Shown one piece after another: positions 1 to 64,000 of a stretch of 64,000 nucleotides of DNA. Origin of the DNA: an uncultured delta proteobacterium (GTDB taxonomy: Bacteria > Myxococcota_A > Polyangia > Polyangiales > Polyangiaceae). The stretch spans positions 256,001 to 320,000 of the forward strand of contig CAWAIF010000003.1 of assembly GCA_963782055.1 (NCBI GenBank), in the 5' to 3' direction. The position numbers and the translations under genes were made by a program. Position 1 is the stretch's first letter. Each line of letters begins with the position of its first letter. The notes under the pieces were generated by a model, which was given only the letters and a program-made list of their open reading frames with translations, did no database searches and was not told the DNA's origin.

Positions 1-1
1 C

Positions 2-706
2 TCCATCCCGCCGCCGCGCAGCCTGCTGGACGGCAAGGCCCACAAGGTCTTCGCCTACGGCATCGACTCCAGCCCGCAGGGACAGAACGCGCAGCTGAGC
101 ACCTCTCCGAAGAGCTTCACCTGCAAGGCGCCGGCGATTCCGGATGGCACCATCCGCCGGTGGGTCACCAACCCCAAGTCCTTCGCCGCCTGGAAGTTCG
201 ACGCCTTCACCGAGGTGGCGCACTACGCCGACGCGACGCTGAGCGCCGTGCCGAAGGGCGCCGACGCGCCGGCCGCGCCGGAGCTGGTGCAGGGCGACGA
301 CGGCTCGCCGGCGGTCTACGTGATGGACGGCGCGAGCAAGCGGCACGTGACCGACCCGGTGTCCTTCGCCGCGTGGGGCTTCGACTGGGGCGCCATCAAG
401 AAGGTGCCCGCCGCGCAGCTCGACGCGGCGGCGGTGGGCCCCGACTGGCCGGCAGCGCCGCTGCTGGTGCAGGGCTCCGGGCCGGAGGTGGACATGCTGG
501 ACGTCGCGCCGCCGACGGTGGACCCCGGCGGTGCGTCCGGCAGCCCGGGCAACCCGGCGGACCCTGGCTCCTCCGGCGGCGCGGGTGGCACGACGCAGCA
601 GGGCGCGGGTGGCTGCAACGCGGGCGCGGGCGGCGCGGACGGCGCAGGGGCGATGCTCCTGGGACTCGCCATGGTCCTCGCGACGCGCCGCCGTCGCGCG
701 GCGTAG
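2..706 (+). CDS. Secreted protein with C-terminal MYXO-CTERM sorting signal (5' partial)
   Basis: Frame is open from base 2 (SIPPPRSLLDGKAHKVFAYGID...). Two related motifs, RRWVTNPKSFAAWKFD and KRHVTDPVSFAAWGFDW. Ends GGC-x-G/A-rich, hydrophobic stretch, RRRR (GGCNAGAGG...MLLGLAMVLATRRRRAA). Confidence 0.8.
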   Translation, partial: SIPPPRSLLDGKAHKVFAYGIDSSPQGQNAQLSTSPKSFTCKAPAIPDGTIRRWVTNPKSFAAWKFDAFTEVAHYADATLSAVPKGADAPAAPELVQGDDGSPAVYVMDGASKRHVTDPVSFAAWGFDWGAIKKVPAAQLDAAAVGPDWPAAPLLVQGSGPEVDMLDVAPPTVDPGGASGSPGNPADPGSSGGAGGTTQQGAGGCNAGAGGADGAGAMLLGLAMVLATRRRRAA

Positions 707-760
707 CCATCCCCCGCTCTTGAAGGGCCGGCGCTCCGGCGCGAGCTGAGCGCAGCGCGG

Positions 761-1630
761 TCAGGGGCCCAGGCCCGACGACGCCACGCAGCGCCCGTCG
801 CGGCACGTGGCGGACATGGCGGGCTGGTACGCGCAGCCCATCGCCGGACAGTGGGGCGGGCGGGTGCACGTCTTCGCGTAGCTCGCCGCGTAGGCCGCGG
901 CCCTGTCGCGGCGGATCGCGTTCCGGCAGCCGCACGGGTTGCCGCAGCACCCGGGCACGTTCGGGCAGAAGATGGTGCAGTCCGCGGAGGTGGTGCAGGC
1001 GCGATCGCCGCCGGACGCGGGTCTAGAGGGCGGCGCGGCGGGGACGACGAAGGTCGCGGCCGTGCTGCACTCCGCGCGGATTCCCTCCGGCGGCACCGCG
1101 CGAACCCGGTGGTGCCCGGGCGGCACGGCCGCGTGACATGCGTCCCGACGCAGGCCTACCTCGGCGGAGCCGATGCGACGCGTGGCGGCGGGCGCGAGGT
1201 GGACGTGCTCCGCGCGCCGCGTCCCCGCGCACGCACCCTTCCTGCAGGCGTCCTCGTAGTCGAAACCCTCGCCCAGACCCTCGAAGGCGACGGGGCCGCG
1301 CGGGCAGCGATCCGGGAGGTCGAAGTCCGCCGGCGCGCCGCTGGTGTTGTCGGCGAACACCTCCACGACGACCGAATCGGCCTGCACACGCGCCCTCGTG
1401 TGGAGCATGATCGGGCAGGGCGAGGTCGCGACAGGTGGTGTCGAGGCGCTGGCGACGGGGGGCGCCGCAGGTATCGTCGTCGTCGGGGCGGCGCTGGTGA
1501 CCGGCGTCGGCGTCTCGTAGGTGACCGGCTCCGGCGGCGGGCCGTGGTAGCGCGCCGGCGGCGTCGACGCCGCGCACGCGCTGACGAGCGTGACCGTCAC
1601 CAGAAGGGCCCGGAGGAGGTGGCGCGTCAT
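761..1630 (-). CDS. Cys-rich lipoprotein, hypothetical
   Basis: Signal peptide with lipobox VSAC, Pro/Thr linker, and Cys-rich C-terminal domain (CTTSADC...CCGNPCGC...CRDGRC). ATG at 1630 has AAGGGA upstream. Confidence 0.7.
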   Translation of the reverse strand: MTRHLLRALLVTVTLVSACAASTPPARYHGPPPEPVTYETPTPVTSAAPTTTIPAAPPVASASTPPVATSPCPIMLHTRARVQADSVVVEVFADNTSGAPADFDLPDRCPRGPVAFEGLGEGFDYEDACRKGACAGTRRAEHVHLAPAATRRIGSAEVGLRRDACHAAVPPGHHRVRAVPPEGIRAECSTAATFVVPAAPPSRPASGGDRACTTSADCTIFCPNVPGCCGNPCGCRNAIRRDRAAAYAASYAKTCTRPPHCPAMGCAYQPAMSATCRDGRCVASSGLGP

Positions 1631-1750
1631 GATCCCTTTGCCGGGATGGACGCGGGAGGGGTCGCGCGATTCATGCACCCATCGAACCACGGTCCGCGCG
1701 CCGCCGGATCACGTTCGGCTCGCGGCGCGGATCCGCGGTAGATTCCGGTC

Positions 1751-4426
1751 GTGCTTTCCCGTCGCTTCCTCGCCCTCGCCCCCCTGCTCGTCGCGCTCGC
1801 CTGCACCGAGACTAGCCCCGACTCCTTCGGGCCCCCGCAGCCCGCCGACGACTGCGCCGACTTCTCCACCCCGCAGGGCTTCGTCGACGCGGTCAAGTGC
1901 GACAGCTATCGCTCCTGCGCCTTCCAGTGCTCCTGCACCGAGCCGGAGAAGCCCTACGCGTGCCCGGGCATGCGCCCGTGGGACGCGGTCGCCCACGCCG
2001 GGGCGTGCGGCGCCTTCGACGGCACCACCTACCCGACCGTCGTCCCCGGCAAGTGCACCGCCACCGCGCCGGACCTGGACGCGAAGAAGTACGCCGGCGC
2101 CGACCCCGACGTGCCCGGCCGTTATCACCTCGGCGACGGCCACTTCGTCCAGCCCGCAGGTCACGAGCAGGTGGTGCGCGGCGACGGCATCCGCAGCGCC
2201 TTCCTGGTGGACGCGCTGCTCGTGCCTGGGACGTCCTACGCGGTGCTCGTCGACGCGGGCGTGAAGGACAACGCGGTCTACTCCATCGACCTGGACGCCC
2301 TCGCCGCCGACCAGCCGGCCCTCGTCACCTCCGTCGCCTTCCCGAGGCCGGAGCAGGTGGACTACGGGATGGCGTTCGAGGCGCCGGATCACGTCATCGT
2401 CTCCGGCGCGGGCAACGGCAAGCTCTTCTTTTTCACCATCGACACGCAGACGGGCAAGCTCACGCGCGACGAGGCGAGCGACGTGGACCTCGGGGCCTCG
2501 GTCTCCGGCCGGTCGACGGGCTGGTACTCCGGCGGCCTCGCCGTCACCGCCGACCCGAACAAGCTGCTGGTGGCCGCCGCCACCGACGACACCACCGCGC
2601 GCGTGGTGGATCTCGCGCAGAAGAAGTGGACCACCATCGACGTTGGGCCCGCGCAGGAGTTCTTCGGGCTCTTCGCCGATCCCAACGATCCCAACCAGAA
2701 CACCTACTACCTCACGACGTACGACACCCGGGAGCTGCTGCGTCTGGACCTCGCGAGCGGCAAGGTGTCGGCGCGGATGTCCACCGGGAAGAACCCGGAG
2801 GGCGTCGCCTTCCTCGGCACCACGCACATCGCCGTCGCCAACAGCGACGATGACACCATCGGCGTCTACGACGCCGTCTCCGGGGACGTCGTGCAGACCC
2901 TCTCGGTGCGCCCCGACCCGTCCTACACCGGCGCGCAGCCGGGCGTCCTCGCCTACGATGCCTCCCGGCAGCGCCTCTACGCCACCCTCTCCGGCATCAA
3001 CGCCATCGGCGTCTACGCCTTCGACCAAAGCCAGGGCGCACCGCTCACCCCGCTCGGGGAGATCCCCACCGGCTGGTGGCCCACCGTCCTGCGGCTGCGC
3101 CCCGACGGGAGCCTCTTCGTCGCCAACGCCAAGGGCCGCAGCACCGGTCCGACGAGCACCGACGAGACGCCGGAGGCGATGAAGGGGAGCGTGCAGCTCA
3201 TCCCCGCGCCGAGCGACAGCGAGCTCGCCGACATGACGAAGGTGGTGATCGCGTCGCGCAGCAAGACGCCGGCGGAGGGCTACCCCACCGTCACCTGCCC
3301 GCAGGGCGCGCAGTACGACTTCCCCGTCCCGCTCACCAACGACGCCGGCCCCAGCACCAAGATCCAGCATGTCGTCTACGTCATCCGGGAGAACAAGACC
3401 TTCGACGACCTCTTCGGCGACCTGCCCGACCTCAACGGCGAGCCGAAGGACGTCATGTCGCCCGGCAAGATGGACGAGTACTGGCAGAACGCGCGCGCCC
3501 TCGCGCAGACCTTCACCAACTTCGACAACTACTACATCGCCGCCGAGCAATCGCTGCAGGGGCACGTGTGGACCGCCTACGGCCGCTCCACCGACTGGAT
3601 TGAGCGCACCTGGAGCACCACCTGGGGCCGCGCGGTGCGCCTGCCGCGCGCGGGCATCGAACCGAAGTTCGGCTCGCCGGCGGAGGGGTCGCTCTTCGTC
3701 TGGGCCGACCGCAACCAGATCCCCTACCAGGACATGGGGGAGATCGTCGGCACCGGCGCGCAGGGCTTCGACACCAACTACCCCGGCATCGTCTACAGCC
3801 AGACCGTGCCCGACACCGAGAAGGCCTGCTACCTCGCCGCGCGCGCCCGCGCGACCTGCGATCTGTCCGCGCTCTCCTACGTGGTGCTGCCCAACGACCA
3901 CACCGTCGGCGACACGCCAGGCTCGCCCACGCCGGAGCTGATGATCGCCGTCAACGATGTGGCCACCGGGATGATCGTCGACGCCATCTCGCACTCGCCG
4001 ATGTGGCCGACGACGCTCATCGTCATCACCGAGGACGACCCGCAGGACGGCTACGACCACGTGGACGGCCACCGGACGCCGTTCTTCCTGGCCTCGCCCT
4101 GGGTCAAGCGTGGCTACGTCAGCCACACCGACATCGGCGCCGGGTCCATCCACAAGCTCTTCGCGCACCTCTTCGGCAAGCCTTACCAGAGCGAGAGCGT
4201 GGCCAGCGCGGCCATCCCCTACGACGCCTTCACCAGCACGCCCGACTACACGCCCTACAACTTCAAGCCGCTGGTGACGCCGGTATCGTGCAACCCCTCC
4301 GCCGACAAGATGGGCGGCTCGGGCGGCACGACGCAGCACTGGGACTTCACCTTGCCGGACAACCAGCCGGGCCTCCCCCAGCAGGTGCTGGACCACATGC
4401 GCCACCTGGGCTCCCGGGCCCGCTGA
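1751..4426 (+). CDS. YncE-like beta-propeller + alkaline phosphatase-superfamily phosphoesterase lipoprotein
   Basis: Lipobox ALAC; propeller repeats (TGKNPEGVAF, IPTGWWPT, LFVANAKG); phosphoesterase motifs HVVYVIRENKTFDDLFGD, SLQGH, LPNDHT, EDDPQDGYDHVDGHR. Confidence 0.85.
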   Translation: MLSRRFLALAPLLVALACTETSPDSFGPPQPADDCADFSTPQGFVDAVKCDSYRSCAFQCSCTEPEKPYACPGMRPWDAVAHAGACGAFDGTTYPTVVPGKCTATAPDLDAKKYAGADPDVPGRYHLGDGHFVQPAGHEQVVRGDGIRSAFLVDALLVPGTSYAVLVDAGVKDNAVYSIDLDALAADQPALVTSVAFPRPEQVDYGMAFEAPDHVIVSGAGNGKLFFFTIDTQTGKLTRDEASDVDLGASVSGRSTGWYSGGLAVTADPNKLLVAAATDDTTARVVDLAQKKWTTIDVGPAQEFFGLFADPNDPNQNTYYLTTYDTRELLRLDLASGKVSARMSTGKNPEGVAFLGTTHIAVANSDDDTIGVYDAVSGDVVQTLSVRPDPSYTGAQPGVLAYDASRQRLYATLSGINAIGVYAFDQSQGAPLTPLGEIPTGWWPTVLRLRPDGSLFVANAKGRSTGPTSTDETPEAMKGSVQLIPAPSDSELADMTKVVIASRSKTPAEGYPTVTCPQGAQYDFPVPLTNDAGPSTKIQHVVYVIRENKTFDDLFGDLPDLNGEPKDVMSPGKMDEYWQNARALAQTFTNFDNYYIAAEQSLQGHVWTAYGRSTDWIERTWSTTWGRAVRLPRAGIEPKFGSPAEGSLFVWADRNQIPYQDMGEIVGTGAQGFDTNYPGIVYSQTVPDTEKACYLAARARATCDLSALSYVVLPNDHTVGDTPGSPTPELMIAVNDVATGMIVDAISHSPMWPTTLIVITEDDPQDGYDHVDGHRTPFFLASPWVKRGYVSHTDIGAGSIHKLFAHLFGKPYQSESVASAAIPYDAFTSTPDYTPYNFKPLVTPVSCNPSADKMGGSGGTTQHWDFTLPDNQPGLPQQVLDHMRHLGSRAR

Positions 4427-4548
4427 GCCGTCTCAGCCGTGTCCGCGGCGTGCCCCGAAATCCCCCTTGCCGGGCGCTCCACGCTGATCGAATCGCGCCG
4501 TGATCCGTCCAACAGAGGTGACCCCCGACCCGGCGCCGCCCCTTTTTC

Positions 4549-4606
4549 ATTGTACTTTACAATCGTTCGACAGGTTGTCGCCCGCCGGGCGAGCACCCTG
4601 TAGACT
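4549..4606 (+). promoter_or_regulatory. AT-rich palindromic operator(s) and -10-like hexamers upstream of the kinase gene
   Basis: ATTGTA-CTT-TACAAT (4549-4563), CGACA-GGT-TGTCG (4568-4580), TAGACT (4601-4606). Confidence 0.5.
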
Positions 4607-4618
4607 CGGAATCCTCAC

Positions 4619-6331
4619 ATGACCCAACCTGCGCAAGGGCCGGAGCGCCTCCTCGGCGCCGAGATCGCCGGCAAGTACAAGATCGTGCGCGTCCTCGGCG
4701 AGGGCGGCATGGGCTGCGTCTACCAGGGCGAGCAGAAGCTCGGCACCACCATCCGCAAGGTGGCGATCAAGACGCTGCACGAGCACCTCTCCCACGATCC
4801 CAAGATCCTCGCCCGCTTCGAGCGGGAGGTGGGCACCGTCGCCGGGCTGCAGCACCCGAACACCATCCAGGTGTTCGACTTCGGCAACATGGACGACGGC
4901 ACGCTCTACATCGTGATGGAGTTCGTCGAGGGGCAGAGCGTCGCCACCGTGCTGGAGACCACCGGCGCGATGGAGCCTGCCCGCGTGCAGAAGATCATGG
5001 AGCAGGTGTGCGGCTCGCTGGAGGAGGCGCACAAGCAGGGCATCGTGCACCGTGACCTGAAGCCGGACAACATCGTGCTCTGCGAGCGCGCCGGGCAGAA
5101 GGACTGGGTGGAGGTCCTCGACTTCGGCATCGCCAAGCGCTCCACCGAGGTCGATGCCCAGGAGCAGAAGCTCACCCAGCAGGGCATGGTGCTCGGGACG
5201 CCGCCCTACATGAGCCCGGAGCAGTTCACCGGCAAGCCGGTGGACAGCCGCAGCGACATCTACGCCCTGGGCGTGATGGCCTACGAGATGCTCACCGCCG
5301 AGCTGCCCTTCAGCGGCAACACGGCGTGGGAGTGGGCGACGGCGCACATGACGGCCCAGCCCCGGCCGATGGACACCATCCCCATCGCGGGGCGCATCCC
5401 CCCGGCGATGAAGGCGGCGATCACCCGTGCCCTGGAGAAGGAGCCGAACAACCGCTTCGCCACGGTGACGGAGTTCTATCAGGCGTTCTCCGGCGGCGGC
5501 CACGTCGCGGCGATGCCGGCGCACACCGCGGCGATGGCGGCCGGCGGCGCGATGGCGGCCGGCGGCGGCGCGGGCTTCGGGCGCGGCCAGACGCAGGTCG
5601 GCGGACCCATCGAGCCTCCCCCCGGGACCGGCGGCTTCGGTGCGCCGATGGCGACGCCCCCTGGCGGCACGCCGATGGGGCCGCCCGTCTCCAACCCCTA
5701 CCAGGCCGCCGGCGTGAACGCGCCGATGGGCGGCGGGCCGTACGGCACGCCTGCGCAGGGCAACCAGGCGTACACGCCGCAACCCTTCCCGCAGGCGCCG
5801 CAGATGCAGCGCAAGAAGGGCGGCGGCGGGCTGATCATCGCGCTCATCGCGCTCGGCGGGCTGCTCTCCGTCGGCGCGCTCGCGGCGTACTTCATCACCA
5901 GCCACAGGAGCAGCAGCGGCGGCGAGACGGTGGACACCTCCACCGCGGCGACGGACACCGGCATCCCGACGACGACGCTCACCGGCGCGACGACCGCCAC
6001 GACGGCCGCGCCCACCGACACCGGCACCGCCGCGCCGCTGGCCTCGCTCAACGCGACGACGACCCACACCAACCCGCCGCCGACGGCGCACGCGACGACG
6101 ACGCACCCGACGGCCACGGCGACGACGCATCCGACGGCGACGGCGACGGCGACGACGCATCCGACGGCCACGGCGACGACGCCCACCGCCACCGCGACGG
6201 CGACGACACCCCCGCCGCCCCAGCCGAAGGAGTGCGCGCTCGCTCTGTACATGCACAACCGGCACATCGCGCGCGAGGCGAACCGCCTGAGGGCGATGTG
6301 CATCAGCAAAGGAGGAAGGGCCCCGTGGTGA
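4619..6331 (+). CDS. Membrane Ser/Thr protein kinase with Thr-rich stalk and C-terminal C-x21-C domain
   Basis: LGEGGMGCVY, VAIK, HRDLKPDN, DFG, GTPPYMSPE, SDIYALG; TM helix LIIALIALGGLLSVGALAAYF; Thr-rich extracytoplasmic stalk. Confidence 0.95.
   Translation: MTQPAQGPERLLGAEIAGKYKIVRVLGEGGMGCVYQGEQKLGTTIRKVAIKTLHEHLSHDPKILARFEREVGTVAGLQHPNTIQVFDFGNMDDGTLYIVMEFVEGQSVATVLETTGAMEPARVQKIMEQVCGSLEEAHKQGIVHRDLKPDNIVLCERAGQKDWVEVLDFGIAKRSTEVDAQEQKLTQQGMVLGTPPYMSPEQFTGKPVDSRSDIYALGVMAYEMLTAELPFSGNTAWEWATAHMTAQPRPMDTIPIAGRIPPAMKAAITRALEKEPNNRFATVTEFYQAFSGGGHVAAMPAHTAAMAAGGAMAAGGGAGFGRGQTQVGGPIEPPPGTGGFGAPMATPPGGTPMGPPVSNPYQAAGVNAPMGGGPYGTPAQGNQAYTPQPFPQAPQMQRKKGGGGLIIALIALGGLLSVGALAAYFITSHRSSSGGETVDTSTAATDTGIPTTTLTGATTATTAAPTDTGTAAPLASLNATTTHTNPPPTAHATTTHPTATATTHPTATATATTHPTATATTPTATATATTPPPPQPKECALALYMHNRHIAREANRLRAMCISKGGRAPW
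6040..6220 (+). repeat. Coding low-complexity tandem repeats (TTHPTATA)
   Basis: Repeated acgacgca(c/t)ccgacggc units encoding TTHPTATA(TA). Confidence 0.75.
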
Positions 6332-6726
6332 ACCGAACGCTGCTTTTCGTCCTCGTGGCGGGCGCCGTCGCGCTCGTCGGATGCCGCAAGAAGCTGGACG
6401 TCACCGTGCCGGAAGCGGACGCCGGCGCCGCCGCACCGGTCGCCACAGTCACGGCCGCCGCGGACACCGCGAGCGCGGCGGCGACCGCCGCGACAGACTC
6501 CGTCGAGCCGCTCGCGAGCCTCGCGCCCACCAAGCCGCCGCCCCCGGTGGTCGGCGCGGCCGCGGCCAAGGTGGTCAAGCCCGCCGCCAGCGCGGCCGCC
6601 GCGGCCGCCGCCGCAGGTGGCGAGCCGAAGGAGTGCGCGCTGGCCCGCAAGATGAAGGAAAAGGGCCTGATGCGGGAGTTTGACACCCTGTCGAAGCTCT
6701 GCACGCAGAAGGGCGGAAAGATCTGA
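6328..6726 (+). CDS. Lipoprotein sharing the upstream kinase's C-terminal domain
   Basis: GTGA overlap with kinase stop; GGAGG upstream; MNRTLLFVLVAGAVALVG-C lipobox; Ala-rich stalk; PKECALA...CTQKGG. Confidence 0.85.
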   Translation: MNRTLLFVLVAGAVALVGCRKKLDVTVPEADAGAAAPVATVTAAADTASAAATAATDSVEPLASLAPTKPPPPVVGAAAAKVVKPAASAAAAAAAAGGEPKECALARKMKEKGLMREFDTLSKLCTQKGGKI

Positions 6727-6745
6727 ACGGCCGCCGGAGCCTCGG

Positions 6746-9205
6746 GTGAGCGACGACGCGAAGAACGCCACCAAGGGTAGCGAGTACGCGCCGTCCATCC
6801 TCCCCGGCGACCCTGGCGCCCCGGAGGTCGTGGCCGGCCGCTACGAGGTGCTCGGCCTGCTCGGCGTGGGCGGGATGGGCGCCGTCTACAAGGTCCGTGA
6901 CCGCGAGCTGGACGAGGTCGTGGCCCTCAAGATGCTGCGTCGCGACCTCGCCCAGACGCCCGGTATCCTGGAGCGCTTCCGGCGGGAGGTGAAGCTTGCG
7001 CGGCGCGTGACGCACCCCAACGTCGCGCGCACCTACGACCTGGGCGAGCACGGCGGTGACCGCTTCATCACGATGGAGCTCATCGCCGGCGAGTCGCTCG
7101 GCGCGGTGCTGTCACGGCAAGGCCGGCTGAGCCTCACCCGCGCGACGGAGATCCTCGGGCCCGTGTGCGCCGGGCTCGCGGCCGCGCACGCCGCGGGCGT
7201 GGTGCACCGCGATCTGAAGCCGGACAACATCCTGATCGAGGCTCGCGCAGCCCAGCGCAGCGAGCCGAGGATCTCCGGGGGTGTTGGGGGCAGAGGAGTC
7301 GACTCGGCCCCCGGCCCCTCGCGGCGCAGCGGGGAACTGTACGAGCGTGTGGCGATCACCGACTTCGGCATCGCCCGCGCCGAGGAGGGAAGCGGCGCGC
7401 AGCGCACGATGATCCCGGTGGGCACGCCCGCATACATGGCGCCGGAGCAGGTGGAGGCGGCGCCCGACATCGACGCGCGCGCCGACATCTACGCCCTCGG
7501 GGCGATGCTCTACGAGATGCTCACCGGCCAGCTCCCCTGGCAGGGCGACTCGGTCTACGCCGTCGCCGCGATGCGCCTGATGCAACCGCCGCCGGACCCG
7601 CGCAAGCTCCGGCCGGACCTCCCGGACGCCGTCGCCCAGCTCGTGATGCGCTGCATGGCGCGCAGGCCGGAGGACCGCCCGGCGAGCGCGGCGGAGGTCG
7701 CGTCGCGCCTCGCCAGCGTGACGCTGCCCGCCGCCGAGAGCCTCGCCGGCGTATCGCAGCCCGCGCGCGCCGCGCCGGCCGAGGCCGCCGCCACCGACCC
7801 CGGCCACAAGACGGTGGCCGTGCTGCCCTTCCGCAACGCCGGCCCGCCGGAGGACGAGTACCTGGTGGACGGCCTCACCGACGATCTCATCGACGCCCTC
7901 TCCATGACGCCCGGGCTGCGCGTGCGCCCGCGCGGGGTGGTGATGGCGATGAAGGGGACCTCGCGCGACCCGCGCGAGATGGGTCGCGAGCTGGACGTGC
8001 AGGTGGTCGTCGACGGCACGGTGCGCACTATGGGGGACGCGCTGCGCGTCTCGGCCCGCGTCCTCTCGGTGGCCGACGGCTTCCAGCTCTGGGCCCGCCG
8101 CTTCGAGGGGACGCGCAGCGAGGTCTTCCGCATCGGTGACGAGGCGACGCAGGCGATCGCCGGGGCGCTGACCGTCAGGCGTCCTGCCGAGCGCGCGGTG
8201 CTCACCGACCCGGTGGCCGTGGACCTGTACCTGCGTGGACGTCACGAGTACTTCAAGTTCTGGGCGGAGGCGACGGACCGCGCCGCGCACTTGCTGGAGC
8301 AGGCCTACCAGAAGGCACCGGACGACCCGCTCATCATGGCCGGGTACGCGGCGGCGCTCGCGCGGCAGTTCGGTCTGGTGTCCACGCCGGAGCGGCACGC
8401 CCTCGCGCGGCAGGTCGCGGAGCGGGCCGTCGCGGCGGCGCCCAACCTCGGGGAGCCCCACAGCGCGCTGGGCGTCCTCCTCATGCACGAGGGCGACTCC
8501 GCCGGCAGTGCGCGGGAGGTCCGCCAGGCGATGCTCCACGCGCCCACCCTGGCCGACGCCTTCGACCAGGCCGCGCGGATGGCGAGCGAGACCGGACCCC
8601 TGGAGGCGGCCCTCGAGCTGACGCGCAGGGCAATCCAGCTCGAGCCGCGGCTCACCCACCTGCGTTACAACTGTCAGCTGCGCGCCTTCGCGCTCCGTGG
8701 GGAGTGGGACGAGGTGGAGAAGCTCACCGCGATCGTCCCGGTCGACTCCGACGAGGCCAACCTCTACTGGGTCAGCCGCGTGCGCACGGCGACGTGGCGC
8801 CGCGACCCGGCGGTCGCCGCCCGCATCCTGCACGAGATGGAGGGCGCGCCGCCCTTCAGCTTCTCCGGCATGGTGCAGGGCTTCTGCAACGCCATCTCCT
8901 CGCGCACGCTGCCGCCGGCGGTCCGGCAGATCTTCGTGCAGCGAACGAAGGACCCGGGCGCCACCGCGCGCACGCGCGCCTTCTTCCACCAGCTCCTCGC
9001 GGAGATGCTCGGCTACCTCGAGGACACCGACGCCGCCCTGCAGACGGTCGAGGGCGCGGTGAACGAGGGCCTGTTCGACGTGGTGTGGATGGACATGTGC
9101 CCCATCCTTGACGGCGTCCGCACGCGCCCCCGCTTCGCCGAGCTCCGGGCGACGGTCGCCGAGCGCGCCGACCGCGTGCGCGCCGAGCTGCTGGGCCCGG
9201 GCTGA
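6746..9205 (+). CDS. Ser/Thr kinase with TolB-N-like domain and TPR repeats
   Basis: LGVGGMGAVY, VALK, HRDLKPDN, DFG, GTPAYMAPE; VAVLPFRN...DGLTDDLIDALS module followed by helical TPR-like region. Start GTG 6746 is estimated. Confidence 0.92.
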   Translation: MSDDAKNATKGSEYAPSILPGDPGAPEVVAGRYEVLGLLGVGGMGAVYKVRDRELDEVVALKMLRRDLAQTPGILERFRREVKLARRVTHPNVARTYDLGEHGGDRFITMELIAGESLGAVLSRQGRLSLTRATEILGPVCAGLAAAHAAGVVHRDLKPDNILIEARAAQRSEPRISGGVGGRGVDSAPGPSRRSGELYERVAITDFGIARAEEGSGAQRTMIPVGTPAYMAPEQVEAAPDIDARADIYALGAMLYEMLTGQLPWQGDSVYAVAAMRLMQPPPDPRKLRPDLPDAVAQLVMRCMARRPEDRPASAAEVASRLASVTLPAAESLAGVSQPARAAPAEAAATDPGHKTVAVLPFRNAGPPEDEYLVDGLTDDLIDALSMTPGLRVRPRGVVMAMKGTSRDPREMGRELDVQVVVDGTVRTMGDALRVSARVLSVADGFQLWARRFEGTRSEVFRIGDEATQAIAGALTVRRPAERAVLTDPVAVDLYLRGRHEYFKFWAEATDRAAHLLEQAYQKAPDDPLIMAGYAAALARQFGLVSTPERHALARQVAERAVAAAPNLGEPHSALGVLLMHEGDSAGSAREVRQAMLHAPTLADAFDQAARMASETGPLEAALELTRRAIQLEPRLTHLRYNCQLRAFALRGEWDEVEKLTAIVPVDSDEANLYWVSRVRTATWRRDPAVAARILHEMEGAPPFSFSGMVQGFCNAISSRTLPPAVRQIFVQRTKDPGATARTRAFFHQLLAEMLGYLEDTDAALQTVEGAVNEGLFDVVWMDMCPILDGVRTRPRFAELRATVAERADRVRAELLGPG
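7241..7345. repeat. In-frame palindromic insertion within kinase domain
   Basis: About 30-35 extra codons between HRDLKPDNILIE and RVAITDFG, atypical A/T-ending codons, and hairpin GGGGGC-A-GAG-(7 nt)-CTC-G-GCCCCC at 7286-7312. Confidence 0.55.
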
Positions 9206-9215
9206 GCCCGCCGCG

Positions 9216-9641
9216 TCACTCCGGGTAACCGCAGGCCGCGGCGACGCCCGTCATCGAGCTGCAGCTCGGGCAGGCGGCGTACTTCACCTTGCCGTCGATC
9301 TGCCCGTTCTTCTTGCACACGCAGTAGGCGCCGGGACACTGGCAGTCGACCTCGTAGTCGACCGCGCCGCACGTCCACGTCTCGTTGCTCCCGCACGAGC
9401 CGTCGGACCCCGCGTACCCGGTGCCGTTCTTCGGCCCGCACTGCGGCGGCGGGGGCGGGGGCTTGCCGGCGTCGACCGGCTGGGGTCCGCCGTCCTTCAC
9501 GATGATGCCGGAGTCGGGGGTGCCGCCGTCCTTGTTGGTGACGCCGCCGTCGGCGCCGCCGTCGCCCTGACCGGCGACCTTGCCACCGCACGCGGGGAGG
9601 ACGAGCACCAAGGAAAGAAGAAGAAAGGACGTGCTTCGCAT
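9216..9641 (-). CDS. Small Cys-rich lipoprotein
   Basis: MRSTSFLLLSLVLVLPA-C lipobox, DGG/DAG linker, Cys-rich C-terminal domain ending ACGYPE. Confidence 0.75.
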   Translation of the reverse strand: MRSTSFLLLSLVLVLPACGGKVAGQGDGGADGGVTNKDGGTPDSGIIVKDGGPQPVDAGKPPPPPPQCGPKNGTGYAGSDGSCGSNETWTCGAVDYEVDCQCPGAYCVCKKNGQIDGKVKYAACPSCSSMTGVAAACGYPE

Positions 9642-9686
9642 GTCCATGCGCATACCACGAGTTGGATCTTCGTGCCCTCCGGGGTC

Positions 9687-12600
9687 TCAGGTCTTCAGGC
9701 ACCCGGCCAGGTCGGCGAGGAGGGTCTCGGCGTTGGCGAGCCCGCTCGCCGTGCCGTCGAAGCGGCGGACGAGGCGCATGTCCGGCGTGAGGCGGTAGGG
9801 GCTCTTCGGCGCCCGCACCATCGCGGCGATCTTGGCCGGGTCGAGCGGGGTGTCCTCCCGCAGGTGCAGCGTCACCGATCGGGAGGTCGCCTCGCAGCCG
9901 AGCACGCGCAGGCGCCGCAGCTCCGTCTTGAGGGTCATGAGCTGCACCAGCCGCCGCGCCTCCTCCGGCGGCGGTCCGAAGCGGTTCTCCATCTCCTCGG
10001 CGAGCTCGGCGACCTGCCCCTCGTCCACCGCGCCGGCGAGGCGCTTGTACAGCGAGAGGCGCACGCCCACGTCGCCCACGTAGTCCTCCGGCAGCAGGGC
10101 CGAGACGTCGAAGGAGAGCTCCGGGTCGACCTCGTGCACCACCTCCTCGCCGCGCAGCTCCTGGACCGCGTCCTCCAGCATGTGCACGAAGAGGTCGAAG
10201 CCCACGCTCGCCACCGTCCCGGACTGCTCGGCGCCGAGCAGGTCGCCCGCGCCGCGCAGCTCCAGGTCGAGCGAGGCGATCTGGAAGCCGGAGCCCAGCG
10301 CGGTGTGGCGCTCCAGCGCCTCGATGCGCGCGCGCGCGTCGTCGGTCATCTGGTTGGGAGGCGGAACCATCAGGTAGCAGTACGCGCGCTCCTTCGAGCG
10401 GCCGACGCGCCCGCGGAGCTGGTAGAGCTGCGCCAGGCCGAAGAGGTCGGCGCGGTCGATGACGATGGTGTTGGCGCGCGGGATGTCCAGCCCGCTCTCC
10501 ACGATCGCCGTCGCCACCAGCACGTCGTACTTGCCGTCGACGAAGTCGATCATGGTGCGCTCCAGCGCGCCGCTCGCTCCCTCCCTGGTGGCGCGCGTCA
10601 TCTGCCCGTGACCCACGGCGATGCGCGCTTGCGGCACCAGCCCTTGCAGCCGCTGCGCCCGCTCGTAGATGCCCTCCACGCGGTTGTACACGTAGAAGAC
10701 CTGGCCGCCGCGCGCGAGCTCGCGCTCCACCGCCTCGCGCACGAGCTGCTCGTCGAAGCGCGAGACCACCGTGCGCACCGCGCGCCTGTCCGCCGGGGGC
10801 GTGGTGATGAGGGACAGATCGCGCAGGCCGCCCACCGCCATCTGCAACGTGCGCGGGATGGGCGTCGCGGTGAGGGTGAGCACGTCCACGTGCTTGCGGA
10901 GCTGCTTGATGCGCTCCTTGTGCACGACCCCGAACCGCTGCTCCTCGTCGACGACCAGCAGGCCCAGGTGCTTGAAGTGCACGTCCTTGGAGAGCAGGCG
11001 GTGGGTGCCGATGACGACGTCCACCTTGCCCTCCTTGAGGCCGAGGAGCGTCTCCTTGTGCGCCTTGTCCCCCTGGAAACGGGAGAGGGCGCGCACCGTC
11101 ATCGGGTAGTCGCGCAGGCGCGCCTCGAAGGTGCGGTAGTGCTGCTGCGCGAGCACCGTCGTGGGGCAGAGCACCGCCACCTGCCGGCCGTCCATCGCCG
11201 CGCGGAAGGCGGCGCGGATGGCCACCTCCGTCTTGCCGAAGCCGACGTCGCCGCACACCAGCCGGTCCATCGGGCGCGGCGACACCAGGTCGTCCATCAC
11301 GTCGTCGATGGCCTTGGCCTGGTCGGGCGTCTCGTCGAAGGGGAAGGTCGCCTCGAAGGCGCGGTAGTCGTCGCCCGCGGGCTCGATGGGCGGGCGGTGC
11401 TCGGCCTGGCGCTCGGCGTAGAGGCGCAACAGCTCGTCGGCCATCTTGCGGACGGCCTTCTTCGCCCGCGACTTGGTCTTGGCGAAGGTGGAGCCGCCCA
11501 GGCGATCCAGCTTGGGCGTCGAGCTCTCGCCGGCGGCGTACTTCTGGATCTGGTTGAGGCGGTAGACGGGCAGGTAGAGCTTGTCGCCGCTGTCGTAGTC
11601 GACGACGAGCAGGTCGACCGTCAGGCCGCCGACGTCCTTGTGCACCAGGCCCTGGTAACGGCCGATGCCGTGGTCGACGTGCACGACGTAATCGCCGACG
11701 GCCAGCGTGCGAAGGTCCTCCACGAAGGCGTGGGCCGCGCTCTCCTCGGAGCGCTTCTCTCGCCGGCGGGTGCGTGCGCCGAAGACCTCCTCCTCGGTGA
11801 CCAGGACCAGGCCGTCCGCCGGCAGCAGCACGCCCTGCGAGAGGGGGCCGACGACGACCTGCGCCGTCTCGCGCGCGGCGTCGTCCTTCAGCCACGCGGG
11901 ATCGAAGGGGCCGAGGCGCGGCTGGCACGCCACGCCCTGGTGGCGCAGCAGGCTCGCCAGGCGCTCCGCCTGCGTCTCGGCGCGCGCGGCGAGAAAGACG
12001 CGCAGGCCGTGGGCGCGCCAGTACGCGATGCGCCGGACGAGCGGCGCCAGGGTGGCGCCCTTGCCCTTCTGCGCGCGCGCCGCCTTCACCGCGCGGCCGA
12101 GGTCCTCGTGACCGCGGGCGGCGACGTCGAGGCTGGCTGGGCCGGCGGGTGTGTCGCCCCCTGTCACCTCGTACGCCGCGAGCCCCTCCTCGCTCCCGAG
12201 CTGCGCCACGCGATGCAGCGCGACCACGCGGCGCGCGGCGAGCGCCTCGGTCAGCGCGTCCTCTCCGGTAAAGAAGGTGGTAGGCAGAAAGTGCGGCGAC
12301 GACGACTTCCCGGCGACGTCGCGCTCGGCGGACTCCAGCGCGCCGCGCACGGCCTGGGTGACGCCGGGCGGGTCGCAGAGGACGACAATCGCGTCGTCCT
12401 GGACGTAGGCGAAGAGCGACTCGAGCTCCGGATAGTAGGCGGGGAGCATGCCGTCGGCGCCGAAGAAGGCGCGTCCGGTACACACGTCGTCGATGAGCGC
12501 GCGCGCCCGTGTCGTCGGCATGTCGATGGCGTCGGCGAGCTGCTGCAGGCGGTCCTTCGCGCGGGCGACGCGCTCGCGGGTGAGGATGGCCTCGCGCGCG

Positions 12601-13436
12601 GGGGCGAGGCGCACCTCCGGCAGGAGCAGGTCCTTCTTCTCGCCGTCCAAGTCCACGCGGCGGGTCGTCTGCTCGTAGGGGTCGAAGGGCTTGATGGTCA
12701 GCACCAGATCGCCGTACAGCTCGACGCGCACCGGGCCTTCCAGGTTGGGCGGCCACACGTCGAAGAGCGCCCCGCGCACCGCGAAGGTCCCGGGGTCCTC
12801 CACCACCGGCACGCGCAGGTAGCCGCACTCGGAGAGACGGTGGATGAGCGCGTCGCGGTCCAGCTCGTCCTCGGCCAGGATGCGGGCGACGTGCTCGCGC
12901 ACCGCCTTGCGCGGCACCAGCTTGCGCGTGAGCGCCACCGCCGGCACGACCAGCGCCCGGTACGGTCGGCCCTCCGCCAGGTGGGCGAGCGTCGCCATGC
13001 GGCTCATCGCCGCGCGGCGGTCGGGGTTGACGTCGGCGTAGGGCGAGGTGTCGTCCACCGCGAGCACCAGCACGTCGCCCTCGCCGGTGTCCTCCGCGTC
13101 GGGCTCGTCCGCCGTGCTGCGCAGCAGGAAGCCGACGTCCTCGGCCAGCTTGCGCGCGGCGTCCAGGTCGGCCGTGACCAGCACGACGGGACGCGAGGAC
13201 GCGCCCGCCACCGTCGCGGCGATCGCCGCCGCCGCGCCGCCGTGCACGCCGGAGACGTCCAGCCGGCCGCGCGGGGCCTCCGTCGCGCGCGCGGCCACCT
13301 CCGCCAGGGTGACGGCGCGCACGCCCTCCGGCGGCAGGATGGGGCCCAGCGGGTCCGCCGCGTCCTGGATCTCCGGCGGGATCTCGTCCGGGAGCCCGTG
13401 ATCTCCCAGGGTGCTGGTCAGCTCGTTCGGCGCCAA
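9687..13436 (-). CDS. mfd: Transcription-repair coupling factor
   Basis: FAVRGALFDVWP (UvrB-like), VHVDHGIGRYQG (CarD/RID), CGDVGFGKTEVA, VDEEQRFGV, TATPIPRT, QLRGRVGR, DLELRGAGDLLG, TRCF C-terminus. Start approximate (TTG 13436). Confidence 0.97.
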   Translation of the reverse strand: MAPNELTSTLGDHGLPDEIPPEIQDAADPLGPILPPEGVRAVTLAEVAARATEAPRGRLDVSGVHGGAAAAIAATVAGASSRPVVLVTADLDAARKLAEDVGFLLRSTADEPDAEDTGEGDVLVLAVDDTSPYADVNPDRRAAMSRMATLAHLAEGRPYRALVVPAVALTRKLVPRKAVREHVARILAEDELDRDALIHRLSECGYLRVPVVEDPGTFAVRGALFDVWPPNLEGPVRVELYGDLVLTIKPFDPYEQTTRRVDLDGEKKDLLLPEVRLAPAREAILTRERVARAKDRLQQLADAIDMPTTRARALIDDVCTGRAFFGADGMLPAYYPELESLFAYVQDDAIVVLCDPPGVTQAVRGALESAERDVAGKSSSPHFLPTTFFTGEDALTEALAARRVVALHRVAQLGSEEGLAAYEVTGGDTPAGPASLDVAARGHEDLGRAVKAARAQKGKGATLAPLVRRIAYWRAHGLRVFLAARAETQAERLASLLRHQGVACQPRLGPFDPAWLKDDAARETAQVVVGPLSQGVLLPADGLVLVTEEEVFGARTRRREKRSEESAAHAFVEDLRTLAVGDYVVHVDHGIGRYQGLVHKDVGGLTVDLLVVDYDSGDKLYLPVYRLNQIQKYAAGESSTPKLDRLGGSTFAKTKSRAKKAVRKMADELLRLYAERQAEHRPPIEPAGDDYRAFEATFPFDETPDQAKAIDDVMDDLVSPRPMDRLVCGDVGFGKTEVAIRAAFRAAMDGRQVAVLCPTTVLAQQHYRTFEARLRDYPMTVRALSRFQGDKAHKETLLGLKEGKVDVVIGTHRLLSKDVHFKHLGLLVVDEEQRFGVVHKERIKQLRKHVDVLTLTATPIPRTLQMAVGGLRDLSLITTPPADRRAVRTVVSRFDEQLVREAVERELARGGQVFYVYNRVEGIYERAQRLQGLVPQARIAVGHGQMTRATREGASGALERTMIDFVDGKYDVLVATAIVESGLDIPRANTIVIDRADLFGLAQLYQLRGRVGRSKERAYCYLMVPPPNQMTDDARARIEALERHTALGSGFQIASLDLELRGAGDLLGAEQSGTVASVGFDLFVHMLEDAVQELRGEEVVHEVDPELSFDVSALLPEDYVGDVGVRLSLYKRLAGAVDEGQVAELAEEMENRFGPPPEEARRLVQLMTLKTELRRLRVLGCEATSRSVTLHLREDTPLDPAKIAAMVRAPKSPYRLTPDMRLVRRFDGTASGLANAETLLADLAGCLKT

Positions 13437-13485
13437 GACAGCGCAGGACTTAGGTGACCGGCGCCCTCCGCGCAACCCTGCAGGA

Positions 13486-14286
13486 TCAGAGCGTCGGCGA
13501 CCACATCGTCGCGCTGCCGTTGGGCATGGTCGGCGTGCGCAGCCAGAGCTCCAGCGCGACCTCCTTGGTGCCGCTGCCCTTGAAGTACTCGAGGCGGAAG
13601 GTGTGCCTGCCGGCCGTCCAGTTGAAGGTGCCCTGCTGGTAGTGCACGCCGCGCAGGCCGTCGTTGTCGAGCACGAGCTGGCCGTCGACGTAGACCCTGG
13701 CGCCATCCTCCGAGCCGATGGCGAGCCAGTAGCTGCCCGCGGCGGCGACGGTCATCGTGCCGTCGTAGCGGATGGCGAAGTCGTTGGTGTGCAGCGCACC
13801 GCCGTAGCTGAAGCCGCGGAACTCCTGCGGGGCGGAGGTGAACTGCCGGGTGAAGAGGGCGAGCTCCGGCTTGAGGGTGCCCAGGTCGGGCAGGCGCTGC
13901 GTGTTGGGGGGGAGGCTGTAGACGAAGCCCTGCAGGGAGTCGGCCGCCTGCTGGTCGCTGCCGAAGATGCTGCTGCCGCTGATGGTGGGCACCTGCCCGA
14001 CGGCGGGGTGGGCGACGTTGGCCACGTGCTTCATCGCCCCGCGATACCGGGCCGTCGACGCCATCCGGATGTGCGCGACGGGGCTGGTGGTGGTGGGCGG
14101 GTTGGTGTTGGCGGTGCTGGCGGTGGCGGTGGGGGCCGGCGTGGGGTTGGTCGTCGCCACGGTGGGCTGCGGAGGCGGCGGGTTGGTCGGCGCGTTGGCG
14201 CCCTCCCCGGTGCGCACCTGGACGTGGCACGCGGCGGTGGCGAGGACGGTGCTGGCGGCGAGGAGGAGTACGGCAGAGCTGCGCAT
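13486..14286 (-). CDS. PA14-domain lipoprotein
   Basis: Lipobox TAAC, Pro/Thr linker, PA14 motifs FAIRYDG...SEDGARVYVDGQLVLDNDGL...FRLEYF. Confidence 0.85.
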   Translation of the reverse strand: MRSSAVLLLAASTVLATAACHVQVRTGEGANAPTNPPPPQPTVATTNPTPAPTATASTANTNPPTTTSPVAHIRMASTARYRGAMKHVANVAHPAVGQVPTISGSSIFGSDQQAADSLQGFVYSLPPNTQRLPDLGTLKPELALFTRQFTSAPQEFRGFSYGGALHTNDFAIRYDGTMTVAAAGSYWLAIGSEDGARVYVDGQLVLDNDGLRGVHYQQGTFNWTAGRHTFRLEYFKGSGTKEVALELWLRTPTMPNGSATMWSPTL

Positions 14287-14501
14287 GAAGGGACCTCTCT
14301 GGAGACGCGAGCCGAGGCTCGTGGACAGGACGCGGCGGACCGTAGTCCCGTCGCGTTGGACGGTAAAGCGGACGAGGTCGTGCAAGGTGTCGATGTGGGA
14401 CAATGGACGCCCCAGGCGGCGGAAGTCGCACATGTCGGACCGCTCGCAGGCCAGCCGTCGGCAACCTCGGTCGCCCGCACAGTGTGGTAAAGGCCCAAGG
14501 G

Positions 14502-14948
14502 ATGCCCTCACTGCCCGATGTGCTCACGAGCCCCGAGAAGAAGGACGCCGTGGTGGAGGACTGCCTCGCCCTGATCGACGCGGAGGTCGCCGACAAGCGC
14601 GGCATCTCCGGCCTCGCCATCAAGGCGGGCTACGGCGCGGTGAAGGGCGTCAAGCCCGGGTTCATCCGCCACGCGGTCGTGGACCTCATCCCAGAGTTCG
14701 CGACGGCGCTGGATCCCATCTTCCAGGAAGCTCAGGAGAAGGGGAACACCCCCACCGAGCACTTCAACGCCAACACCTCCCGCGTGGCCGACGCCCTGCT
14801 GGCGATCACCGACGCCAAGGCGAAGAAGTCCAAGAGCAACGTGGTCAAGGGCACCTACGACAAGCTCCGCAGCAGCGCGAAGAAGAACGTCGAGGCCGCC
14901 GTGCCGCGCCTCGCCAAGATGATCGAGAAGCACGCCGCCTCCTCGTGA
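14502..14948 (+). CDS. Conserved hypothetical protein (DUF6918-like)
   Basis: DCLALIDAEVADKRGISGLAIKAGYGAVKGVKPG...VADALLAITD...YDKLRSSAKKNVEAAVP. Confidence 0.7.
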   Translation: MPSLPDVLTSPEKKDAVVEDCLALIDAEVADKRGISGLAIKAGYGAVKGVKPGFIRHAVVDLIPEFATALDPIFQEAQEKGNTPTEHFNANTSRVADALLAITDAKAKKSKSNVVKGTYDKLRSSAKKNVEAAVPRLAKMIEKHAASS

Positions 14949-14952
14949 CACA

Positions 14953-16170
14953 ATGCGGGAGATGCTCCCGCACCACAGTGCTCCCGACCTCGCCGGTCCC
15001 CTCGTGGACGCCGCCGAGGTCCAGGAGGCCGAGGCGCACGAGGTGGGCCTCTCGCGCGAGGCAGCGCCTGACATCTGGCGCGCCGTGCAGGCGCTCCACG
15101 CCACCGGGACGCAGCCGGCGATCGCGCTGTGCATCCGCCGCAAGGGCAGGGTGGTGCTCTCCCGCGCCATCGGCGAGACGCGCCCCGGCGTGCCCGCGAC
15201 GCCGGAGACGCCCTTCTGCGTCTTCTCCGTGTCCAAGGCGGTCACCGCGATGCTGGTCCACCTGCTCGACGGCCGGAACCTGATCCGGCTGGACGACCGT
15301 GTGGTGGAGTACATCCCGGAGTTTGGCAGGCACGGCAAGGACCGCATCACCATCCGCCACGTGCTGACGCACCGGGCCGGGATCCCGTCCATCACCGGAC
15401 ACTCCGACGTGGAGCTGCTGGGCGACTGGGACCGCATCCTCGCGCTGCTCTGCGACGCCAGGCCGGTGTGGCCGCCTGGCCGGCGGCTCGCCTACCACGC
15501 GATCACCGGGGGCTACGTCCTGGGCGAGATCGTGCAGCGCGTGACGGGCAAGGACATCCGCCGCTTCCTGCGCGAGGAGGTCTCCGACAAGCTGGGCATG
15601 CGCTGGTTCGGCTACGGCGTGGGGCGCGAGCAGACGCACGAGGTCGCCCAGAACCGCTTCACGGGCCCGCGCGTGCCGCCGCCCCTCTCCCTGCTGGTGA
15701 AGCGCAGCCTGGGCGTGCCCTTCGAGCGCGCGGTGGAGATCTCCAACGACCCCCGGTACCTGACGGCGGTGGTCCCCTCCGGGAACGTGGTGGCCACCGC
15801 GCCGGAGCTCTCGGCGTTCTTCGAGCTGCTGCGCAACGGGGGGGAGCTGGGTGGCGTGCGGATCTTCGACCGTCGCACGGTGCAGCGCGCCCTCACCGAG
15901 AGCTCCTACCTGGAGATCGACCTGACGCTGGGGCTGCCCGTCCGCTACGGCATGGGCGTGATGCTGGGCGGCGACACCCTCAGCCCCTTCGGGCCGGGCA
16001 CGCCGCGCGCCTTCGGACACTACGGCTTCATCAACGTGATCGGCTGGGCGGACCCGCAGCGGTCACTGTCGGCGGCGCTGCTCACCTCCGGCAAGCCCTT
16101 CGTCGGCTTGCACCTGGTGGAGCTGTGGAAACTCCTCCGGCAGATCGCGGTGAGCTGCCCGCCGACGTGA
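14953..16170 (+). CDS. Serine hydrolase, beta-lactamase class C/LipE-like family
   Basis: FSVSK (SxxK), ITIRHVLTHRAG, AYHAITGG, AFGHYG, WADP. Start may be ATG 14962. Confidence 0.9.
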   Translation: MREMLPHHSAPDLAGPLVDAAEVQEAEAHEVGLSREAAPDIWRAVQALHATGTQPAIALCIRRKGRVVLSRAIGETRPGVPATPETPFCVFSVSKAVTAMLVHLLDGRNLIRLDDRVVEYIPEFGRHGKDRITIRHVLTHRAGIPSITGHSDVELLGDWDRILALLCDARPVWPPGRRLAYHAITGGYVLGEIVQRVTGKDIRRFLREEVSDKLGMRWFGYGVGREQTHEVAQNRFTGPRVPPPLSLLVKRSLGVPFERAVEISNDPRYLTAVVPSGNVVATAPELSAFFELLRNGGELGGVRIFDRRTVQRALTESSYLEIDLTLGLPVRYGMGVMLGGDTLSPFGPGTPRAFGHYGFINVIGWADPQRSLSAALLTSGKPFVGLHLVELWKLLRQIAVSCPPT

Positions 16171-16220
16171 ACACCCGTTCCGATGTGGCGAGGGCCGCGC
16201 GCCGGGTACCCTCGTGCGCC

Positions 16221-19200
16221 ATGCGACGCTTCGAGCTCAGCCAGGGGACCAGCAACAAGTTCTGGGAGGTGGGGGTGAGCGGCAGCACGCTCCTCGTCCA
16301 CTTCGGCCGGATCGGCACCCACGGGCAGACGCAGCAGAAGGACTTCCCGTCGTCGGCGAAGGCGGAGGCCGAGCGCGACAAGCTGATCAAGGAGAAGGTG
16401 AAGAAGGGCTACGCGGAGGTGGCCGGGGGCGACGCCGATGACGCCGCCGTCGCCGCGGCCGCGCCGCCGCCGAAGCCGAAGGCCGCGCCCGCGGCGCAGC
16501 CAGCCGCCGCACCCGCCGCGCCCACGCCCGCGCAGAAGGCCGCGGCGCCCGTCGCACCCGCCACGAAGCCCGCCATCCCGGTGCGCGACTCGGTGGCGTG
16601 GACGGAGGGCGCGCTGCGCGAGGCGTCACCGATCCGCGGCTCCAGCGCGGTGCCCCCGCGCGCGCCGGACGGCCGCGCCGCCTTCACCAAGCTGCACAAG
16701 GCGGCGCGCGCCGTCGACAAGCTCATCGCCGCCGGGATGAAGCGGCCCAACGCCGACGTGCCGCGCATGGAGGCGGTGCGCTCGTACTTCGGCGTCAACG
16801 CGCCGGGGGCAGCGCTCGACCTGGACACCCAGGCCGCGGCGTACGCGCTGCTGAGCAAGCCCGTGGGCTGGAACGACGAGGACCGGGAGGAGGCGTTCGT
16901 GCGCTTCTGGCTCGCCGGGGCCGACGCGAGCTTCGCCTTTCGCGCCATCGCGCGCGCCGCGCAGTGGGAGGTGGACGCCAGCCACGACAAGTACCTGACG
17001 CTGGTGGAGCCGGGGAAGGACCCGCCGGGGCAGGAGCGGCGGACCCGTGGCGGCGACGCGTGGCGGGGGCTGCGGCTGGCCGACGCCCTGGCGACGGAGG
17101 CCGAGCACGCCGCGCTCCTCGAGCTTGCCGGATCGCTGCGCAAGGAAGTGCCCCCGCCGGTGGCCGCGAGCTTCGCCGCGGCCCTCGCGCAGCCCGACTG
17201 GTGCCGCGCCGACGCCGACACCGCCCTGAAGAACCCGACCAGCCGCGGCGTGCCCGACTGGTTCTGGCCGCTCTTGCTCGGGCTGGAGAGCGTGGACGAC
17301 GTGCAGCCGCTGGTCGCCCAGGCCAGCCAGAGCCCCTGGTACCTGGCGCAGTCCATCGAGAAGGTGCGCTTCGACCTGGTGGCGCGCTTCGGCCCGGCCG
17401 CGGCGAAGCTCCTCATCGACATCGTGAACGAGGCGGGCGTCGCCGGTGTCGACCGCATGCGCTCTCTCGCCGAGGCGCTGGCGCTCATCGTCACGCCGGA
17501 GGTGGCCGAGCTCTTCGTGCGGAGCCTCGGCGCCAAGGAGCTGCGGGCCATCGCCGCCGAGTACCTGCAGAGGCACCCGGAGGTCTCGGTGGAGCTGCTG
17601 GCGTCGGCCGCGACGCACAAGGGCGCAGGGGCGGAGGCCGCCAAGGCGGTGCTCAAGCCCATCGTGGCCGCCAACCCCGGCCTCCTCGCGAAGGTGAAGC
17701 CGGCGCTCCCGCCGGCGGCGCAGGCGGTCATCGCGGCGATCGAGGAGCAGACGCGCACGCGGGAGGAGGCGAAACCCGAGGAGCTCCCGCGCGTGCTCCG
17801 CGAGCCGCCCTGGCTGGCGAAGCGGACGCTGGCGCCGCAGAAGGTCGTCGCGCCGCTGGAGACGATCGCGCTCGAGGAGTCGGTGCGCTGGAAGCCGGGG
17901 GAGGAGGCGGAGAAGCGCAACGACGAGGGGTGGCAGGCGGAGAAGCCGGAGCACGCGGAGGCGAACGTCAAGAGGATCCGCGCCCTCAGTGCAGGAGAGC
18001 CGCCACCCGACGAGCGCTCATGGAACAAGGCCAACGCGGCCATCCTGGCCCAGCTCCCGCGCAAGGAGCTGCTCGCCGTCCTGCCCTACGTGGAGCCGTC
18101 GCGCTTCAACTGGTCGTACTACGGCCCGATGGAGACGCTGGTGGCGCGGCACGGGCTGGCGGTGCTGGACCTCGCCCTGCGCTTCGCGCGGGAGGTGGAC
18201 GGCGTCGCGGGGGCGGAGGCGCTGCTGCGCGTCTGCTCGCCGCGCGTGGCCCCGCTCATGGCCGACGCCCTCGTGCGGCTGAAGAGGGCCAAGGCCTTCG
18301 CCTCGGAGTGGCTGCTCGACTTCCCGGAGGCCGCCGCCGCCGGGCTCATCCCCGACGCGGTGGGCAAGCCGGGCAAGGCGCGCGACGCCGCCGAGACCGC
18401 GCTGCGTTTCCTCTCGTCGCGCGGCCACCGCGAGACCATCGAGAAGGCGGCCCGGAAATACGGCGCCGAGGCCGCCGACGCGGTGGCGGAGGTGCTCGAC
18501 TTCGACGCGCTCTTCACCTTCCCGGCCAAGCTGCCGAAGATGCCCGCGTTCTGGAACGCGGGCGCGATGACCCGGCCGCTGCTCAGGGGAGGCGAGAAGG
18601 CCCTGCCGCTCGCCGCCATGAACGCCCTCGGGACCATGCTCTCCTTCAGCAGCATCGACGACCCGTATCCGGGGATCGCCGACGTGAAGGAGGCGTGCGA
18701 CCCGCGATCGCTCGCCGACTTCGCCTGGGACCTCTTCCAGTCGTGGCTGGTCGCCGGCGCGTCCTCCAAGGAGCAGTGGGCGTTTCTCTCCCTCGCGTAC
18801 TTCGGCGACGACGACTGCGCGCGCAAGCTCACGCCCATGGTGCGCGCCTGGCCGGGCGAGGCCGCCCACGCTCGCGCGGTGGTCGGCCTGGACGTGCTGG
18901 CGCGCATCGGCACCGACGTGGCGCTGATGCACCTGCACGGCATCGCCCAGAAGCTGAAGTTCAAGGGGCTCCAGGAGAAGGCTCGCGAGAAGATCGATCA
19001 GATCGCCGAGGCGCGCGGCCTGACCGCCGAGGAGCTCGCCGACCGCCTGGTGCCCGACCTGGGCCTGGACGACGACGGCTCCCTCTCGCTCGACTTCGGG
19101 CCGCGCACCTTCCGGGTCGTGTTCGACGAGTCGCTCAAGCCGGGGGTGACGGACGAGTCGGGCAAGCGCCTGCCCGACCTGCCCAAGCCCAAGCAGTCGG

Positions 19201-19973
19201 ACGAGGCGGAGAAGGCGAAGGCGGCGACCGACACGTGGAAGGCGCTCAAGAAGGACGCCAAGACGATCGCCACCGGGCAGATCCTGCGGCTGGAGATCGC
19301 CATGTGCACGCAGCGGCGGTGGGAGGCGGACGTGTTCCGCCCGTTCCTGCTGGAGCACCCGCTGATGGTGCATCTGGTGCGACGGCTGGTGTGGGGCGTC
19401 TACGGACCAAAGGGCGAGCTCGTCACCACCTTCCGTGTGGCGGAGGATCGCAGCCTCGCCGACGTGAAGGACGACGCCTACGAGCTCCCCGACGGCGCGC
19501 GCGCCGGCATCGTCCACCGGCTGGAGCTGGACGACGCGCAGGCCGCCGCCTGGGGGCAGGTCTTCGCCGACTACGAGATCCTCCAGCCCTTCATCCAGCT
19601 CGCCCGCGAGGTGGCCACGCCCACCGCCGAGGAGAAGAAGTCGAAGAAGCTGGAGGGTGTCGTCGGCCTCACGATCCCCACAGGCAAGGTGCTGGGGCTG
19701 GACCACCGCGGGTGGCGGCGCGGACCGCCCCAGGACGGGGGGGTGGTGTGCTGGTACGAGAAGCCGCTCGGCGGCGAGCTGGTGGCGTGCCTGGATCTGG
19801 ACCCCGGCATCTTCACCGGCATCATCAGCGAGTCGCCGGAGCAGAAGCTCGGCGAGGTGACGGTGTCGAAGGGGAGCTACCACTGGCAGGCGGACCAGAA
19901 CCTCGCCTTCGGCGCGCTGACGCCCATCGCCTTCAGCGAGCTGCTGCGGGACCTTGAGTCGCTGCGCGCGTGA
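16221..19973 (+). CDS. WGR and DUF4132 domain protein (MolR/YehF/YehI-like)
   Basis: N-terminal SNKFWEV...HFGRIGTHGQTQQK...KVKKGY (WGR); C-terminal WPGEAAHARAV...ARGLTAEELADRLVPDLGLD...HPLMVHLVRRLVWG...QPFIQLARE. Confidence 0.9.
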   Translation: MRRFELSQGTSNKFWEVGVSGSTLLVHFGRIGTHGQTQQKDFPSSAKAEAERDKLIKEKVKKGYAEVAGGDADDAAVAAAAPPPKPKAAPAAQPAAAPAAPTPAQKAAAPVAPATKPAIPVRDSVAWTEGALREASPIRGSSAVPPRAPDGRAAFTKLHKAARAVDKLIAAGMKRPNADVPRMEAVRSYFGVNAPGAALDLDTQAAAYALLSKPVGWNDEDREEAFVRFWLAGADASFAFRAIARAAQWEVDASHDKYLTLVEPGKDPPGQERRTRGGDAWRGLRLADALATEAEHAALLELAGSLRKEVPPPVAASFAAALAQPDWCRADADTALKNPTSRGVPDWFWPLLLGLESVDDVQPLVAQASQSPWYLAQSIEKVRFDLVARFGPAAAKLLIDIVNEAGVAGVDRMRSLAEALALIVTPEVAELFVRSLGAKELRAIAAEYLQRHPEVSVELLASAATHKGAGAEAAKAVLKPIVAANPGLLAKVKPALPPAAQAVIAAIEEQTRTREEAKPEELPRVLREPPWLAKRTLAPQKVVAPLETIALEESVRWKPGEEAEKRNDEGWQAEKPEHAEANVKRIRALSAGEPPPDERSWNKANAAILAQLPRKELLAVLPYVEPSRFNWSYYGPMETLVARHGLAVLDLALRFAREVDGVAGAEALLRVCSPRVAPLMADALVRLKRAKAFASEWLLDFPEAAAAGLIPDAVGKPGKARDAAETALRFLSSRGHRETIEKAARKYGAEAADAVAEVLDFDALFTFPAKLPKMPAFWNAGAMTRPLLRGGEKALPLAAMNALGTMLSFSSIDDPYPGIADVKEACDPRSLADFAWDLFQSWLVAGASSKEQWAFLSLAYFGDDDCARKLTPMVRAWPGEAAHARAVVGLDVLARIGTDVALMHLHGIAQKLKFKGLQEKAREKIDQIAEARGLTAEELADRLVPDLGLDDDGSLSLDFGPRTFRVVFDESLKPGVTDESGKRLPDLPKPKQSDEAEKAKAATDTWKALKKDAKTIATGQILRLEIAMCTQRRWEADVFRPFLLEHPLMVHLVRRLVWGVYGPKGELVTTFRVAEDRSLADVKDDAYELPDGARAGIVHRLELDDAQAAAWGQVFADYEILQPFIQLAREVATPTAEEKKSKKLEGVVGLTIPTGKVLGLDHRGWRRGPPQDGGVVCWYEKPLGGELVACLDLDPGIFTGIISESPEQKLGEVTVSKGSYHWQADQNLAFGALTPIAFSELLRDLESLRA

Positions 19974-20013
19974 GAGGACCCTGAGGCTGACCAGGAGACA
20001 TCGGAGGCACGAA

Positions 20014-21135
20014 TTGGCGAAGAAGCAGGACGGCGGGACATCGGGAGCGCGGAAGGAGAGCATGCAGAGGCCGCCGGCGGAGGTGACTCACGCCGCCGAG
20101 CTGGAGACGCTGCGCAAGGCGGACAAGGGGCCGCGCCCGCCCGGGTGGCAGCTCTCGCCCATGGCGGTGCGCACCTTCATCCTGGGTGACCCCTCGCGCG
20201 GGATCCGGAAGAAGTTCGTGGGCAACCCCTCGCTCGTGGACCGCGCGATGGTGGCGCTGGCCACCAACCGTGGCCTGCTCTTCGTGGGGGAGCCCGGCAC
20301 GGCGAAGTCGCTTCTCTCCGAGCTGCTGGCCGCGGCGATCTGCGGCAAGTCCACGCTGACCATCCAGGGGAGCGCCGGCACCACCGACGACCAGATCAAG
20401 TACTCGTGGAACTACGCGCTGCTCCTGGCCGAGGGTCCCACGCCGCGCGCGATGGTCCCCGCGCCCCTGTACACCGGCATGCAGGAGGGGGGCATCGTCC
20501 GCTTCGAGGAGATCACCCGCTGCCCGCTGGAGATCCAGGACTCGCTGCTCGCCGCCCTCTCCGACCGCGTGCTGGCCATCCCCGAGATGGAGGGCTCGCA
20601 GGGGATGCTCTTCGCGAAGGAGGGCTTCAACGTCATCGCCACCGCGAACACGCGCGACCTGGGCGTCAACGAGATGAGCGCGGCGCTCAAGCGGCGCTTC
20701 AACTTCGAGACGGTGTTCCCCATCGCCGACTTCCAGGTGGAGATGGAGCTGGTGCGCGACGAGACGCAGCGTCTGCTCGCGGCGTCGGGCGTGCCGGACC
20801 TTCCGGGGCCGGACGTGCTGGAGCTGCTGGTCACCACCTTCCGCGAGCTGCGCGCCGGACAGACGGTGGACGGGCAGGCGATGGACCGCCTCTCGGTGCC
20901 GATGTCCACGGCCGAGGCGGTGAGCGTGGCGTACGCGGTGGGGGTGCGCAGCCACTTCCTCGGCGGCGAGGACGCGACGCCGGCGGACCTGGTGGAGTGC
21001 CTGGTGGGCGCGGCCATCAAGACCGACACCGAGGACGTCGCGCGGCTGCGCCGGTACTTCGAGCAGCGCGTCTCCAAGGGGCAGGGCCCGCACTGGCGCG
21101 CCTACTACGAGGCCAGGCACCGGCTCCCCGGCTGA
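20014..21135 (+). CDS. yehL: YehL-family MoxR-like AAA+ ATPase
   Basis: GEPGTAKSLLSELLAAAI, FEEITRC, ATANTRDLGVNEMSAALKRRFNFE; GGAGG 6 nt before TTG 20014. Confidence 0.9.
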   Translation: MAKKQDGGTSGARKESMQRPPAEVTHAAELETLRKADKGPRPPGWQLSPMAVRTFILGDPSRGIRKKFVGNPSLVDRAMVALATNRGLLFVGEPGTAKSLLSELLAAAICGKSTLTIQGSAGTTDDQIKYSWNYALLLAEGPTPRAMVPAPLYTGMQEGGIVRFEEITRCPLEIQDSLLAALSDRVLAIPEMEGSQGMLFAKEGFNVIATANTRDLGVNEMSAALKRRFNFETVFPIADFQVEMELVRDETQRLLAASGVPDLPGPDVLELLVTTFRELRAGQTVDGQAMDRLSVPMSTAEAVSVAYAVGVRSHFLGGEDATPADLVECLVGAAIKTDTEDVARLRRYFEQRVSKGQGPHWRAYYEARHRLPG

Positions 21136-21138
21136 CGC

Positions 21139-23478
21139 ATGGCGCTCCACGTCGTCGGCGTCCGGCATCACAGCCCCGCGTGCGCGCGCCTGGTGCGCGC
21201 CACGGTGGCGCAGGTGCGCCCGCGCTTCGTCCTCATCGAGGGTCCGAGCGACATGAACGAGCGCATGGAGGAGATGACGCTCGCGCACGAGCTGCCCATC
21301 GCCCTGTTCACGTACCGCCAGGACGCGGCGGGCGTCTCGCGCGGGACGTGGTCGCCCTTCTGCGACTACTCGCCGGAGTGGGTGGCCCTGCAGGCGGCGC
21401 GAGAGGTCCGGGCGCGGTCCCTCTTCATGGACCTGCCCGCGTGGGACCCCGCCTTCGACGGCGAGGAGAACCGCTACGCCGACAGGCAGGTGCGCCACAG
21501 CGACCGCCTCGCCGAGCTGTGCGCGCGCCTCGGCTTCGAGGACACCGACGCGCTCTGGGACCACCTCTTCGAGCAGCCCCAGGAGACGGGCGAGCTCGCC
21601 GCGCGGCTGGCTCGCTACTTCGAGCAGCTCCGCGGCGACGAGCCGGGCGGCCCGCGCGACGGCCCGCGCGAGGCGCACATGGCCCGCACCATCGCGTGGG
21701 CGACGAAGGAGGCGGGGGAGGGTGACGTGGTGGTCGTGTGCGGCGGGTACCACAAGCCCGCGCTGGAGCGCATGTGGCGCGAGGCGGAGGCGGAGATCCC
21801 GCCGCTGACGCCGCTGGAGGAGGGGGTGCGCGTGGGCAGCTACCTGGTGCCCTTCTCCTTCCGCCGGCTGGACAGCTTCGCCGGGTACGCCTCCGGGATG
21901 CCCTCGCCCGCCTTCTACCAGGCGGTGTGGGAGGACGGGCACGCCGCGGCCGCCGAGCGGATGCTCTTCGACACCGTCAAGCACCTGCGCAAGAAGCAGC
22001 AGCGCGTCTCGCCGGCGGACGCCATCGCGGCGTCGACGCTCGCCCACGGGCTCTGCAAGCTGCGCGGCCACGCCGCGCTCGCGCGCATCGACGTGCTGGA
22101 CGGCCTCGCCGGGGCGCTGGTGAAGGACGCGCTGGAGGCGCCGCTGCCGTGGACGCAGCGCGGGACGCTGGCCGCGCGCACCGAGCCGCTGCTCGTCGAG
22201 GTGGTCGCCGCCTTCTCGGGGCAGCGCGTCGGCGCTCTGGCCGAGGGCACGCCCCAGCCGCCGCTGGTGCACGACGCCTTCGCCGAGCTGAAGCGCGTGG
22301 GGATCGTGCTGGAGCGCAGCGAGCAGCGCGTTCGACCGGCGCTCTCCGCCCAGGCGGGCGCGGCGCAGAGTCGCACCCTGCACCGGCTGCGGGTGCTGGA
22401 GATCCCCGGCATCCGGCGCGTGCGAGGGCCGAACCTGGGCCGCGCGAAGACCGACCTCACCGAGGAGTGGACGGTCGTGCGGACGCTGGAGACCGACCCG
22501 GCGCTCATCGAGGCGGCGCTCTACGGCGCCACGCTGGAGGGTGCCGCCGCAGCGAAGCTGGAGGAGCGCAGCCGCAGCGCGGACAACATGGCGGTGCTCG
22601 CCGACGTGCTCTTCGACGCCGCCTACGCCGGCATCGCCGCGCTCACCGGCCGCTGGCTCGGGGAGATCGCCCGACACGTGGCCACCGAGCCGTCCTTCGA
22701 GGTGCTCGGCGTCGCGCTCGCCAAGCTGCTCTCCCTCTGGCGCGGCGACGTGGTGCTCGGCGCGCACGCCGCCGTGGAGCTCGGCCGGGTGCTGGAGGCC
22801 CTCTTCGATCGCGGCCTCTGGCTGCTCGAGGGCGTGCAAGGGCCCACCGCCACCCTGGACGAGGCGCAGGTGGGGGCGGTGCGCGCGCTCCGCGACACCC
22901 TCCGCGCGGGGGAGGGCAAGCTCGCGCTGGACCGCACGCGGGCCCACGCGGTCTGCCTCCGGCGAGTGCACGACGCCGGGGCGCCGCCCGCGGTGCGCGG
23001 CGCGGCCCTGGGCTTCTTGTGGTCCACGCGCGTCGACGAGGACGCACCGCCCGACGCGGGGGAGGAGGGCGACGAGGCACGCGCCATCGCCGCGATGCGC
23101 GCCCTGGCACGGCCGGAGACGCTGGGCGACTTCCTCGGCGGCGTCTTCAGCCTCGCGCGGGAGGAGGTGGTGCGCGCGCGCAGGTTGCTGGAGGCCATCG
23201 ACACCTCGGTGACAGGCTTCTTGCGACAGGACTTCCTCATCGCCCTGCCCGCGCTGCGCCAGGCGTTCGCCTACTTCCCCCCGCGCGAGCGGCTCGCCAT
23301 CGCCGAGGCGGTGCTGGAGATCGGCGGGCAGGCCGGCGCCGACCCCATGGCGCTGCTGCGGGCGCCGGTGGACGCGGGCGTGGTGCAGCGCGGCGCGGAG
23401 ATCGACGCCGCCGGGGCCGCGCTCGCCGCGCGCTTCGGTCTCGCCGACGCGCACGACGAGGAAGGGAGCACCGGATGA
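21139..23478 (+). CDS. yehM: DUF5682 family protein (YehM-like)
   Basis: GVRHHSPACA, LIEGP, PFCDYSPEWVAL, REAHMA, VCGGYH, GYASGMPSP; position in yeh-type operon. Confidence 0.85.
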   Translation: MALHVVGVRHHSPACARLVRATVAQVRPRFVLIEGPSDMNERMEEMTLAHELPIALFTYRQDAAGVSRGTWSPFCDYSPEWVALQAAREVRARSLFMDLPAWDPAFDGEENRYADRQVRHSDRLAELCARLGFEDTDALWDHLFEQPQETGELAARLARYFEQLRGDEPGGPRDGPREAHMARTIAWATKEAGEGDVVVVCGGYHKPALERMWREAEAEIPPLTPLEEGVRVGSYLVPFSFRRLDSFAGYASGMPSPAFYQAVWEDGHAAAAERMLFDTVKHLRKKQQRVSPADAIAASTLAHGLCKLRGHAALARIDVLDGLAGALVKDALEAPLPWTQRGTLAARTEPLLVEVVAAFSGQRVGALAEGTPQPPLVHDAFAELKRVGIVLERSEQRVRPALSAQAGAAQSRTLHRLRVLEIPGIRRVRGPNLGRAKTDLTEEWTVVRTLETDPALIEAALYGATLEGAAAAKLEERSRSADNMAVLADVLFDAAYAGIAALTGRWLGEIARHVATEPSFEVLGVALAKLLSLWRGDVVLGAHAAVELGRVLEALFDRGLWLLEGVQGPTATLDEAQVGAVRALRDTLRAGEGKLALDRTRAHAVCLRRVHDAGAPPAVRGAALGFLWSTRVDEDAPPDAGEEGDEARAIAAMRALARPETLGDFLGGVFSLAREEVVRARRLLEAIDTSVTGFLRQDFLIALPALRQAFAYFPPRERLAIAEAVLEIGGQAGADPMALLRAPVDAGVVQRGAEIDAAGAALAARFGLADAHDEEGSTG

Positions 23479-24608
23479 AGGGCCGCGACGAACGGCTGGT
23501 GCGCTGGCGCCTCCTCCTCGGCAACGCCGCCGAGAGCGCGCTCGACGCGCGGTCCTCGATGAGCGCGGAGGACATGGCCGCCGACGCCGCGCTCGGCTGG
23601 CTCTACGAGCGCGGCGAGGGGCTCGCCGACCGCGACATCCGCGACCGCTCCGCCGGCCTGGGCGCCTCGGCGCTCACCGTCCCGGCGTGGCTCACCGAGG
23701 TGCACCGCCTCTTCCCCAAGGAGACGGTCGAGCGCCTGGAGCAGGACGCGGTGGAGAAGTACCAGATCCACGAGATCGTCACCAACCTGGAGGTCCTCAA
23801 GCGCATCGAGCCGAACGAGACGCTGCTGCGCGCGGTGCTGCTCACCAAGCACCTGATGAACCCCGAGGTGCTCGGCATGGCGCGCGAGCTGGTGGCGAAG
23901 GTCGTGCGCAAGCTCATGGACAAGCTGGCACGCACGGTGAAGGTGAGCTTCCACGGCACCCGCACGCGCCGCCGCTCGCGCGTCAAGATCGCCAAGAACT
24001 TCGACGCCAAGGCCACCGTCCGCAAGAACCTGGGCACCTACGACGCCGCCGCCCGAAGGCTCTTCATCAAGACGCCGCTCTTCGTATCCCGCGCGCGCCG
24101 GCACTTCGAGAAGTGGCAGATCATCCTGCTGGTCGACGAGAGCGGCAGCATGCTGGGGTCGGTCATCCACTCGGCGGTCACCGCCGCGTGCCTCTGGGGC
24201 ATCCCCTCCACCAAGACGCACCTCTGCATCTTCGACACCGAGGTGGTGGACCTCACCGAGCGCGTGACCGACCCGGTGGAGATCCTGATGAAGGTGCAGC
24301 TCGGCGGCGGCACCGACATCGGCAAGGCCGTCGCGTACGCGCAAGGGATCGTGGAGAACCCGCGCCGCACCATCGTCGTGCTGGTGACCGACTTCTTCGA
24401 GGGCGGGAGCCCGGGCGTGCTGGTGCAGCGCGTGAAGGCGCTCTGCGATCAGGGGAGCATCGTGCTCGGCCTGGCCGCGCTCGACGAGCAGGCCAACCCC
24501 TCCTACGACAGGGACCTCGCCCGGCGGCTGGTGCAGGTGGGCGCGCACGTCGGGGCGATGACGCCGGGGGAGCTGGTCAACTTCATCGCCGAGAAGGTGC
24601 GGGTGTGA
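23475..24608 (+). CDS. yehP: VWA (CoxE-like) domain protein, YehP-like
   Basis: RWRLLLG N-terminus; MIDAS LVDESGSM, GGGTDI, VTDFFEGG; ATGA overlap with upstream gene. Confidence 0.88.
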   Translation: MKGRDERLVRWRLLLGNAAESALDARSSMSAEDMAADAALGWLYERGEGLADRDIRDRSAGLGASALTVPAWLTEVHRLFPKETVERLEQDAVEKYQIHEIVTNLEVLKRIEPNETLLRAVLLTKHLMNPEVLGMARELVAKVVRKLMDKLARTVKVSFHGTRTRRRSRVKIAKNFDAKATVRKNLGTYDAAARRLFIKTPLFVSRARRHFEKWQIILLVDESGSMLGSVIHSAVTAACLWGIPSTKTHLCIFDTEVVDLTERVTDPVEILMKVQLGGGTDIGKAVAYAQGIVENPRRTIVVLVTDFFEGGSPGVLVQRVKALCDQGSIVLGLAALDEQANPSYDRDLARRLVQVGAHVGAMTPGELVNFIAEKVRV

Positions 24609-26557
24609 GCCGGCCGGACCTGCTCGCCCTGACGCCGGAGGCGCTGGCGTCGCTGGCCAACATGGGGCTCGTCAAGCGCGCGCAGCGCGAGCTCGCCGAG
24701 GGCGCCGGGCCGGCGCTGGAGGAGCTGGAGGACGGCACCGTCGTCGGCACCTTCAAGGACGGTGTCGTCGCCAAGCTCCTGCCGGGCAAGCCGATCAAGG
24801 AGACCCCGTGCACGTGCGCGGCGACCGGCGCGTGCCGGCACCGCGTCGCCGTGGCGCTCGCCTACAAGCCGTGGCACGCAGCGGAGCACGAGGGCGGGCC
24901 GCCGCCTTCGTCGGCGCGCGTGCCGCTCCACTGGTCGCCGGCGGAGATCGACGACGCCGCGCTGGAGGTTGCGCTCGGCGCGCGGACGCTGGACCGCGCG
25001 CGCGCCGCGAGGAAGAAGGGCGTGCTGGTCACGGTGGAGCGCGACGGCGTGCCCACGGCGAAGCTGCCCTCCTGCACCGTGCGCTTCCTGGTCCCGCGCG
25101 ACGTGGCGTACGCGCGCTGCGACTGCGCGCAGGCGGGCGGCGCGTGCGAGCACCTGGCGCTCGCGGTGTGGGCGTTCCGGGAGGCGCGAGGCGACGCCGC
25201 GAGCGTGGTGGTCGCGATGGGCGGCGGCGCCAGCCCGGCGCGCTCGGAGGTGCTCGACGTGGTGAGCGAGCTGGTGCGCGACGTGCTCGGCCGCGGCATC
25301 GCCGAGACGCTCCCCTCGCCCGCGCGCTTCGCCGAAGTGCGCACGCGCGTGGACAGGGAGGGGCTGACCTGGGTGAACGCGCTGGTCGTCGACCTGCAGA
25401 TCGCCCTGGAGGGCTACCGCGCCCGGAGCGCGCTCTACGGCACCCGCGAGATCGCCGGTCTGCTCATGGAGCTCGGGGCGCGGCTGCGCGCGAGCCGGCA
25501 AGGCGGAGAACTCCCCGCGCGCTTCGTGCTGGGCGAGGACGAGGCGCCGGAGACGCTGCTCGACCACGTGCGGCTCGTCTCGCTCGGCGCCCGCGTGCGG
25601 TCGGACGGCCGCACGCGCTTCGCCGACGTCTTCCTCGCCGACCCGGACACCACGCTGGTGCTGGTGCTGCGCAAGCGGTGGGAGTTCGACGAGAAGACCG
25701 AGCCGGAGGAGGGGCCGGCGCTCGCACGCCGCTCGGTCGCGACGCGCATGCTGCTGGGGACCCTCGCGCACGGGCAGGTGGTGTCGAAGGTGGTGAAGCG
25801 CCGCGCCAACCGGTCCATCAATCTCGGCACCTCCCGCGTGGCCCAGACGAGCGTGACGCCGCAGCGCGGCGAGTGGGGGACGCTGCCTTCGCCGCTGCTC
25901 GTCAAGGACCTGGAGGAGCACGCCGGGCGCATCAAGCAGCGGCCGCCGCGCGTGCTCCGGCCGCGCGTGCTCGCCGAGGAGGTCCACGTCGTGGAGGTGT
26001 CACAGGTGGTGGACGTGGCGTACGTCGCGGCGGAGCAGCAGCTCCTGGCGAGCCTGCTCGACGCCGCGGGCAACCCCTTCACCGTGGTGGTGCGCCACCG
26101 GCGCGCCGCGCCGCACGCGCTGGACGCGGTGGGCGCGGCCCTCGCGCGCAACGTCCGCTTCGTGGCGGGCAATCTCGCGCGCGGTCCGCTCGGCTGGCAG
26201 GTGGACCCGCTGGCCGTCGCCGCCGACGACATGGTGGTGCCCGACCTCGCCGGGCCGATCCAGGCGCCGCCGCCGTCGCCCGTGGCGGTGCACGCGCACC
26301 CCGGCGCCATCGACGCGGCGCTGGACGCCGCCGAGTCCGCGCTGGAGGAGCTGTGCCACGCCGGGGTCAGCGGGGCCTCGCGCGCGGTGACCGAGCGGTG
26401 CGGCGCCGCGGCGCAGCGCTGCGACGACGCCGGCGTGGCGGGGCTGGGCGTGCGCCTGCGCGCCCTGGAGTCGCGCGCGCGGACCGCCGGACCGGAGGGC
26501 GCCGATGCCTGGCTGGACGCGGCGGTGCGGCTGAACCTGGTGCGAGAGGCGCGGTAG
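24605..26557 (+). CDS. yehQ: Double SWIM zinc-finger protein, YehQ-like
   Basis: LASLANMGLVKRA start; CTC-x5-CRH and CDC-x6-CEH; GTGA overlap. Confidence 0.82.
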   Translation: MSRPDLLALTPEALASLANMGLVKRAQRELAEGAGPALEELEDGTVVGTFKDGVVAKLLPGKPIKETPCTCAATGACRHRVAVALAYKPWHAAEHEGGPPPSSARVPLHWSPAEIDDAALEVALGARTLDRARAARKKGVLVTVERDGVPTAKLPSCTVRFLVPRDVAYARCDCAQAGGACEHLALAVWAFREARGDAASVVVAMGGGASPARSEVLDVVSELVRDVLGRGIAETLPSPARFAEVRTRVDREGLTWVNALVVDLQIALEGYRARSALYGTREIAGLLMELGARLRASRQGGELPARFVLGEDEAPETLLDHVRLVSLGARVRSDGRTRFADVFLADPDTTLVLVLRKRWEFDEKTEPEEGPALARRSVATRMLLGTLAHGQVVSKVVKRRANRSINLGTSRVAQTSVTPQRGEWGTLPSPLLVKDLEEHAGRIKQRPPRVLRPRVLAEEVHVVEVSQVVDVAYVAAEQQLLASLLDAAGNPFTVVVRHRRAAPHALDAVGAALARNVRFVAGNLARGPLGWQVDPLAVAADDMVVPDLAGPIQAPPPSPVAVHAHPGAIDAALDAAESALEELCHAGVSGASRAVTERCGAAAQRCDDAGVAGLGVRLRALESRARTAGPEGADAWLDAAVRLNLVREAR

Positions 26558-26560
26558 CCT

Positions 26561-29500
26561 TCAGCCCGGGGCGAGGTCGAAGAGCGCCTCCGCGACGTCC
26601 ACCGGGTGGATGGTGGTGACCGGGAGCGGCACCTGCTTGCGCCAGAACCCGATCTGCACGTGCGACACCTCCTCGTCGAACTCGCAGACCAGTCTCACCT
26701 CGCCGCGCCGCCCGTACAGATCGCGCTTCAGAGTGCGGACCTTGTCGCGCGTGGAGCCGCGCTGGAAGCCGCGGGCCAGCAGCCGTGTCTCCAGGTCGGC
26801 GCATCGCCACGCCGGGACCGGCTGCTCGATGACGTTGCCCGGATCGCCGCTGGTGTTGCCCTGGGGCGGCGCCGACCTGCCGCGCTCCACCTGCAAGAAC
26901 CCCTGGACGATCTCGTAGTCCGCCAGGATCTGCCGCCACGCCTCGCGCTCCTCCGGCGTGCCCACGGCGGGGTGATAGAGCTGCACCGTCGGGCCGAGCT
27001 CCACCGCCGCGTCGTGCGGGCCGGCGTAGGTGCGGTCCTCCGCGATGCGGAAGCTCCTCCCTTCGCTCGTCCACACCAGACCGCGCGCGACGTGCACCAT
27101 CAGCGGGTGGTGGACCCAGGTGCGCTCGAAGTCCTCGCGCGTCCAGGTGCGGCGCGTGAGCATCGCCCGCTCCAGCGCGGCGAGCCGGCGGGTGGCGAGG
27201 ACGGCGACGTCCTCCTTCAGGTCGGCCCAGATGCGCTTGGCCGTCTCCACCGCCTCCGGATCGCCGGTGGCGCGGGGGAGGGCGCGCAGCTTGCCGCCGG
27301 TCTCCTCGTCGACGATGTGCGGCTCCAGGCGGGAGTCGAACCCCACCCGCAGCGGGCGGTCGCCGTGCTGCAGGGAGAGCTGTCCCCGGGCGTCGACGCC
27401 CAGCGTCGGGATGACGCTCTCCTCCAGCTCGTCCGGCGTCACGCCGCGGGCCCGCGCCAGCCGGCGCAGCCCCGGATCCACCATCCAGCTCGAGCCCGGC
27501 GCGCGCCCCGCGATGGTGAGGAGCTCCATGACCGCGGCGTCGGTGCCGATCGCCTCCAGCACGGCCACGAAGCGGTCCGCTCTCATCGCGGGCGTCAGGC
27601 GCCGGACCACCTCGTCGTCGGCGAGGTGGACCAGGGCGTTGCGCATCCACACGTCCCGCGTCTTCCCACCCGCCGTGTCCCACGCGCGCGCCATGTCCCA
27701 CGACAGCTCGGCGAGGCTGCGCGGCTCGCACGCCTCCTTCACCTCCGCGAGGCCGGGGTAGGGGCGGCCGGGCGGCGAGAGCCGGAGCATCACCCCCAGG
27801 GTCTCCACCGCCGCGAGCGGCAGGGCCTTGCCGCCCTCGAGCAGCGGCCGGCGGAAGGTCTCCGGGCGCCAGGTGCCGGGCATCTTCGGGAGCTTCTTCG
27901 GCACGTCGAAGCGGCGGTCCCACGCGAGCCAGTCGTCGACGACGCGGCGCATCTCCGGGCCGTACTCGTCCGCCGCCGCGCGCACGTCGGCGCCGTCCTC
28001 GTGCACCAGCGCCCAGAGCAGGGGCGCGGCGCCGGGGACCTTCTCGCCGCCGAAGACGAGCGGGAGCAGGCCGAGCAGCGCGGTGCGCGGGTGGAGGCGC
28101 ATCCAGTCGCGCACCACCGGCTCGCGGACCTCGTAGCCGTGCACCTTCACCAGCGCAGGGACGATGCGGGTCGAGTCCACCCCGAACAGCACGTGCGGGT
28201 CGTCGCGGCGGTAGGTGAACGACTTCTCGAGCTGCACCAGCACGCCGGGCATCGCCTCCGCGCCGAAGCGGGCGAGGAAGTAGGCCACCAGCGACACCTG
28301 GCGGTCCATGACCCGCGCGGAGCTCTCGTTCCAGGCGGTGAGCTGCAGGTCGTCCGGGACGCGCGCCGGCCCGTCGCCGCCGTCGTGGAGCACCGGATCG
28401 ACGTAGCTGCCCTTGCCCCGCACCCGCTCCAGGTACGCCGCGCGCTGCGCCTCGTTCATCTCCGGCTTGCCCCGGGCCAGGACCGCGGCCTCCTCCAGCA
28501 CCTCGCGCGCGATCTGCGGGTCGATGGCGATCCGCTCGTGCAGCACCGGCGTCACCCCACCCGGGACGCGCAGCGAGGGCTTCTTCGGCCTCTTCTTCAG
28601 CGTCCACGGGGGCTCGCGCAGGATGGCCGGCAGCTCCTCCGCGGCGGCCTCCGGAGCGGCCACGGCCGTACCCTGCTCCGCCGCCGCCGCGCGGCGCGCG
28701 CCCGCCACCAGCTCCGCCGCCAGCTTGGCGATGCGCCCCTTGCCCTTCGCCAGGGGCGCGAGCACCTCCGCGGCGTGGTGCGGGAAGCGCGCGAAGAACT
28801 CCGCCGCCGAGGGGCGCACCTTGGTCTTGGTGATCTGCGAGGCGAGGAGGCGGGCCGCGGCCGGGTCGTCGAAGAGGGCGAGCGCGCGCGCGGCGTGCCA
28901 GCGCTCGAACTCGTCGCGGGGCGCCTCGAACACCTCGGTGAGCAGGGGCAGCGCGGCGTCGCCGAAGGTCTCCACCAGCTCGAGGAAGCTGCGCGACTGC
29001 TGGCGCCGCGGGAAGAAGGCGCGCACCGCGTCCATGTCTCGCACGATGGGGTAGAGGATGTCGACCTGGGGCGGGTCGGCGACGGTCATCCAGGCGCGCG
29101 TCACCTCGTCCGTCCAGCGCTCCTCCTCGAAGAAGGCGTAGGCGAGCGTCGTCTTCTGCCCGAGCGACGCCCCGTCCCAGGCCGCCCGCGCGACTTCCTT
29201 GCATTCTGCACGGACCGCGTCGGTCGCGGCGAGGAGCGGCGCGCGCAGCCGGTCGCTGCCGGGAGTCCGGGTCACCGTGCGCAGCACGTACGCCCAGTGG
29301 TTCTTCGGGTCGCGCACGGTCTCGGCGGTGAGCTCCAGCGACCGGAGCACCACCCGCACCACGCCCGGCAAGCCGGAGGTGTGCATCACCGAGGCGAGGA
29401 TGGGCGTGTGCGCGCTGGGGTAGAGCAGCGCCATCAACGCGGCCGCGGTGTCGACGTCCCACGCCGCGGGGGGCGTCTCCAGGGTCATGAGCTCGCCGCA

Positions 29501-29692
29501 CCGTTCCATGATGCTCGCGAGCGGCGGCGCGGCGAGGGACCGGCCGTTGACGAAGCGCTGCTCCGGCTGGCGCGCCTCCCGCTTCAGCCGCTCCCACGCC
29601 GGTCGCGCCGGCGGCCACTTCACGGCCTTCGCGTGCTCGCGCGAGCGTGGCAGCAGGGTCTTGCGGGCTTCCTCGCTCCAGACGATGCGCAC
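26561..29692 (-). CDS. DUF4132 domain protein (paralog of 16221-19973, no WGR domain)
   Basis: ELPAILREPPW, KLPKMP...RPLL, PYPGLAEVKEACEPRSLA, IGTDAA, HPLMVHVARGLVW, ADYEIVQ match the upstream paralog. Confidence 0.85.
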   Translation of the reverse strand: MRIVWSEEARKTLLPRSREHAKAVKWPPARPAWERLKREARQPEQRFVNGRSLAAPPLASIMERCGELMTLETPPAAWDVDTAAALMALLYPSAHTPILASVMHTSGLPGVVRVVLRSLELTAETVRDPKNHWAYVLRTVTRTPGSDRLRAPLLAATDAVRAECKEVARAAWDGASLGQKTTLAYAFFEEERWTDEVTRAWMTVADPPQVDILYPIVRDMDAVRAFFPRRQQSRSFLELVETFGDAALPLLTEVFEAPRDEFERWHAARALALFDDPAAARLLASQITKTKVRPSAAEFFARFPHHAAEVLAPLAKGKGRIAKLAAELVAGARRAAAAEQGTAVAAPEAAAEELPAILREPPWTLKKRPKKPSLRVPGGVTPVLHERIAIDPQIAREVLEEAAVLARGKPEMNEAQRAAYLERVRGKGSYVDPVLHDGGDGPARVPDDLQLTAWNESSARVMDRQVSLVAYFLARFGAEAMPGVLVQLEKSFTYRRDDPHVLFGVDSTRIVPALVKVHGYEVREPVVRDWMRLHPRTALLGLLPLVFGGEKVPGAAPLLWALVHEDGADVRAAADEYGPEMRRVVDDWLAWDRRFDVPKKLPKMPGTWRPETFRRPLLEGGKALPLAAVETLGVMLRLSPPGRPYPGLAEVKEACEPRSLAELSWDMARAWDTAGGKTRDVWMRNALVHLADDEVVRRLTPAMRADRFVAVLEAIGTDAAVMELLTIAGRAPGSSWMVDPGLRRLARARGVTPDELEESVIPTLGVDARGQLSLQHGDRPLRVGFDSRLEPHIVDEETGGKLRALPRATGDPEAVETAKRIWADLKEDVAVLATRRLAALERAMLTRRTWTREDFERTWVHHPLMVHVARGLVWTSEGRSFRIAEDRTYAGPHDAAVELGPTVQLYHPAVGTPEEREAWRQILADYEIVQGFLQVERGRSAPPQGNTSGDPGNVIEQPVPAWRCADLETRLLARGFQRGSTRDKVRTLKRDLYGRRGEVRLVCEFDEEVSHVQIGFWRKQVPLPVTTIHPVDVAEALFDLAPG

Positions 29693-29756
29693 GCGCCGGA
29701 GACTACCGCGCCGGGGCGCGCAGGTCACAGGGCCCGCGGTGAGCGGGACCATTCGG

Positions 29757-29832
29757 TGGTGGGCGAACAGGGACTTGAACCCTGAGCCAACGGATTAAGA
29801 GTCCGCTGCTCTACCAATTGAGCTATTCGCCC
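29757..29832 (-). tRNA. tRNA-Lys (CTT)
   Basis: 76 nt, GGGCGAATAGCTCAATTGGTAGAGCAGCGGACTCTTAATCCGTTGGCTCAGGGTTCAAGTCCCTGTTCGCCCACCA: cloverleaf, anticodon CTT, encoded CCA. Confidence 0.97.
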
Positions 29833-29859
29833 GAGTCTCCGATGTGGCGGAGGTCGCCG

Positions 29860-29888
29860 TAGGTATCCGTAGCGGTGCGGCGTGTCAA
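29860..29888 (-). promoter_or_regulatory. Sigma70-type promoter of tRNA-Lys
   Basis: TTGACA (29888-29883), 17 nt spacer, TACCTA. Confidence 0.55.
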
Positions 29889-29989
29889 GGGTGAGGCGCC
29901 GCGTGGAACGGACGGGCTGGCGCGGCAGGGCTGACACCGGCCCGCCCCACCCCCGCACGAGCGCGAGACGGTGTGCTAGAAAGCCGTGC

Positions 29990-32197
29990 GTGAGCCCGCC
30001 CGGACCTGCGCCTCGCTGGGGCGAGCGCGTCGCTCGCGTGACGGTGATCCTCGCGACGGCGTGGTTCTTCTTCACCGCCATCTGGGGCATCGACCAGATC
30101 CCGGGATCCGGCCACCTCGGGTCGAGCGGCGCCGCCACGGCCATGTTCGGCGAGAACATGGTGCGCTGGCACACCTTCTATGCGCTCTGGGACTGGCACT
30201 CGCTCACGCGCCCGCCGCTCTCCAGCGCGTACTGCCACCACCCCTACGGCGTGCACTGGGCGCAGGCCATCTGCGCGCTCTTCTTCTTCCACCGCAACTT
30301 CGACATCGCCCTGCCGGCGGTCGTCTTCAGCACCCTCACGCCCCCGCTCCTCTACGGCATCGGCCGGCGCATCGGGGGACCGCTGGCGGGCGCGGCGGCC
30401 GCCGTCGGCTTCGTCATCCTCCCGCTCACCATCGGCTACTCCTGCTTCGCCAGCCTGGAGGTGATGACCATCTTCGGGGCCGCCCTCTACTACTGGGGGC
30501 ACCTCCGCTACCAGGAGACCTCGCGGCGTCGCGATCTCGCCTTGATGCTGCTGGGCGTCCTGGTGGCCACCTTCGGCGACTGGGCGGGCTACCTGCTCAT
30601 CGCGCCGGTGCTGGTCTGGACCTTCGCCCGCACCTTCGTCCTGCCGGCGTGGGCCACGCCGATCGGGCGCTTCCGCACCGACGCCCGCGCGTGGGCGTGG
30701 TCGGCGTCCGTCGCCGTCTTCACCGCGGCGGTCACCATCGGCATGTTCAAGCACGCCGACGGCCTCTCCAGCTGGCTCTCCTCGGCGCAGGACCGTGGCG
30801 CCGGGTCCGACCAGCCGCTCTCCACCGTGCTGGAGGCGCGCAAGGCGTGGATCGACTTCAGCTTCACCCCCATCGCCATCGCCATCGGCAAGCTGGCGCT
30901 CCCGGTCGGGGTGATCCGCGCCTCCATCAAGCGCCGAGACGTGGAGATGATGCCGCTCGCCGCCCTCTTCGGCGCCGCCGCGCAGTACCTCGTCTTCAAG
31001 CAGGGCGCCGACGTGCACATCTTCTGGCCGCACTACTTCGGCCTGTACTTCGCGCTCGGCCTCGCGCAGCTCGTCGCCTCGGTGGACGACGTGGTCCGCG
31101 CGGTGGTGCGGCGGTTCTCTCCGACCGAGGCGGTCGCCGCCGGCGCGGTGGCCGCCATGACCGTGATCGCGGTGTCGACGCTGCTCATCCTCCCCGACGG
31201 CGCGCGCTCCCTGCGCATCTGGCGCGAGACGGGCGGCAAGTACGACGACAAGGGCAGCCGCTACCAGTCCGCCGGCGATCTCAACTGGCTGCTGGTCAAC
31301 GCGGTCCGTCCGTACCTCCACCGCGGGGACGTCGTGGGCTTCCACCCCTCGGCCGCGGCCTTCTGGGAGCAGGAGTGGGCCATCGCGGCCACCCCCACCA
31401 CCAGCGCCAAGCCCGACCCCAAGGAGGCGTTCTGGGTCGGGCGGGCGAACAGCATCGGCGCCGACGGGCTGCGGGACCTGGCGAGCAAGCACCACGTGCG
31501 CGTCTACGGCGACGTCGTGCTCGTCCGCCCCTCCGAGCCTCCGGCGCCGCTCGACGCCTTCCTCGTGCAGGAGCGCGAGCCGGGCCCGCTGGAGTGGCTG
31601 CTGACCAACGCGACAGAACCGGTCCGCTCGCTGTCCCCCCAGCCCGACCCCTTCCTCACGTGGGAGTGGCGCTACCACCTCGGACAGGATGCGACGCCGC
31701 CGACGGTCGCGCCGGTCACGCTCGACCAGAAGCGCATCGCGCACAACGTCGCGGTGGCGGCCGGCGACACCGGGCGCGCGGCGAAGCTGGAGCAGGAGGT
31801 CCTCGACTCCATCGACCGCTCGCCGGAGGCGCACTTCACCGGCGGCCACGTCCTGATCGGCATGCGCATCACCCACGGCGTCAAGTCGATGCTGCACCTG
31901 TACTTCTCCTCCGGCGGGCCGACGCCCGGGGCGGCGATGTTCACCGTCCACGCGACGGTCCGGAAGAAGGCGCGCTTCAGCTCCATCCCTGCCGATCCCA
32001 ACGTGATGGACCTGGCGTACCCGCCTTCGATCCCCACCCGGCTCTGGAAGCAGGGGTTCATCTACCGCCTCGACGTGGAGCTGAAGCATCGCATCGGCGA
32101 GGAGGTCCTCTCCGGCGCCTGGGCCTCGCTGGACGGGCGCGCCGCGCCGGCCCCTCTCCACGGCCCGGAGCAGGTGGACCTCGCGGTCCTGCGCTGA
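29990..32197 (+). CDS. GT-C fold membrane glycosyltransferase (ArnT/PMT-like, GT39/83)
   Basis: Many TM helices, YCHHPYG loop, LLYGIGRRIGGPLAGAAAAVGF pattern, large C-terminal soluble domain. Confidence 0.65.
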   Translation: MSPPGPAPRWGERVARVTVILATAWFFFTAIWGIDQIPGSGHLGSSGAATAMFGENMVRWHTFYALWDWHSLTRPPLSSAYCHHPYGVHWAQAICALFFFHRNFDIALPAVVFSTLTPPLLYGIGRRIGGPLAGAAAAVGFVILPLTIGYSCFASLEVMTIFGAALYYWGHLRYQETSRRRDLALMLLGVLVATFGDWAGYLLIAPVLVWTFARTFVLPAWATPIGRFRTDARAWAWSASVAVFTAAVTIGMFKHADGLSSWLSSAQDRGAGSDQPLSTVLEARKAWIDFSFTPIAIAIGKLALPVGVIRASIKRRDVEMMPLAALFGAAAQYLVFKQGADVHIFWPHYFGLYFALGLAQLVASVDDVVRAVVRRFSPTEAVAAGAVAAMTVIAVSTLLILPDGARSLRIWRETGGKYDDKGSRYQSAGDLNWLLVNAVRPYLHRGDVVGFHPSAAAFWEQEWAIAATPTTSAKPDPKEAFWVGRANSIGADGLRDLASKHHVRVYGDVVLVRPSEPPAPLDAFLVQEREPGPLEWLLTNATEPVRSLSPQPDPFLTWEWRYHLGQDATPPTVAPVTLDQKRIAHNVAVAAGDTGRAAKLEQEVLDSIDRSPEAHFTGGHVLIGMRITHGVKSMLHLYFSSGGPTPGAAMFTVHATVRKKARFSSIPADPNVMDLAYPPSIPTRLWKQGFIYRLDVELKHRIGEEVLSGAWASLDGRAAPAPLHGPEQVDLAVLR

Positions 32198-32199
32198 GG

Positions 32200-32240
32200 G
32201 CAGGTTTCACAACCTGCGGGGTCCAGCCGGCCCCTTTTGT
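32200..32240 (+). terminator. Putative intrinsic terminator preceded by a 7-bp palindrome
   Basis: GCAGGTT-TCAC-AACCTGC (32200-32217), then GGGGTC-CAGCC-GGCCCC-TTTTGT. Confidence 0.55.
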
Positions 32241-32256
32241 GGTAATTGGGCGCCCC

Positions 32257-33567
32257 ATGGACGACCGCGTCACGCCGCAGAACCTCGCCCTCTGCGCCAA
32301 CCTCGGGCGCCCCCGGACCATGCTCGCCGTGGGGGCGAACCTCGCCGGGACGGTGCACGTCGCGCGCGACCGCGGGGCGAAGGTCGTCGCGCTGGAGTGG
32401 GAGCCCGCGGCGCTCGATCGTACCCGCGAGGCCGCCGACGAGGCGCACGCGGCGCAGGGGGACCACCCGCTCGGCCCCGTCGCGGGCCGGCGGTTCGACC
32501 TCGTCCTCTTCCAGGACCTGGACGGCCGCGCCAATCTGGACGCTCTGCTGCGCGCCGTCCCCGACCTCCTGGAGGACGGAGGTCACGTCGTCCTCGACCT
32601 CCGACCCGAGTCGCAGGCCGCCGCCCGCGGGGCCTCGCTCCTCGAGCTCGCCGGCCTGGAGGTCCTTCGCACCGACATCGGCCCGCGCATGGTCAAGTCC
32701 CTCGCGACCGCCTCGGTCCACCAGCTCACGCACCCCACCACCTTCGGCCTGGGGCCGCACGTCGTGTGGCCGCTCGAGCGCGTGATCGGCAAGGCCGCGC
32801 CCGCGCGCTTCGCCGAGGAGGTCGTCGTGGTGGGCCGCAAGCCGCCGCGCAAGGGCCCGCTCTCCCTCACCGTCGGCATGCTCACGCTCAACGAGAAGGA
32901 GTCGGTCGAGCGCATGATCGACGACATCCGGGCGGTCGCGCCGGAGGCGAAGCTCCTCCTCATCGACAGCTCGAGCGACGAGACGCCCGACCTCGCCCGC
33001 GCGAAGGGCGCGCGCGTCATCCGCCAGCTCCCGCCCCGCGGCCACGGCCCCGCCATGGAGCGGCTGATGTACGAGGCCGCCTCCGAGAGCGACGCCCTCA
33101 TCTACATCGACTGCGACTTCACCTACCCCACCGCCGAGATCCCGCACATCCTCGAGCTGTTGGAGCAGGGCGCCGACGTGGTCAACGCCAGCCGCACCGC
33201 CCGCTACCCGAAGGCGATGCCCGTCCCCAACTTCCTCGCCAACCGCATGTTCGCCGCCACCGCTCAGGTGGTGCACGGCATCCCCACGACCGACGTGCAC
33301 TCCGGGATGCGCGGCTACCGCGCCTCGGTCATCCGTGGCTTCGACTTCAGCGGGGACGGGGACGCCCTCCCGCTGGACACGCTCATCCTCCCCGCGCGGA
33401 GCAACTACCACGTCGTGGAGTACCCCATCGAGTACAGCGAGCGCGTCGGGGAGTCCAAGCTCGCCAAGCTCCGCGGCACGGTGTGGACCTTCCTGCGCAT
33501 CGCCTCGGCCGTGGGCAACGGCGACCGCGTGCGCAGCGGGCGCCACTACGATCGCCGCCGCTCCTGA
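32257..33567 (+). CDS. Degenerate class I methyltransferase domain fused to GT2 polyprenol-phosphate glycosyltransferase (DPM1-like)
   Basis: N-terminal LAVGAN/FDLVLF/LLEDGG; C-terminal TLNEKES, IDSSSDET, RGHG, IDCDFTYP (DxD), GADVVNASR, TDVHSGMRGY, IEYSERVGESKL. Confidence 0.85.
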   Translation: MDDRVTPQNLALCANLGRPRTMLAVGANLAGTVHVARDRGAKVVALEWEPAALDRTREAADEAHAAQGDHPLGPVAGRRFDLVLFQDLDGRANLDALLRAVPDLLEDGGHVVLDLRPESQAAARGASLLELAGLEVLRTDIGPRMVKSLATASVHQLTHPTTFGLGPHVVWPLERVIGKAAPARFAEEVVVVGRKPPRKGPLSLTVGMLTLNEKESVERMIDDIRAVAPEAKLLLIDSSSDETPDLARAKGARVIRQLPPRGHGPAMERLMYEAASESDALIYIDCDFTYPTAEIPHILELLEQGADVVNASRTARYPKAMPVPNFLANRMFAATAQVVHGIPTTDVHSGMRGYRASVIRGFDFSGDGDALPLDTLILPARSNYHVVEYPIEYSERVGESKLAKLRGTVWTFLRIASAVGNGDRVRSGRHYDRRRS

Positions 33568-33623
33568 GAGGACGCCCCGGGCCCGCGCCGTCTGCTAGCA
33601 TGCCCGGGAAAGCTGGAGGTCTC

Positions 33624-34565
33624 GTGCAATCGTTCGTCGTCGGAGGAGCGGGTTTCATCGGCAGTCACCTCATCGACCGCCTCGTGGAGCGCGGTGAGGT
33701 CACCGCGTACGACAACATGTCGGTGGGGAAGCGCGAGTTCCTCGGCGCCAACCTGGAGTCCGGCCGGGTGAAGCTGGTGGTGGGGGACGCCCTGGACCTG
33801 GAACTGCTCACCCGGTCGATGGCCGGCCACGACGTGGTCTTCCACCTGGCGGCCAACCCGGAGGCGCGCTGGGGCCTGGAGCGCACGCGCCTGGACCTGG
33901 AGCAGGGCACCATCGCCACCTACAACGCCCTGGAGGCCGCGCGGCTCAACGGCATCACCCGCTTCGTCTTCTCCTCGAGCGGCACCGTCTACGGCAACAC
34001 GGCGGAGGCGTGCGCCGAGCCGGACACGCGCCTCCTGCCCATCTCGCTGTACGGCGCGAGCAAGCTCGCGGGCGAGGCGCTCATCTCGGCGTACGTGGAG
34101 TGCTTCAGCTTCCACGGCACCATCGTCCGCTTCGGCAACGTGGTCGGCCCGCGCGGCACCCACGGCGCCATCCTGGACTTCTGCAAGAAGCTCAAGTCCC
34201 ACCCCGAGTACCTGGACGTGCTGGGAGACGGCAAGCAGGCCAAGCCCTACCTGCACGTGACCGACTGCACCGCCGGGGTGCTCTACTGCCACGACAACGC
34301 CACGGAGAAGCTGGGGATCTACAACCTGGCCCCGCCGGACTGGACCAGCGTGCGCCGCATCGCCGAGCTCTGCGTGGCGCGCTCGCCCAACCCGAAGGCG
34401 CGCGTCGAGTATGGCGGCGGGACGCAGGGCTGGCCGGGGGACGTGCCGCTCTCGCGCATCAAGCCGGACAAGCTCGCCGCGCTGGGCTTCAAGGTGCGCT
34501 TCACCTCCGACCAGGCCGTCGACCAGGCCGTGGCCGAGGTCGCGCGCGAAGTGTTCGGGGGCTGA
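33624..34565 (+). CDS. NAD-dependent nucleotide-sugar epimerase/dehydratase
   Basis: GGAGFIG, FHLAAN, SSSGTVYG, YGASK, GDGKQAK; GGAGG before GTG. Confidence 0.92.
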   Translation: MQSFVVGGAGFIGSHLIDRLVERGEVTAYDNMSVGKREFLGANLESGRVKLVVGDALDLELLTRSMAGHDVVFHLAANPEARWGLERTRLDLEQGTIATYNALEAARLNGITRFVFSSSGTVYGNTAEACAEPDTRLLPISLYGASKLAGEALISAYVECFSFHGTIVRFGNVVGPRGTHGAILDFCKKLKSHPEYLDVLGDGKQAKPYLHVTDCTAGVLYCHDNATEKLGIYNLAPPDWTSVRRIAELCVARSPNPKARVEYGGGTQGWPGDVPLSRIKPDKLAALGFKVRFTSDQAVDQAVAEVAREVFGG

Positions 34566-34568
34566 GCC

Positions 34569-35279
34569 GTGCAGGCCGTCGTGCTCGCGGGGGGGCTCGC
34601 CACCCGGCTGCGTCCCCGCACGCTGACCGTGCCGAAGTCCATGCTCCCGGTCTCCGGCCGCCCCTTCGTCGACTGGCAGCTGGAGCTCCTGGCCTCGTGC
34701 GGGATCACCGAGGTGATCATGTGCGTCGCGCACCTGGGCGAGCAGATCCGGGAGCACGTGGGCGACGGCGCGCGCCTCGGCGTGGCCGTCCGCTGGTCCG
34801 ACGAGGGCCCGACGCTCCTGGGCACCGCCGGCGCCCTGCGCGCCGCGCTGCCCATGCTGGAGGAGACCTTCCTCGTCACCTACGGCGACAGCTACCTGCC
34901 CTTCGACTACGCCGCGCCGCTCCGAGAGCTCGGCGCCCGCGCCGACTGCGACGGCGTGATGGCCGTCTTCAAGAACGACGGGCAGTGGGACGCCTCCAAC
35001 GTCCGCACCGACGGCACCTGGGTCATCCGTTACGAGAAGGGCGCCGGGGACCCGGCCTTCGACCACATCGACTACGGCGCCATCGCCCTGCGGCGCGCGG
35101 TGGTCGAGGCGCTCCCCGCCGGCGCCGCGCTCGGGCTGGACGTCGTCCAGCGCGATCTGGCCGCGCGCGGGCGCTTGCGCGCTCACGTGGTGCGTGAGAG
35201 GTTTTACGAGATCGGCTCCGAGCAAGGCCTTTCCGAGTTGGAGCGCTACCTCTCATCGCGCCAAGGAGGCGCCCCATGA
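34569..35279 (+). CDS. hddC: Nucleotidyltransferase, HddC-like heptose-1-P guanylyltransferase
   Basis: LAGGLATRLRP...PKSM, LGTAGAL, YGDSY, FYEIGS; adjacent to hddA/gmhA/gmhB. Confidence 0.75.
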   Translation: MQAVVLAGGLATRLRPRTLTVPKSMLPVSGRPFVDWQLELLASCGITEVIMCVAHLGEQIREHVGDGARLGVAVRWSDEGPTLLGTAGALRAALPMLEETFLVTYGDSYLPFDYAAPLRELGARADCDGVMAVFKNDGQWDASNVRTDGTWVIRYEKGAGDPAFDHIDYGAIALRRAVVEALPAGAALGLDVVQRDLAARGRLRAHVVRERFYEIGSEQGLSELERYLSSRQGGAP

Positions 35280-36271
35280 TCGTCTCGCGCGCGCCCGTCC
35301 GTTTCTCGCTCGGCGGTGGCGGCACGGACCTGCCCAGCTACTCCCGCGACCACGGCGGCTTCCTCGTCGCCGCGGCGATCGACAAGTACGTCTTCGTCGC
35401 CGCCAACCGCCGGTTCTACAAGTCGGTCCGACTCGCGTACTCCAAGACCGAGACGGTGGACTCCATCGACCAGATCGAGCACCGCATCTTCCGCGAGTCG
35501 CTCCGCTTCGAGGGGATCACCCAGGGCATCGAGCTGGTCAGCGTCGCCGACCTGCCGTCCAACTCCGGCCTCGGCTCGTCCAGCGCCTTCACCATCGCCC
35601 TGCTCAACGCGCTGCACGCGTACAAGCGCGAGTTCGTCCCGACGGCGCAGCTCGCCGACGAGGCGTGCCACATCGAGATCGACGTCCTCGGGGAGCCCAT
35701 CGGCAAGCAGGACCAGTACATCAGCGCCTTCGGCGGGATCACCGCGTTCACCTTCGACACGGACGGCACCGTCCACGTGGAGCCGGTGCCCATCAAGGAC
35801 TACGTGATGGACGAGCTGGAGAGCAGCTTGCTCATCTTCTACTCCGGCGTGGAGCGCGCGGCGTCCGCCGTGCTGAGCGAGCAGCGCAAGTCCATCAAGG
35901 CGAACAAGGACGGCGCGCTCGAGCGCATGCACCGCATCAAGCAGCTCGGCTACGACACCCGCGACATCCTGGTGAAGGGCAACCTGGACGCGTACGGCGA
36001 CCTCTTGCACGAGCACTGGACCAACAAGCGCAAGCTCGCCTCCAACATGACCGACTCGGTCATCGACGAGCACTACGAGGCGGCGCGCAAGGCCGGCGCC
36101 ATCGGCGGCAAGCTCATGGGCGCCGGCGGCGGCGGCTTCTTCATGTTCTACGTGCGCCCGGCGGACAAGCGCCGCGTCTACGAGGCCCTCGTCACCCGCG
36201 GGCTGCGCCCGCTGCGCTTCCGCTTCGACTTCGACGGCGCGCGCATCGTCGCCAACTTCCACCGTTCGTGA
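35276..36271 (+). CDS. hddA: GHMP kinase, D-glycero-alpha-D-manno-heptose-7-P kinase
   Basis: RAPVRFSLGGGGTDLP, PSNSGLGSS, GKQDQY, GGKLMGAGGGGF. Confidence 0.88.
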   Translation: MIVSRAPVRFSLGGGGTDLPSYSRDHGGFLVAAAIDKYVFVAANRRFYKSVRLAYSKTETVDSIDQIEHRIFRESLRFEGITQGIELVSVADLPSNSGLGSSSAFTIALLNALHAYKREFVPTAQLADEACHIEIDVLGEPIGKQDQYISAFGGITAFTFDTDGTVHVEPVPIKDYVMDELESSLLIFYSGVERAASAVLSEQRKSIKANKDGALERMHRIKQLGYDTRDILVKGNLDAYGDLLHEHWTNKRKLASNMTDSVIDEHYEAARKAGAIGGKLMGAGGGGFFMFYVRPADKRRVYEALVTRGLRPLRFRFDFDGARIVANFHRS

Positions 36272-36284
36272 GAGGCACCCCCGG

Positions 36285-36884
36285 ATGACCACCTTCAGCC
36301 AGCAGTTCCTCGAAGAGAGCGTCGCCCTCATCAAGGCGCTCGACACCACCAGCATCGAGGCCGTGGCCGACGGCCTCGCCGCGGTGCGCGCCGGCGGCGG
36401 GCGCCTCTTCATCCTGGGCGTCGGCGGGTCGGCCGGGCACGCCAGCCACGCGGTCAACGACTTCCGGAAGATCTGCGGCTTCGAGGCCTACACACCGACG
36501 GACAACGTCTCCGAGCTCACCGCCCGCACCAACGACGAGGGCTGGGACACCACCTTCTCCGAGTGGCTGAAGGGCTCCCGCCTGCGCGAGGACGACGCGC
36601 TCCTCATCTACTCCGTCGGCGGCGGCAACAAGGAGAAGAACGTCTCGGTCAACCTGGTGCGGGCGATGGAGCTCGCCAAGGAGCGCGGGGCGAAGGTCTT
36701 CGGCATCGTCGGCCGCGACGGCGGCTACACCAAGCAGGTCGCCGACGCGTGCGTGCTGGTGCCGGTGGTGAGCAAGGACCGCATCACCCCCCACACCGAG
36801 GGCTTCTGCGCGGTGCTCTGGCACCTGCTGGTCAGCCACCCGAAGCTGCAGATCGCCGCGACGAAGTGGGAATCGACCAAGTGA
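36285..36884 (+). CDS. gmhA: Sedoheptulose-7-phosphate isomerase (SIS)
   Basis: GVGGSAGHASH, LTARTND, SVGGG...SVNLVRA. Confidence 0.85.
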   Translation: MTTFSQQFLEESVALIKALDTTSIEAVADGLAAVRAGGGRLFILGVGGSAGHASHAVNDFRKICGFEAYTPTDNVSELTARTNDEGWDTTFSEWLKGSRLREDDALLIYSVGGGNKEKNVSVNLVRAMELAKERGAKVFGIVGRDGGYTKQVADACVLVPVVSKDRITPHTEGFCAVLWHLLVSHPKLQIAATKWESTK

Positions 36885-37504
36885 CCCGGGGCGTCGTCCT
36901 CGACCGCGACGGCACCCTCGTGGACGTCGTGCGCGACGAGGAGACCGGCGTCATCACGACGGCCTTTCATCCCGACCAGCTCCGCCTCCTGCCGGGCGTG
37001 GTCGAGGCGCTGCGCCAGCTCGCCGGCGCAGGCTACGTCCTCGCCATCGCCACCAACCAGCCGGGCCCGGCCAAGGGGCACTTCTCCGCCGCCGCCGTGG
37101 CGCGCACCAACGCCGCGCTGGTGGAGATGCTCGCGCGGGAGAAGGTGGAGATCGCAAAGGTTGCAGTATGCATGCATCACCCGGCGGGCGGCCCGGGCGG
37201 AGACCCCCAGCTCGTCGGGCCGTGCCGCTGCCGCAAGCCGCAGCCGGGGATGATCGAGGACCTGGCGCGCGATCTCGACCTGGACCGCGCCGCCTCGTGG
37301 GTGGTGGGAGACACCGTCTCCGACGTGGAGGCCGGCCGCGCCGCGGGGATGCGCACTGCGCTGGTGTTCGACCCGCGCCGCTGCGAGCTCTGCCCTCTGC
37401 GCGCCGGCGTCTCGTCGGTGTCCACCCTGCCCCACGTCTCGGGAAAGTCGCTGCTCGAGGTCGCGGGCGCGCTGGTCGACACGCTCGCGGCGGGAGGCGG
37501 GTAG
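36881..37504 (+). CDS. gmhB: Heptose-1,7-bisphosphate phosphatase (HAD IIIA)
   Basis: LDRDGT, ATNQPG, CMHHP...CRCRKPQPGM, VGDTVSDVEAG; GTGA overlap. Confidence 0.9.
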   Translation: MTRGVVLDRDGTLVDVVRDEETGVITTAFHPDQLRLLPGVVEALRQLAGAGYVLAIATNQPGPAKGHFSAAAVARTNAALVEMLAREKVEIAKVAVCMHHPAGGPGGDPQLVGPCRCRKPQPGMIEDLARDLDLDRAASWVVGDTVSDVEAGRAAGMRTALVFDPRRCELCPLRAGVSSVSTLPHVSGKSLLEVAGALVDTLAAGGG

Positions 37505-37505
37505 G

Positions 37506-38438
37506 ATGGGGATCCTCCGTTCGCTCGCCACCGGTCTCGGAGAGGTCGTGCTCCTCCGGCATGCCGAGGCGCGAGCGCGCGAGCGCGGCGAGGAGCGCAC
37601 GCGCGACGTGAAGGGGCTCAAGGCGGCCGCGCGGCTGCGGCTCGTCGCGTCGCGCAAGATGTCGTCGGCCGTGGCCGCGGTGGTGCTCCTCGACGCGGCG
37701 CTTCGCCTCGCCGTGGAGGCGGCGCGCGCGGAGGCGGGCGACGCCGGTGACGCGCCGGTGACCGCGGCGGAGCTGGAGCGGTACGCGCCGTCGGTGGCGC
37801 CGGCGGCGCGCGCGCGGGTGGAGGCGCACCTGGGCGACGCGGACCCCCTCGCCGTCGACGCGCTCCCCCCCGCGCACGCCGAGCGCCTGCGTGACGCGCT
37901 CGATCGCGTGGTCGGCAAGCTCCTCTCCGGCGTGGACGCGCGCTCGGTCGTCGAGCTGCGCGCGCTGCGCTACGGCCGCGTGGCCGCCCTGGTGCTGGTG
38001 CCGCTGCTGCTCCTGGGGGGCTGGGCCCGCGCGGCGCTGCTCCCGCGCAACATCGCGCTGGGCAAGCCGGTGTACACCAGCCCGCTGCGCTTCAACCCCC
38101 CGAACCCGTCGCAGGTGACCGACGGCCGCACGCGGGGCACGTACAACGTGCACACGGTGAGGCAGGCGCACCCGTTCGTCACCGTGGATTTGGAGCGCTC
38201 CTATCACGTGGACCGCGTGCGCGTGTACAACCGCGGCGACGGCTGGTTCGACGACATGGTGCCGCTCACGCTCCAGGTGTCCGAGGACGGCACGCACTTC
38301 CAGGACGCGGCGAAGCGGACCGAGGGCTTCCACGTGTGGACCGCCGACCTGGGCGGCCGCGAGGCGCGCTACGTCCGGGTGACCAAGGACCAGGGCTACA
38401 TCGCCCTCATGGAGATCGAGGTCTACGGTCGGCCGTGA
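37506..38438 (+). CDS. Membrane-anchored discoidin (F5/8 type C) domain protein
   Basis: One TM helix, then NIALGKPV...VTDG...VDL...VYNRGD...ARYVRV...EIEVYG. Confidence 0.8.
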   Translation: MGILRSLATGLGEVVLLRHAEARARERGEERTRDVKGLKAAARLRLVASRKMSSAVAAVVLLDAALRLAVEAARAEAGDAGDAPVTAAELERYAPSVAPAARARVEAHLGDADPLAVDALPPAHAERLRDALDRVVGKLLSGVDARSVVELRALRYGRVAALVLVPLLLLGGWARAALLPRNIALGKPVYTSPLRFNPPNPSQVTDGRTRGTYNVHTVRQAHPFVTVDLERSYHVDRVRVYNRGDGWFDDMVPLTLQVSEDGTHFQDAAKRTEGFHVWTADLGGREARYVRVTKDQGYIALMEIEVYGRP

Positions 38439-40321
38439 CGCCCAACGACCCGGTTTCGCCCGAGCCGAGCGCGGCGGCGCGGAGGCCCTCGCGCGCGGCC
38501 CGCTGGGCCCGCGTGGCGCTCGACGTCTTCACGGTGCTGCTCGGCCTCGGGCTCGTCGCGCTCGTGTGCGCGCCGCTCTTCTCCCGGCTGGACTCCTACG
38601 GCACCCACGACTGGGACCAGATGCAGTCCCACCGCTACGTGATGGTGAAGACCATCCGCGTCTTCCACCAGTTCCCCTTCTGGAACCCGTGGAGCTGCGG
38701 CGGCCACACCTGGTGGGGGGGGCTGGAGAGCGGGAGCACGCTGGTCTCCCCGTGGCTGCCGGCCTACGTCTTCTTGAAGTTCCCGGTCGCCCTGCGCGTG
38801 GAGGTCACCGGCACCGCGGTGCTCTCCCTGGTCGGCACGTGGCTGCTGTCGGGGCGCTACACGCGCAGCCCGGGCGCGCGGCTGCTCGTCATCGCGGCGT
38901 TCGTCGTCACCGGACGCTGGGCCCTGCAGGTGAAGGCCGGGCACATGTGGCACCTGTACTACGCGTGGGTCCCCTTCGCGCTGTACTTCATGGACCGCGC
39001 CGCCTGCACCCCGCCGGCTGATCGCCGCAGGACCCTGCGCGAGGTCGCGCTCCTCGGGGGCGTGCTCGCGATGATGGTCTACACCGGCGCGATCTACCCG
39101 CTGCCCCAGGTCATCGTCCTGCTCGCGGTCTACTCCCTGGCGCTGGCCGTCGCGTGGCGATCGCTCCGGCCGGTGGGCCTCGCGGTGGCCGCCGGCGTCT
39201 TCTCCTTCCTCTTCGCCGCGCCGCGCCTGCTCCCCATCTTCGATATGCTCCGGCGCTTCCCGCGTCTCACCGACTCCAACGAGACGATGGACCTGGGCGC
39301 GCTGATCGGCATCTTCACCGCCCGCTCCACCGACCCGCAGCCCTCGGTCGGGCCGTGGGGGTGGCACGAGTTCGGCGCGTACATCGGGTGGGTGCCGGTC
39401 CTGCTCATGCTGGTCGCGCCCTTCGTGGCGCGACGGGCGCGGCCGCGCGCGCTCATGATCAGCGGCGTCGCGTGCATCGTGCTCGGCCTGGGCCGCTTCC
39501 ACGAGTACGCGCCGTGGGGCATCCTGCACGACCACCTGCCCATCTTCGAGTCGCAGCACGTGCCCTCGCGGTGGCTCTACGTCGCGCCGCTCCTGCTGGT
39601 GCTCACGTCGATGGCCGCGCTCGAGCGGGTGCTCTCGCGCGCGCGCCGCCGCTGGCTGCTGGAGATCGCCATGCTCTTCTCGGCCGCCTACGTCGCCCTG
39701 GACGTGGGGCTGGAGGCGCAGAAGCCGGTCGTCTCGGCGCTCACGCGCAACCCGCCGCACGTCACGCCGTCCGTCGCGCCCTACCACCAGTACAACGTCG
39801 CGCCGCCGTCGCTCCGCTACGAGTCGAGCGACTGGGCGCCCCCCAGCATGCCCGCCATGATGGCCAACGTCGGCGTCATCGACTGCGCGACCTTCCCCGG
39901 CCTGCAGACCTACTTCCGCGGCACCCCCAACAACCCCACCATCGGCCTCGGCGCGCACGGCGAGGGCGATCCGGCGTACCGCGGCGAGCTGTACACGGCC
40001 ACCGGCGTCGGCAAGCTGACCTTCACGCGCTGGACGCCCAACGACATGCGCGTCCACTACGAGGGAGCGAACCCCGGCGACACCCTGGTCCTCAATCAGA
40101 ACTGGGACCCCGGCTGGAGGGCGAACGGCAAGCCGGTGATGAACTACTCCAGCGCAGTGGGGACGGAGATCCACGGCTCGAGCGGGGACGTGGATTTCCG
40201 CTTCGTCCCGCGCTTCTTCTGGCTCGGCGTGCTGCTGCTCGTCGCGACGGCGGGCGGCCTCGTCTTCGCATTCCGCCGCCTGCCGCGCGCCCCGGCGAGC
40301 TTGCGCGAGGGGACGTCTTGA
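38435..40321 (+). CDS. YfhO-like GT-C fold membrane protein
   Basis: THDWD loop, FPFWNPWSCGG, many TM helices, PSRW, C-terminal LVLNQNWDPGWRANG and final TM. Confidence 0.7.
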   Translation: MTPNDPVSPEPSAAARRPSRAARWARVALDVFTVLLGLGLVALVCAPLFSRLDSYGTHDWDQMQSHRYVMVKTIRVFHQFPFWNPWSCGGHTWWGGLESGSTLVSPWLPAYVFLKFPVALRVEVTGTAVLSLVGTWLLSGRYTRSPGARLLVIAAFVVTGRWALQVKAGHMWHLYYAWVPFALYFMDRAACTPPADRRRTLREVALLGGVLAMMVYTGAIYPLPQVIVLLAVYSLALAVAWRSLRPVGLAVAAGVFSFLFAAPRLLPIFDMLRRFPRLTDSNETMDLGALIGIFTARSTDPQPSVGPWGWHEFGAYIGWVPVLLMLVAPFVARRARPRALMISGVACIVLGLGRFHEYAPWGILHDHLPIFESQHVPSRWLYVAPLLLVLTSMAALERVLSRARRRWLLEIAMLFSAAYVALDVGLEAQKPVVSALTRNPPHVTPSVAPYHQYNVAPPSLRYESSDWAPPSMPAMMANVGVIDCATFPGLQTYFRGTPNNPTIGLGAHGEGDPAYRGELYTATGVGKLTFTRWTPNDMRVHYEGANPGDTLVLNQNWDPGWRANGKPVMNYSSAVGTEIHGSSGDVDFRFVPRFFWLGVLLLVATAGGLVFAFRRLPRAPASLREGTS

Positions 40322-40343
40322 GGCACCCTCCGCCGCCGCCTCG

Positions 40344-40994
40344 ATGCCCGAGATGAAGCCCATGGATTTCGCAAATCGCGAGGGGGATCGCAACACCTCC
40401 TTCGGGGAGGCGCACCGCCAGACACCGGTCGATCGCTTCGGCGTGTGGCTCTCCTCGGTGCGCATCCGGCGCGCGGTGCGCAGCTTCGCCGGCAAGGACG
40501 TGGGCGATTTCGGCTGCGGCTTCCAGGCCGACTTCATGCGCACCGTCCTGCCGGAGGTGGCGTCGGCCACCCTGGTGGACCTCTCCCTGGCCGAGGATCT
40601 CAAGACCCACCCGAAGGTGACCGCCCTGCAGGGCGTGCTGCCCGAGATCCTGGAGAAGGTGCCCGACGCGAGCCTGGACGTCGTCCTCTGCAACAGCGTG
40701 CTCGAGCACCTCTGGAGCCCGGCGGTCGCGGTGCGTCACATGCGCCGCGTCCTGCGTCCGGGCGGGGTCGCCTTCGTGAACGTACCCTCCTGGCGCGGCA
40801 AGTTCTTCCTGGAGACCGCCGCCTTTCGCCTCCACGTGAGCCCCGCGCAGGAGATGGACGACCACAAGCGCTACTACTCGCCGCGGGAGCTCTGGACGCT
40901 CCTGGTGGAGGGTGGCTTCCGGCCGAGCGAGATCAAGGCGTGCCACACGCACAAGTTCGGGCTGAACACATTTGCCTGGTGCCGGCTGAGCTGA
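40344..40994 (+). CDS. Class I SAM-dependent methyltransferase
   Basis: DFGCG, SVLEHL, RVLRPGG, DHKRYYS. Confidence 0.88.
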   Translation: MPEMKPMDFANREGDRNTSFGEAHRQTPVDRFGVWLSSVRIRRAVRSFAGKDVGDFGCGFQADFMRTVLPEVASATLVDLSLAEDLKTHPKVTALQGVLPEILEKVPDASLDVVLCNSVLEHLWSPAVAVRHMRRVLRPGGVAFVNVPSWRGKFFLETAAFRLHVSPAQEMDDHKRYYSPRELWTLLVEGGFRPSEIKACHTHKFGLNTFAWCRLS

Positions 40995-41091
40995 CGCCGG
41001 CCCTCCCGCGGGGCGCGCGCCGGCCTCCGGCGAGCCCGTGGCGCGACGCCGCGGCGCGTGTGCTACACAAAGAAATTACTTAGGAGGACGA

Positions 41092-41748
41092 ATGGCCATC
41101 TTCATCGACAGCTCGGACCCCAAGGAAATCAAGGATCTCTTCGGCTGGGGGGTGCTCTCCGGCGTCACCACCAACCCGCTCATCATCTCCCGCGAGGCGC
41201 CCGACGCCGACCTGGGCGAGCGCATCCGCGAGATCCTCGCGGTGAGCTGGGGCGACGTCTCGGTGGAGCTCACGACGGAGACCGAGAAGGAGATGCTGGA
41301 GGAGGCGGCCGGCTATCACGCCTGGGACCCGCAGCGCATCACCATCAAGGTGCCGATGAGCGAGCACGGCCTGCGTGTCGTGCACGCGCTCACCAAGAAG
41401 GGCGTGAAGACCAACGTCACCTGCCTGATGGCGATGAACCAGGCGTACCTCGCCGCCCTCGCCGGGGCGACGTACGTCAGCATCTTCAGCGGGCGCGTGC
41501 GCGACATGGGCTACGACGTCTTCCCGGTCATCGAGAACACCCGCAAGGTGCTCGACCGCGAGGGCCTGGGCGCCAAGATCATCGTCGGATCCATGCGCCA
41601 CATGATGGACGTGAACGAGGCGCTCAACGCCGGCGCTCACGTCCCCACGATCACCCCGCCCATCCTGCGCAAGATGGTGTGGAACCCGCGGACGATCACC
41701 ACGATCGACGAGTTCAACACCGCCTGGAAGAACCGCGGCAAGAAGTAG
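41092..41748 (+). CDS. tal: Transaldolase / fructose-6-P aldolase family (short TalC type)
   Basis: IFIDS, GVTTNP, IKVP (Schiff-base Lys), TNVT, YVSIFSGR; strong AGGAGG ribosome-binding site. Confidence 0.88.
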   Translation: MAIFIDSSDPKEIKDLFGWGVLSGVTTNPLIISREAPDADLGERIREILAVSWGDVSVELTTETEKEMLEEAAGYHAWDPQRITIKVPMSEHGLRVVHALTKKGVKTNVTCLMAMNQAYLAALAGATYVSIFSGRVRDMGYDVFPVIENTRKVLDREGLGAKIIVGSMRHMMDVNEALNAGAHVPTITPPILRKMVWNPRTITTIDEFNTAWKNRGKK

Positions 41749-41769
41749 CCGGCGGACGGCGAGGGCGCG

Positions 41770-42393
41770 TCACGCAGGCTTGCGGGCGCGCCCGGCCAGC
41801 ACCCAGCCGAAGGAGATGCGCTCGACGCGGACCTCCACCAGGCCCGCCGCGGCGAGGGTGCGTTCCAGCCGCGCCGCGTCGAACTTGGTCGGGTGCAGCC
41901 CCTTGCGGCTGAACCCTTGCGCGCGCGCGACAATCTCCAGGGCGGTGCCCTCGATGACGCGCAGCAATCGCGAGCCGTAGTTGGGCGTGGTGACGAGCAG
42001 CCGGCCGCCGGGCGCCGTCACGCGCACCAGCTCCTCCAGCCAGGGGCCGGGCTCGACGACGTGCTCGATGACGTCCATGGCCACCACCAGGTCGAAGCTC
42101 CCCGCCGGGTAGGGCAGGGGCGCGCCCGCCGTGATGACGTCGGCGCGCTCCAGGCGCCCCGCGTGCAGCCGCCGCGCTGCCTCCACCGCGCGCGGGTCGA
42201 TGTCGCACGCGGTGTAGCGCGCCCCGCGCGGCAGGCGCTCCAGCTCGAAGAAGGGACCGGCGCCCACGTTGAGCACGCGCTCCCCGGCGCGCACCTCCCC
42301 GCGGAGGGCCCGCACCAGCGGCCCGTGGTAGAGGCTCCACGGGAAGCGGAGCTTCAGCCGGTGGTTGTCGAAGTAGTCGACCGCCTCGGCCAT
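41770..42393 (-). CDS. Class I SAM-dependent methyltransferase
   Basis: VLNVGAG, FDLVVAMDVIEHV, APGGRLLVTTPN. Confidence 0.88.
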   Translation of the reverse strand: MAEAVDYFDNHRLKLRFPWSLYHGPLVRALRGEVRAGERVLNVGAGPFFELERLPRGARYTACDIDPRAVEAARRLHAGRLERADVITAGAPLPYPAGSFDLVVAMDVIEHVVEPGPWLEELVRVTAPGGRLLVTTPNYGSRLLRVIEGTALEIVARAQGFSRKGLHPTKFDAARLERTLAAAGLVEVRVERISFGWVLAGRARKPA

Positions 42394-42394
42394 G

Positions 42395-43219
42395 TCAGCG
42401 CTCGCGCCTGACCACGACCAGGAACTCCGCGGTCGGCGTGTCGTCGCCGGCGAGGGCGAGGGCGGCCGTCGCCAGGCGGTAGGCAATGGGGGCGGCCGCG
42501 CGCCTCGCGCGAGGGAAGTTGGTCCAGCGCGTCGTCATCTTGCGGTTCATCCACCCGAGCACCGAGGGCAAGAGGAAGAGCTCGAACGCCACCGTCGTCG
42601 CGGTGGAGAGCACCGGCTCGATGGACTCCAGCACGAAGGGCGAGCGCGCGACCACGTCCCGCCAGCCCTGCTCGTCGTAGAGGTGGTGGTGCACGAAGAC
42701 GCGGTCCAGCCGGTCCTGCAGCGCCTTCGACAGCCCGGGGAAGCCGGCGACTCGCAGCGCGCGGAGGCTGACCATGTGGCTCGCCCAGTCGCGGTTGGGC
42801 ACGAAGAGGTACGCGCGCCCGCCCGGCTTGAGGCTGTCGTGGATGGTGCGCAGCGCCTGGTCCAGGTCGGGCACGTGCTCGAGCGAGCAGTTGGCCACGC
42901 ACGTCTCGAAGAAGGCGGCGGGCAAGCGGGCGCGGGTGATGTCGCCCAGGATGATCTGGTCGTAGGCGCGGCTCGCCTGCGCCCAGCGCCCCTCGTTGGC
43001 GTCGATGTCGATACCCCACACCTCCGCGTCGGCGAAGGCGATGGACGCGAAGAGGCCGTCTCCGCACCCCACGTCCAGGATGGGGCTCGCGCACCCGTGG
43101 CGGCGCAGCACGTCCAGGCGGGCGCACTCCTTGATGCAGAGCGCCGTCGGCGCCCGGGGGAAGTACCGCCGGAAGTCCTCGAGCTGGATCTCGGCTCTGC
43201 TCGGGGGAGGAGGTCGCAC
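42395..43219 (-). CDS. Class I SAM-dependent methyltransferase
   Basis: ILDVGCGDG, SLEHVPD, LKPGG. Confidence 0.88.
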   Translation of the reverse strand: MRPPPPSRAEIQLEDFRRYFPRAPTALCIKECARLDVLRRHGCASPILDVGCGDGLFASIAFADAEVWGIDIDANEGRWAQASRAYDQIILGDITRARLPAAFFETCVANCSLEHVPDLDQALRTIHDSLKPGGRAYLFVPNRDWASHMVSLRALRVAGFPGLSKALQDRLDRVFVHHHLYDEQGWRDVVARSPFVLESIEPVLSTATTVAFELFLLPSVLGWMNRKMTTRWTNFPRARRAAAPIAYRLATAALALAGDDTPTAEFLVVVRRER

Positions 43220-45241
43220 TCAGTCCTTCTTCGGTCCCTCGTTGTAGCCGCGCGGGCGGTACTTGGGGTCCACGCCGTTGTTCTTCTCGCCGTTGTTCGC
43301 CACGTCGCGCTGCAGGTAGTCCAGCCAGGAGCCCGGGTGCGCGGCGCCCATCTTCTCCAGCTCGGCCTCGTGCTGGTCGAAGTCCTTCTCGTCCCACATG
43401 CACTGCAGGCCCAGCGCGATGAGGCTGAGGTCGTTGGGGCCGAGCTCGAAGCCGCGCTTGTAGTGCGGCCATGCCTCCTCCGCGCGGTGCATCCGGCAGA
43501 GGGTGTCGCCCAGGTAGACGTTCGCCATCGGCCACTCGGGCGCGAGCTTCAGGGCCACCAGGTTCGCCTTGCGGCGCTCCTCCAGGTTGCCGCGGGCGCC
43601 TTGCATGACCGAGTAGTTGAGGTGGGCCTTGGCGCTGTTGGGCACCGCGTGCCGCGTGGCGTCCCAGAAGGTGAGGTCGTCGGCGTAGTCGTCGGCGTGC
43701 CGCCGCGCGGAGAAGGACTGCATGCCGAAGTAGAGGCCGACGAAGGCGATGCCCGCCCACGCCAGGTGCTTCGCGCGGGTGACGTCCAGCAGGCGGTGGA
43801 GCGCGATGGCGACCAGGACGCTGGAGCCGATGGCGGGGAAGTACCAGAAGCGCTCGGCGCGCACCGTGGGCAGCACGAGCGGAATGTTGGAGACGGGGAA
43901 GTAGCTCACCACGATCCACGTCATCGCCACCGCGGCGATGGCGCCGTAGTCCACCAGGAGGGCGCTCTCCCCGCGCAGCCGCGCCTTCCACGCGCGCCAC
44001 ATCGCGCGCACGCCGACGACGAGGGACGCCAGCATCGGTCCGACCATCATCAGCGCGCCGAGCACGCTCTCCGGGAAGACGAGGTGCTTGGGGATGGGCT
44101 CCTGCGGCGCCGAGTAGTCGCCGGAGAGCGTCCACGGGAAGACGACCTGCGTGAGGCCGCGCCAGTAGACTCGCAGCGCGCCCGCCGTGCGGAAGGAGGG
44201 CGTCGCCTTCACCAGCGGGTTGTTGAGCGGGTCCTTCGGCAGCCCGGGTTGCGCGTACCAGCGCAGCAGCCCGGCGAAGGTGCGGCCGGCGAGGCCCTTG
44301 TGCGCGCTCGCCGCCGGGAGCAGCTCCGGCGGCGTGGGCGTGGGGAACATCCGTTTTCGCGCCTCGACGTAGAGCACGAAGGCGGCCATCGTCGCGGTGA
44401 GCGCCACGCCCATCCGCGCCCAGCGCATCGGCCGCTTGGGGTGCGTCACGTGCGCCATGAGCAGCGCGGCGAAGGGCACCAGCGGGACGATGCAGAGCGC
44501 GCTCTCCTTGGAGTACAGGCCCAGGAGCGTGGCGCCGAAGAGGGCGAGGGGCATCCCCCACATGGGCAGCGCCAGCGCGCACAGCGCGAGCAGCGCGCCC
44601 AGGCCGCCGAGCACGTCGGCCAGGCCGACCACGCCGCTCACCGCCTCCGTCACCACCGCGCACGCGGTGAAGGCCACCCCGGCGAGCCACGCGGTGCCGC
44701 GGTTCTTGGTGACGCGCATCACGATGAGCACGAGCAGCGCGCCGTTCACCCCGTGCAACAGGACGTTGATCCAGTGATGGAGGAAGGGGGTCTGGTCGCG
44801 CGCGCCGAGCGCCCAGAGGGCGCGCCAGATGAGGTCGGGCAGCGGCCGGTAGGAGCCGATGGTGCGGTCGGGTGTCAGGCCCCAGAAGTCGCGGTAGAAG
44901 GCGTCGACCCAGCGCAGGTGCGACGTCGGGTCGGCCACGCTGCGCACGTACGGGTTGGCGAGCAGCGCCTCCTGCTCGTCGAAGATGAAGTTGGTGCGCA
45001 CCGGGTTGCGCGTGTAAAGGAGCATCGACAGAAAGCACATCGGCACGATGGCCGAGCTCAGCGTCGGGTCCTCGCCCAGGAAGTAACCGCGCAGGAAGGA
45101 GCGGACCGTGATGATCCACGGCGGCTTGCCGTCCTTCCTGCTGGCGTCGGCCGGCGTCCCCGCGGGCGCGGTCTCCGCCGACGGCGGCGCGTCGGCCGGA
45201 GCGGTCTCGGGCGGCGGCGGATCGTGGGGCGGCTCGGTCAT
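43220..45241 (-). CDS. TMTC-like protein O-glycosyltransferase (GT-C, DUF1736, TPR)
   Basis: FIFDE...N, DFWG...SYRPL, INVLLH, TEAVSGVVG-ADVL, SKE, FPWTLSGDYS, PVSN...AERFWYFP, PNSAKAHLN, then TPRs. Confidence 0.82.
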   Translation of the reverse strand: MTEPPHDPPPPETAPADAPPSAETAPAGTPADASRKDGKPPWIITVRSFLRGYFLGEDPTLSSAIVPMCFLSMLLYTRNPVRTNFIFDEQEALLANPYVRSVADPTSHLRWVDAFYRDFWGLTPDRTIGSYRPLPDLIWRALWALGARDQTPFLHHWINVLLHGVNGALLVLIVMRVTKNRGTAWLAGVAFTACAVVTEAVSGVVGLADVLGGLGALLALCALALPMWGMPLALFGATLLGLYSKESALCIVPLVPFAALLMAHVTHPKRPMRWARMGVALTATMAAFVLYVEARKRMFPTPTPPELLPAASAHKGLAGRTFAGLLRWYAQPGLPKDPLNNPLVKATPSFRTAGALRVYWRGLTQVVFPWTLSGDYSAPQEPIPKHLVFPESVLGALMMVGPMLASLVVGVRAMWRAWKARLRGESALLVDYGAIAAVAMTWIVVSYFPVSNIPLVLPTVRAERFWYFPAIGSSVLVAIALHRLLDVTRAKHLAWAGIAFVGLYFGMQSFSARRHADDYADDLTFWDATRHAVPNSAKAHLNYSVMQGARGNLEERRKANLVALKLAPEWPMANVYLGDTLCRMHRAEEAWPHYKRGFELGPNDLSLIALGLQCMWDEKDFDQHEAELEKMGAAHPGSWLDYLQRDVANNGEKNNGVDPKYRPRGYNEGPKKD

Positions 45242-45263
45242 CGGCTCGCGTGGGGGACGGGGG

Positions 45264-46088
45264 TCACCGGATGCCAGGGATGGGCGGGGCCTGCTCGCCG
45301 TGATCGGGGATCATCCACGTGTCGCCCCAGAGGTGGGCGCCGCCGTCGATGTACCAGGTCTCGCCCGTCACGAAATCGGCGGCGTCGGTCGTGAGGTAGA
45401 CGACCAGCTCGGCCACCTCCTCCACGGTGCCCAGCCGTTTCTTGGGCGTGCGCTGGCGGCTCATCTCCACCAGCTCCGGCGGGTACTGGTCCACGCCGCT
45501 CGAGCGGATGATCCCCGGCGCCACAGCGTTGACCTGGATGTCGTACTGCGCCCACTCGACGGCGAGCGTCTTGGTCATGTTCTCCACGCCCGCGCGCGCG
45601 GCGCCGGTGTGGACCATGCCCGGGAAGCCGCGGGCGATGTTGGCGATGACGTTGACGATGCGCCCGCGCTTGTTCGGGATCATGTGCCTGGTGGCGACGG
45701 CCTGGGTCATGAAGAAGGTGCCGTTCAGGTTGTTGCGGATCACGGCCTCCCAACCCTTGGGGGCCAGGTTTTCTGCCGCCGTCGGGAACTGGCCGCCAGC
45801 ATTGTTGACCAGTACGTCCGCGTGGCCCAGCTCGGCCTCCACCTTCTCGACGAAGGCGGCGATCTGCTCCAGCTCGCGGATGTCGCAGGTGGCGGTCATG
45901 ACCTGGACGCCGCCCTCGGCCAGGTGTGCCTTGGCCGCGGCGAGGCGCTCCGCCTTGCGGCCGCAGATGGCGACCTTCGCGCCCAGCTCGCCCAGCTCCC
46001 GGGCGATGGCGAGCCCGATGCCGCTGCCGCCTCCGGTGACGATCGCGACGTGACCGGCCATGAGCCCCGGACGGAAGATGGAAGGCAT
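45264..46088 (-). CDS. SDR oxidoreductase (trans-2-enoyl/dienoyl-CoA reductase-like)
   Basis: TGGGSGIG, NNAGGQF, HTGAARAGV, VNAVAPG, IDGG. Confidence 0.88.
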   Translation of the reverse strand: MPSIFRPGLMAGHVAIVTGGGSGIGLAIARELGELGAKVAICGRKAERLAAAKAHLAEGGVQVMTATCDIRELEQIAAFVEKVEAELGHADVLVNNAGGQFPTAAENLAPKGWEAVIRNNLNGTFFMTQAVATRHMIPNKRGRIVNVIANIARGFPGMVHTGAARAGVENMTKTLAVEWAQYDIQVNAVAPGIIRSSGVDQYPPELVEMSRQRTPKKRLGTVEEVAELVVYLTTDAADFVTGETWYIDGGAHLWGDTWMIPDHGEQAPPIPGIR

Positions 46089-46144
46089 GCGCCTTTTCTT
46101 ACCCCAACCCGGCGCGGAGGCCGAGCCCGAAGCCCCGGGCGTGA

Positions 46145-46873
46145 TCAGTCGGCGAGCTCCTCGGCCGGCTCGGGGGGCGGGAGCTCGGCCTTGTGGCTGC
46201 GGCGCGTCTCGATGGCGGAGCGCGCGAGCTCGTCGGCGCGCTCGTTGAGCGGGACGCCGGCGTGGCCGCGCACGTAGACGAAGCGCACGCCGGTGCGGCC
46301 CTGCAGGGCGCGCTTGATGTCGGCGATGAGGTCGACGTTGGCCTTCGCTTTCCAGCCCTTGCTGAGCACGCCGATGGCGTACTGGCTGTCGGTGTGGATG
46401 ACGACGGGCTCGTGCCCCGGCACCAGCCCGAGCGCGTGCAGGATGGCCGTCAGCTCCGCTACGTTGTTGGTCGCCTGGCCGAGGTAGTCCCAGCCCTCCG
46501 CGATGCGCCCGTCGGGGGTCACCACGATGAACCCGCTGCCCGCCGGGCCGGGGTTCCCGGTGCACGCGCCGTCGGTGTAGGCGATCCACGTGCCGTGCGG
46601 CACGGGCTCGGGGCGCGTGCCGTGCGCCGGGGCGCCACCGCGGCCCTTCGCCCCCGAACGCGTCGCCGGCTCGTCCGCGGGCGGGCACGTGTCGTCGGGG
46701 AGGATCGCCGCGGCGGCGTCGATGGCCAGGTTGCCCGGAGCGGCGCGGTAGGCGCGCGCGTCGGTGGGCTTGTAGCGGATCTCCACGCGGCCGCCGCGCG
46801 CATCGAGGCTGCCGTCCTCCTTGACGCGGGCGAGCACGCGTTGCCCGCGGATGGTGGCCTGGCGCCAGGGCAT
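46145..46873 (-). CDS. rnhA: Ribonuclease HI with N-terminal extension
   Basis: YTDGACTGNPGPAG, TNNVAELTAI, TDSQY, VRGHAGVPLNERADELA. Confidence 0.92.
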   Translation of the reverse strand: MPWRQATIRGQRVLARVKEDGSLDARGGRVEIRYKPTDARAYRAAPGNLAIDAAAAILPDDTCPPADEPATRSGAKGRGGAPAHGTRPEPVPHGTWIAYTDGACTGNPGPAGSGFIVVTPDGRIAEGWDYLGQATNNVAELTAILHALGLVPGHEPVVIHTDSQYAIGVLSKGWKAKANVDLIADIKRALQGRTGVRFVYVRGHAGVPLNERADELARSAIETRRSHKAELPPPEPAEELAD

Positions 46874-46982
46874 GGAGGTGGCCCGAGCATAGCGCCGAAT
46901 CGCGAGCGCGGGGGCACAACCACGCCCTCCGGCCCGGGTCCGGCGCGAGATTTCCCCGGCGCCGTCGGGTATGGTGGCGCGC

Positions 46983-48317
<1,335 letters not shown>

Positions 48318-48321
<4 letters not shown>

Positions 48322-49242
48322 CATCCACCCGCTCCCTCCGCGTTCGCCTCGCCGCGCTCCTCGTCGTCGCGGCGGGCTGGCTCGTCCCGCGCGACGCGCC
48401 GGCGTTCGTCCACATCGTGCGGCCGGGCGAGTCGCTCGCCGCCATCGCCACGCGCTTCTACGGCGACGCCACCCGCGAGCTGCTCCTCGCCGACGCCAAC
48501 TCGCTCGACGCGCAGGGCGGCAGCGCCATCGTGCCCGGCATGCGGCTGGAGGTCCCGGCGTGCAGCTTCCACCGCGTCGTGGAGCACGAGACGTGGAGCA
48601 GCATCGCCCGCGACTGGCTCGGGGACGCCCGCCGCGCCGACACCCTCGCGCGGGAGAACGGCGCGGTGGCCTGGGTCGCGCCGTCGGTGGGCCAGGAGGT
48701 CCGCATCCCCTTCGTGCTCACGCACATCGCCGCCGAGGGGGACACCACGCTGGCGCTCGCGCGCCGCTACCTCGGCGATCCCAACCGCGGCTGGGAGCTG
48801 GACGCCTTCAACTTCCGCAAGGAGTGGAAGCTCGTCCGCGGCGACGTGGTCCTCGTGCCCATCGCCGATCTGGACCTCACCGAGGCGGGGATGGCGGAGG
48901 CCGAGCAGGCCCGCGCGCGCGACCGGACCGCGCACGGCGGCGACGTGCTGACGATGCAGAAGAAGGTGAGCGCGGAGCTGCCCGGCCTGCTCGCGGAGCT
49001 GCGCGCGGGGAAGTACGTCGAGGTGGTGGCGCACGGCAGCCGGCTGCTCGGGGCGGGCGAGCTCACCCGCGCGCAGCTCGCGACCATCCACCGCACCTTG
49101 CTCGAGGCCTTCGTCGCGCTGGACGCCCGCCCCGCCGCCACCGCCGAGTGCGCCGAGTGGCGCAAGGTGGAGCCGCACAAGGTGCTCGACCCGGTGCTCG
49201 TCAGCCCCAAGAATCCGCTCGGTCTGCGGCGCGTCACGCTGA
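48318..49242 (+). CDS. Secreted multi-LysM protein, probable extra A at 49212
   Basis: Signal peptide; three LysM-like repeats (HIVRPGESLAAIA, HRVVEHETWSSIA, HIAAEGDTTLALA). Removing one A gives SPKIRSVCGASR-stop at 49242; as read, it runs to 49337 into the next gene. Confidence 0.75.
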
Positions 49243-49315
49243 CCTCCTCGCCGGCACCGCGCTTGCTAGGCAGCCTCCGCGGCCCAGCGGCCGCCTACCG
49301 ACATGGAGGTCGAAC

Positions 49316-49744
49316 ATGCGATGCGAGAACATCATGACCAAGCAGCTGCACACTCTGCCGGACACGAGCAGCACCCTGGAAGCCGCCAAGGTGATGCGCG
49401 ACTACAACATCGGGTTCGTCCCGGTGACCAACGGCAACGGCCAGATCGTGGGCACGCTGACGGATCGTGACATCGTGGTGCGCCTCGCCGCCGGGAACGG
49501 CTCGCTCAACACGCAGATCCGGCAGCACATGACCTCCGAGGTGGTGACCTGCAAGGCGAGCGACGACGTCGCGCAGGCCGAGGCGCTCATGCGGCGGCAG
49601 CGCAAGTCGCGCCTCGTGTGCGTCGACGATCAGCGCCACCCCGTGGGGGTGATCAGCCTCTCCGACCTCGCGCAGCACGACGACCCCGCGACCGTCGGGC
49701 AGACCCTGCGCGAGATCACCCGCCGCGAGGCGCGCCCCGGCTGA
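49316..49744 (+). CDS. CBS domain pair protein
   Basis: IMT...[15 protein letters not shown]...GTLTDRDIV...[14 protein letters not shown] ribosome-binding site. Confidence 0.9.
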
Positions 49745-49944
49745 CGCGCGGCGTTCTCCGTGCCCGCCTCCTGTTGGGCGGGCGCGGAGGGCGTCTGCAA
49801 TCGATGCGGACGCGCACCGTGGCTCGTCGCCACGGTCGTGGCGAGTCGACTCGCGCGCAGGCCGCCCGCTCGTCTCCCGCCCCGGTCCGGAGGTCGATGG
49901 TGGGCGGACCGCGCGGCCGGCGCGGCGTGTGCAAGGCGCCGGGC

Positions 49945-50412
49945 ATGGACATCCACATCGGAATCGACGGCAAGCAGCGGGAGCAGATCGGCGCGGCTCT
50001 GGCCAAGGTCCAGGCGGACACGTACACGCTCTACCTGCAGACTCACAACTTCCACTGGAACGTGACCGGCCCCATGTTCCGGTCGCTCCACCTGATGTTC
50101 GAGGAGCAATACAACGAGCTCTGGCTCGCGGTGGACCTGCTCGCCGAACGCATCCGTGCCCTGGGCGTCGACGCGCCAGGCACGCACAAGAAGCTCGCGG
50201 CGCTCACCTCCATCAAAGAGGACGAGAACATCCCGCGTGCGCAGGACATGATCCGCCGCCTGGTGGAGGGACACGAGACGGTCGTCCGCACCGCCCGCGA
50301 GGGCTTCCGGCTCGCAGAGGACGCCCGCGACGAGCCGACCGCCAGCCTGCTCACCGACAGGATGTGCATCCACGAGAAGTACGCGTGGATGCTGCGCAGC
50401 ATGCTGGAGTGA
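49945..50412 (+). CDS. dps: Dps DNA-protection ferritin-like protein
   Basis: [43 protein letters not shown]. Confidence 0.95.
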
Positions 50413-50469
50413 CCTCGAAAACCGTCCACAGGTGCTGGGGGAGGAGCGATCTGCGCTAGGCTCTGGCGG

Positions 50470-51600
50470 ATGTCCGAAGGGCCCGTCACGCCGCGACGCC
50501 ACACAGCCCCGCCGCTCAGCGTGGGGCGGTCGCTCGGCGATTTCCAGCTCGTCGGCGTGCTGGGCGAGGGCGGCACGGGCATCGTCTACGAGGCGACGAA
50601 GAAGGGCGACGACAGGCGGCTCGCCCTCAAGGTCATCCACGGCCACCTGCTCTACGACAAGCAGATCCGCGGTCGCTTCACGCGCGAGGCCAACATCCTG
50701 CGCCGCCTCCAGGGCGTGCACCTCTGCCCGGTGATCGAGTACGGCGAGCTGCCCGACCCGCGCGTCGACGGGGCGAGCATCCTCTTCATCGCCCTGCCCA
50801 AGATCGACGGCCCCGCGCTCGACCAGCTCCTGCGCGAGGAGGGCCCCATCACCATCGACCGCGCGCTGGACATCACGCTCCAGGTCTGCTCCGCGCTCGC
50901 CTCCGCGCACGCGCAGGGCGTCATCCACCGCGACCTGAAGCCGGCCAACGTGCTGCTGGAGGGCGGGACGCGCGCGGTCGTCGTCGACTTCGGCATGGCC
51001 AAGATCGTCACCGGCGGCGGCACCGACACCACGGGGCTCACCGCGCACAACATGGTCTTCGGCACGCCGGAGTACATGGCGCCGGAGCAGGCGCGCGGCG
51101 ACGAGCTGGACGCGCGCTGCGACGTCTACGCCGTCGGCGCCATGCTCTACGAGCTGCTCACCGGTCACGTGCCCTTCACCGGCAACACGCCGCTCAACGT
51201 GCTGACGGCGCAGCTCACCGAGGCGCCGAAGCCTCCGCGCGAGCGCGCGCCGGAGCGCGGCATCTCCATCGCCCTGGAGGCGGTGGTGCTCACCGCCCTC
51301 GCCAAGGATCCGCTCGAGCGCTACCCCACCGCGCAGGGCCTCGCGCTGGCCATCCAGCACGCGAAGGACGCGCCGGAGGACGTGGCGGGCGTCGTCCCGC
51401 GCAGCGTGCGACCGGAGGAGCTCGGCCACGCCGAGACCCTGCCCGCGCCCGCGCCCGCGTCCCTCGTCCGCGCCTCGCGCCGGACGCCCGTCGCCGCGCC
51501 GGCGGCGGAGCGCGCCGGACGCGCGTGGTGGCTGGTGTGGGTGGTGGCGGTGGCGGCGGGCGTGGGCGTCGGCGTCTGGCTGTCCCTCCGCGCGGGGTAG
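50470..51600 (+). CDS. Ser/Thr protein kinase with C-terminal TM
   Basis: LGEGGTGIVY, LALK, HRDLKPAN, DFG, GTPEYMAPE. Confidence 0.93.
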   Translation: MSEGPVTPRRHTAPPLSVGRSLGDFQLVGVLGEGGTGIVYEATKKGDDRRLALKVIHGHLLYDKQIRGRFTREANILRRLQGVHLCPVIEYGELPDPRVDGASILFIALPKIDGPALDQLLREEGPITIDRALDITLQVCSALASAHAQGVIHRDLKPANVLLEGGTRAVVVDFGMAKIVTGGGTDTTGLTAHNMVFGTPEYMAPEQARGDELDARCDVYAVGAMLYELLTGHVPFTGNTPLNVLTAQLTEAPKPPRERAPERGISIALEAVVLTALAKDPLERYPTAQGLALAIQHAKDAPEDVAGVVPRSVRPEELGHAETLPAPAPASLVRASRRTPVAAPAAERAGRAWWLVWVVAVAAGVGVGVWLSLRAG

Positions 51601-51601
51601 C

Positions 51602-52537
51602 TCACCACGCCGGGACGCGCAGGGCCTCGCGCGGCCACGTCGCCGGAGGTGCCCCCGACGACAGCTCTGTTGCCGCGCACGGCGAGGGCGCCCGCTGCAG
51701 GCCGAGCGCGTGGGCGAGCACGCCGACGATCCGGTCGCTCGCCACTCCCTGCTCCCGGAGCGCCCGCACCGACGCACCCGGCGTGCGCTTGGCGAGGCGC
51801 TCCCCGTCGGGGCCGACCACCAGCGGCAGGTGCACGTAGCGAGGCACCTCGTGCTCCTTCGCCCCCAGCAGGCGCCTCAGGTGGATCTGCCGCGGCGTCG
51901 AGGCCAGCAGGTCGGCCCCGCGCACCACGCAGCTCACGCGCATGCGCCAGTCGTCGACCGCCACCGCGAGCTGGTACGAGAAGACGCCGTCGCCGCGCAC
52001 CAGCACGTAGTCGCCCACGTCCCGCGCCAGCGACTGAGCGAAGCGGCCCTGGCAGCCGTCGTCAATCGCAACCGTCTCGTCGGGCACGCGCAGCCTCAGC
52101 GCGGGCGGGCGCCTGAGGGCGCGACCCGGCGGCTTGTCGCGACACGTGCCGGGGTAGACCGTCTCCTCCCCCGCGTGGGGCGCGCTCGCCGCCCGCGCGA
52201 TCTCCGCGCGCGAGCAGTCGCACGGGTAGGTCAATCCTTGACGTGTCAACTGTTCCACCGCCGCGGCGTACGTGCCGCCCCGCTCCGCCTGCGCGTACGG
52301 CGCGAAGGGGCCGCCCGCGTCGGGGCCCTCGTCCCAGCCCAGCCCCAGCCACGCGAGGTCCTCGGCGATCCGCCCCGCCGACCCGGCGACCACGCGCGGC
52401 GGGTCCAGGTCCTCCACCCGCAGCACGAACGCGCCCCCCGCGCGGCGCGCGACGACCCACGACGCCAGCGCGACGAGCGCGCCGCCGAGGTGGAGGTCCC
52501 CGGTGGGCGAGGGGGCGAAGCGCGTTCGCTCGGCCAT
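51602..52537 (-). CDS. gluQ: Glutamyl-Q tRNA(Asp) synthetase
   Basis: RFAPSPTGDLHLG, LRVEDLDPPR, YPCDCSR, YPGTCR, YQLAVAVDD, RGADLL, RLAKR; short, no anticodon-binding domain. Confidence 0.92.
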   Translation of the reverse strand: MAERTRFAPSPTGDLHLGGALVALASWVVARRAGGAFVLRVEDLDPPRVVAGSAGRIAEDLAWLGLGWDEGPDAGGPFAPYAQAERGGTYAAAVEQLTRQGLTYPCDCSRAEIARAASAPHAGEETVYPGTCRDKPPGRALRRPPALRLRVPDETVAIDDGCQGRFAQSLARDVGDYVLVRGDGVFSYQLAVAVDDWRMRVSCVVRGADLLASTPRQIHLRRLLGAKEHEVPRYVHLPLVVGPDGERLAKRTPGASVRALREQGVASDRIVGVLAHALGLQRAPSPCAATELSSGAPPATWPREALRVPAW

Positions 52538-52551
52538 GCGCGTCACGTCCG

Positions 52552-53250
52552 TCACGGCGGCTGGTAGGGCCCGAAGTAAGGCGGCAGGTCCGCGTCCGGC
52601 GCCTCCGGGCGGGGCAGGAAGCGCGTGTAGACGAACGCCGTCGCCACGCCGAAGAGCGGCGCGGTGACCAGCGTGCCCACGCAGCACGCGAAGACGCCCA
52701 GGTAGACCACGATCCCCCCGACGACGAAGAAGAAGAGCAGCGGCACACGCTGTCCGCGCGCCACGCGGAAGCTCTCGGCGATCGCCTCGCGCACGCCCAT
52801 GCCGCGGTCCACCACGTAGTACGGCGCGAAGGCGAGCCCGAGCGCCACCCAGACGTAAGGCACGACGAGCAGCGGCAGCAGCGCGATCGCCGCCACGTCG
52901 ATCAGGCCCAGCAGCAGCAAGGGGAAGAAGAAGCGCACCCCGCGGCCGAGCTCGGCGAACACCGGCTGCTCCCCGCGCGCCGCCGAGCAGCGCATCGCGA
53001 TGAGCCCGCCCTCGAACAGCCTGGAGAGCACCACCGCGATGGCCGTGTCGATCGCGAAGAGCGTCAGCCCCTCACGCGAGAGGGGGTGCTCCGGTCGGAT
53101 CCAGACGCGCACGAGCTGGCCCGCGGCGAGGCTCGGCAGGGCGGCGACGACGCTCGCGCCGACGAGCGGGACGGGGTAGGCGCGGACGCCGCCCCAGCCG
53201 ACGTCCAGCGCCTCGCCCAGCGTCCAGGGGGCCACACCCCCGTCGGCCAT
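52552..53250 (-). CDS. Integral membrane protein (YciC/DUF975-like)
   Basis: Several TM helices; FAPYYVVDRGMGVREAIAESFR, ACCVGTLVT. Confidence 0.65.
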   Translation of the reverse strand: MADGGVAPWTLGEALDVGWGGVRAYPVPLVGASVVAALPSLAAGQLVRVWIRPEHPLSREGLTLFAIDTAIAVVLSRLFEGGLIAMRCSAARGEQPVFAELGRGVRFFFPLLLLGLIDVAAIALLPLLVVPYVWVALGLAFAPYYVVDRGMGVREAIAESFRVARGQRVPLLFFFVVGGIVVYLGVFACCVGTLVTAPLFGVATAFVYTRFLPRPEAPDADLPPYFGPYQPP

Positions 53251-53477
53251 TACTCGCCCGCGGGGTGTGTCGGCGCCGCGGCCGCGGCATCCGCCCCGGC
53301 GTCGCCGGCGTCGGCGGCGATCCCGCCGTCGTCACCGCCCGTGCTGGCCACGGGCTCCGCGGGGCGCGTCGCCCAGTAGATGCCCGCGACGAGGAAGAGC
53401 AGCGCGCCGAGGGCGGGCAGCCACATCGGCGTCTTCGGCTCGTCGGATGCGTTGGGGTCGTGGGAGTCGTGCGCCAT
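53250..53477 (-). CDS. Small single-TM protein
   Basis: DEPKTPMWLPALGALLFLVAGIYWATRP; stop overlaps next ATG. Confidence 0.7.
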   Translation of the reverse strand: MAHDSHDPNASDEPKTPMWLPALGALLFLVAGIYWATRPAEPVASTGGDDGGIAADAGDAGADAAAAAPTHPAGE

Positions 53478-53518
53478 CGGGGCCTCGAGCCGGCGCCAAG
53501 CCCGGCCGGAGTGAAGGG

Positions 53519-53591
53519 TTGTCTCTCTTGTCCGTCTCACGGACAAGGACAAAGATGCGCGGATTGACACCGAACCCGCCGGGCGTGTCAA
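53519..53591. promoter_or_regulatory. Hairpin and inverted TTGACAC repeat in divergent intergenic region
   Basis: TTGTC-tct-CTTGTCCGT-ctc-ACGGACAAG-GACAA (53519-53552); TTGACAC-N14-GTGTCAA (53564-53591). Confidence 0.55.
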
Positions 53592-53647
53592 GCTCCTGTA
53601 GCGCCCCGCCTCCGGGTCCTCCCTGCCCAACCTGCCGTCCTGAAGCT

Positions 53648-54679
53648 ATGCTCTCCCGTGTGATCACGCGCCGTGCGAGATGGTCCCGCCTGGGGCTCCC
53701 CCTGCTGGGGGTGCTCGGATCGCTCGCGTTTGCCCTGCTTGCCGGGGCCACGCCGCTGGAGCCGCTCCCCGGCAGCCGCACCGACACCCACGCCACCGCC
53801 ACACCCACCAGCGCCCACGATGGCCAGGAGCGGGCCCGCCTCGGCATCGTGACAATCGTCGTCTCCGGCCGGACGACAGGCCTCGGGGCGGTCCTCGGGG
53901 GCGACGGCCGCATCCTCTCCGCCCTCTCCGCGCTGCGCGGGGGCGATCACGCGGAGGTCCGCTACGCCGACGGCCACGTGGTCCACGTGCGGGTGGGTCA
54001 CAAGGACGCGGCCTGGGACCTGGCGCTGCTGGTGCCGCTCGCGGGCCGCTGGACGCAGGGCCTCTTCGCCAGCGAGCTGGACCCCCTCACCACCGAGCTC
54101 CACGCCTACAGCCTCGCCGGCGCGCGCCCCTCCCTCGTCGCGGCCAAGTACAAGGATCGGGTCGACGGCAAGGCCAAGGATGGGACCGTCCTGCCCTCCC
54201 TGATCGAGCTGGAGGGCCGGCCCCCACCTCTCGGCTCGCCCGTGCTGGACTCCGCCTACAACTCGGTGGGGATCGAGGTCCACGTCTGCAAGCAGGTGGA
54301 CGGCGGCTCGTGCGTGCCGCTCGCGGCGATTGCCCCGGTCCCCGCCCTGCGCGCGTTCCTCGCCCGCACCCCGGCCGACGCCGTCCCGCCCTCCCCGTGG
54401 CTGGGCATCAACGGTGTGCCGGAGTCGGTGGGCAGCGCCCGGGGCGTGCGGATCATGGCCGTCGCGCCGCGCTCTCCGGCCCAGCGAGGCGGCCTCAAGG
54501 GTAGCACCAGCGCCGCTCAGGCCGACGTCATCGTCGCGGCCGACGGGCAGCCGGTGGACACGCCCGAGCGCCTCGCCGAGATCATCAGCAAGCATGCCGT
54601 GGGAGACACGGTCAAGCTGAAGGTGTTCTCCCACGGAAAGTTCCGCGAGGTGCGCATCACGCTCCAGGCCCCGCCCTAG
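53648..54679 (+). CDS. HtrA/S1C-like trypsin + PDZ protein with degenerate catalytic triad
   Basis: Signal/TM, DGRILSALSAL, WDLALL, PPLGSPVLD, PDZ WLGI...SPAQRGGL...DVIVAADG. Confidence 0.75.
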   Translation: MLSRVITRRARWSRLGLPLLGVLGSLAFALLAGATPLEPLPGSRTDTHATATPTSAHDGQERARLGIVTIVVSGRTTGLGAVLGGDGRILSALSALRGGDHAEVRYADGHVVHVRVGHKDAAWDLALLVPLAGRWTQGLFASELDPLTTELHAYSLAGARPSLVAAKYKDRVDGKAKDGTVLPSLIELEGRPPPLGSPVLDSAYNSVGIEVHVCKQVDGGSCVPLAAIAPVPALRAFLARTPADAVPPSPWLGINGVPESVGSARGVRIMAVAPRSPAQRGGLKGSTSAAQADVIVAADGQPVDTPERLAEIISKHAVGDTVKLKVFSHGKFREVRITLQAPP

Positions 54680-54804
54680 ACGGCCGGAGGCTCGGCCGCC
54701 GGACGGTCGAACAATCCGAGGGGGCTCGCGTCGACGAGATACCGCCCGGGGCCTCGATCGGGCTATCCTCCGGACCTTCTCCGGTCTCGCGTCCCACTGT
54801 CCGG

Positions 54805-54850
54805 TTGACACGAGAAAGCGAGCCCGGCCATGCTTTCGCTCGAAGAGGAG
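54805..54850 (+). promoter_or_regulatory. Sigma70-type promoter and RBS of PP2C gene
   Basis: TTGACA 54805-54810, 18 nt spacer, CATGCT; GAGGAG 54845-54850. Confidence 0.55.
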
Positions 54851-54854
54851 TCAC

Positions 54855-55628
54855 TTGTCAGGTCCCCTCCGCATCGAGGTCGCCGGCGAAACCAACGTCG
54901 GCATGAAACGCACCCACAACGAGGACAATTTCTCCATCCTCGAGGACGCGGGCCTGTACATCGTGGCCGACGGCATGGGCGGTCATGCGTCCGGTGAGGT
55001 CGCGAGCAAGATGGCGGTGGACTCCCTCAAGGAGTTCTTCGCCGCCACGGCGCAGGACCCGGAGCGGACGTGGCCCTACAAGATGGACCGCTCCAAGGGC
55101 TACGAGGAGAACCGCCTCATCACCGGCATCAAGCTGGCGAACCTGCGCATCTACGAGAGCGCGCAGCGCGACCCGCGGCAGCGCGGGATGGGCACCACCA
55201 TCGTGACCATGTTCGCGGTGGAGGACGGCGTCTACGTCGCCCACGTCGGCGACTCGCGCGTGTACCGCGTCCGCGACGACAAGATCGAGCAGCTCACCGA
55301 GGACCACTCGCTGCTCAACGACTACATCAAGATGAAGCACCTCACGCCGGAGGAGATCGCCAACTTCCCGCACAAGAACGTCATCGTGCGGGCGCTCGGC
55401 ATGAAGGACACGGTGAAGGTGGACACCCGGTACGAGCAGCCGCGCGCCGGGGACATGTATCTGCTCTGCTCCGACGGCCTGTCCGGCCCGGTGAACGACG
55501 ACCTCCTGCTGGAGATCTCCAGCGGCTCGCCGGACCTCAAGACCGCCGCCAGCCGCCTCATCGCGAAGGCGAACGAGAACGGCGGCCCGGACAACATCAC
55601 CGTCGTGCTGGCGCGCTGGCTGAGCTGA
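54855..55628 (+). CDS. PP2C-family Ser/Thr phosphatase (Stp1/Pph1-like)
   Basis: RTHNED, VADGMGGH, GMGTT, HVGDSR, LLCSDGL, GGPDNIT. Confidence 0.95.
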   Translation: MSGPLRIEVAGETNVGMKRTHNEDNFSILEDAGLYIVADGMGGHASGEVASKMAVDSLKEFFAATAQDPERTWPYKMDRSKGYEENRLITGIKLANLRIYESAQRDPRQRGMGTTIVTMFAVEDGVYVAHVGDSRVYRVRDDKIEQLTEDHSLLNDYIKMKHLTPEEIANFPHKNVIVRALGMKDTVKVDTRYEQPRAGDMYLLCSDGLSGPVNDDLLLEISSGSPDLKTAASRLIAKANENGGPDNITVVLARWLS

Positions 55629-55649
55629 GCCTCCACCCCCGCCCCATCC

Positions 55650-56348
55650 TCACTCCTTCTGATCGTCTGACCTCGCTGGTGCACGACCACCCGTCGGGCG
55701 CGCCGCTCCGCGGCTGCGAGCCGGCGACAGCGATGCGCCTTGCCCCCGTGTACCTGAGAGGGACGAGGGGGAGGAGGAGAGGTCCTCTCTCGTGATCGCG
55801 CAGAGGACGTGGTCCTCCCATTTGCCTGCGATCTGCAGGTACTTCTCGGCGTGGCCCTCCCGGCGGAAGCCCACCTTCTCCAGGACGCGCAGGCTGGCGG
55901 CGTTGCGCGGCATGACGGCGGCCTGGATCCTGTGCAGGCGCAGCGCGCCGAAGGACCAGTCGACGACCGCGTGCACGCACTCGGACATCAGGCCGATGTT
56001 CAGGGCGTCCTTGTCCGTCCAGTAGCCGAGGTACGCGTTCTGGAAGACGCCGCGCACCACGCTGGAGAGCGCCACGCGGCCGAGCACCCAATCCTCCGGG
56101 CCGTCCTTCGGAAACACCAGCAGCGTGTAGCGCCTGTCGGCTCGCCACTCGCGCGCCGCCCGCGCGACGTCCTGCGAGACGCGCACCGCGGTGCGCGCCA
56201 GCGGCGCGAAGGCGCCTGCGGGGCTCCACGGGCCGAGGTGCTCCTCGTTGCGCTTCATCGACGCGGCGAGCGCGCCGACGTCGCGTGGCGCCGGGGCGCG
56301 CAGGACGAAGCGCGCCGTCTGGACGCGGGTGCGCAGCGAGACCGTCAT
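55650..56348 (-). CDS. GNAT N-acetyltransferase, RimJ-like
   Basis: HLGPWSP, VRGVFQNAYLGYW, LHRIQAAVMPRNAASLRVLEKVGFRREG, WEDH. Confidence 0.88.
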   Translation of the reverse strand: MTVSLRTRVQTARFVLRAPAPRDVGALAASMKRNEEHLGPWSPAGAFAPLARTAVRVSQDVARAAREWRADRRYTLLVFPKDGPEDWVLGRVALSSVVRGVFQNAYLGYWTDKDALNIGLMSECVHAVVDWSFGALRLHRIQAAVMPRNAASLRVLEKVGFRREGHAEKYLQIAGKWEDHVLCAITREDLSSSPSSLSGTRGQGASLSPARSRGAARPTGGRAPARSDDQKE

Positions 56349-58582
56349 AGGAGCTGCACCGGGTCCACGTCCGCCGTCACGCGCACCGCGCGAGGCACCA
56401 CCTCCTCGCGGGCGCGCAGGGCGGCGAACAGGGCACGGCGCAGCGCCGCGCGGTCCGCCCCGCGGAGCATCACGCGGAAGCGGAAGCGGCCGCGCAGCCG
56501 GGCGATGGGCGCGGGCGCCGGCCCGAGCACCAGCACCCCGCGCTCGGCTGCGCGCCGGGCCACGTCGCCGAGCGCCCTCCCGGCGTCGAGGGCGGCCCGC
56601 TCGTCGGTGGCGTCGATCCGCAGGAGCACCATGCGCGCAAAGGGAGGGTAGCCCAGCTCGGCGCGGTCGCCGAGCTCGCGCTCCAGGAAGGCGTCGACGT
56701 CGTGGCGCGCGGCGGCCGTGATCGCCGGGTGGTCCGGCGCGTAGGTCTGCACCAGCACGCGGCCCGGCGCGTCGGCGCGGCCCGCCCGCCCCGCGACCTG
56801 CACCATGAGCTGGAAGGCGCGCTCGGAGGCGCGGAAGTCGGGGAGCGAGAGCGCGGCGTCGGCGTTGACCACGCCCACCAGCGTCACGTGTGGCAGGTCG
56901 TGGCCCTTGGTCACCATCTGCGTGCCCACCAGGATGTCCACCTCCCGCGCGCGCACGCGGGCGAGCACCTTCTCCACCGCCTTGCCCGTCGCCACGTCGC
57001 GGTCCAGCCGGGCCACGCGCGCCTCGGGGAAGGCGCCTGCGAGCGTCTCCTCGAGCTTCTCGGTGCCGACGCCCTCCAGCGCGAGGGCGGGCGCGCCGCA
57101 CTTCGGGCAGCGCGCCGGCAGCAGCGCCTCGTACTCGCAGTAGTGGCAGCGCAGCCTGTCGCCCGCGCGCTTGTGGAAGGTGAGGGCGACCGAGCACTCC
57201 GGGCAGCTCATCGCCTCCCCGCACGCCTCGCACCGCACGCTGGGGGAGAAGCCGCGCCGGTTGAGGAAGAGGATGGCCTGCTCCTTCGCGGCGAGCGTCT
57301 GCTCGATCGCGCGGTGGAGCGGCAGGCTGAGGCGCCGGTCGCCGGTGGGGCCGGGGCCGGTGCGCTTCAGGTCGATCACCTCCACGCGCGGGAGCACCGC
57401 GCCTGCGTGGGCGCGCTCCGGGAGGCGGAGCTTGCGCGCCTTGCCGGTGCGCGCGAGCTGCTCGCTCTCCAGCGAGGGCGTCGCGCTGCCCAGCACGCAC
57501 ACGCCGCCGGCGCGGTGTGCGCGCAGGATGGCCATGTCGCGCGCGTGGTAGCGCACGCCCTCCTCCTGCTTGAACGACGAGTCGTGCTCCTCGTCCACCA
57601 CGACCAACCCCAGTCGCGCGACGGGGGCGAAGAGCGCGCTGCGCGCCCCGATGGCGACGTCCACGTCGCCGCGCCGCAGGCGCCGCCACATGCCGTGCCG
57701 CTCCTTCGGCGTGAGGCCGGAGTGCAGCACGGCCACGTCGTCGCCGAAGCGGGCGCGGAAGCGCGCGACGAGCTGCGGCGTCAGGGCGATCTCCGGCACC
57801 AGCATGAGCGCGCCGCGTTGCAGGGCGCGCGCGGCGGCAATGGCGCGCAGGTACACCTCCGTCTTGCCCGAGCCGGTGACGCCGTGGAGCAGGAAGGTGT
57901 GCGCCTGGCCGGCCCCCAGCGCCTCCTCCAGGGCGCGCACCGCCTCCGCCTGCGCGAGCGTCAGCTCCGGCGGGGTGTCCCGCGCCTCCGGCGAGGCGAA
58001 GGCGGGCCCCTCCGGCGCGTCGCGCACCACCACCCGCACCGCGCCCGCCTCGGCGAGCCGTTTGACGATGCCGCGCGCGCCGCCCCACTGCGCGGCGAGG
58101 CTGGCGAGCGTCACGCTCCCCGCCGCGCGCACGCGCGCCAGCAGCGCCGACGCTTGACTCGTCAAGCGTTCCGGCGCGCCCTCCGCGGCCTCCACCCACT
58201 GCACCTGCCGCGCGCCCACGCCGGCGGGTCTGTCGAAGAGGGTGGGCGCCGCCGCCTCCCGCGCGAGCTCGCGCTCCAGCGGAGGCAGCGCGAGGCGCAG
58301 CACGTCCCCGAGCGGCGCGACGTAGTAGGTCGCCAGCTCGCGCAGGAAGGCGAGCAGGTCCGGCGGGACGGCGGGCTCCTCGTCCGGGGCGCGCAGCAGC
58401 TCCCGCACCTTCGGCGGCGGCTCGCCCTCGCGGCGCTCCAGCACCACGCCGAGCACCCGCCGGTTGCCGAGCGGCACCAGCACGCGCGCCCCGGGCACCG
58501 CGCGCTCGGCGCACGCGCCGGGGACGGCGTAGGTCAGCGCGCGTCCGAGCGGGATGGGGAGCGCGACGTCGCAGAGCAGCAT
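56345..58582 (-). CDS. priA: Primosomal protein N'
   Basis: GVTGSGKTEVY, VPEIALTPQ, DEEHD, GSATPSLES, Cys clusters, GTQMVTKGHD, PDFRASER, QVAGRAGR, DVDP. Confidence 0.97.
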   Translation of the reverse strand: MLLCDVALPIPLGRALTYAVPGACAERAVPGARVLVPLGNRRVLGVVLERREGEPPPKVRELLRAPDEEPAVPPDLLAFLRELATYYVAPLGDVLRLALPPLERELAREAAAPTLFDRPAGVGARQVQWVEAAEGAPERLTSQASALLARVRAAGSVTLASLAAQWGGARGIVKRLAEAGAVRVVVRDAPEGPAFASPEARDTPPELTLAQAEAVRALEEALGAGQAHTFLLHGVTGSGKTEVYLRAIAAARALQRGALMLVPEIALTPQLVARFRARFGDDVAVLHSGLTPKERHGMWRRLRRGDVDVAIGARSALFAPVARLGLVVVDEEHDSSFKQEEGVRYHARDMAILRAHRAGGVCVLGSATPSLESEQLARTGKARKLRLPERAHAGAVLPRVEVIDLKRTGPGPTGDRRLSLPLHRAIEQTLAAKEQAILFLNRRGFSPSVRCEACGEAMSCPECSVALTFHKRAGDRLRCHYCEYEALLPARCPKCGAPALALEGVGTEKLEETLAGAFPEARVARLDRDVATGKAVEKVLARVRAREVDILVGTQMVTKGHDLPHVTLVGVVNADAALSLPDFRASERAFQLMVQVAGRAGRADAPGRVLVQTYAPDHPAITAAARHDVDAFLERELGDRAELGYPPFARMVLLRIDATDERAALDAGRALGDVARRAAERGVLVLGPAPAPIARLRGRFRFRVMLRGADRAALRRALFAALRAREEVVPRAVRVTADVDPVQLL

Positions 58583-58583
58583 G

Positions 58584-59828
58584 TCAGCGCCGCACGACGA
58601 CCCAGGTCAAAAGCCCCACGATGGCGGCGAGCAGCACGAGCAGGGGCCACGGCACGCCGGACCTCCGCTCCGGCGCGAGGGTGCGCTCCGCCTGCACCGA
58701 CGGCGGCGACACGTCCACCGCCGCGAGCGACTCCGGCACCGCCTCCTCGCGGCCGGCGCCCCCGGCCTCCGGCGGCTCCGGCGTGCGGAGCGCCTTCGCC
58801 ACGAAGGTGGACACGGGCATGGCGGCCTTCGCGGCGCGCTCGCGCTCACGCCGGCCCGCGACGATGTCCTCCCCGAACGTCTCGAACAGCCACTCGCCGA
58901 GCTTCAGCGGGTTGGCGCCGAGCTTCGCCGCCTGCACGTAGCCGTCCAGGTCCTCCTTGAGCGCGGCGGCGGACGGGTGGCGGTCCGCGCGGTCCCTGGC
59001 CAGCGCCTTCTTCACGATGCCGTGCAGGCGCTCCTCGTCGGGGAGGCCTCGCGGCGGCAGGTCGGGCACCGCCGCCGCGCGCGCCTGCTCCAGCAGCGGA
59101 CCGGCGTCCGCCTTGTAGAGCTTGCGCCCGGCGAGCATCTCCCAGAGCACGATGCCGGCGGCGAAGACGTCCGCCCGGGCGTCCAGCTCCTCCCCGCGCG
59201 CGTGCTCGGGACTCATGTAGCCCGCCTTGCCCTTGATCGCCTCGCCGGGCTCCGCGCCCGCGTCCACCGCCACGTCGTTGGCGTGCGCGATGCCGAAGTC
59301 GCACACCTTCACCTCGCCGTCGAAGGAGACCAGGACGTTGGACGGCGAGACGTCCCGGTGCACCAGCCCGAGCGGCGCGCCGTCGTCGCCCTTCGCGCGG
59401 TGGGCGTAGTCCAGCCCGGCGAGCGCCTGGCTCACCACGTGGAAGGCGAGCTCCGGCGGCAGCTTCACCTTCTGCTTCGAGCACCGGCGCAGGAGGCCGG
59501 CGAGATCGAAGCCCTCCACGTACTCCATGGCGATGTAGAGGGTCTCGTCCTCCCGGCCCAGGTCGAAGACCTGCACCACGTTGGCGTGGCCGAGCCTCGC
59601 CGCCAGCTTCGCCTCCCTCACCAGCATCTCGGCGAAGTCGGCGCGCTCGGCGTACGCGGGGAGGATCTGCTTGATGACGCACTGCCGCGCGGCGCCGACA
59701 TCGGTGCTCATCCGGGCGAGGTAGATCTCCGCCATGCCGCCCTTGCCGACGAGATCGAACAGCACGTACCGCCCGAAGGGCCGCGGCAGGGGCGAGGTCT
59801 GCTCGGCGGGCCGAGGTGACTGAGCCAT
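58584..59828 (-). CDS. Ser/Thr protein kinase with C-terminal TM
   Basis: GKGGMAEIY, HRDVSPSN, DFG, KGKAGYMSPE. Confidence 0.93.
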   Translation of the reverse strand: MAQSPRPAEQTSPLPRPFGRYVLFDLVGKGGMAEIYLARMSTDVGAARQCVIKQILPAYAERADFAEMLVREAKLAARLGHANVVQVFDLGREDETLYIAMEYVEGFDLAGLLRRCSKQKVKLPPELAFHVVSQALAGLDYAHRAKGDDGAPLGLVHRDVSPSNVLVSFDGEVKVCDFGIAHANDVAVDAGAEPGEAIKGKAGYMSPEHARGEELDARADVFAAGIVLWEMLAGRKLYKADAGPLLEQARAAAVPDLPPRGLPDEERLHGIVKKALARDRADRHPSAAALKEDLDGYVQAAKLGANPLKLGEWLFETFGEDIVAGRRERERAAKAAMPVSTFVAKALRTPEPPEAGGAGREEAVPESLAAVDVSPPSVQAERTLAPERRSGVPWPLLVLLAAIVGLLTWVVVRR

Positions 59829-59933
59829 CCGGCAAGGTCATAGCGCGATTGCGCCCGAGAGGCATGGGTGTCGGCCTCGCGCCCCGGGCCTTGCCTGTTG
59901 CGGCGTCGCCCCGGGCCATCTATGTCCGGCCGC

Positions 59934-60569
59934 ATGTCGAAGACCAAGCTCGACGCCGAGCTCGCCGCCACCGAGGCGGCCCACCGAGACGATCCGGAGC
60001 GCGCGGAGCTCATCGCGCGGACGCGGCGCTTCAAGTCGAGCTGGATCGAGCTCGCCGAGGCGCTCACCCACGTGCGCCGCGAGCAGGCGTGGCAGCGCTG
60101 GGGCCACGACTCCTTCGAGACCTACGCGAAGAAGGAGCTGCGGCTGCGGCAGGAGACGGTGGAGAAGCTGACCGGCTCGTACGTCTTTTTGCAGAAGCGC
60201 GCGCCGGCGGTGCTGCGCCGCGACGGCATCGAGGAGGCCATCCCGAGCTACCAGGCGGTGGATTTTTTGCGCCGCGCCGAGGAGCGCGACGACGCCCCGG
60301 AGGACGCCGTCGTCGCCATCCGCAAGAAGGTGCTGGACGACGTCGCGCCGCTGCCCACCGTCGCGCGCCAGTTCGGCGACACGGTCTTCCCCATCGGCGA
60401 CGCCGAGAAGAAGAAGCGCGACGCGGCGGCGCTCAAGAACGTCGCGACCCGCCTGCGGGATCTGCTCGCGGACACGCGGGCGGTGCCGCGCCGGCTGTCC
60501 GCCGAGGTCACGTCGTCGCTGGACGAGCTCCTCGCGGCCCTCGCCGCGGGGACCGAACGCGCGGCATGA
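59934..60569 (+). CDS. Conserved hypothetical helical protein, possibly DNA-binding
   Basis: RRFKSSWIELAEAL...WGHDSFETYAKKELRLRQETVEKL; typical codon usage; ATGA overlap with uppP. Confidence 0.7.
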   Translation: MSKTKLDAELAATEAAHRDDPERAELIARTRRFKSSWIELAEALTHVRREQAWQRWGHDSFETYAKKELRLRQETVEKLTGSYVFLQKRAPAVLRRDGIEEAIPSYQAVDFLRRAEERDDAPEDAVVAIRKKVLDDVAPLPTVARQFGDTVFPIGDAEKKKRDAAALKNVATRLRDLLADTRAVPRRLSAEVTSSLDELLAALAAGTERAA

Positions 60570-61357
60570 CCGTCCCCGTCGCGATCCTCCTCGGGATCAT
60601 CGAGGGGCTGACCGAGTACCTGCCCGTCTCCTCCACCGGGCACCTCATCCTGGCGGCGCACTTCCTCGGCCAGGACGCGGGCGCCTTCGAGATCGTCATC
60701 CAGCTCGGCGCCATCCTGGCGGTGCTGGTGCACTACCGCGCGCTGTGGCGGGAGCGCACCCTCGGCCTCTTCACGCGCGACCCGCGCTCGCTCGCCCTCT
60801 TCAAGGCGCTGATCGTGGCCTTCGTGCCGACGGCGGTGGCCGGGTTGCTGCTCCGCCACACCATCAAGAAGTTCCTCTTCGGCTCGACGCCCGTGGCGAT
60901 CGCCCTGGTCCTCGGCGGCGTCGTGATGATCGTGCTGGAGCGCGCGCTGCGCGGGCGTGCGGTGGCCGACGGCCTGGAGCACGTCACGCCGAAACGAGCG
61001 CTGTACATCGGTCTCGGGCAGTGCTTCGCGCTCATCCCAGGCACCTCGCGGTCGATGTCGACGATCCTCGCCGGCCAGCTCGCGGGCCTCTCGACCGCCA
61101 CCGCCGCGGAGTTCTCCTTCCTGCTGGGGCTCCCGACGCTCGGCGCGGCGACGCTGTACGAGGGGTACAAGTCGCGCCACGAGCTGATGAGTCAGGTCGG
61201 CCCCCTCAACATGGCGGTCGGCATCGGCGTCTCCTTCGTGGTGGCCTGGGCGGTGATCGCGGCCTTCTTGCGGTACCTCAAGACGCGCGGGCTGGAGCCG
61301 TTCGGCTGGTACCGGATCGTGCTGGGGGTGATCGTGCTGTGGGTGGTGGCGCGGTAG
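60566..61357 (+). CDS. uppP: Undecaprenyl-diphosphatase (BacA)
   Basis: GIIEGLTEYLPVSSTGHL, IQLGAIL, IPGTSRS, AAEFSFLL, FGWYR. Confidence 0.96.
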   Translation: MTVPVAILLGIIEGLTEYLPVSSTGHLILAAHFLGQDAGAFEIVIQLGAILAVLVHYRALWRERTLGLFTRDPRSLALFKALIVAFVPTAVAGLLLRHTIKKFLFGSTPVAIALVLGGVVMIVLERALRGRAVADGLEHVTPKRALYIGLGQCFALIPGTSRSMSTILAGQLAGLSTATAAEFSFLLGLPTLGAATLYEGYKSRHELMSQVGPLNMAVGIGVSFVVAWAVIAAFLRYLKTRGLEPFGWYRIVLGVIVLWVVAR

Positions 61358-61364
61358 CGCCGCG

Positions 61365-61393
61365 GGAACTTCCCGAGGCCGGGCCTTGTCCTC
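61365..61393 (+). promoter_or_regulatory. ECF sigmaE-like promoter upstream of ECF gene
   Basis: GGAACTT (61365-61371)-N16-GTCCTC; second GGAACTT at 61456-61462. Confidence 0.55.
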
Positions 61394-61405
61394 TCGGGGG
61401 AGGCC

Positions 61406-62104
61406 ATGTTCCCGGATGCGCTGGATTTCGACGACGCGCAGGTCCCACCGGAATGGGAACTTGACGCGAGAGGCCATGCTCTCGGAGCATCGAGCGCGGA
61501 CGTGGCGCTGGACGAGCTCGAGAAAAAGCTGATCGAGCGCCTCGTCGCCCGGGACGAGCGCGCATTCAACGAGCTCGTGCGCTCCTACGAGCGGCGCGTC
61601 TTCGCCCTCGTCTTCCGCATGCTGGGCAACCGCGCGGAGGCGGAGGACCTGGCGCAGGAGGTGTTCGTCCAGGTCTTCAAGGCCATCGGGACGTTCCGCG
61701 GCGACTCCAAGCTCTCCACCTGGGTCTACCGCATCGCCATCAACCTCTGTAAAAACCGCGCGAAGTACCTGCGCGTGCGCCACACCGACGAGCAGGACGA
61801 GCTGGAGAACGTGGCCGAGCGCGTCCCCCTCGGCGAGGCGCGCCGCGCGAACGTGGGACAGGTCGAGCGCCCGGACGAGGCGATGGCCGGCAAGCAGGTG
61901 GAGGCCATCGTCCAGCAGGGCATCTTGCAGGTGGACGAGAGCTTCCGCGAGTGCCTGATCCTGCGCGACGTGGAAGAGATGAGCTACGAGGAGATCGGCG
62001 AGATCACCAGCCTGCCGGCGGGCACCGTCAAGAGCCGAATTTTCCGTGCGCGCGCGCAGCTCAGGGAGTACGTCGAACGAGAGCTCGGGGAGAAGATCCG
62101 ATGA
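61406..62104 (+). CDS. ECF RNA polymerase sigma factor
   Basis: AEDLAQEVF, FRGDSKLSTWVYRIAIN, SYEEIG...GTVKSRIFRAR. Start could be GTG 61502. Confidence 0.93.
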   Translation: MFPDALDFDDAQVPPEWELDARGHALGASSADVALDELEKKLIERLVARDERAFNELVRSYERRVFALVFRMLGNRAEAEDLAQEVFVQVFKAIGTFRGDSKLSTWVYRIAINLCKNRAKYLRVRHTDEQDELENVAERVPLGEARRANVGQVERPDEAMAGKQVEAIVQQGILQVDESFRECLILRDVEEMSYEEIGEITSLPAGTVKSRIFRARAQLREYVERELGEKIR

Positions 62105-62394
62105 CGGACCCGGAAGAGCTGCCGCCGGACGCAGAGGAGCAGGAGGAGGACGCGGCGATCAGCGCGCTGCTCAAGCGCGCCGTCGCCCCGGAGGCCGCGC
62201 CGGAGCCGCAGCCGGAGCGGCCCGTCCTGCCGGAGGTGCAGCGCAAGCTGCGCCAGCGCTCCAAGGGCAAGTTCTACTCCGACGGCTGGAGCACCACCTC
62301 GTCGCGCATCAACTACGCGCTGGTCGCGGTGATCATGCTGCTCATCGTGGCGGCCGCGTACTTCGCCCTGGGGCCGATGGCCGTCACGAAGTAG
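62101..62394 (+). CDS. Small single-TM protein, putative anti-sigma factor
   Basis: ATGA overlap with ECF; VQRKLRQRSKGKFYSDGW followed by C-terminal TM. Confidence 0.65.
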   Translation: MTDPEELPPDAEEQEEDAAISALLKRAVAPEAAPEPQPERPVLPEVQRKLRQRSKGKFYSDGWSTTSSRINYALVAVIMLLIVAAAYFALGPMAVTK

Positions 62395-62448
62395 AGGCGG
62401 CGCGCCGGGTCCGACGCAACGGGGGAGCGGCCCGTCCGATGGGCATCG

Positions 62449-63075
62449 GTGCACCCTCTCGCGCTCCTCGGCCTGGACGCCCTCGCCGCCGTCCTCGCTC
62501 CCCCGCGGTGCGCCGCCTGCGGCGCTGGAGTGCCCCTGCGCACCGCCTTCTGCCCCGGCTGCGCCGCGTCCATCGAGCGGGCTCCGGGCCCGGCGGCCGG
62601 CCCCTTCCTCTACGGTGGCGCCATCGCGCGGGCCATCACGCGCTTCAAGTACGGCCCCCGTCCGGACCTGGCGCACCCGCTCGGCCGCCTGCTCGCGACC
62701 CACGCCACCCGGTCGACGGGCGCGGAGGTGGTCGTGCCCGTGCCGCTTCATCCGCTTCGCCTCGCCTCGCGCGGATTCAACCAGGCGGCGCTCCTGGCCG
62801 CGCACGTCGCACGCGCCCTCGGTGCGCGCCACGAGCCCCTGGCGCTGCGCCGCACCCGCGACACCGGCGCGCAGGCCGAGCTGGACCGCGCCGCACGCCT
62901 GCGCAACGTCGCGGGTGCGTTCGAGGTGCGCCGGCCGCGCGGCCTGGCCGGCCGACGCGTGCTCCTGGTGGACGACGTGCGAACCACCGGCGCCACGCTG
63001 GCGGCGTGCGCCGCCGCCGCACGAGCCGGAGGAGCCGTCGAGGCAGGTTGCCTGGTCCTCGCCATCGCGCCCTGA
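62449..63075 (+). CDS. comF: ComF family phosphoribosyltransferase
   Basis: CAAC...CPGC, FKY, VPVPLH...RGFNQA, RNVAGAF, LLVDDVRTTGATL. Confidence 0.9.
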   Translation: MHPLALLGLDALAAVLAPPRCAACGAGVPLRTAFCPGCAASIERAPGPAAGPFLYGGAIARAITRFKYGPRPDLAHPLGRLLATHATRSTGAEVVVPVPLHPLRLASRGFNQAALLAAHVARALGARHEPLALRRTRDTGAQAELDRAARLRNVAGAFEVRRPRGLAGRRVLLVDDVRTTGATLAACAAAARAGGAVEAGCLVLAIAP

Positions 63076-63107
63076 ATTGCGTACCCTGGTCCTCCGAGGC
63101 ACCATAG

Positions 63108-64000
63108 GTGAGCAGCGAGAGCGAGTGGCGCTGGGCAGATCCGACGGGCCAGCAGCGGCTGGTCCGCGAGGACGAGTTGCGTGCCGCGCTCGCGAGCGGA
63201 GTGATCCCGCCCAACGCCCCCGTGTGGAAGCGAGGCTGGGGCGGCTGGAAGCCTGCGCACGATGTCCCGGAGCTCCAGACGAGCGCCCTCGCCGCCGCCA
63301 ACGGCGTGCTCCCCAACGTCCCGCCGCCGCCGCTCTTCGTCGTCGCCGCCCAGGCGGAGCTGGAGGGCCACCCCAAGGCCCCGGCGTCTCAATCGGTGGA
63401 GCCCCCGCCGCCTCCCCGTTACGTGCCGCTGCCCCCTCCGAAGCCCGCAGCGGCTGCCTCCGAGCCCAGGGTCCAGGTCGCCAAGGCCGCACCGGCCCCC
63501 TCGCCGAAGCCCGCACCGGTCGCGCCCAAGCCGGCGCCGGTCGCTGCGTCGCCCAAGCCGGCGCCGGTCGCCGCGTCGCCCAAGCCGGCGCCCGCGCCGA
63601 AGGCCCCGGCTGCCAAGCCGAAGCCGCCGCCCGTGCCGGCGAAGTCGCCGCCCCTCCCGGTGAGGGTCGCCAAGCTGTCGACCCCGGCCCCTGCCATCCT
63701 CGATGCCGCGTGGGAGGACGAGAAGGCCACCACCAAGTCCTCGATGCCGCCGCCGCTGCCCGGGACCAAGGCGGACCCGTCCAAGAAGTCGATGCCGCCC
63801 CCGCTGCCGCCGCAGGCGCGCGGCGAGCACCTCCCGGCCGAGCCCACCGCCAAGCGCGACGTGCCCCGCGAGCTGATCGAGCCCACCGTGAAGGACCTGC
63901 CCAAGTCGATGGACTCCGCGCCCACACTGCAGACGCAGACCGGCGCGCTCAAGACCGTGCTGGGGGTGCCCGCGCTGCCCGACCCGCGCTTGCCGCCACC
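63108..64000 (+). CDS. GYF_2 (DUF4339)-domain Pro-rich protein (3' partial; not in ORF track)
   Basis: GTG 63108: MSSESEWRWADPTGQQRLVREDELRAALASGVIPPNAPVWKRGWGGWKPAHDVPEL, then Pro/Ala/Lys-rich; frame open to window end. Confidence 0.75.
   Translation, partial: MSSESEWRWADPTGQQRLVREDELRAALASGVIPPNAPVWKRGWGGWKPAHDVPELQTSALAAANGVLPNVPPPPLFVVAAQAELEGHPKAPASQSVEPPPPPRYVPLPPPKPAAAASEPRVQVAKAAPAPSPKPAPVAPKPAPVAASPKPAPVAASPKPAPAPKAPAAKPKPPPVPAKSPPLPVRVAKLSTPAPAILDAAWEDEKATTKSSMPPPLPGTKADPSKKSMPPPLPPQARGEHLPAEPTAKRDVPRELIEPTVKDLPKSMDSAPTLQTQTGALKTVLGVPALPDPRLPP
63500..63595 (+). repeat. Coding tandem repeat (27-bp unit, PKPAPVAAS)
   Basis: cccaagccggcgccggtcgc(t/c)gcgtcg repeated, with partial flanking copies. 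Confidence 0.75.

Follow-up and report, generated by a model that had tools for sequence, protein, structure and literature searches.

Known bacterial Ser/Thr kinases become active through dimerization, a step that the sensor domain is believed to promote (PMC3601408, partial text). The PASTA kinases PknB and PrkC, in the same text, join a Hanks kinase domain through one transmembrane (TM) helix to an extracytoplasmic module thought to promote dimerization or localization. The sensor domain of PknH, a mycobacterial kinase, is also found in four lipoproteins, namely LpqQ, LprH, LppH, and LpqA (PMC4118811, partial text). Myxobacteria have many TM Ser/Thr kinases, and a motif count gives 108 kinase-like open reading frames (ORFs) in the genome studied here.

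We analyzed a 64,000-nucleotide stretch of that genome (the window), which encodes a TM kinase, K, and an overlapping lipoprotein, L, with the same kind of small domain at their ends. This terminal two-Cys segment of about 33 aa, with C-x21-C spacing in the window, is called the tail below; relatives are grouped by genus codes (g1, g54, and so on). The features of the locus are as follows.

1751..4426, plus strand: upstream beta-propeller and phosphoesterase lipoprotein; no tail; synteny with K holds across g1, g54, and g69
4619..6331, plus strand: Hanks-type Ser/Thr kinase K, transmembrane; ORF of 570 aa
5831..5887, plus strand: predicted single TM helix of K (aa 405-423; hydropathy scan mean 2.5)
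6035..6049, plus strand: PLASL stalk motif in K
6218..6328, plus strand: predicted hairpin tail of K, C-x21-C followed by GG, with its Cys codons starting at 6233 and 6299
6310..6315, plus strand: AGGAGG, Shine-Dalgarno (SD)-like site for L, inside Lys-Gly-Gly codons of the K tail
6325..6726, plus strand: lipoprotein L, 132-133 aa; start at 6325 or 6328, TGA stop at 6726
6508..6522, plus strand: PLASL motif in L
6619..6723, plus strand: predicted hairpin tail of L, with its Cys codons starting at 6634 and 6700
6746..9205, plus strand: second kinase, downstream, with weak FlgO-like and TPR matches; no tail; syntenic in g1, g54, and g69

K has a Pkinase domain (PF00069, Pfam search) at aa 20 to 281 (E = 6.6e-48), and the catalytic motifs VAIK, HRDLKPDN, and DFG were all found. 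Its predicted topology places the TM helix before a 115-aa Thr/Ala/Pro linker, followed by Cys539-x21-Cys561. This is the architecture of a PASTA kinase, but K has no PASTA match in Pfam and a different ectodomain fold, and a lipoprotein copy is not described for the PASTA kinases in the partial text cited above.

L may start at the GTG at 6328 or, as in public record P0003, at 6325, and the sequence GTGA at 6328-6331 overlaps its start with the stop codon of K. The lipobox LVG-C, read by eye, has its Cys codon at 6382, and this Cys was invariant in the 7/7 aligned relatives. A conserved N-terminal motif follows, then an Ala/Thr/Pro linker, PLASL, a second linker, and the hairpin. The K and L tails align without gaps and are identical at 15 of 35 residues; the full-length local alignment of the two proteins scored 132, compared with a maximum of 81 among 2,000 shuffles of L, none of which reached the observed score. 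The preliminary description was thus right that the C-x21-C tail is found both at the kinase end and on the overlapping lipoprotein, and that PLASL is present in both stalks (6035-6049 and 6508-6522). L is indeed a lipid-anchored copy of the K ectodomain layout of linker, PL motif, linker, and hairpin. A loose pattern for the PL motif matched 82 of 101 kinase and phosphatase linkers.

The same description pointed to a 19-nt DNA identity between 6222-6240 and 6623-6641. The repeat is present, and extends to 22 nt at 95% identity (6222-6243 and 6623-6644), but it is unremarkable, since contig C3 (7.0 Mb) contains 172 comparable clusters of exact 19-mers recurring 50 to 1,000 bp apart. Where K and L have the same residue, 9 of 14 codons were identical, compared with 9.3 expected from codon usage. 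The repeat was therefore rejected as a mark of recent copying. A promoter scan at the locus returned no sites, and the one terminator-like site (6325-6343) equaled chance (1.1 expected). Shares in sequencing runs were at most 0.11, in scattered short pieces, none of them across the K-L junction.

Other genes near the locus were also recorded. The ORF end at 2-706 (plus strand) has Gly-Cys, a Gly/Ala-rich stretch, a hydrophobic helix, and an Arg run; it has no Pfam match and presumably resembles the C-terminal sorting signals of myxobacteria. Two Cys-rich predicted lipoproteins without Pfam matches flank the locus (761-1690 and 9216-9653, both minus strand). Beyond them, 9687-13706 (minus strand) encodes the transcription-repair coupling factor Mfd (TRCF, CarD, and helicase domains), a gene that also adjoins tailed kinases in several g73, g75, and g78 genomes.

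The tail is a real, unnamed, and very small ectodomain family. It had not been recognized in the preliminary description, and Pfam and NCBIfam likewise gave no significant family for 53 tails; TPR_4 was touched by 1 of the 53 (Pfam E = 0.04), and the PknH sensor domain gave no Pfam match to K, L, or the 53 tails at an E value of ≤1. An AlphaFold2 model from a 45-row alignment had helices at residues 4-14 and 18-30 (pLDDT 93.2), predicting a TPR-like helical hairpin, and we infer from the two invariant Cys residues at the hairpin ends that it is closed by a disulfide. In the model, length and helix-turn-helix arrangement match the ~34 residues of a TPR. Like a TPR, the tail would consist of two antiparallel helices; unlike a TPR, it usually occurs as a single unit with the two invariant Cys, although tandem copies are also seen, with two in some lipoproteins and three in P0006. 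Top structural matches were mostly TPR-type proteins (rmsd 1.3 to 2.6 Å over 32 to 35 residues), and the best Z score in a wide search, 5.1, is not diagnostic. Foldseek searches of the PDB with the tail returned nothing at an E value of ≤0.001, the ESM Atlas gave no usable match for the tail and only leads below 0.9 for a relative, and a first homologue search with K aa 525-570 passed none of 134 candidates. The literature listings searched, which lack most subscription journals, showed no description of the domain. A tail variant on one g38 kinase type (L063:5896-7605 and L064:790-2529) has two extra Cys residues, located ahead of the first helix and in place of the second Gly, which hint at a further disulfide.

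A profile of the K and L tails found one further gene in the 7.58-Mb window genome, lipoprotein T on contig C2, and a wider profile returned the same three genes (K, L, and T). Within this genome, 1 of the 108 kinase-like ORFs (motif count) bears the tail, and the closest PP2C phosphatase and the closest relative of the second g1 kinase are both without it. That PP2C relative (L201; G000 C3, about 851400-852900) has the PL motif and appears frameshifted between its catalytic domain and TM helix, possibly through an assembly error. T (L001:4966-5490; G000 C2, about 131965-132490, minus strand) consists of a four-Cys helical hairpin, an unnamed module with outer-helix Cys residues also 21 apart, followed by the tail. 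It was found in 13 genomes of g1, g54, and g69, and the four-Cys module also occurs alone in small lipoproteins of ~90 to 140 aa, which number as many as four in one genome and have unrelated surroundings. Both hairpins folded in a model of T, with no confident packing between them (pTM 0.36).

Within the window's family, 91 of 383 genomes gave a match to the tail; the tally counts G537 and G538, unpublished genomes that enter no other result. The verified set comprises 144 tails from 71 of the 91 genomes, in 11 genus codes; G561 and G554 (false or Cys-less) and G099 (an extra Cys defeated the pattern) were dropped, 17 mostly weak genomes also fall outside it, and the count of tails excludes G243 and G207, whose kinase tails look real but have longer spacing, and a false row from G552. 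All verified tails lie within one family, labeled Polyangiaceae in the database. None of 210 genomes from other families of the same order had a tail, and a phylum sample of other families gave weak matches only (5/277 genomes). The best of these was rejected as spurious, a shadow frame over a 455-aa ORF, and the remaining four were partial. A protein search gave 65 matches among 8,000 scored candidates, mostly kinases with three PP2C phosphatases and fragments, and Polyangiaceae was the only taxon label shown.

Among the 144 tails, carriers were kinases (93), L (15), T (13), PP2C phosphatases (13), other proteins (8), and 2 unassigned; the other proteins include a SnoaL-like protein, a lamin-tail-domain protein, and two-copy lipoproteins. 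TM-bearing PP2Cs of myxobacteria are mentioned without such a tail in the available part of PMC2887360. The preliminary description had set against its own reading the case of a common tail on unrelated proteins with no conserved kinase-lipoprotein pairing. The first half of that case is what we found, as the tail also occurs on PP2C, SnoaL-like, and lamin-tail-domain proteins and on other lipoproteins. The second half is not, because the pairing is conserved in 15 genomes.

In these 15 genomes, from four genera (g1, 1; g54, 2; g69, 4; g75, 8), L lies directly behind a tailed kinase. In g1, g54, and g69, L begins in an overlap with the stop of K in 7/7 genomes, and in the same genera an SD-like site was present in the last codons of K in 5/7 cases with an adjacent L versus 0/8 without L. 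The N-terminal motif of L is common to g1, g54, and g69 and matches only the L gene within the genome. The g75 K and L genes are separated, and g75 lipoproteins differ at the N-terminal motif, so that orthology there rests on position and layout. Neighbors of the locus are syntenic in many of the 15 genomes (the phosphoesterase lipoprotein, the second kinase, DJ-1/PfpI or Mfd), which suggests inheritance by vertical descent. A secreted protein of ~200 aa is often directly upstream of the kinase pair (in g75, L145, L149, L155, L161, and others; also in g54). Its g54 copy has no Pfam match, and it is a candidate partner.

No L was seen in 51 of the 66 genomes that carry a tailed kinase, including g76, where none of 22 verified kinase tails is accompanied by L. 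It was also not found in five sister species (G001, G002, G004, G005, and G006; completeness 84 to 98%); in the four resolved at this point, all but G006, the next kinase lies 79 to 110 nt behind K.

In soil myxobacteria related to the window genome, K and L tails tend to resemble each other within a lineage and to differ between lineages. Own-genome identity between K and L tails was 74 to 90% in 6/6 g54 and g69 genomes, and means between g54 and g69 were 50 to 57%. No position of the g54/g69 alignment splits all K from all L tails; four positions split the genera in both proteins. The Cys spacing of L (20 or 21) was that of its own kinases in 15/15 genomes. For a tree of 43 tails, built on 31 columns (a small number given that many rows), the AU test rejected L tails as a single clade (p-AU = 1e-72), and L tails grouped with kinase tails of their own lineage.

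Kinase paralogues behaved similarly. Two tandem paralogue groups of g75 are separate on a kinase-domain tree (a quick tree of 81 of the 93 kinases, window K left out); their tails nevertheless share spacing in 17/18 genomes, 20 in one subclade and 22 elsewhere, and a single clade of paralogue-a tails was rejected weakly (AU test, p = 0.022). Orthologous kinases of G001 and G002 are 94% alike with tails only 52% alike, while unlinked paralogous kinases of these species are 38 to 40% alike with tails 84 to 90% alike (p-AU = 3e-12). Across five g1 species, the kinases are 92 to 96% alike, K tails 29 to 65%, and T tails 71 to 90%. K and L tails thus change together across relatives, two-residue indels included, and unlinked kinases join the matched set. 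These sequence comparisons make lineage-matched (concerted) evolution of the K and L tails well supported. Since kin are not independent, the pattern represents about half a dozen independent lineages, not 15.

Indels in common and a linker repeat shared in G002 point to tails having been physically copied. Silent sites were identical at 125 of 213 positions compared with 112 expected from codon usage, and this closeness to expectation indicates that the copying is old and that the match is held at the protein level. The K-L pairs of G137 and G176 show 5 residue differences and differ at 8 to 11 of 25 silent sites; orthologues differ at 4 residues and 4 to 7 of 26. Old copying followed by separate purifying selection on each gene could also give silent sites near saturation. 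Diversification resembling that of diversity-generating retroelements (DGR-like) was considered and rejected, because 109 of 165 differences in eight matched pairs fell at third codon positions.

The matching is not universal. The window pair is the worst matched of the 15, with 15/31 core residues identical, within the range of between-genome comparisons and no higher than for tails from separate genera. It has a five-residue run, ECALA, unique to this pair among the 144 tails, the window K tail is without the conserved turn Gly, and the tail tree joins the two on long branches flagged with a warning. The K-L match therefore appears largely decayed in the window genome, and the window copy is the least convincing example of the pattern. 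A complex prediction for the two window tails (alignments of 92 and 43 rows) scored 0.02, a value given no weight on either side. The g75 match is looser (57 to 83%, with the own kinase ranked 1 to 9 of 93), and tails of tandem g38 kinases are unmatched (40%). PP2C tails retain the 22 spacing in 6/6 genomes where the kinases show 20, although a single PP2C bears two 20-type tails, and T tails are 61 to 71% identical to T of other genera versus 34 to 55% to their own kinase. PP2C and T tails thus follow their own orthologues, not the local kinase.

The tail would behave like a specificity element, because it would have to stay alike among coexpressed paralogues and may drift between lineages. 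We propose, with a probability of roughly 40%, that the tail is a periplasmic recognition module of K and that L is a cotranslated, kinase-less decoy in the same membrane that tunes K. Recombination would occasionally transfer tails from one paralogue to another, and selection would afterward maintain their likeness, since they would all need to recognize one lineage-specific target, whether one another or a protein ligand in common. Two K tails brought together would activate the kinase by dimerization, as known Hanks kinases would lead one to expect, and L, which has a matching tail but lacks the kinase, would sequester partners or ligand and so set a threshold. In the window genome the K tail may have drifted from that of L, sister species may have lost L, and the pair is probably partly uncoupled.

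Inner-membrane lipoproteins of Myxococcus xanthus had Lys at position +2 in 8 of 12 cases (PMC3222651, partial text). Lys is at +2 in 6/6 L proteins of g54 and g69 and at +3 in g75. L would by this analogy lie beside K in the inner membrane, under a rule that comes from another order and with the window L having Arg, not Lys, at +2. The dispensability of L fits a tuner better than an obligatory coreceptor. Conserved pairing and lineage-matched tails agree with the receptor/decoy or receptor/partner pair of the preliminary description, against which the window pair stands as the worst matched; for contact signaling, also suggested there, no specific support was found.

L could instead act positively, as a coreceptor or scaffold that clusters K, or as an outer-membrane lipoprotein whose tail contacts that of K from across the periplasm and signals the spacing of the envelope. 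The cross-periplasm version is one that we would liken to RcsF and IgaA. Conservation, coupling, and tail matching are what a positive partner would show just as a decoy would, both proteins have long flexible linkers (115 aa in window K; 59 to 105 aa in L proteins with a cleanly called lipobox), and lipoproteins with two or three tails look like scaffolds. We nevertheless consider a positive role unlikely, given that L is not required by most tailed kinases (51/66 genomes without it) and that Lys at +2 would, by the M. xanthus analogy, point to the inner membrane rather than across the periplasm.

Another explanation is that the basic hairpin is a general envelope anchor, binding peptidoglycan or another anionic polymer and so placing whatever protein bears it, with likeness within lineages arising from recopying and not from an action of K and L on one another. 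Mean net charge is +2.4 to +3.4 in all tail classes, K linkers of 44 to 169 aa (median 103) across relatives could reach the wall, the carriers are as diverse as kinases, PP2C, SnoaL-like, and lamin-tail-domain proteins and include tandem tails, and L is missing from most genomes. A conserved polymer, however, should not drive the K tails of five species to 29 to 65% identity while T tails stay at 71 to 90%; the tail is the only domain of L, which would leave a pure anchor no cargo; and the PP2C and T tails are unmatched. We consider a general anchor about as unlikely as a positive partner.

A further and rather improbable reading is that the hairpin is a lineage-specific address by which a myxobacterium would connect kinases, decoy lipoproteins, and further exported proteins in a single recognition circuit. 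Between species this address would drift fast, perhaps under pressure from neighbors, predators, or phage, recombination would resynchronize the members of the circuit, and phosphatase and T tails, bearing other addresses, would be insulated.

It is very unlikely that the pattern is a neutral by-product, with a tail that only caps or stabilizes the stalk, ectopic gene conversion that homogenizes it, and L as a dispensable duplicate of the K 3' end: the physical copying seen in shared indels and the G002 linker repeat, the failure to find L in five sister species, the drift of the window pair, and the slight excess of silent identity (125 versus 112) would fit, but the lipobox, N-terminal motif, coupled start, and SD-like site of L are kept across three genera, the K-L pairs of G137 and G176 differ at 5 residues with 8 to 11 of 25 silent differences compared with 4 residues and 4 to 7 of 26 for orthologues, and the matching is seen repeatedly, across several lineages and between loci that are not linked.

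For the decoy reading and its alternatives, the tail family offers natural controls in matched and mismatched tails, kinases with and without L, and the insulated phosphatase tails. Should specificity travel with the tail, the domain would also provide a minimal orthogonal module for periplasmic pairing.

Among known bacterial systems, a precedent for the layout is mycobacterial PknH, which likewise has a disulfide-containing ectodomain on both a TM Ser/Thr kinase and stand-alone lipoproteins (PMC4118811, partial text). The PknH domain, in the available portion of PMC3601408, is ~190 aa with a ligand cleft, while the tail is ~33 aa and predicted to be all-helical; and unlike the PknH system, the tail lipoprotein lies in one operon with its kinase, and their tails show lineage-matched evolution. 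A receptor ectodomain that evolves in concert with a kinase-less copy is known from animal paired receptors; the literature listings searched, which lack most subscription journals, showed no such case for a bacterial kinase. In mammalian CEACAM proteins, the ligand-binding domains of signaling and decoy members are kept alike within species by gene conversion and diverge between species (PMC2832619 and PMC8860441, partial texts). CEACAM is an analogy only, with an Ig fold, animal hosts, and known pathogen ligands; the tail is a predicted helical hairpin of bacteria. Paralogue ectodomains of the tail family grouped by lineage and not by gene, with AU p values of 1e-72, 3e-12, and 0.022 and a weak signal for the window pair. 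If the tail is indeed read as an address, this family would be a bacterial counterpart of animal paired receptors.

What the first reader, a model, noticed from the sequence alone, without database searches (positions are those of the whole stretch)
29990..45241. Candidate lipid-linked heptose glycosylation system (GDP-heptose, polyprenol-P GT2, three GT-C transferases, methyltransferases)
Seen: gmhA, hddA, gmhB and hddC-like genes, a transaldolase, an extended-SDR epimerase, one GT2 of DPM1/polyprenol-phosphate type, three GT-C-fold membrane proteins (ArnT/PMT-like, YfhO-like, TMTC-like), a discoidin protein and three methyltransferases. No GT-B heptosyltransferase, Wzx/Wzy or ABC exporter is in the locus. 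Established: GmhA-HddA-GmhB-HddC make GDP-D-glycero-alpha-D-manno-heptose, and GT-C enzymes use polyprenol-phosphate-sugar donors. Inference: the GT2 loads a possibly epimerised or methylated heptose onto polyprenol phosphate, and the GT-Cs transfer it to periplasmic acceptors, possibly proteins. The protein heptosylation I know of (Aah/TibC) uses ADP-heptose in the cytoplasm; I do not know of a polyprenol-P-heptose route.
Basis: partly seen in the sequence, partly recalled or inferred. Interest (0 to 1): 0.85.

Follow-up and report, generated by a model that had tools for sequence, protein, structure and literature searches.

The report
Lipid-carried rare-sugar glycosylation module
A myxobacterial gene cluster, recurring in many related genomes, likely builds an unusual seven-carbon (possibly eight-carbon) sugar, likely loads it on a membrane lipid and is predicted to attach it outside the cell membrane, a lipid-carried sugar for which our literature searches found no description.

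Summary
All genes are real. The genome is a Polyangiaceae-type myxobacterium. The lipid-linked reading survives: the GT2 keeps polyprenol-phosphate motifs and co-occurs with the pathway isomerase in 48 of 52 genomes. No GT4 lies near 60 pathway loci (7 of 41 control loci), the genome has no GT9, and one membrane protein folds as GT-C (pLDDT 94.5, Z 19).

Two corrections. (1) The pathway is not the textbook GDP-manno-heptose one. The isomerase has an invariant H/D/E/H tetrad instead of GmhA's H/E/Q/H, shared with the HygP-like isomerase of a hygromycin-type cluster. The epimerase is a GDP-sugar 4-epimerase type, and a dedicated transaldolase lies near 33 of 60 loci (0 of 41 controls). The sugar is likely a non-manno heptose, or a lincomycin-type octose. 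(2) The TMTC-like protein is a family-wide core gene (111 of 121 genomes), not part of the module. Acceptor, flippase and methylation are unresolved.

The scan noted similar cassettes before on other genomes. New variant of three-component glycosylation.

The parts
29990..32197 (+). GT-C candidate 1 (PMT_2/ArnT-like, 735 aa from the GTG; a database start gives 719 aa); family lacks the DxD of the first outer loop, has invariant H42, HHP, E157, D197 and E55 in 91%
   Evidence: terminator-like hairpin at 32218-32234
32257..33567 (+). Fusion: eroded class I methyltransferase domain (about aa 1-200) + polyprenol-phosphate GT2 (DCD, ASR, DVHSGMR, ERVGESK motifs)
   Evidence: NF041391 158 bits, cut-off 375; DPMS 5mlz E 5.5e-9
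33624..34565 (+). Extended-SDR epimerase closest to the GDP-sugar 4-epimerase PhGal4E_1; P80, R83, N174, H182, YxxxK equivalents present
   Evidence: (8rdg E 6e-72)
34569..35279 (+). Sugar-1-phosphate nucleotidyltransferase (HddC/LmbO/MurU-like; nucleotide not established)
   Evidence: (MurU 120 bits, HddC 70 bits)
35276..36271 (+). GHMP anomeric kinase (HddA/LmbP-like), ATGA-coupled to the previous gene
   Evidence: NF049969 176 bits, cut-off 600
36285..36884 (+). SIS ketose-aldose isomerase with H55/D59/E172/H180 in place of GmhA H64/E68/Q175/H183
36881..37504 (+). HAD-IIIA bisphosphate phosphatase (GmhB/LmbK-like)
37506..38438 (+). Membrane-anchored protein with C-terminal F5/8C (discoidin) domain; overlaps the start of GT-C 2
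   Evidence: next to a GT-C-type gene in 11 of 17 cases
38435..40321 (+). GT-C 2 (YfhO-like architecture), invariant G56/D59/W60 of a GxHDWD motif after TM1
   Evidence: pLDDT 94.5; STT3/AglB/Pmt4 Z 17-19, ArnT 14.7
40344..40994 (+). Class I methyltransferase 1, with orthologues in 11 other module stretches (two of them the same locus)
41092..41748 (+). Dedicated small (TalC-type) transaldolase; genome also has a long-type housekeeping transaldolase
41770..42393 (-). Class I methyltransferase 2 (no close orthologue in the other loci)
42395..43219 (-). Class I methyltransferase 3 (no close orthologue in the other loci)
43220..45241 (-). TMTC-like GT-C with C-terminal TPR: flanking core gene of the family, not part of the module

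Best explanation
The cluster encodes a transaldolase, isomerase, kinase, phosphatase, nucleotidyltransferase and 4-epimerase-type enzyme that likely make a GDP-activated heptose other than D,D-manno-heptose, a GT2 that likely loads it on undecaprenyl phosphate, and two predicted GT-C transferases that would attach it to an acceptor outside the cytoplasmic membrane. Steps: (1) transaldolase supplies sedoheptulose 7-phosphate [inferred]; (2) the D/E-type SIS isomerase gives an aldoheptose 7-phosphate of gluco or altro rather than manno configuration [inferred from active site and HygP-like kin]; (3) kinase, phosphatase and nucleotidyltransferase give the NDP-alpha-sugar, probably GDP [inferred]; (4) the SDR epimerises C4, for example gluco to galacto [inferred]; (5) the GT2 inverts it onto polyprenol phosphate [family motifs shown, substrate inferred]; (6) a flippase encoded elsewhere (lone GtrA at G000 C2:417398-417844 is a candidate) moves it [untested]; (7) GT-C 1 and GT-C 2 transfer it, possibly helped by the discoidin protein, to a periplasmic glycan or glycolipid [fold shown for GT-C 2 by model; acceptor unknown]; methyltransferases may O-methylate the sugar [untested]. 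The TMTC-like neighbour is a separate core enzyme, more likely fed by the stand-alone Ppm1-like GT2.
For: GT2 subfamily in 52 of 121 family genomes and A/B-type isomerase in 68 of 121; both in 48, GT2 only in 4, isomerase only in 20 (kin not independent). Of 19 isomerase-only genomes fetched, 11 carry another polyprenol-P-type GT2 in the stretch. Transaldolase directly next to the GT2 in 14 of 21 stretches holding both, including five where the kinase/nucleotidyltransferase genes are not in the stretch. Within 7 kb of the isomerase: GT4 0 of 60 vs 7 of 41 other SIS loci; polyprenol-P GT2 29 of 60 vs 5 of 41; transaldolase 33 of 60 vs 0 of 41. No GT9 in this genome, GT9 in only 10 of 68 module genomes, and in 4 of those beside a separate canonical E/Q GmhA. 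Rhizobium plasmid copy has a 13-TM protein + GtrB-like + GtrA-like gene in one run with the pathway. GT-C fold of GT-C 2. D/E tetrad shared with the SIS gene of a hygromycin-B-type cluster; HygP turns S7P into D-glycero-D-altro-heptose (PMC10948575 passage). 4-epimerase residues conserved.
Against: No biochemistry. The dedicated transaldolase is absent from the hygromycin-type heptose cluster and from canonical GmhA loci but is the hallmark of the lincomycin octose route, which favours the octose rival. 8 of 19 isomerase-only genomes have no polyprenol-P GT2 in the fetched stretch, and 31 of 60 loci have none within 7 kb. GT-C 1 lacks the first-loop DxD said to be present in all GT-C families examined in PMC6801728 and had no PDB hit. 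No flippase in the locus. The genome has 16 GT4 and 14 GT2 hits elsewhere, so a cytoplasmic consumer is not excluded. The closest named GT2 family is a haloarchaeal dolichol-phosphate hexose transferase. The TAL and GT2 profiles were built from module members, which favours them in the counts.
Confidence: 0.45

Rival explanations
1. Same lipid-linked route, but the sugar is an octose: the transaldolase joins a C3 unit to ribose 5-phosphate (LmbR-like), and the isomerase, kinase, phosphatase, guanylyltransferase and epimerase act as LmbN, P, K, O, M, giving Und-P-octose.
For: The gene set matches the lincosamide C8 set in PMC4351081 Table 2. Transaldolase near 33 of 60 module loci vs 0 of 41 others, although the genome has a housekeeping transaldolase. 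LmbL/LmbZ-like dehydrogenase + Gfo/Idh/MocA pair in 5 of 60 loci incl. Rhizobium and Lawsonia. Module transaldolases of the window's type share substitutions (TCxM, S[IL]F[SA]GR[VI]RD) not seen in the solved TalC-type enzymes aligned.
Against: No Lmb/Ccb sequence could be obtained, so kinship is untested. The D/E tetrad also occurs in an S7P-using HygP-like enzyme. Two unrelated transaldolase subfamilies are interchangeable in the module, as expected for a mere supply role. Octoses in surface glycans are very rare (recalled).
Confidence: 0.3
2. One reading: GDP-D,D-manno-heptose is loaded on polyprenol phosphate and all three GT-Cs, including the TMTC-like one, heptosylate periplasmic acceptors such as proteins.
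For: Best curated kinase hit is HddA; only GmhA structures match the isomerase; the TMTC gene is near module genes in a few genomes (G424, G475, G418, G421).
Against: Isomerase lacks E68/Q175, called completely conserved in GmhA, and Q175E is inactive (PMC5705639); it groups outside the canonical clade; four genomes keep a second, canonical GmhA beside their GT9. TMTC-like gene present in 47 genomes without the A/B isomerase.
Confidence: 0.1
3. Two co-located but uncoupled systems: the GT2/GT-Cs use an ordinary hexose, and the higher-carbon NDP-sugar is consumed by a cytoplasmic GT-A/GT-B enzyme elsewhere (O-antigen or EPS).
For: Closest named GT2 family transfers hexose; the region downstream of the TMTC gene collects unrelated glyco-genes (5 of 18 stretches); many GT4/GT2 genes elsewhere in the genome.
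Against: GT2 almost never occurs without the isomerase (4 of 52, three of them in genomes 67-89% complete); transaldolase-GT2 adjacency; several distinct polyprenol-P GT2 clades are recruited to the same pathway.
Confidence: 0.12

Closest known systems
Three-component glycosylation systems (GtrA/GtrB/GtrC; ArnC/ArnE-F/ArnT; CsbB/GtcA/YfhO; Ppm1/Pmt) [recalled]
   Same: Polyprenol-phosphate GT2 plus GT-C transferase(s); GtrA-like and GtrB-like genes in some related loci.
   Different: Donor would be a C7/C8 sugar from a dedicated in-cluster pathway; no flippase in this locus; GT2 fused to a methyltransferase domain; GT-C 1 lacks the first-loop DxD; acceptor unknown.
[quoted passage not shown]
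   Same: Same four enzyme folds.
   Different: All below curated cut-offs; isomerase H/D/E/H instead of H/E/Q/H; added transaldolase and 4-epimerase; travels with GT-C rather than GT9/GT4.
Lincosamide GDP-octose pathway LmbR/N/P/K/O/M (plus LmbL/Z)
   Same: Identical enzyme-type list including a dedicated transaldolase and epimerase (PMC4351081); L/Z-like pair in some related loci.
   Different: No aminotransferase, dehydrogenase pair or thiol chemistry here; product would go to a lipid carrier, not an antibiotic; sequence kinship untested.
Hygromycin B heptose branch (HygP isomerase and partners)
   Same: Same D/E metal-ligand tetrad; kinase 39% and phosphatase 38% identical to the genes of a hygromycin-type cluster.
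   Different: Only about 30-36% identity, not in the A/B clade; no transaldolase, no lipid carrier. Naming the plasmid SIS gene HygP is my inference from the cluster content.
Haloarchaeal dolichyl-phosphate hexose transferase (NF041391; that HVO_1613 belongs to it is recalled)
   Same: Closest named GT2 family, 40-42% identity over 204 aa.
   Different: Below cut-off (158 vs 375 bits); bacterial, methyltransferase-fused, tied to a higher-sugar pathway.
TMTC1-4 protein O-mannosyltransferases (GT105)
   Same: GT-C 3: DE after TM1, TPR tail, Atlas neighbours with TMTC_DUF1736 and PMT_2+TPR.
   Different: No Pfam DUF1736 hit in 18 sequences scanned; bacterial; activity unknown.

Membership tests
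GmhA (S7P to D,D-manno-heptose 7-P) | Zn ligands H64/E68/Q175/H183 | tested here: not met
   H55/D59/E172/H180 invariant in 18 of 18 aligned relatives; PMC5705639 passages
GmhA (S7P to D,D-manno-heptose 7-P) | Curated score / placement in the canonical clade | tested here: not met
   TIGR00441 56.5 vs 209 bits; A+B clade (SH-aLRT 86) apart from E/Q clade (99), quick tree
HddA/GmhB/HddC GDP-heptose pathway | Curated family cut-offs | tested here: not met
   176/600, 56/250, 70/300 bits; works-like claim unaffected
HddA/GmhB/HddC GDP-heptose pathway | GTP as nucleotide, manno-heptose as sugar | not testable with these tools
   MurU is the closer family; GDP-preferring epimerase kin points to GDP
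Lincosamide octose pathway | Dedicated transaldolase + isomerase + kinase + phosphatase + nucleotidyltransferase + epimerase | tested here: met
Lincosamide octose pathway | Orthology to LmbR/LmbN/LmbP/LmbK/LmbO | not testable with these tools
   no Lmb sequence obtained
Lincosamide octose pathway | LmbL/LmbZ/LmbS tailoring genes | tested here: not met
   absent from the window; L/Z-like pair in 5 of 60 related loci
Polyprenol-phosphate GT2 (DPMS/GtrB/ArnC class) | DxD signature, acceptor-side SR, C-terminal E..P....R.G.SK motifs; nearest solved structures DPMS and ArnC | tested here: met
   signature described in PMC9943897; other motif roles recalled
Polyprenol-phosphate GT2 (DPMS/GtrB/ArnC class) | Donor sugar | not testable with these tools
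   forms its own clade apart from the Ppm1-like GT2
GT-C superfamily (GT-C 2) | GT-C fold and acidic motif after TM1 | tested here: met
   pLDDT 94.5; Z 19.0, rmsd 4.0, 395 aligned to STT3; D59 invariant in 129 sequences
GT-C superfamily (GT-C 1) | PMT_2 domain | tested here: met
   29.5 bits over cut-off 26.1 (25.1, just under); PF13231 on most of 120 homologues
GT-C superfamily (GT-C 1) | DxD/DE motif in first outer loop | tested here: inconclusive
   no DxD; invariant H42 and E55 in 110 of 120; no structure was predicted for this protein
TMTC/GT105 (GT-C 3) | DUF1736 + TPR architecture | tested here: inconclusive
   TPR yes; Atlas cluster with PF08409 at 0.98; no direct Pfam hit
Three-component glycosylation system | GtrA-type flippase | tested here: inconclusive
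   none in locus; one GtrA elsewhere in the genome; GtrA in L025, GtrA-like in L040
GDP-sugar 4-epimerase subgroup (PhGal4E_1) | P80, R83, N174, H182, YxxxK | tested here: met
   all present in the window; 37, 39, 37, 45, 45 of 45 module epimerases

The most novel reading that the evidence does not exclude
Myxobacteria make a methylated eight-carbon sugar on undecaprenyl phosphate and use GT-C enzymes, one with a histidine-based active site, to add it to periplasmic glycoproteins primed by a conserved TMTC-like O-mannosyltransferase: a eukaryote-style, lipid-donor protein glycosylation pathway with an octose.
Probability: 0.1. Interest if true: 0.88.

Novelty: new variant of a known kind. Interest (0 to 1): 0.6.

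Why it matters
Polyprenol-phosphate donors that I know of are pentoses, hexoses, amino sugars and uronic acids (recalled); three full-text searches of the held library found no polyprenol-phosphate heptose (subscription journals are largely missing). The pathway isomerase occurs in 68 of 121 sampled genomes of the family and in Rhizobium and Lawsonia, and at least 8000 isomerase relatives exist (capped), so a common, uncharacterised surface sugar is at stake. Five soluble enzymes plus one GT2 make the question directly testable, would define what D/E-type 'GmhA' isomerases make, and would correct a widespread 'sedoheptulose isomerase' annotation.

Tried and rejected
Rejected: TMTC-like gene as part of the module. 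Rejected: D/E substitution as evidence for octose by itself, since a HygP-like enzyme and many transaldolase-free SIS loci share it. Rejected: LPS inner-core heptose role (no GT9, though LpxC is present). No Lmb/Ccb sequences found in PDB, plasmids, homologue names or supplements; Sasaki 2012, Lin 2014, Tang 2018 and one review were not held, so their content is recalled or taken from citing papers. Single-sequence fold of GT-C 2 was uninformative (pLDDT 41.6); profile searches of GT-C 1 and 2 against PDB sequences gave nothing. The 1.84-billion-protein search and the complex prediction (GT-C 2 with the discoidin domain) were not available, so binding is untested. No RNA run was listed. No sigma-70-like promoter. 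The GT2 tree is the quick version only; the isomerase tree held four mis-cut rows (L131_x, L135_x, L139_x, L141_x) that I ignored. In one search, L002 and L015 (duplicates) and L016/L017 (near duplicates of L099) were dropped before counting. Supplements of bioRxiv preprints were closed and not seen.


Full report
Setting. The window is G000:C3:256001-320000 of a 7.58 Mb genome, 97% complete. Close GT2 relatives come mostly from records titled Polyangiaceae or Myxococcales.

Observation. All fourteen genes are present. Eleven run on the + strand from 29990 to 41748, three on the - strand from 45241 to 41770, and three junctions overlap by four bases. Its SAM motif is intact in one clade of relatives and eroded in the window's clade. 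The sugar genes are single-copy in the genome, which also has a long-type housekeeping transaldolase.

The lipid-linked route. The GT2's nearest solved structures are DPMS and ArnC. Its nearest named family is a haloarchaeal dolichyl-phosphate hexose transferase, at 158 bits against a cut-off of 375 and 40-42% identity. The class motifs are conserved, and the subfamily forms a clade apart from the genome's stand-alone Ppm1-like GT2 (quick tree). In 121 genomes of the family (G000 included) the GT2 subfamily occurs in 52 and the isomerase subfamilies A or B in 68: both 48, GT2 only 4, isomerase only 20, neither 49 (odds ratio 29, but kin are not independent). I fetched the isomerase locus of 19 of the 20 isomerase-only genomes: 11 hold another polyprenol-phosphate-type GT2, 8 hold none in the stretch. 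In 21 stretches with both transaldolase and this GT2, they are direct neighbours in 14, mostly in one clade. Within 7 kb of the isomerase, 60 module loci had GT4 0, polyprenol-P GT2 29, transaldolase 33; 41 loci of other GmhA-like genes had GT4 7, GT2 5, transaldolase 0 (four duplicate stretches dropped; the GT2 and transaldolase profiles were built from module members). Pfam scans of 90 and 95 neighbouring proteins found no GT4, GT9 or Wzy and one Wzx. The genome has LpxC but no GT9. GT9 occurs in 10 of the 68 module genomes, and in four of these it sits beside a separate canonical GmhA. A Rhizobium plasmid carries a 13-TM protein, GtrB-like and GtrA-like genes in one run with the same pathway, and a Lawsonia plasmid has the pathway with a GT2 and two 14-16-TM proteins.

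The membrane enzymes. GT-C 2 had no Pfam hit (3 of 120 homologues carry YfhO). With 129 sequences it folds at pLDDT 94.5 and matches only GT-C structures at the top: STT3 Z 19.0 (rmsd 4.0, 395 aligned), Pmt4 18.2, AglB 17.6, ArnT 14.7. These are near ties and say nothing on the acceptor. D59 after TM1 is invariant. GT-C 1 is PMT_2-type but has an invariant His, not a DxD, in the first loop, against the general rule in PMC6801728 (passages); it was not folded. The discoidin protein neighbours a GT-C-type gene in 11 of 17 cases; binding is untested. No flippase is in the locus; one GtrA lies alone elsewhere.

The TMTC-like gene is not part of it. It is TMTC-like by TPR tail and Atlas neighbours, though no Pfam DUF1736 hit was found. 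It is present in 111 of 121 genomes, 47 of which lack the A/B isomerase. An SDR gene accompanies it in 16 of 18 fetched stretches; only 2 of 18 hold a module gene, while 5 hold other glyco-genes. Against my reading: in G424 it directly precedes the module and in G475 it is about 13 kb away, so its downstream side is a glyco-gene hot spot and cooperation is not excluded. A stand-alone Ppm1-like GT2 is present in 95 of 121 genomes and is the likelier donor source (inference).

Which sugar. All four 'heptose' genes fall far below the curated cut-offs. The isomerase has H55/D59/E172/H180, invariant in 18 of 18 aligned relatives, where GmhA has H64/E68/Q175/H183, described as completely conserved, with Q175E inactive (PMC5705639 passages). 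Subfamilies A and B group together outside the canonical clade. The same tetrad is in the SIS gene of a Streptomyces plasmid cluster with APH(7'')-Ia, which I read as hygromycin B type. HygP converts S7P to D-glycero-D-altro-heptose (PMC10948575 methods passage). So the tetrad argues against manno, not against heptose. The epimerase is closest to the GDP-preferring 4-epimerase PhGal4E_1 (E 6e-72) and keeps its four key residues (PMC12171764 abstract and passages). The nucleotidyltransferase is closer to MurU than to HddC, so GDP is inferred. The enzyme list equals the lincomycin C8 list (PMC4351081 passages and supplement search; PMC12945683 one passage), the transaldolase link is specific to this module, and an LmbL/LmbZ-like pair joins it in 5 of 60 loci. 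Two unrelated transaldolase subfamilies serve interchangeably. I could not compare with Lmb sequences. My odds for the sugar: non-manno heptose about 0.5, octose about 0.35, manno about 0.15; for the lipid-linked route about 0.8.

Literature. Searches (listings only) found no polyprenol-phosphate heptose; searches supplied the papers above. PMC9943897 (passages) and PMC9654166 (passages) were also read in part. Sasaki 2012, Lin 2014 and Tang 2018 were not seen and are known only from citing text or recall. Most subscription journals are not in the library.

Earlier scan notes. One search listed eight AI notes on other genomes; two describe the same lipid-linked pairing and six an octose-or-heptose cassette. 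I had noted the octose rival before looking. They are not counted as support. The HygP comparison, 4-epimerase assignment, GT9/GmhA partition and exclusion of the TMTC-like gene were tested here.

Verdict. Real, conserved and uncharacterised: a new variant of three-component glycosylation with a rare higher-carbon sugar. The architecture is known, the donor would be new, and sugar, acceptor and methylation are open. Interest 0.6.

Noticed in passing
window 43220-45241 (-), with SDR and RNase H genes upstream to 46984: A TMTC-like GT-C is a near-universal gene of this family (111 of 121 genomes) in a conserved RNaseH-SDR-TMTC arrangement; with the equally common Ppm1-like GT2 (95 of 121) it suggests core protein O-mannosylation in Polyangiaceae.
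   Followed up: partly
L103 (G000 C3:2660314-2667409): Second lipid-linked module in the same genome: 475-aa DPM-like GT2, 513-aa 7-TM protein, discoidin protein, two Gmd-like SDRs and a sugar C-methyltransferase (branched methyl-deoxy sugar); in G190 and G475 it abuts the heptose-type module.
   Followed up: partly
L104 (G000 C2:229084-237504): Third module: PMT_2 protein, GtrB-like GT2, epimerase and two further multi-TM proteins whose orthologues neighbour the isomerase in other genomes.
   Followed up: partly
window 29990-32197: GT-C 1 family (438 homologues) has invariant histidines (H42, H83, H84, H343 99%) and no first-loop DxD: possibly an unusual GT-C active site.
   Followed up: partly
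window 29757-29832 (-): tRNA-Lys(CTT) directly flanks the cluster on its 5' side.
   Followed up: no
L041 (NC_008014.1) and L040 (NZ_CP104159.1): Lawsonia and Rhizobium plasmids carry the full cassette plus a nucleotide-sugar dehydrogenase, SDR and Gfo/Idh/MocA set resembling LmbL/LmbZ; the Rhizobium copy ends next to insertion-sequence genes.
   Followed up: partly
L145 (NZ_CP016083.1): A hygromycin-B-type biosynthetic cluster with APH(7'')-Ia on a Streptomyces sp. SAT1 replicon listed as a plasmid.
   Followed up: partly
L147 (CP050083.1): A different, widespread Rhizobium plasmid cassette: D/E-type SIS, glycosyltransferase, 656-aa hypothetical, flippase-like protein, SDR, HAD fusion, GHMP kinase; no transaldolase; 58 Rhizobium plasmids matched the kinase query.
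   Followed up: no
L078:11404-12134: In G225 the transaldolase beside the GT2 is called in two pieces (119 and 124 aa), a frameshift or assembly error.
   Followed up: no
window 21139-29752: Upstream DUF5682 and DUF4132 genes, unrelated to the module.
   Followed up: no
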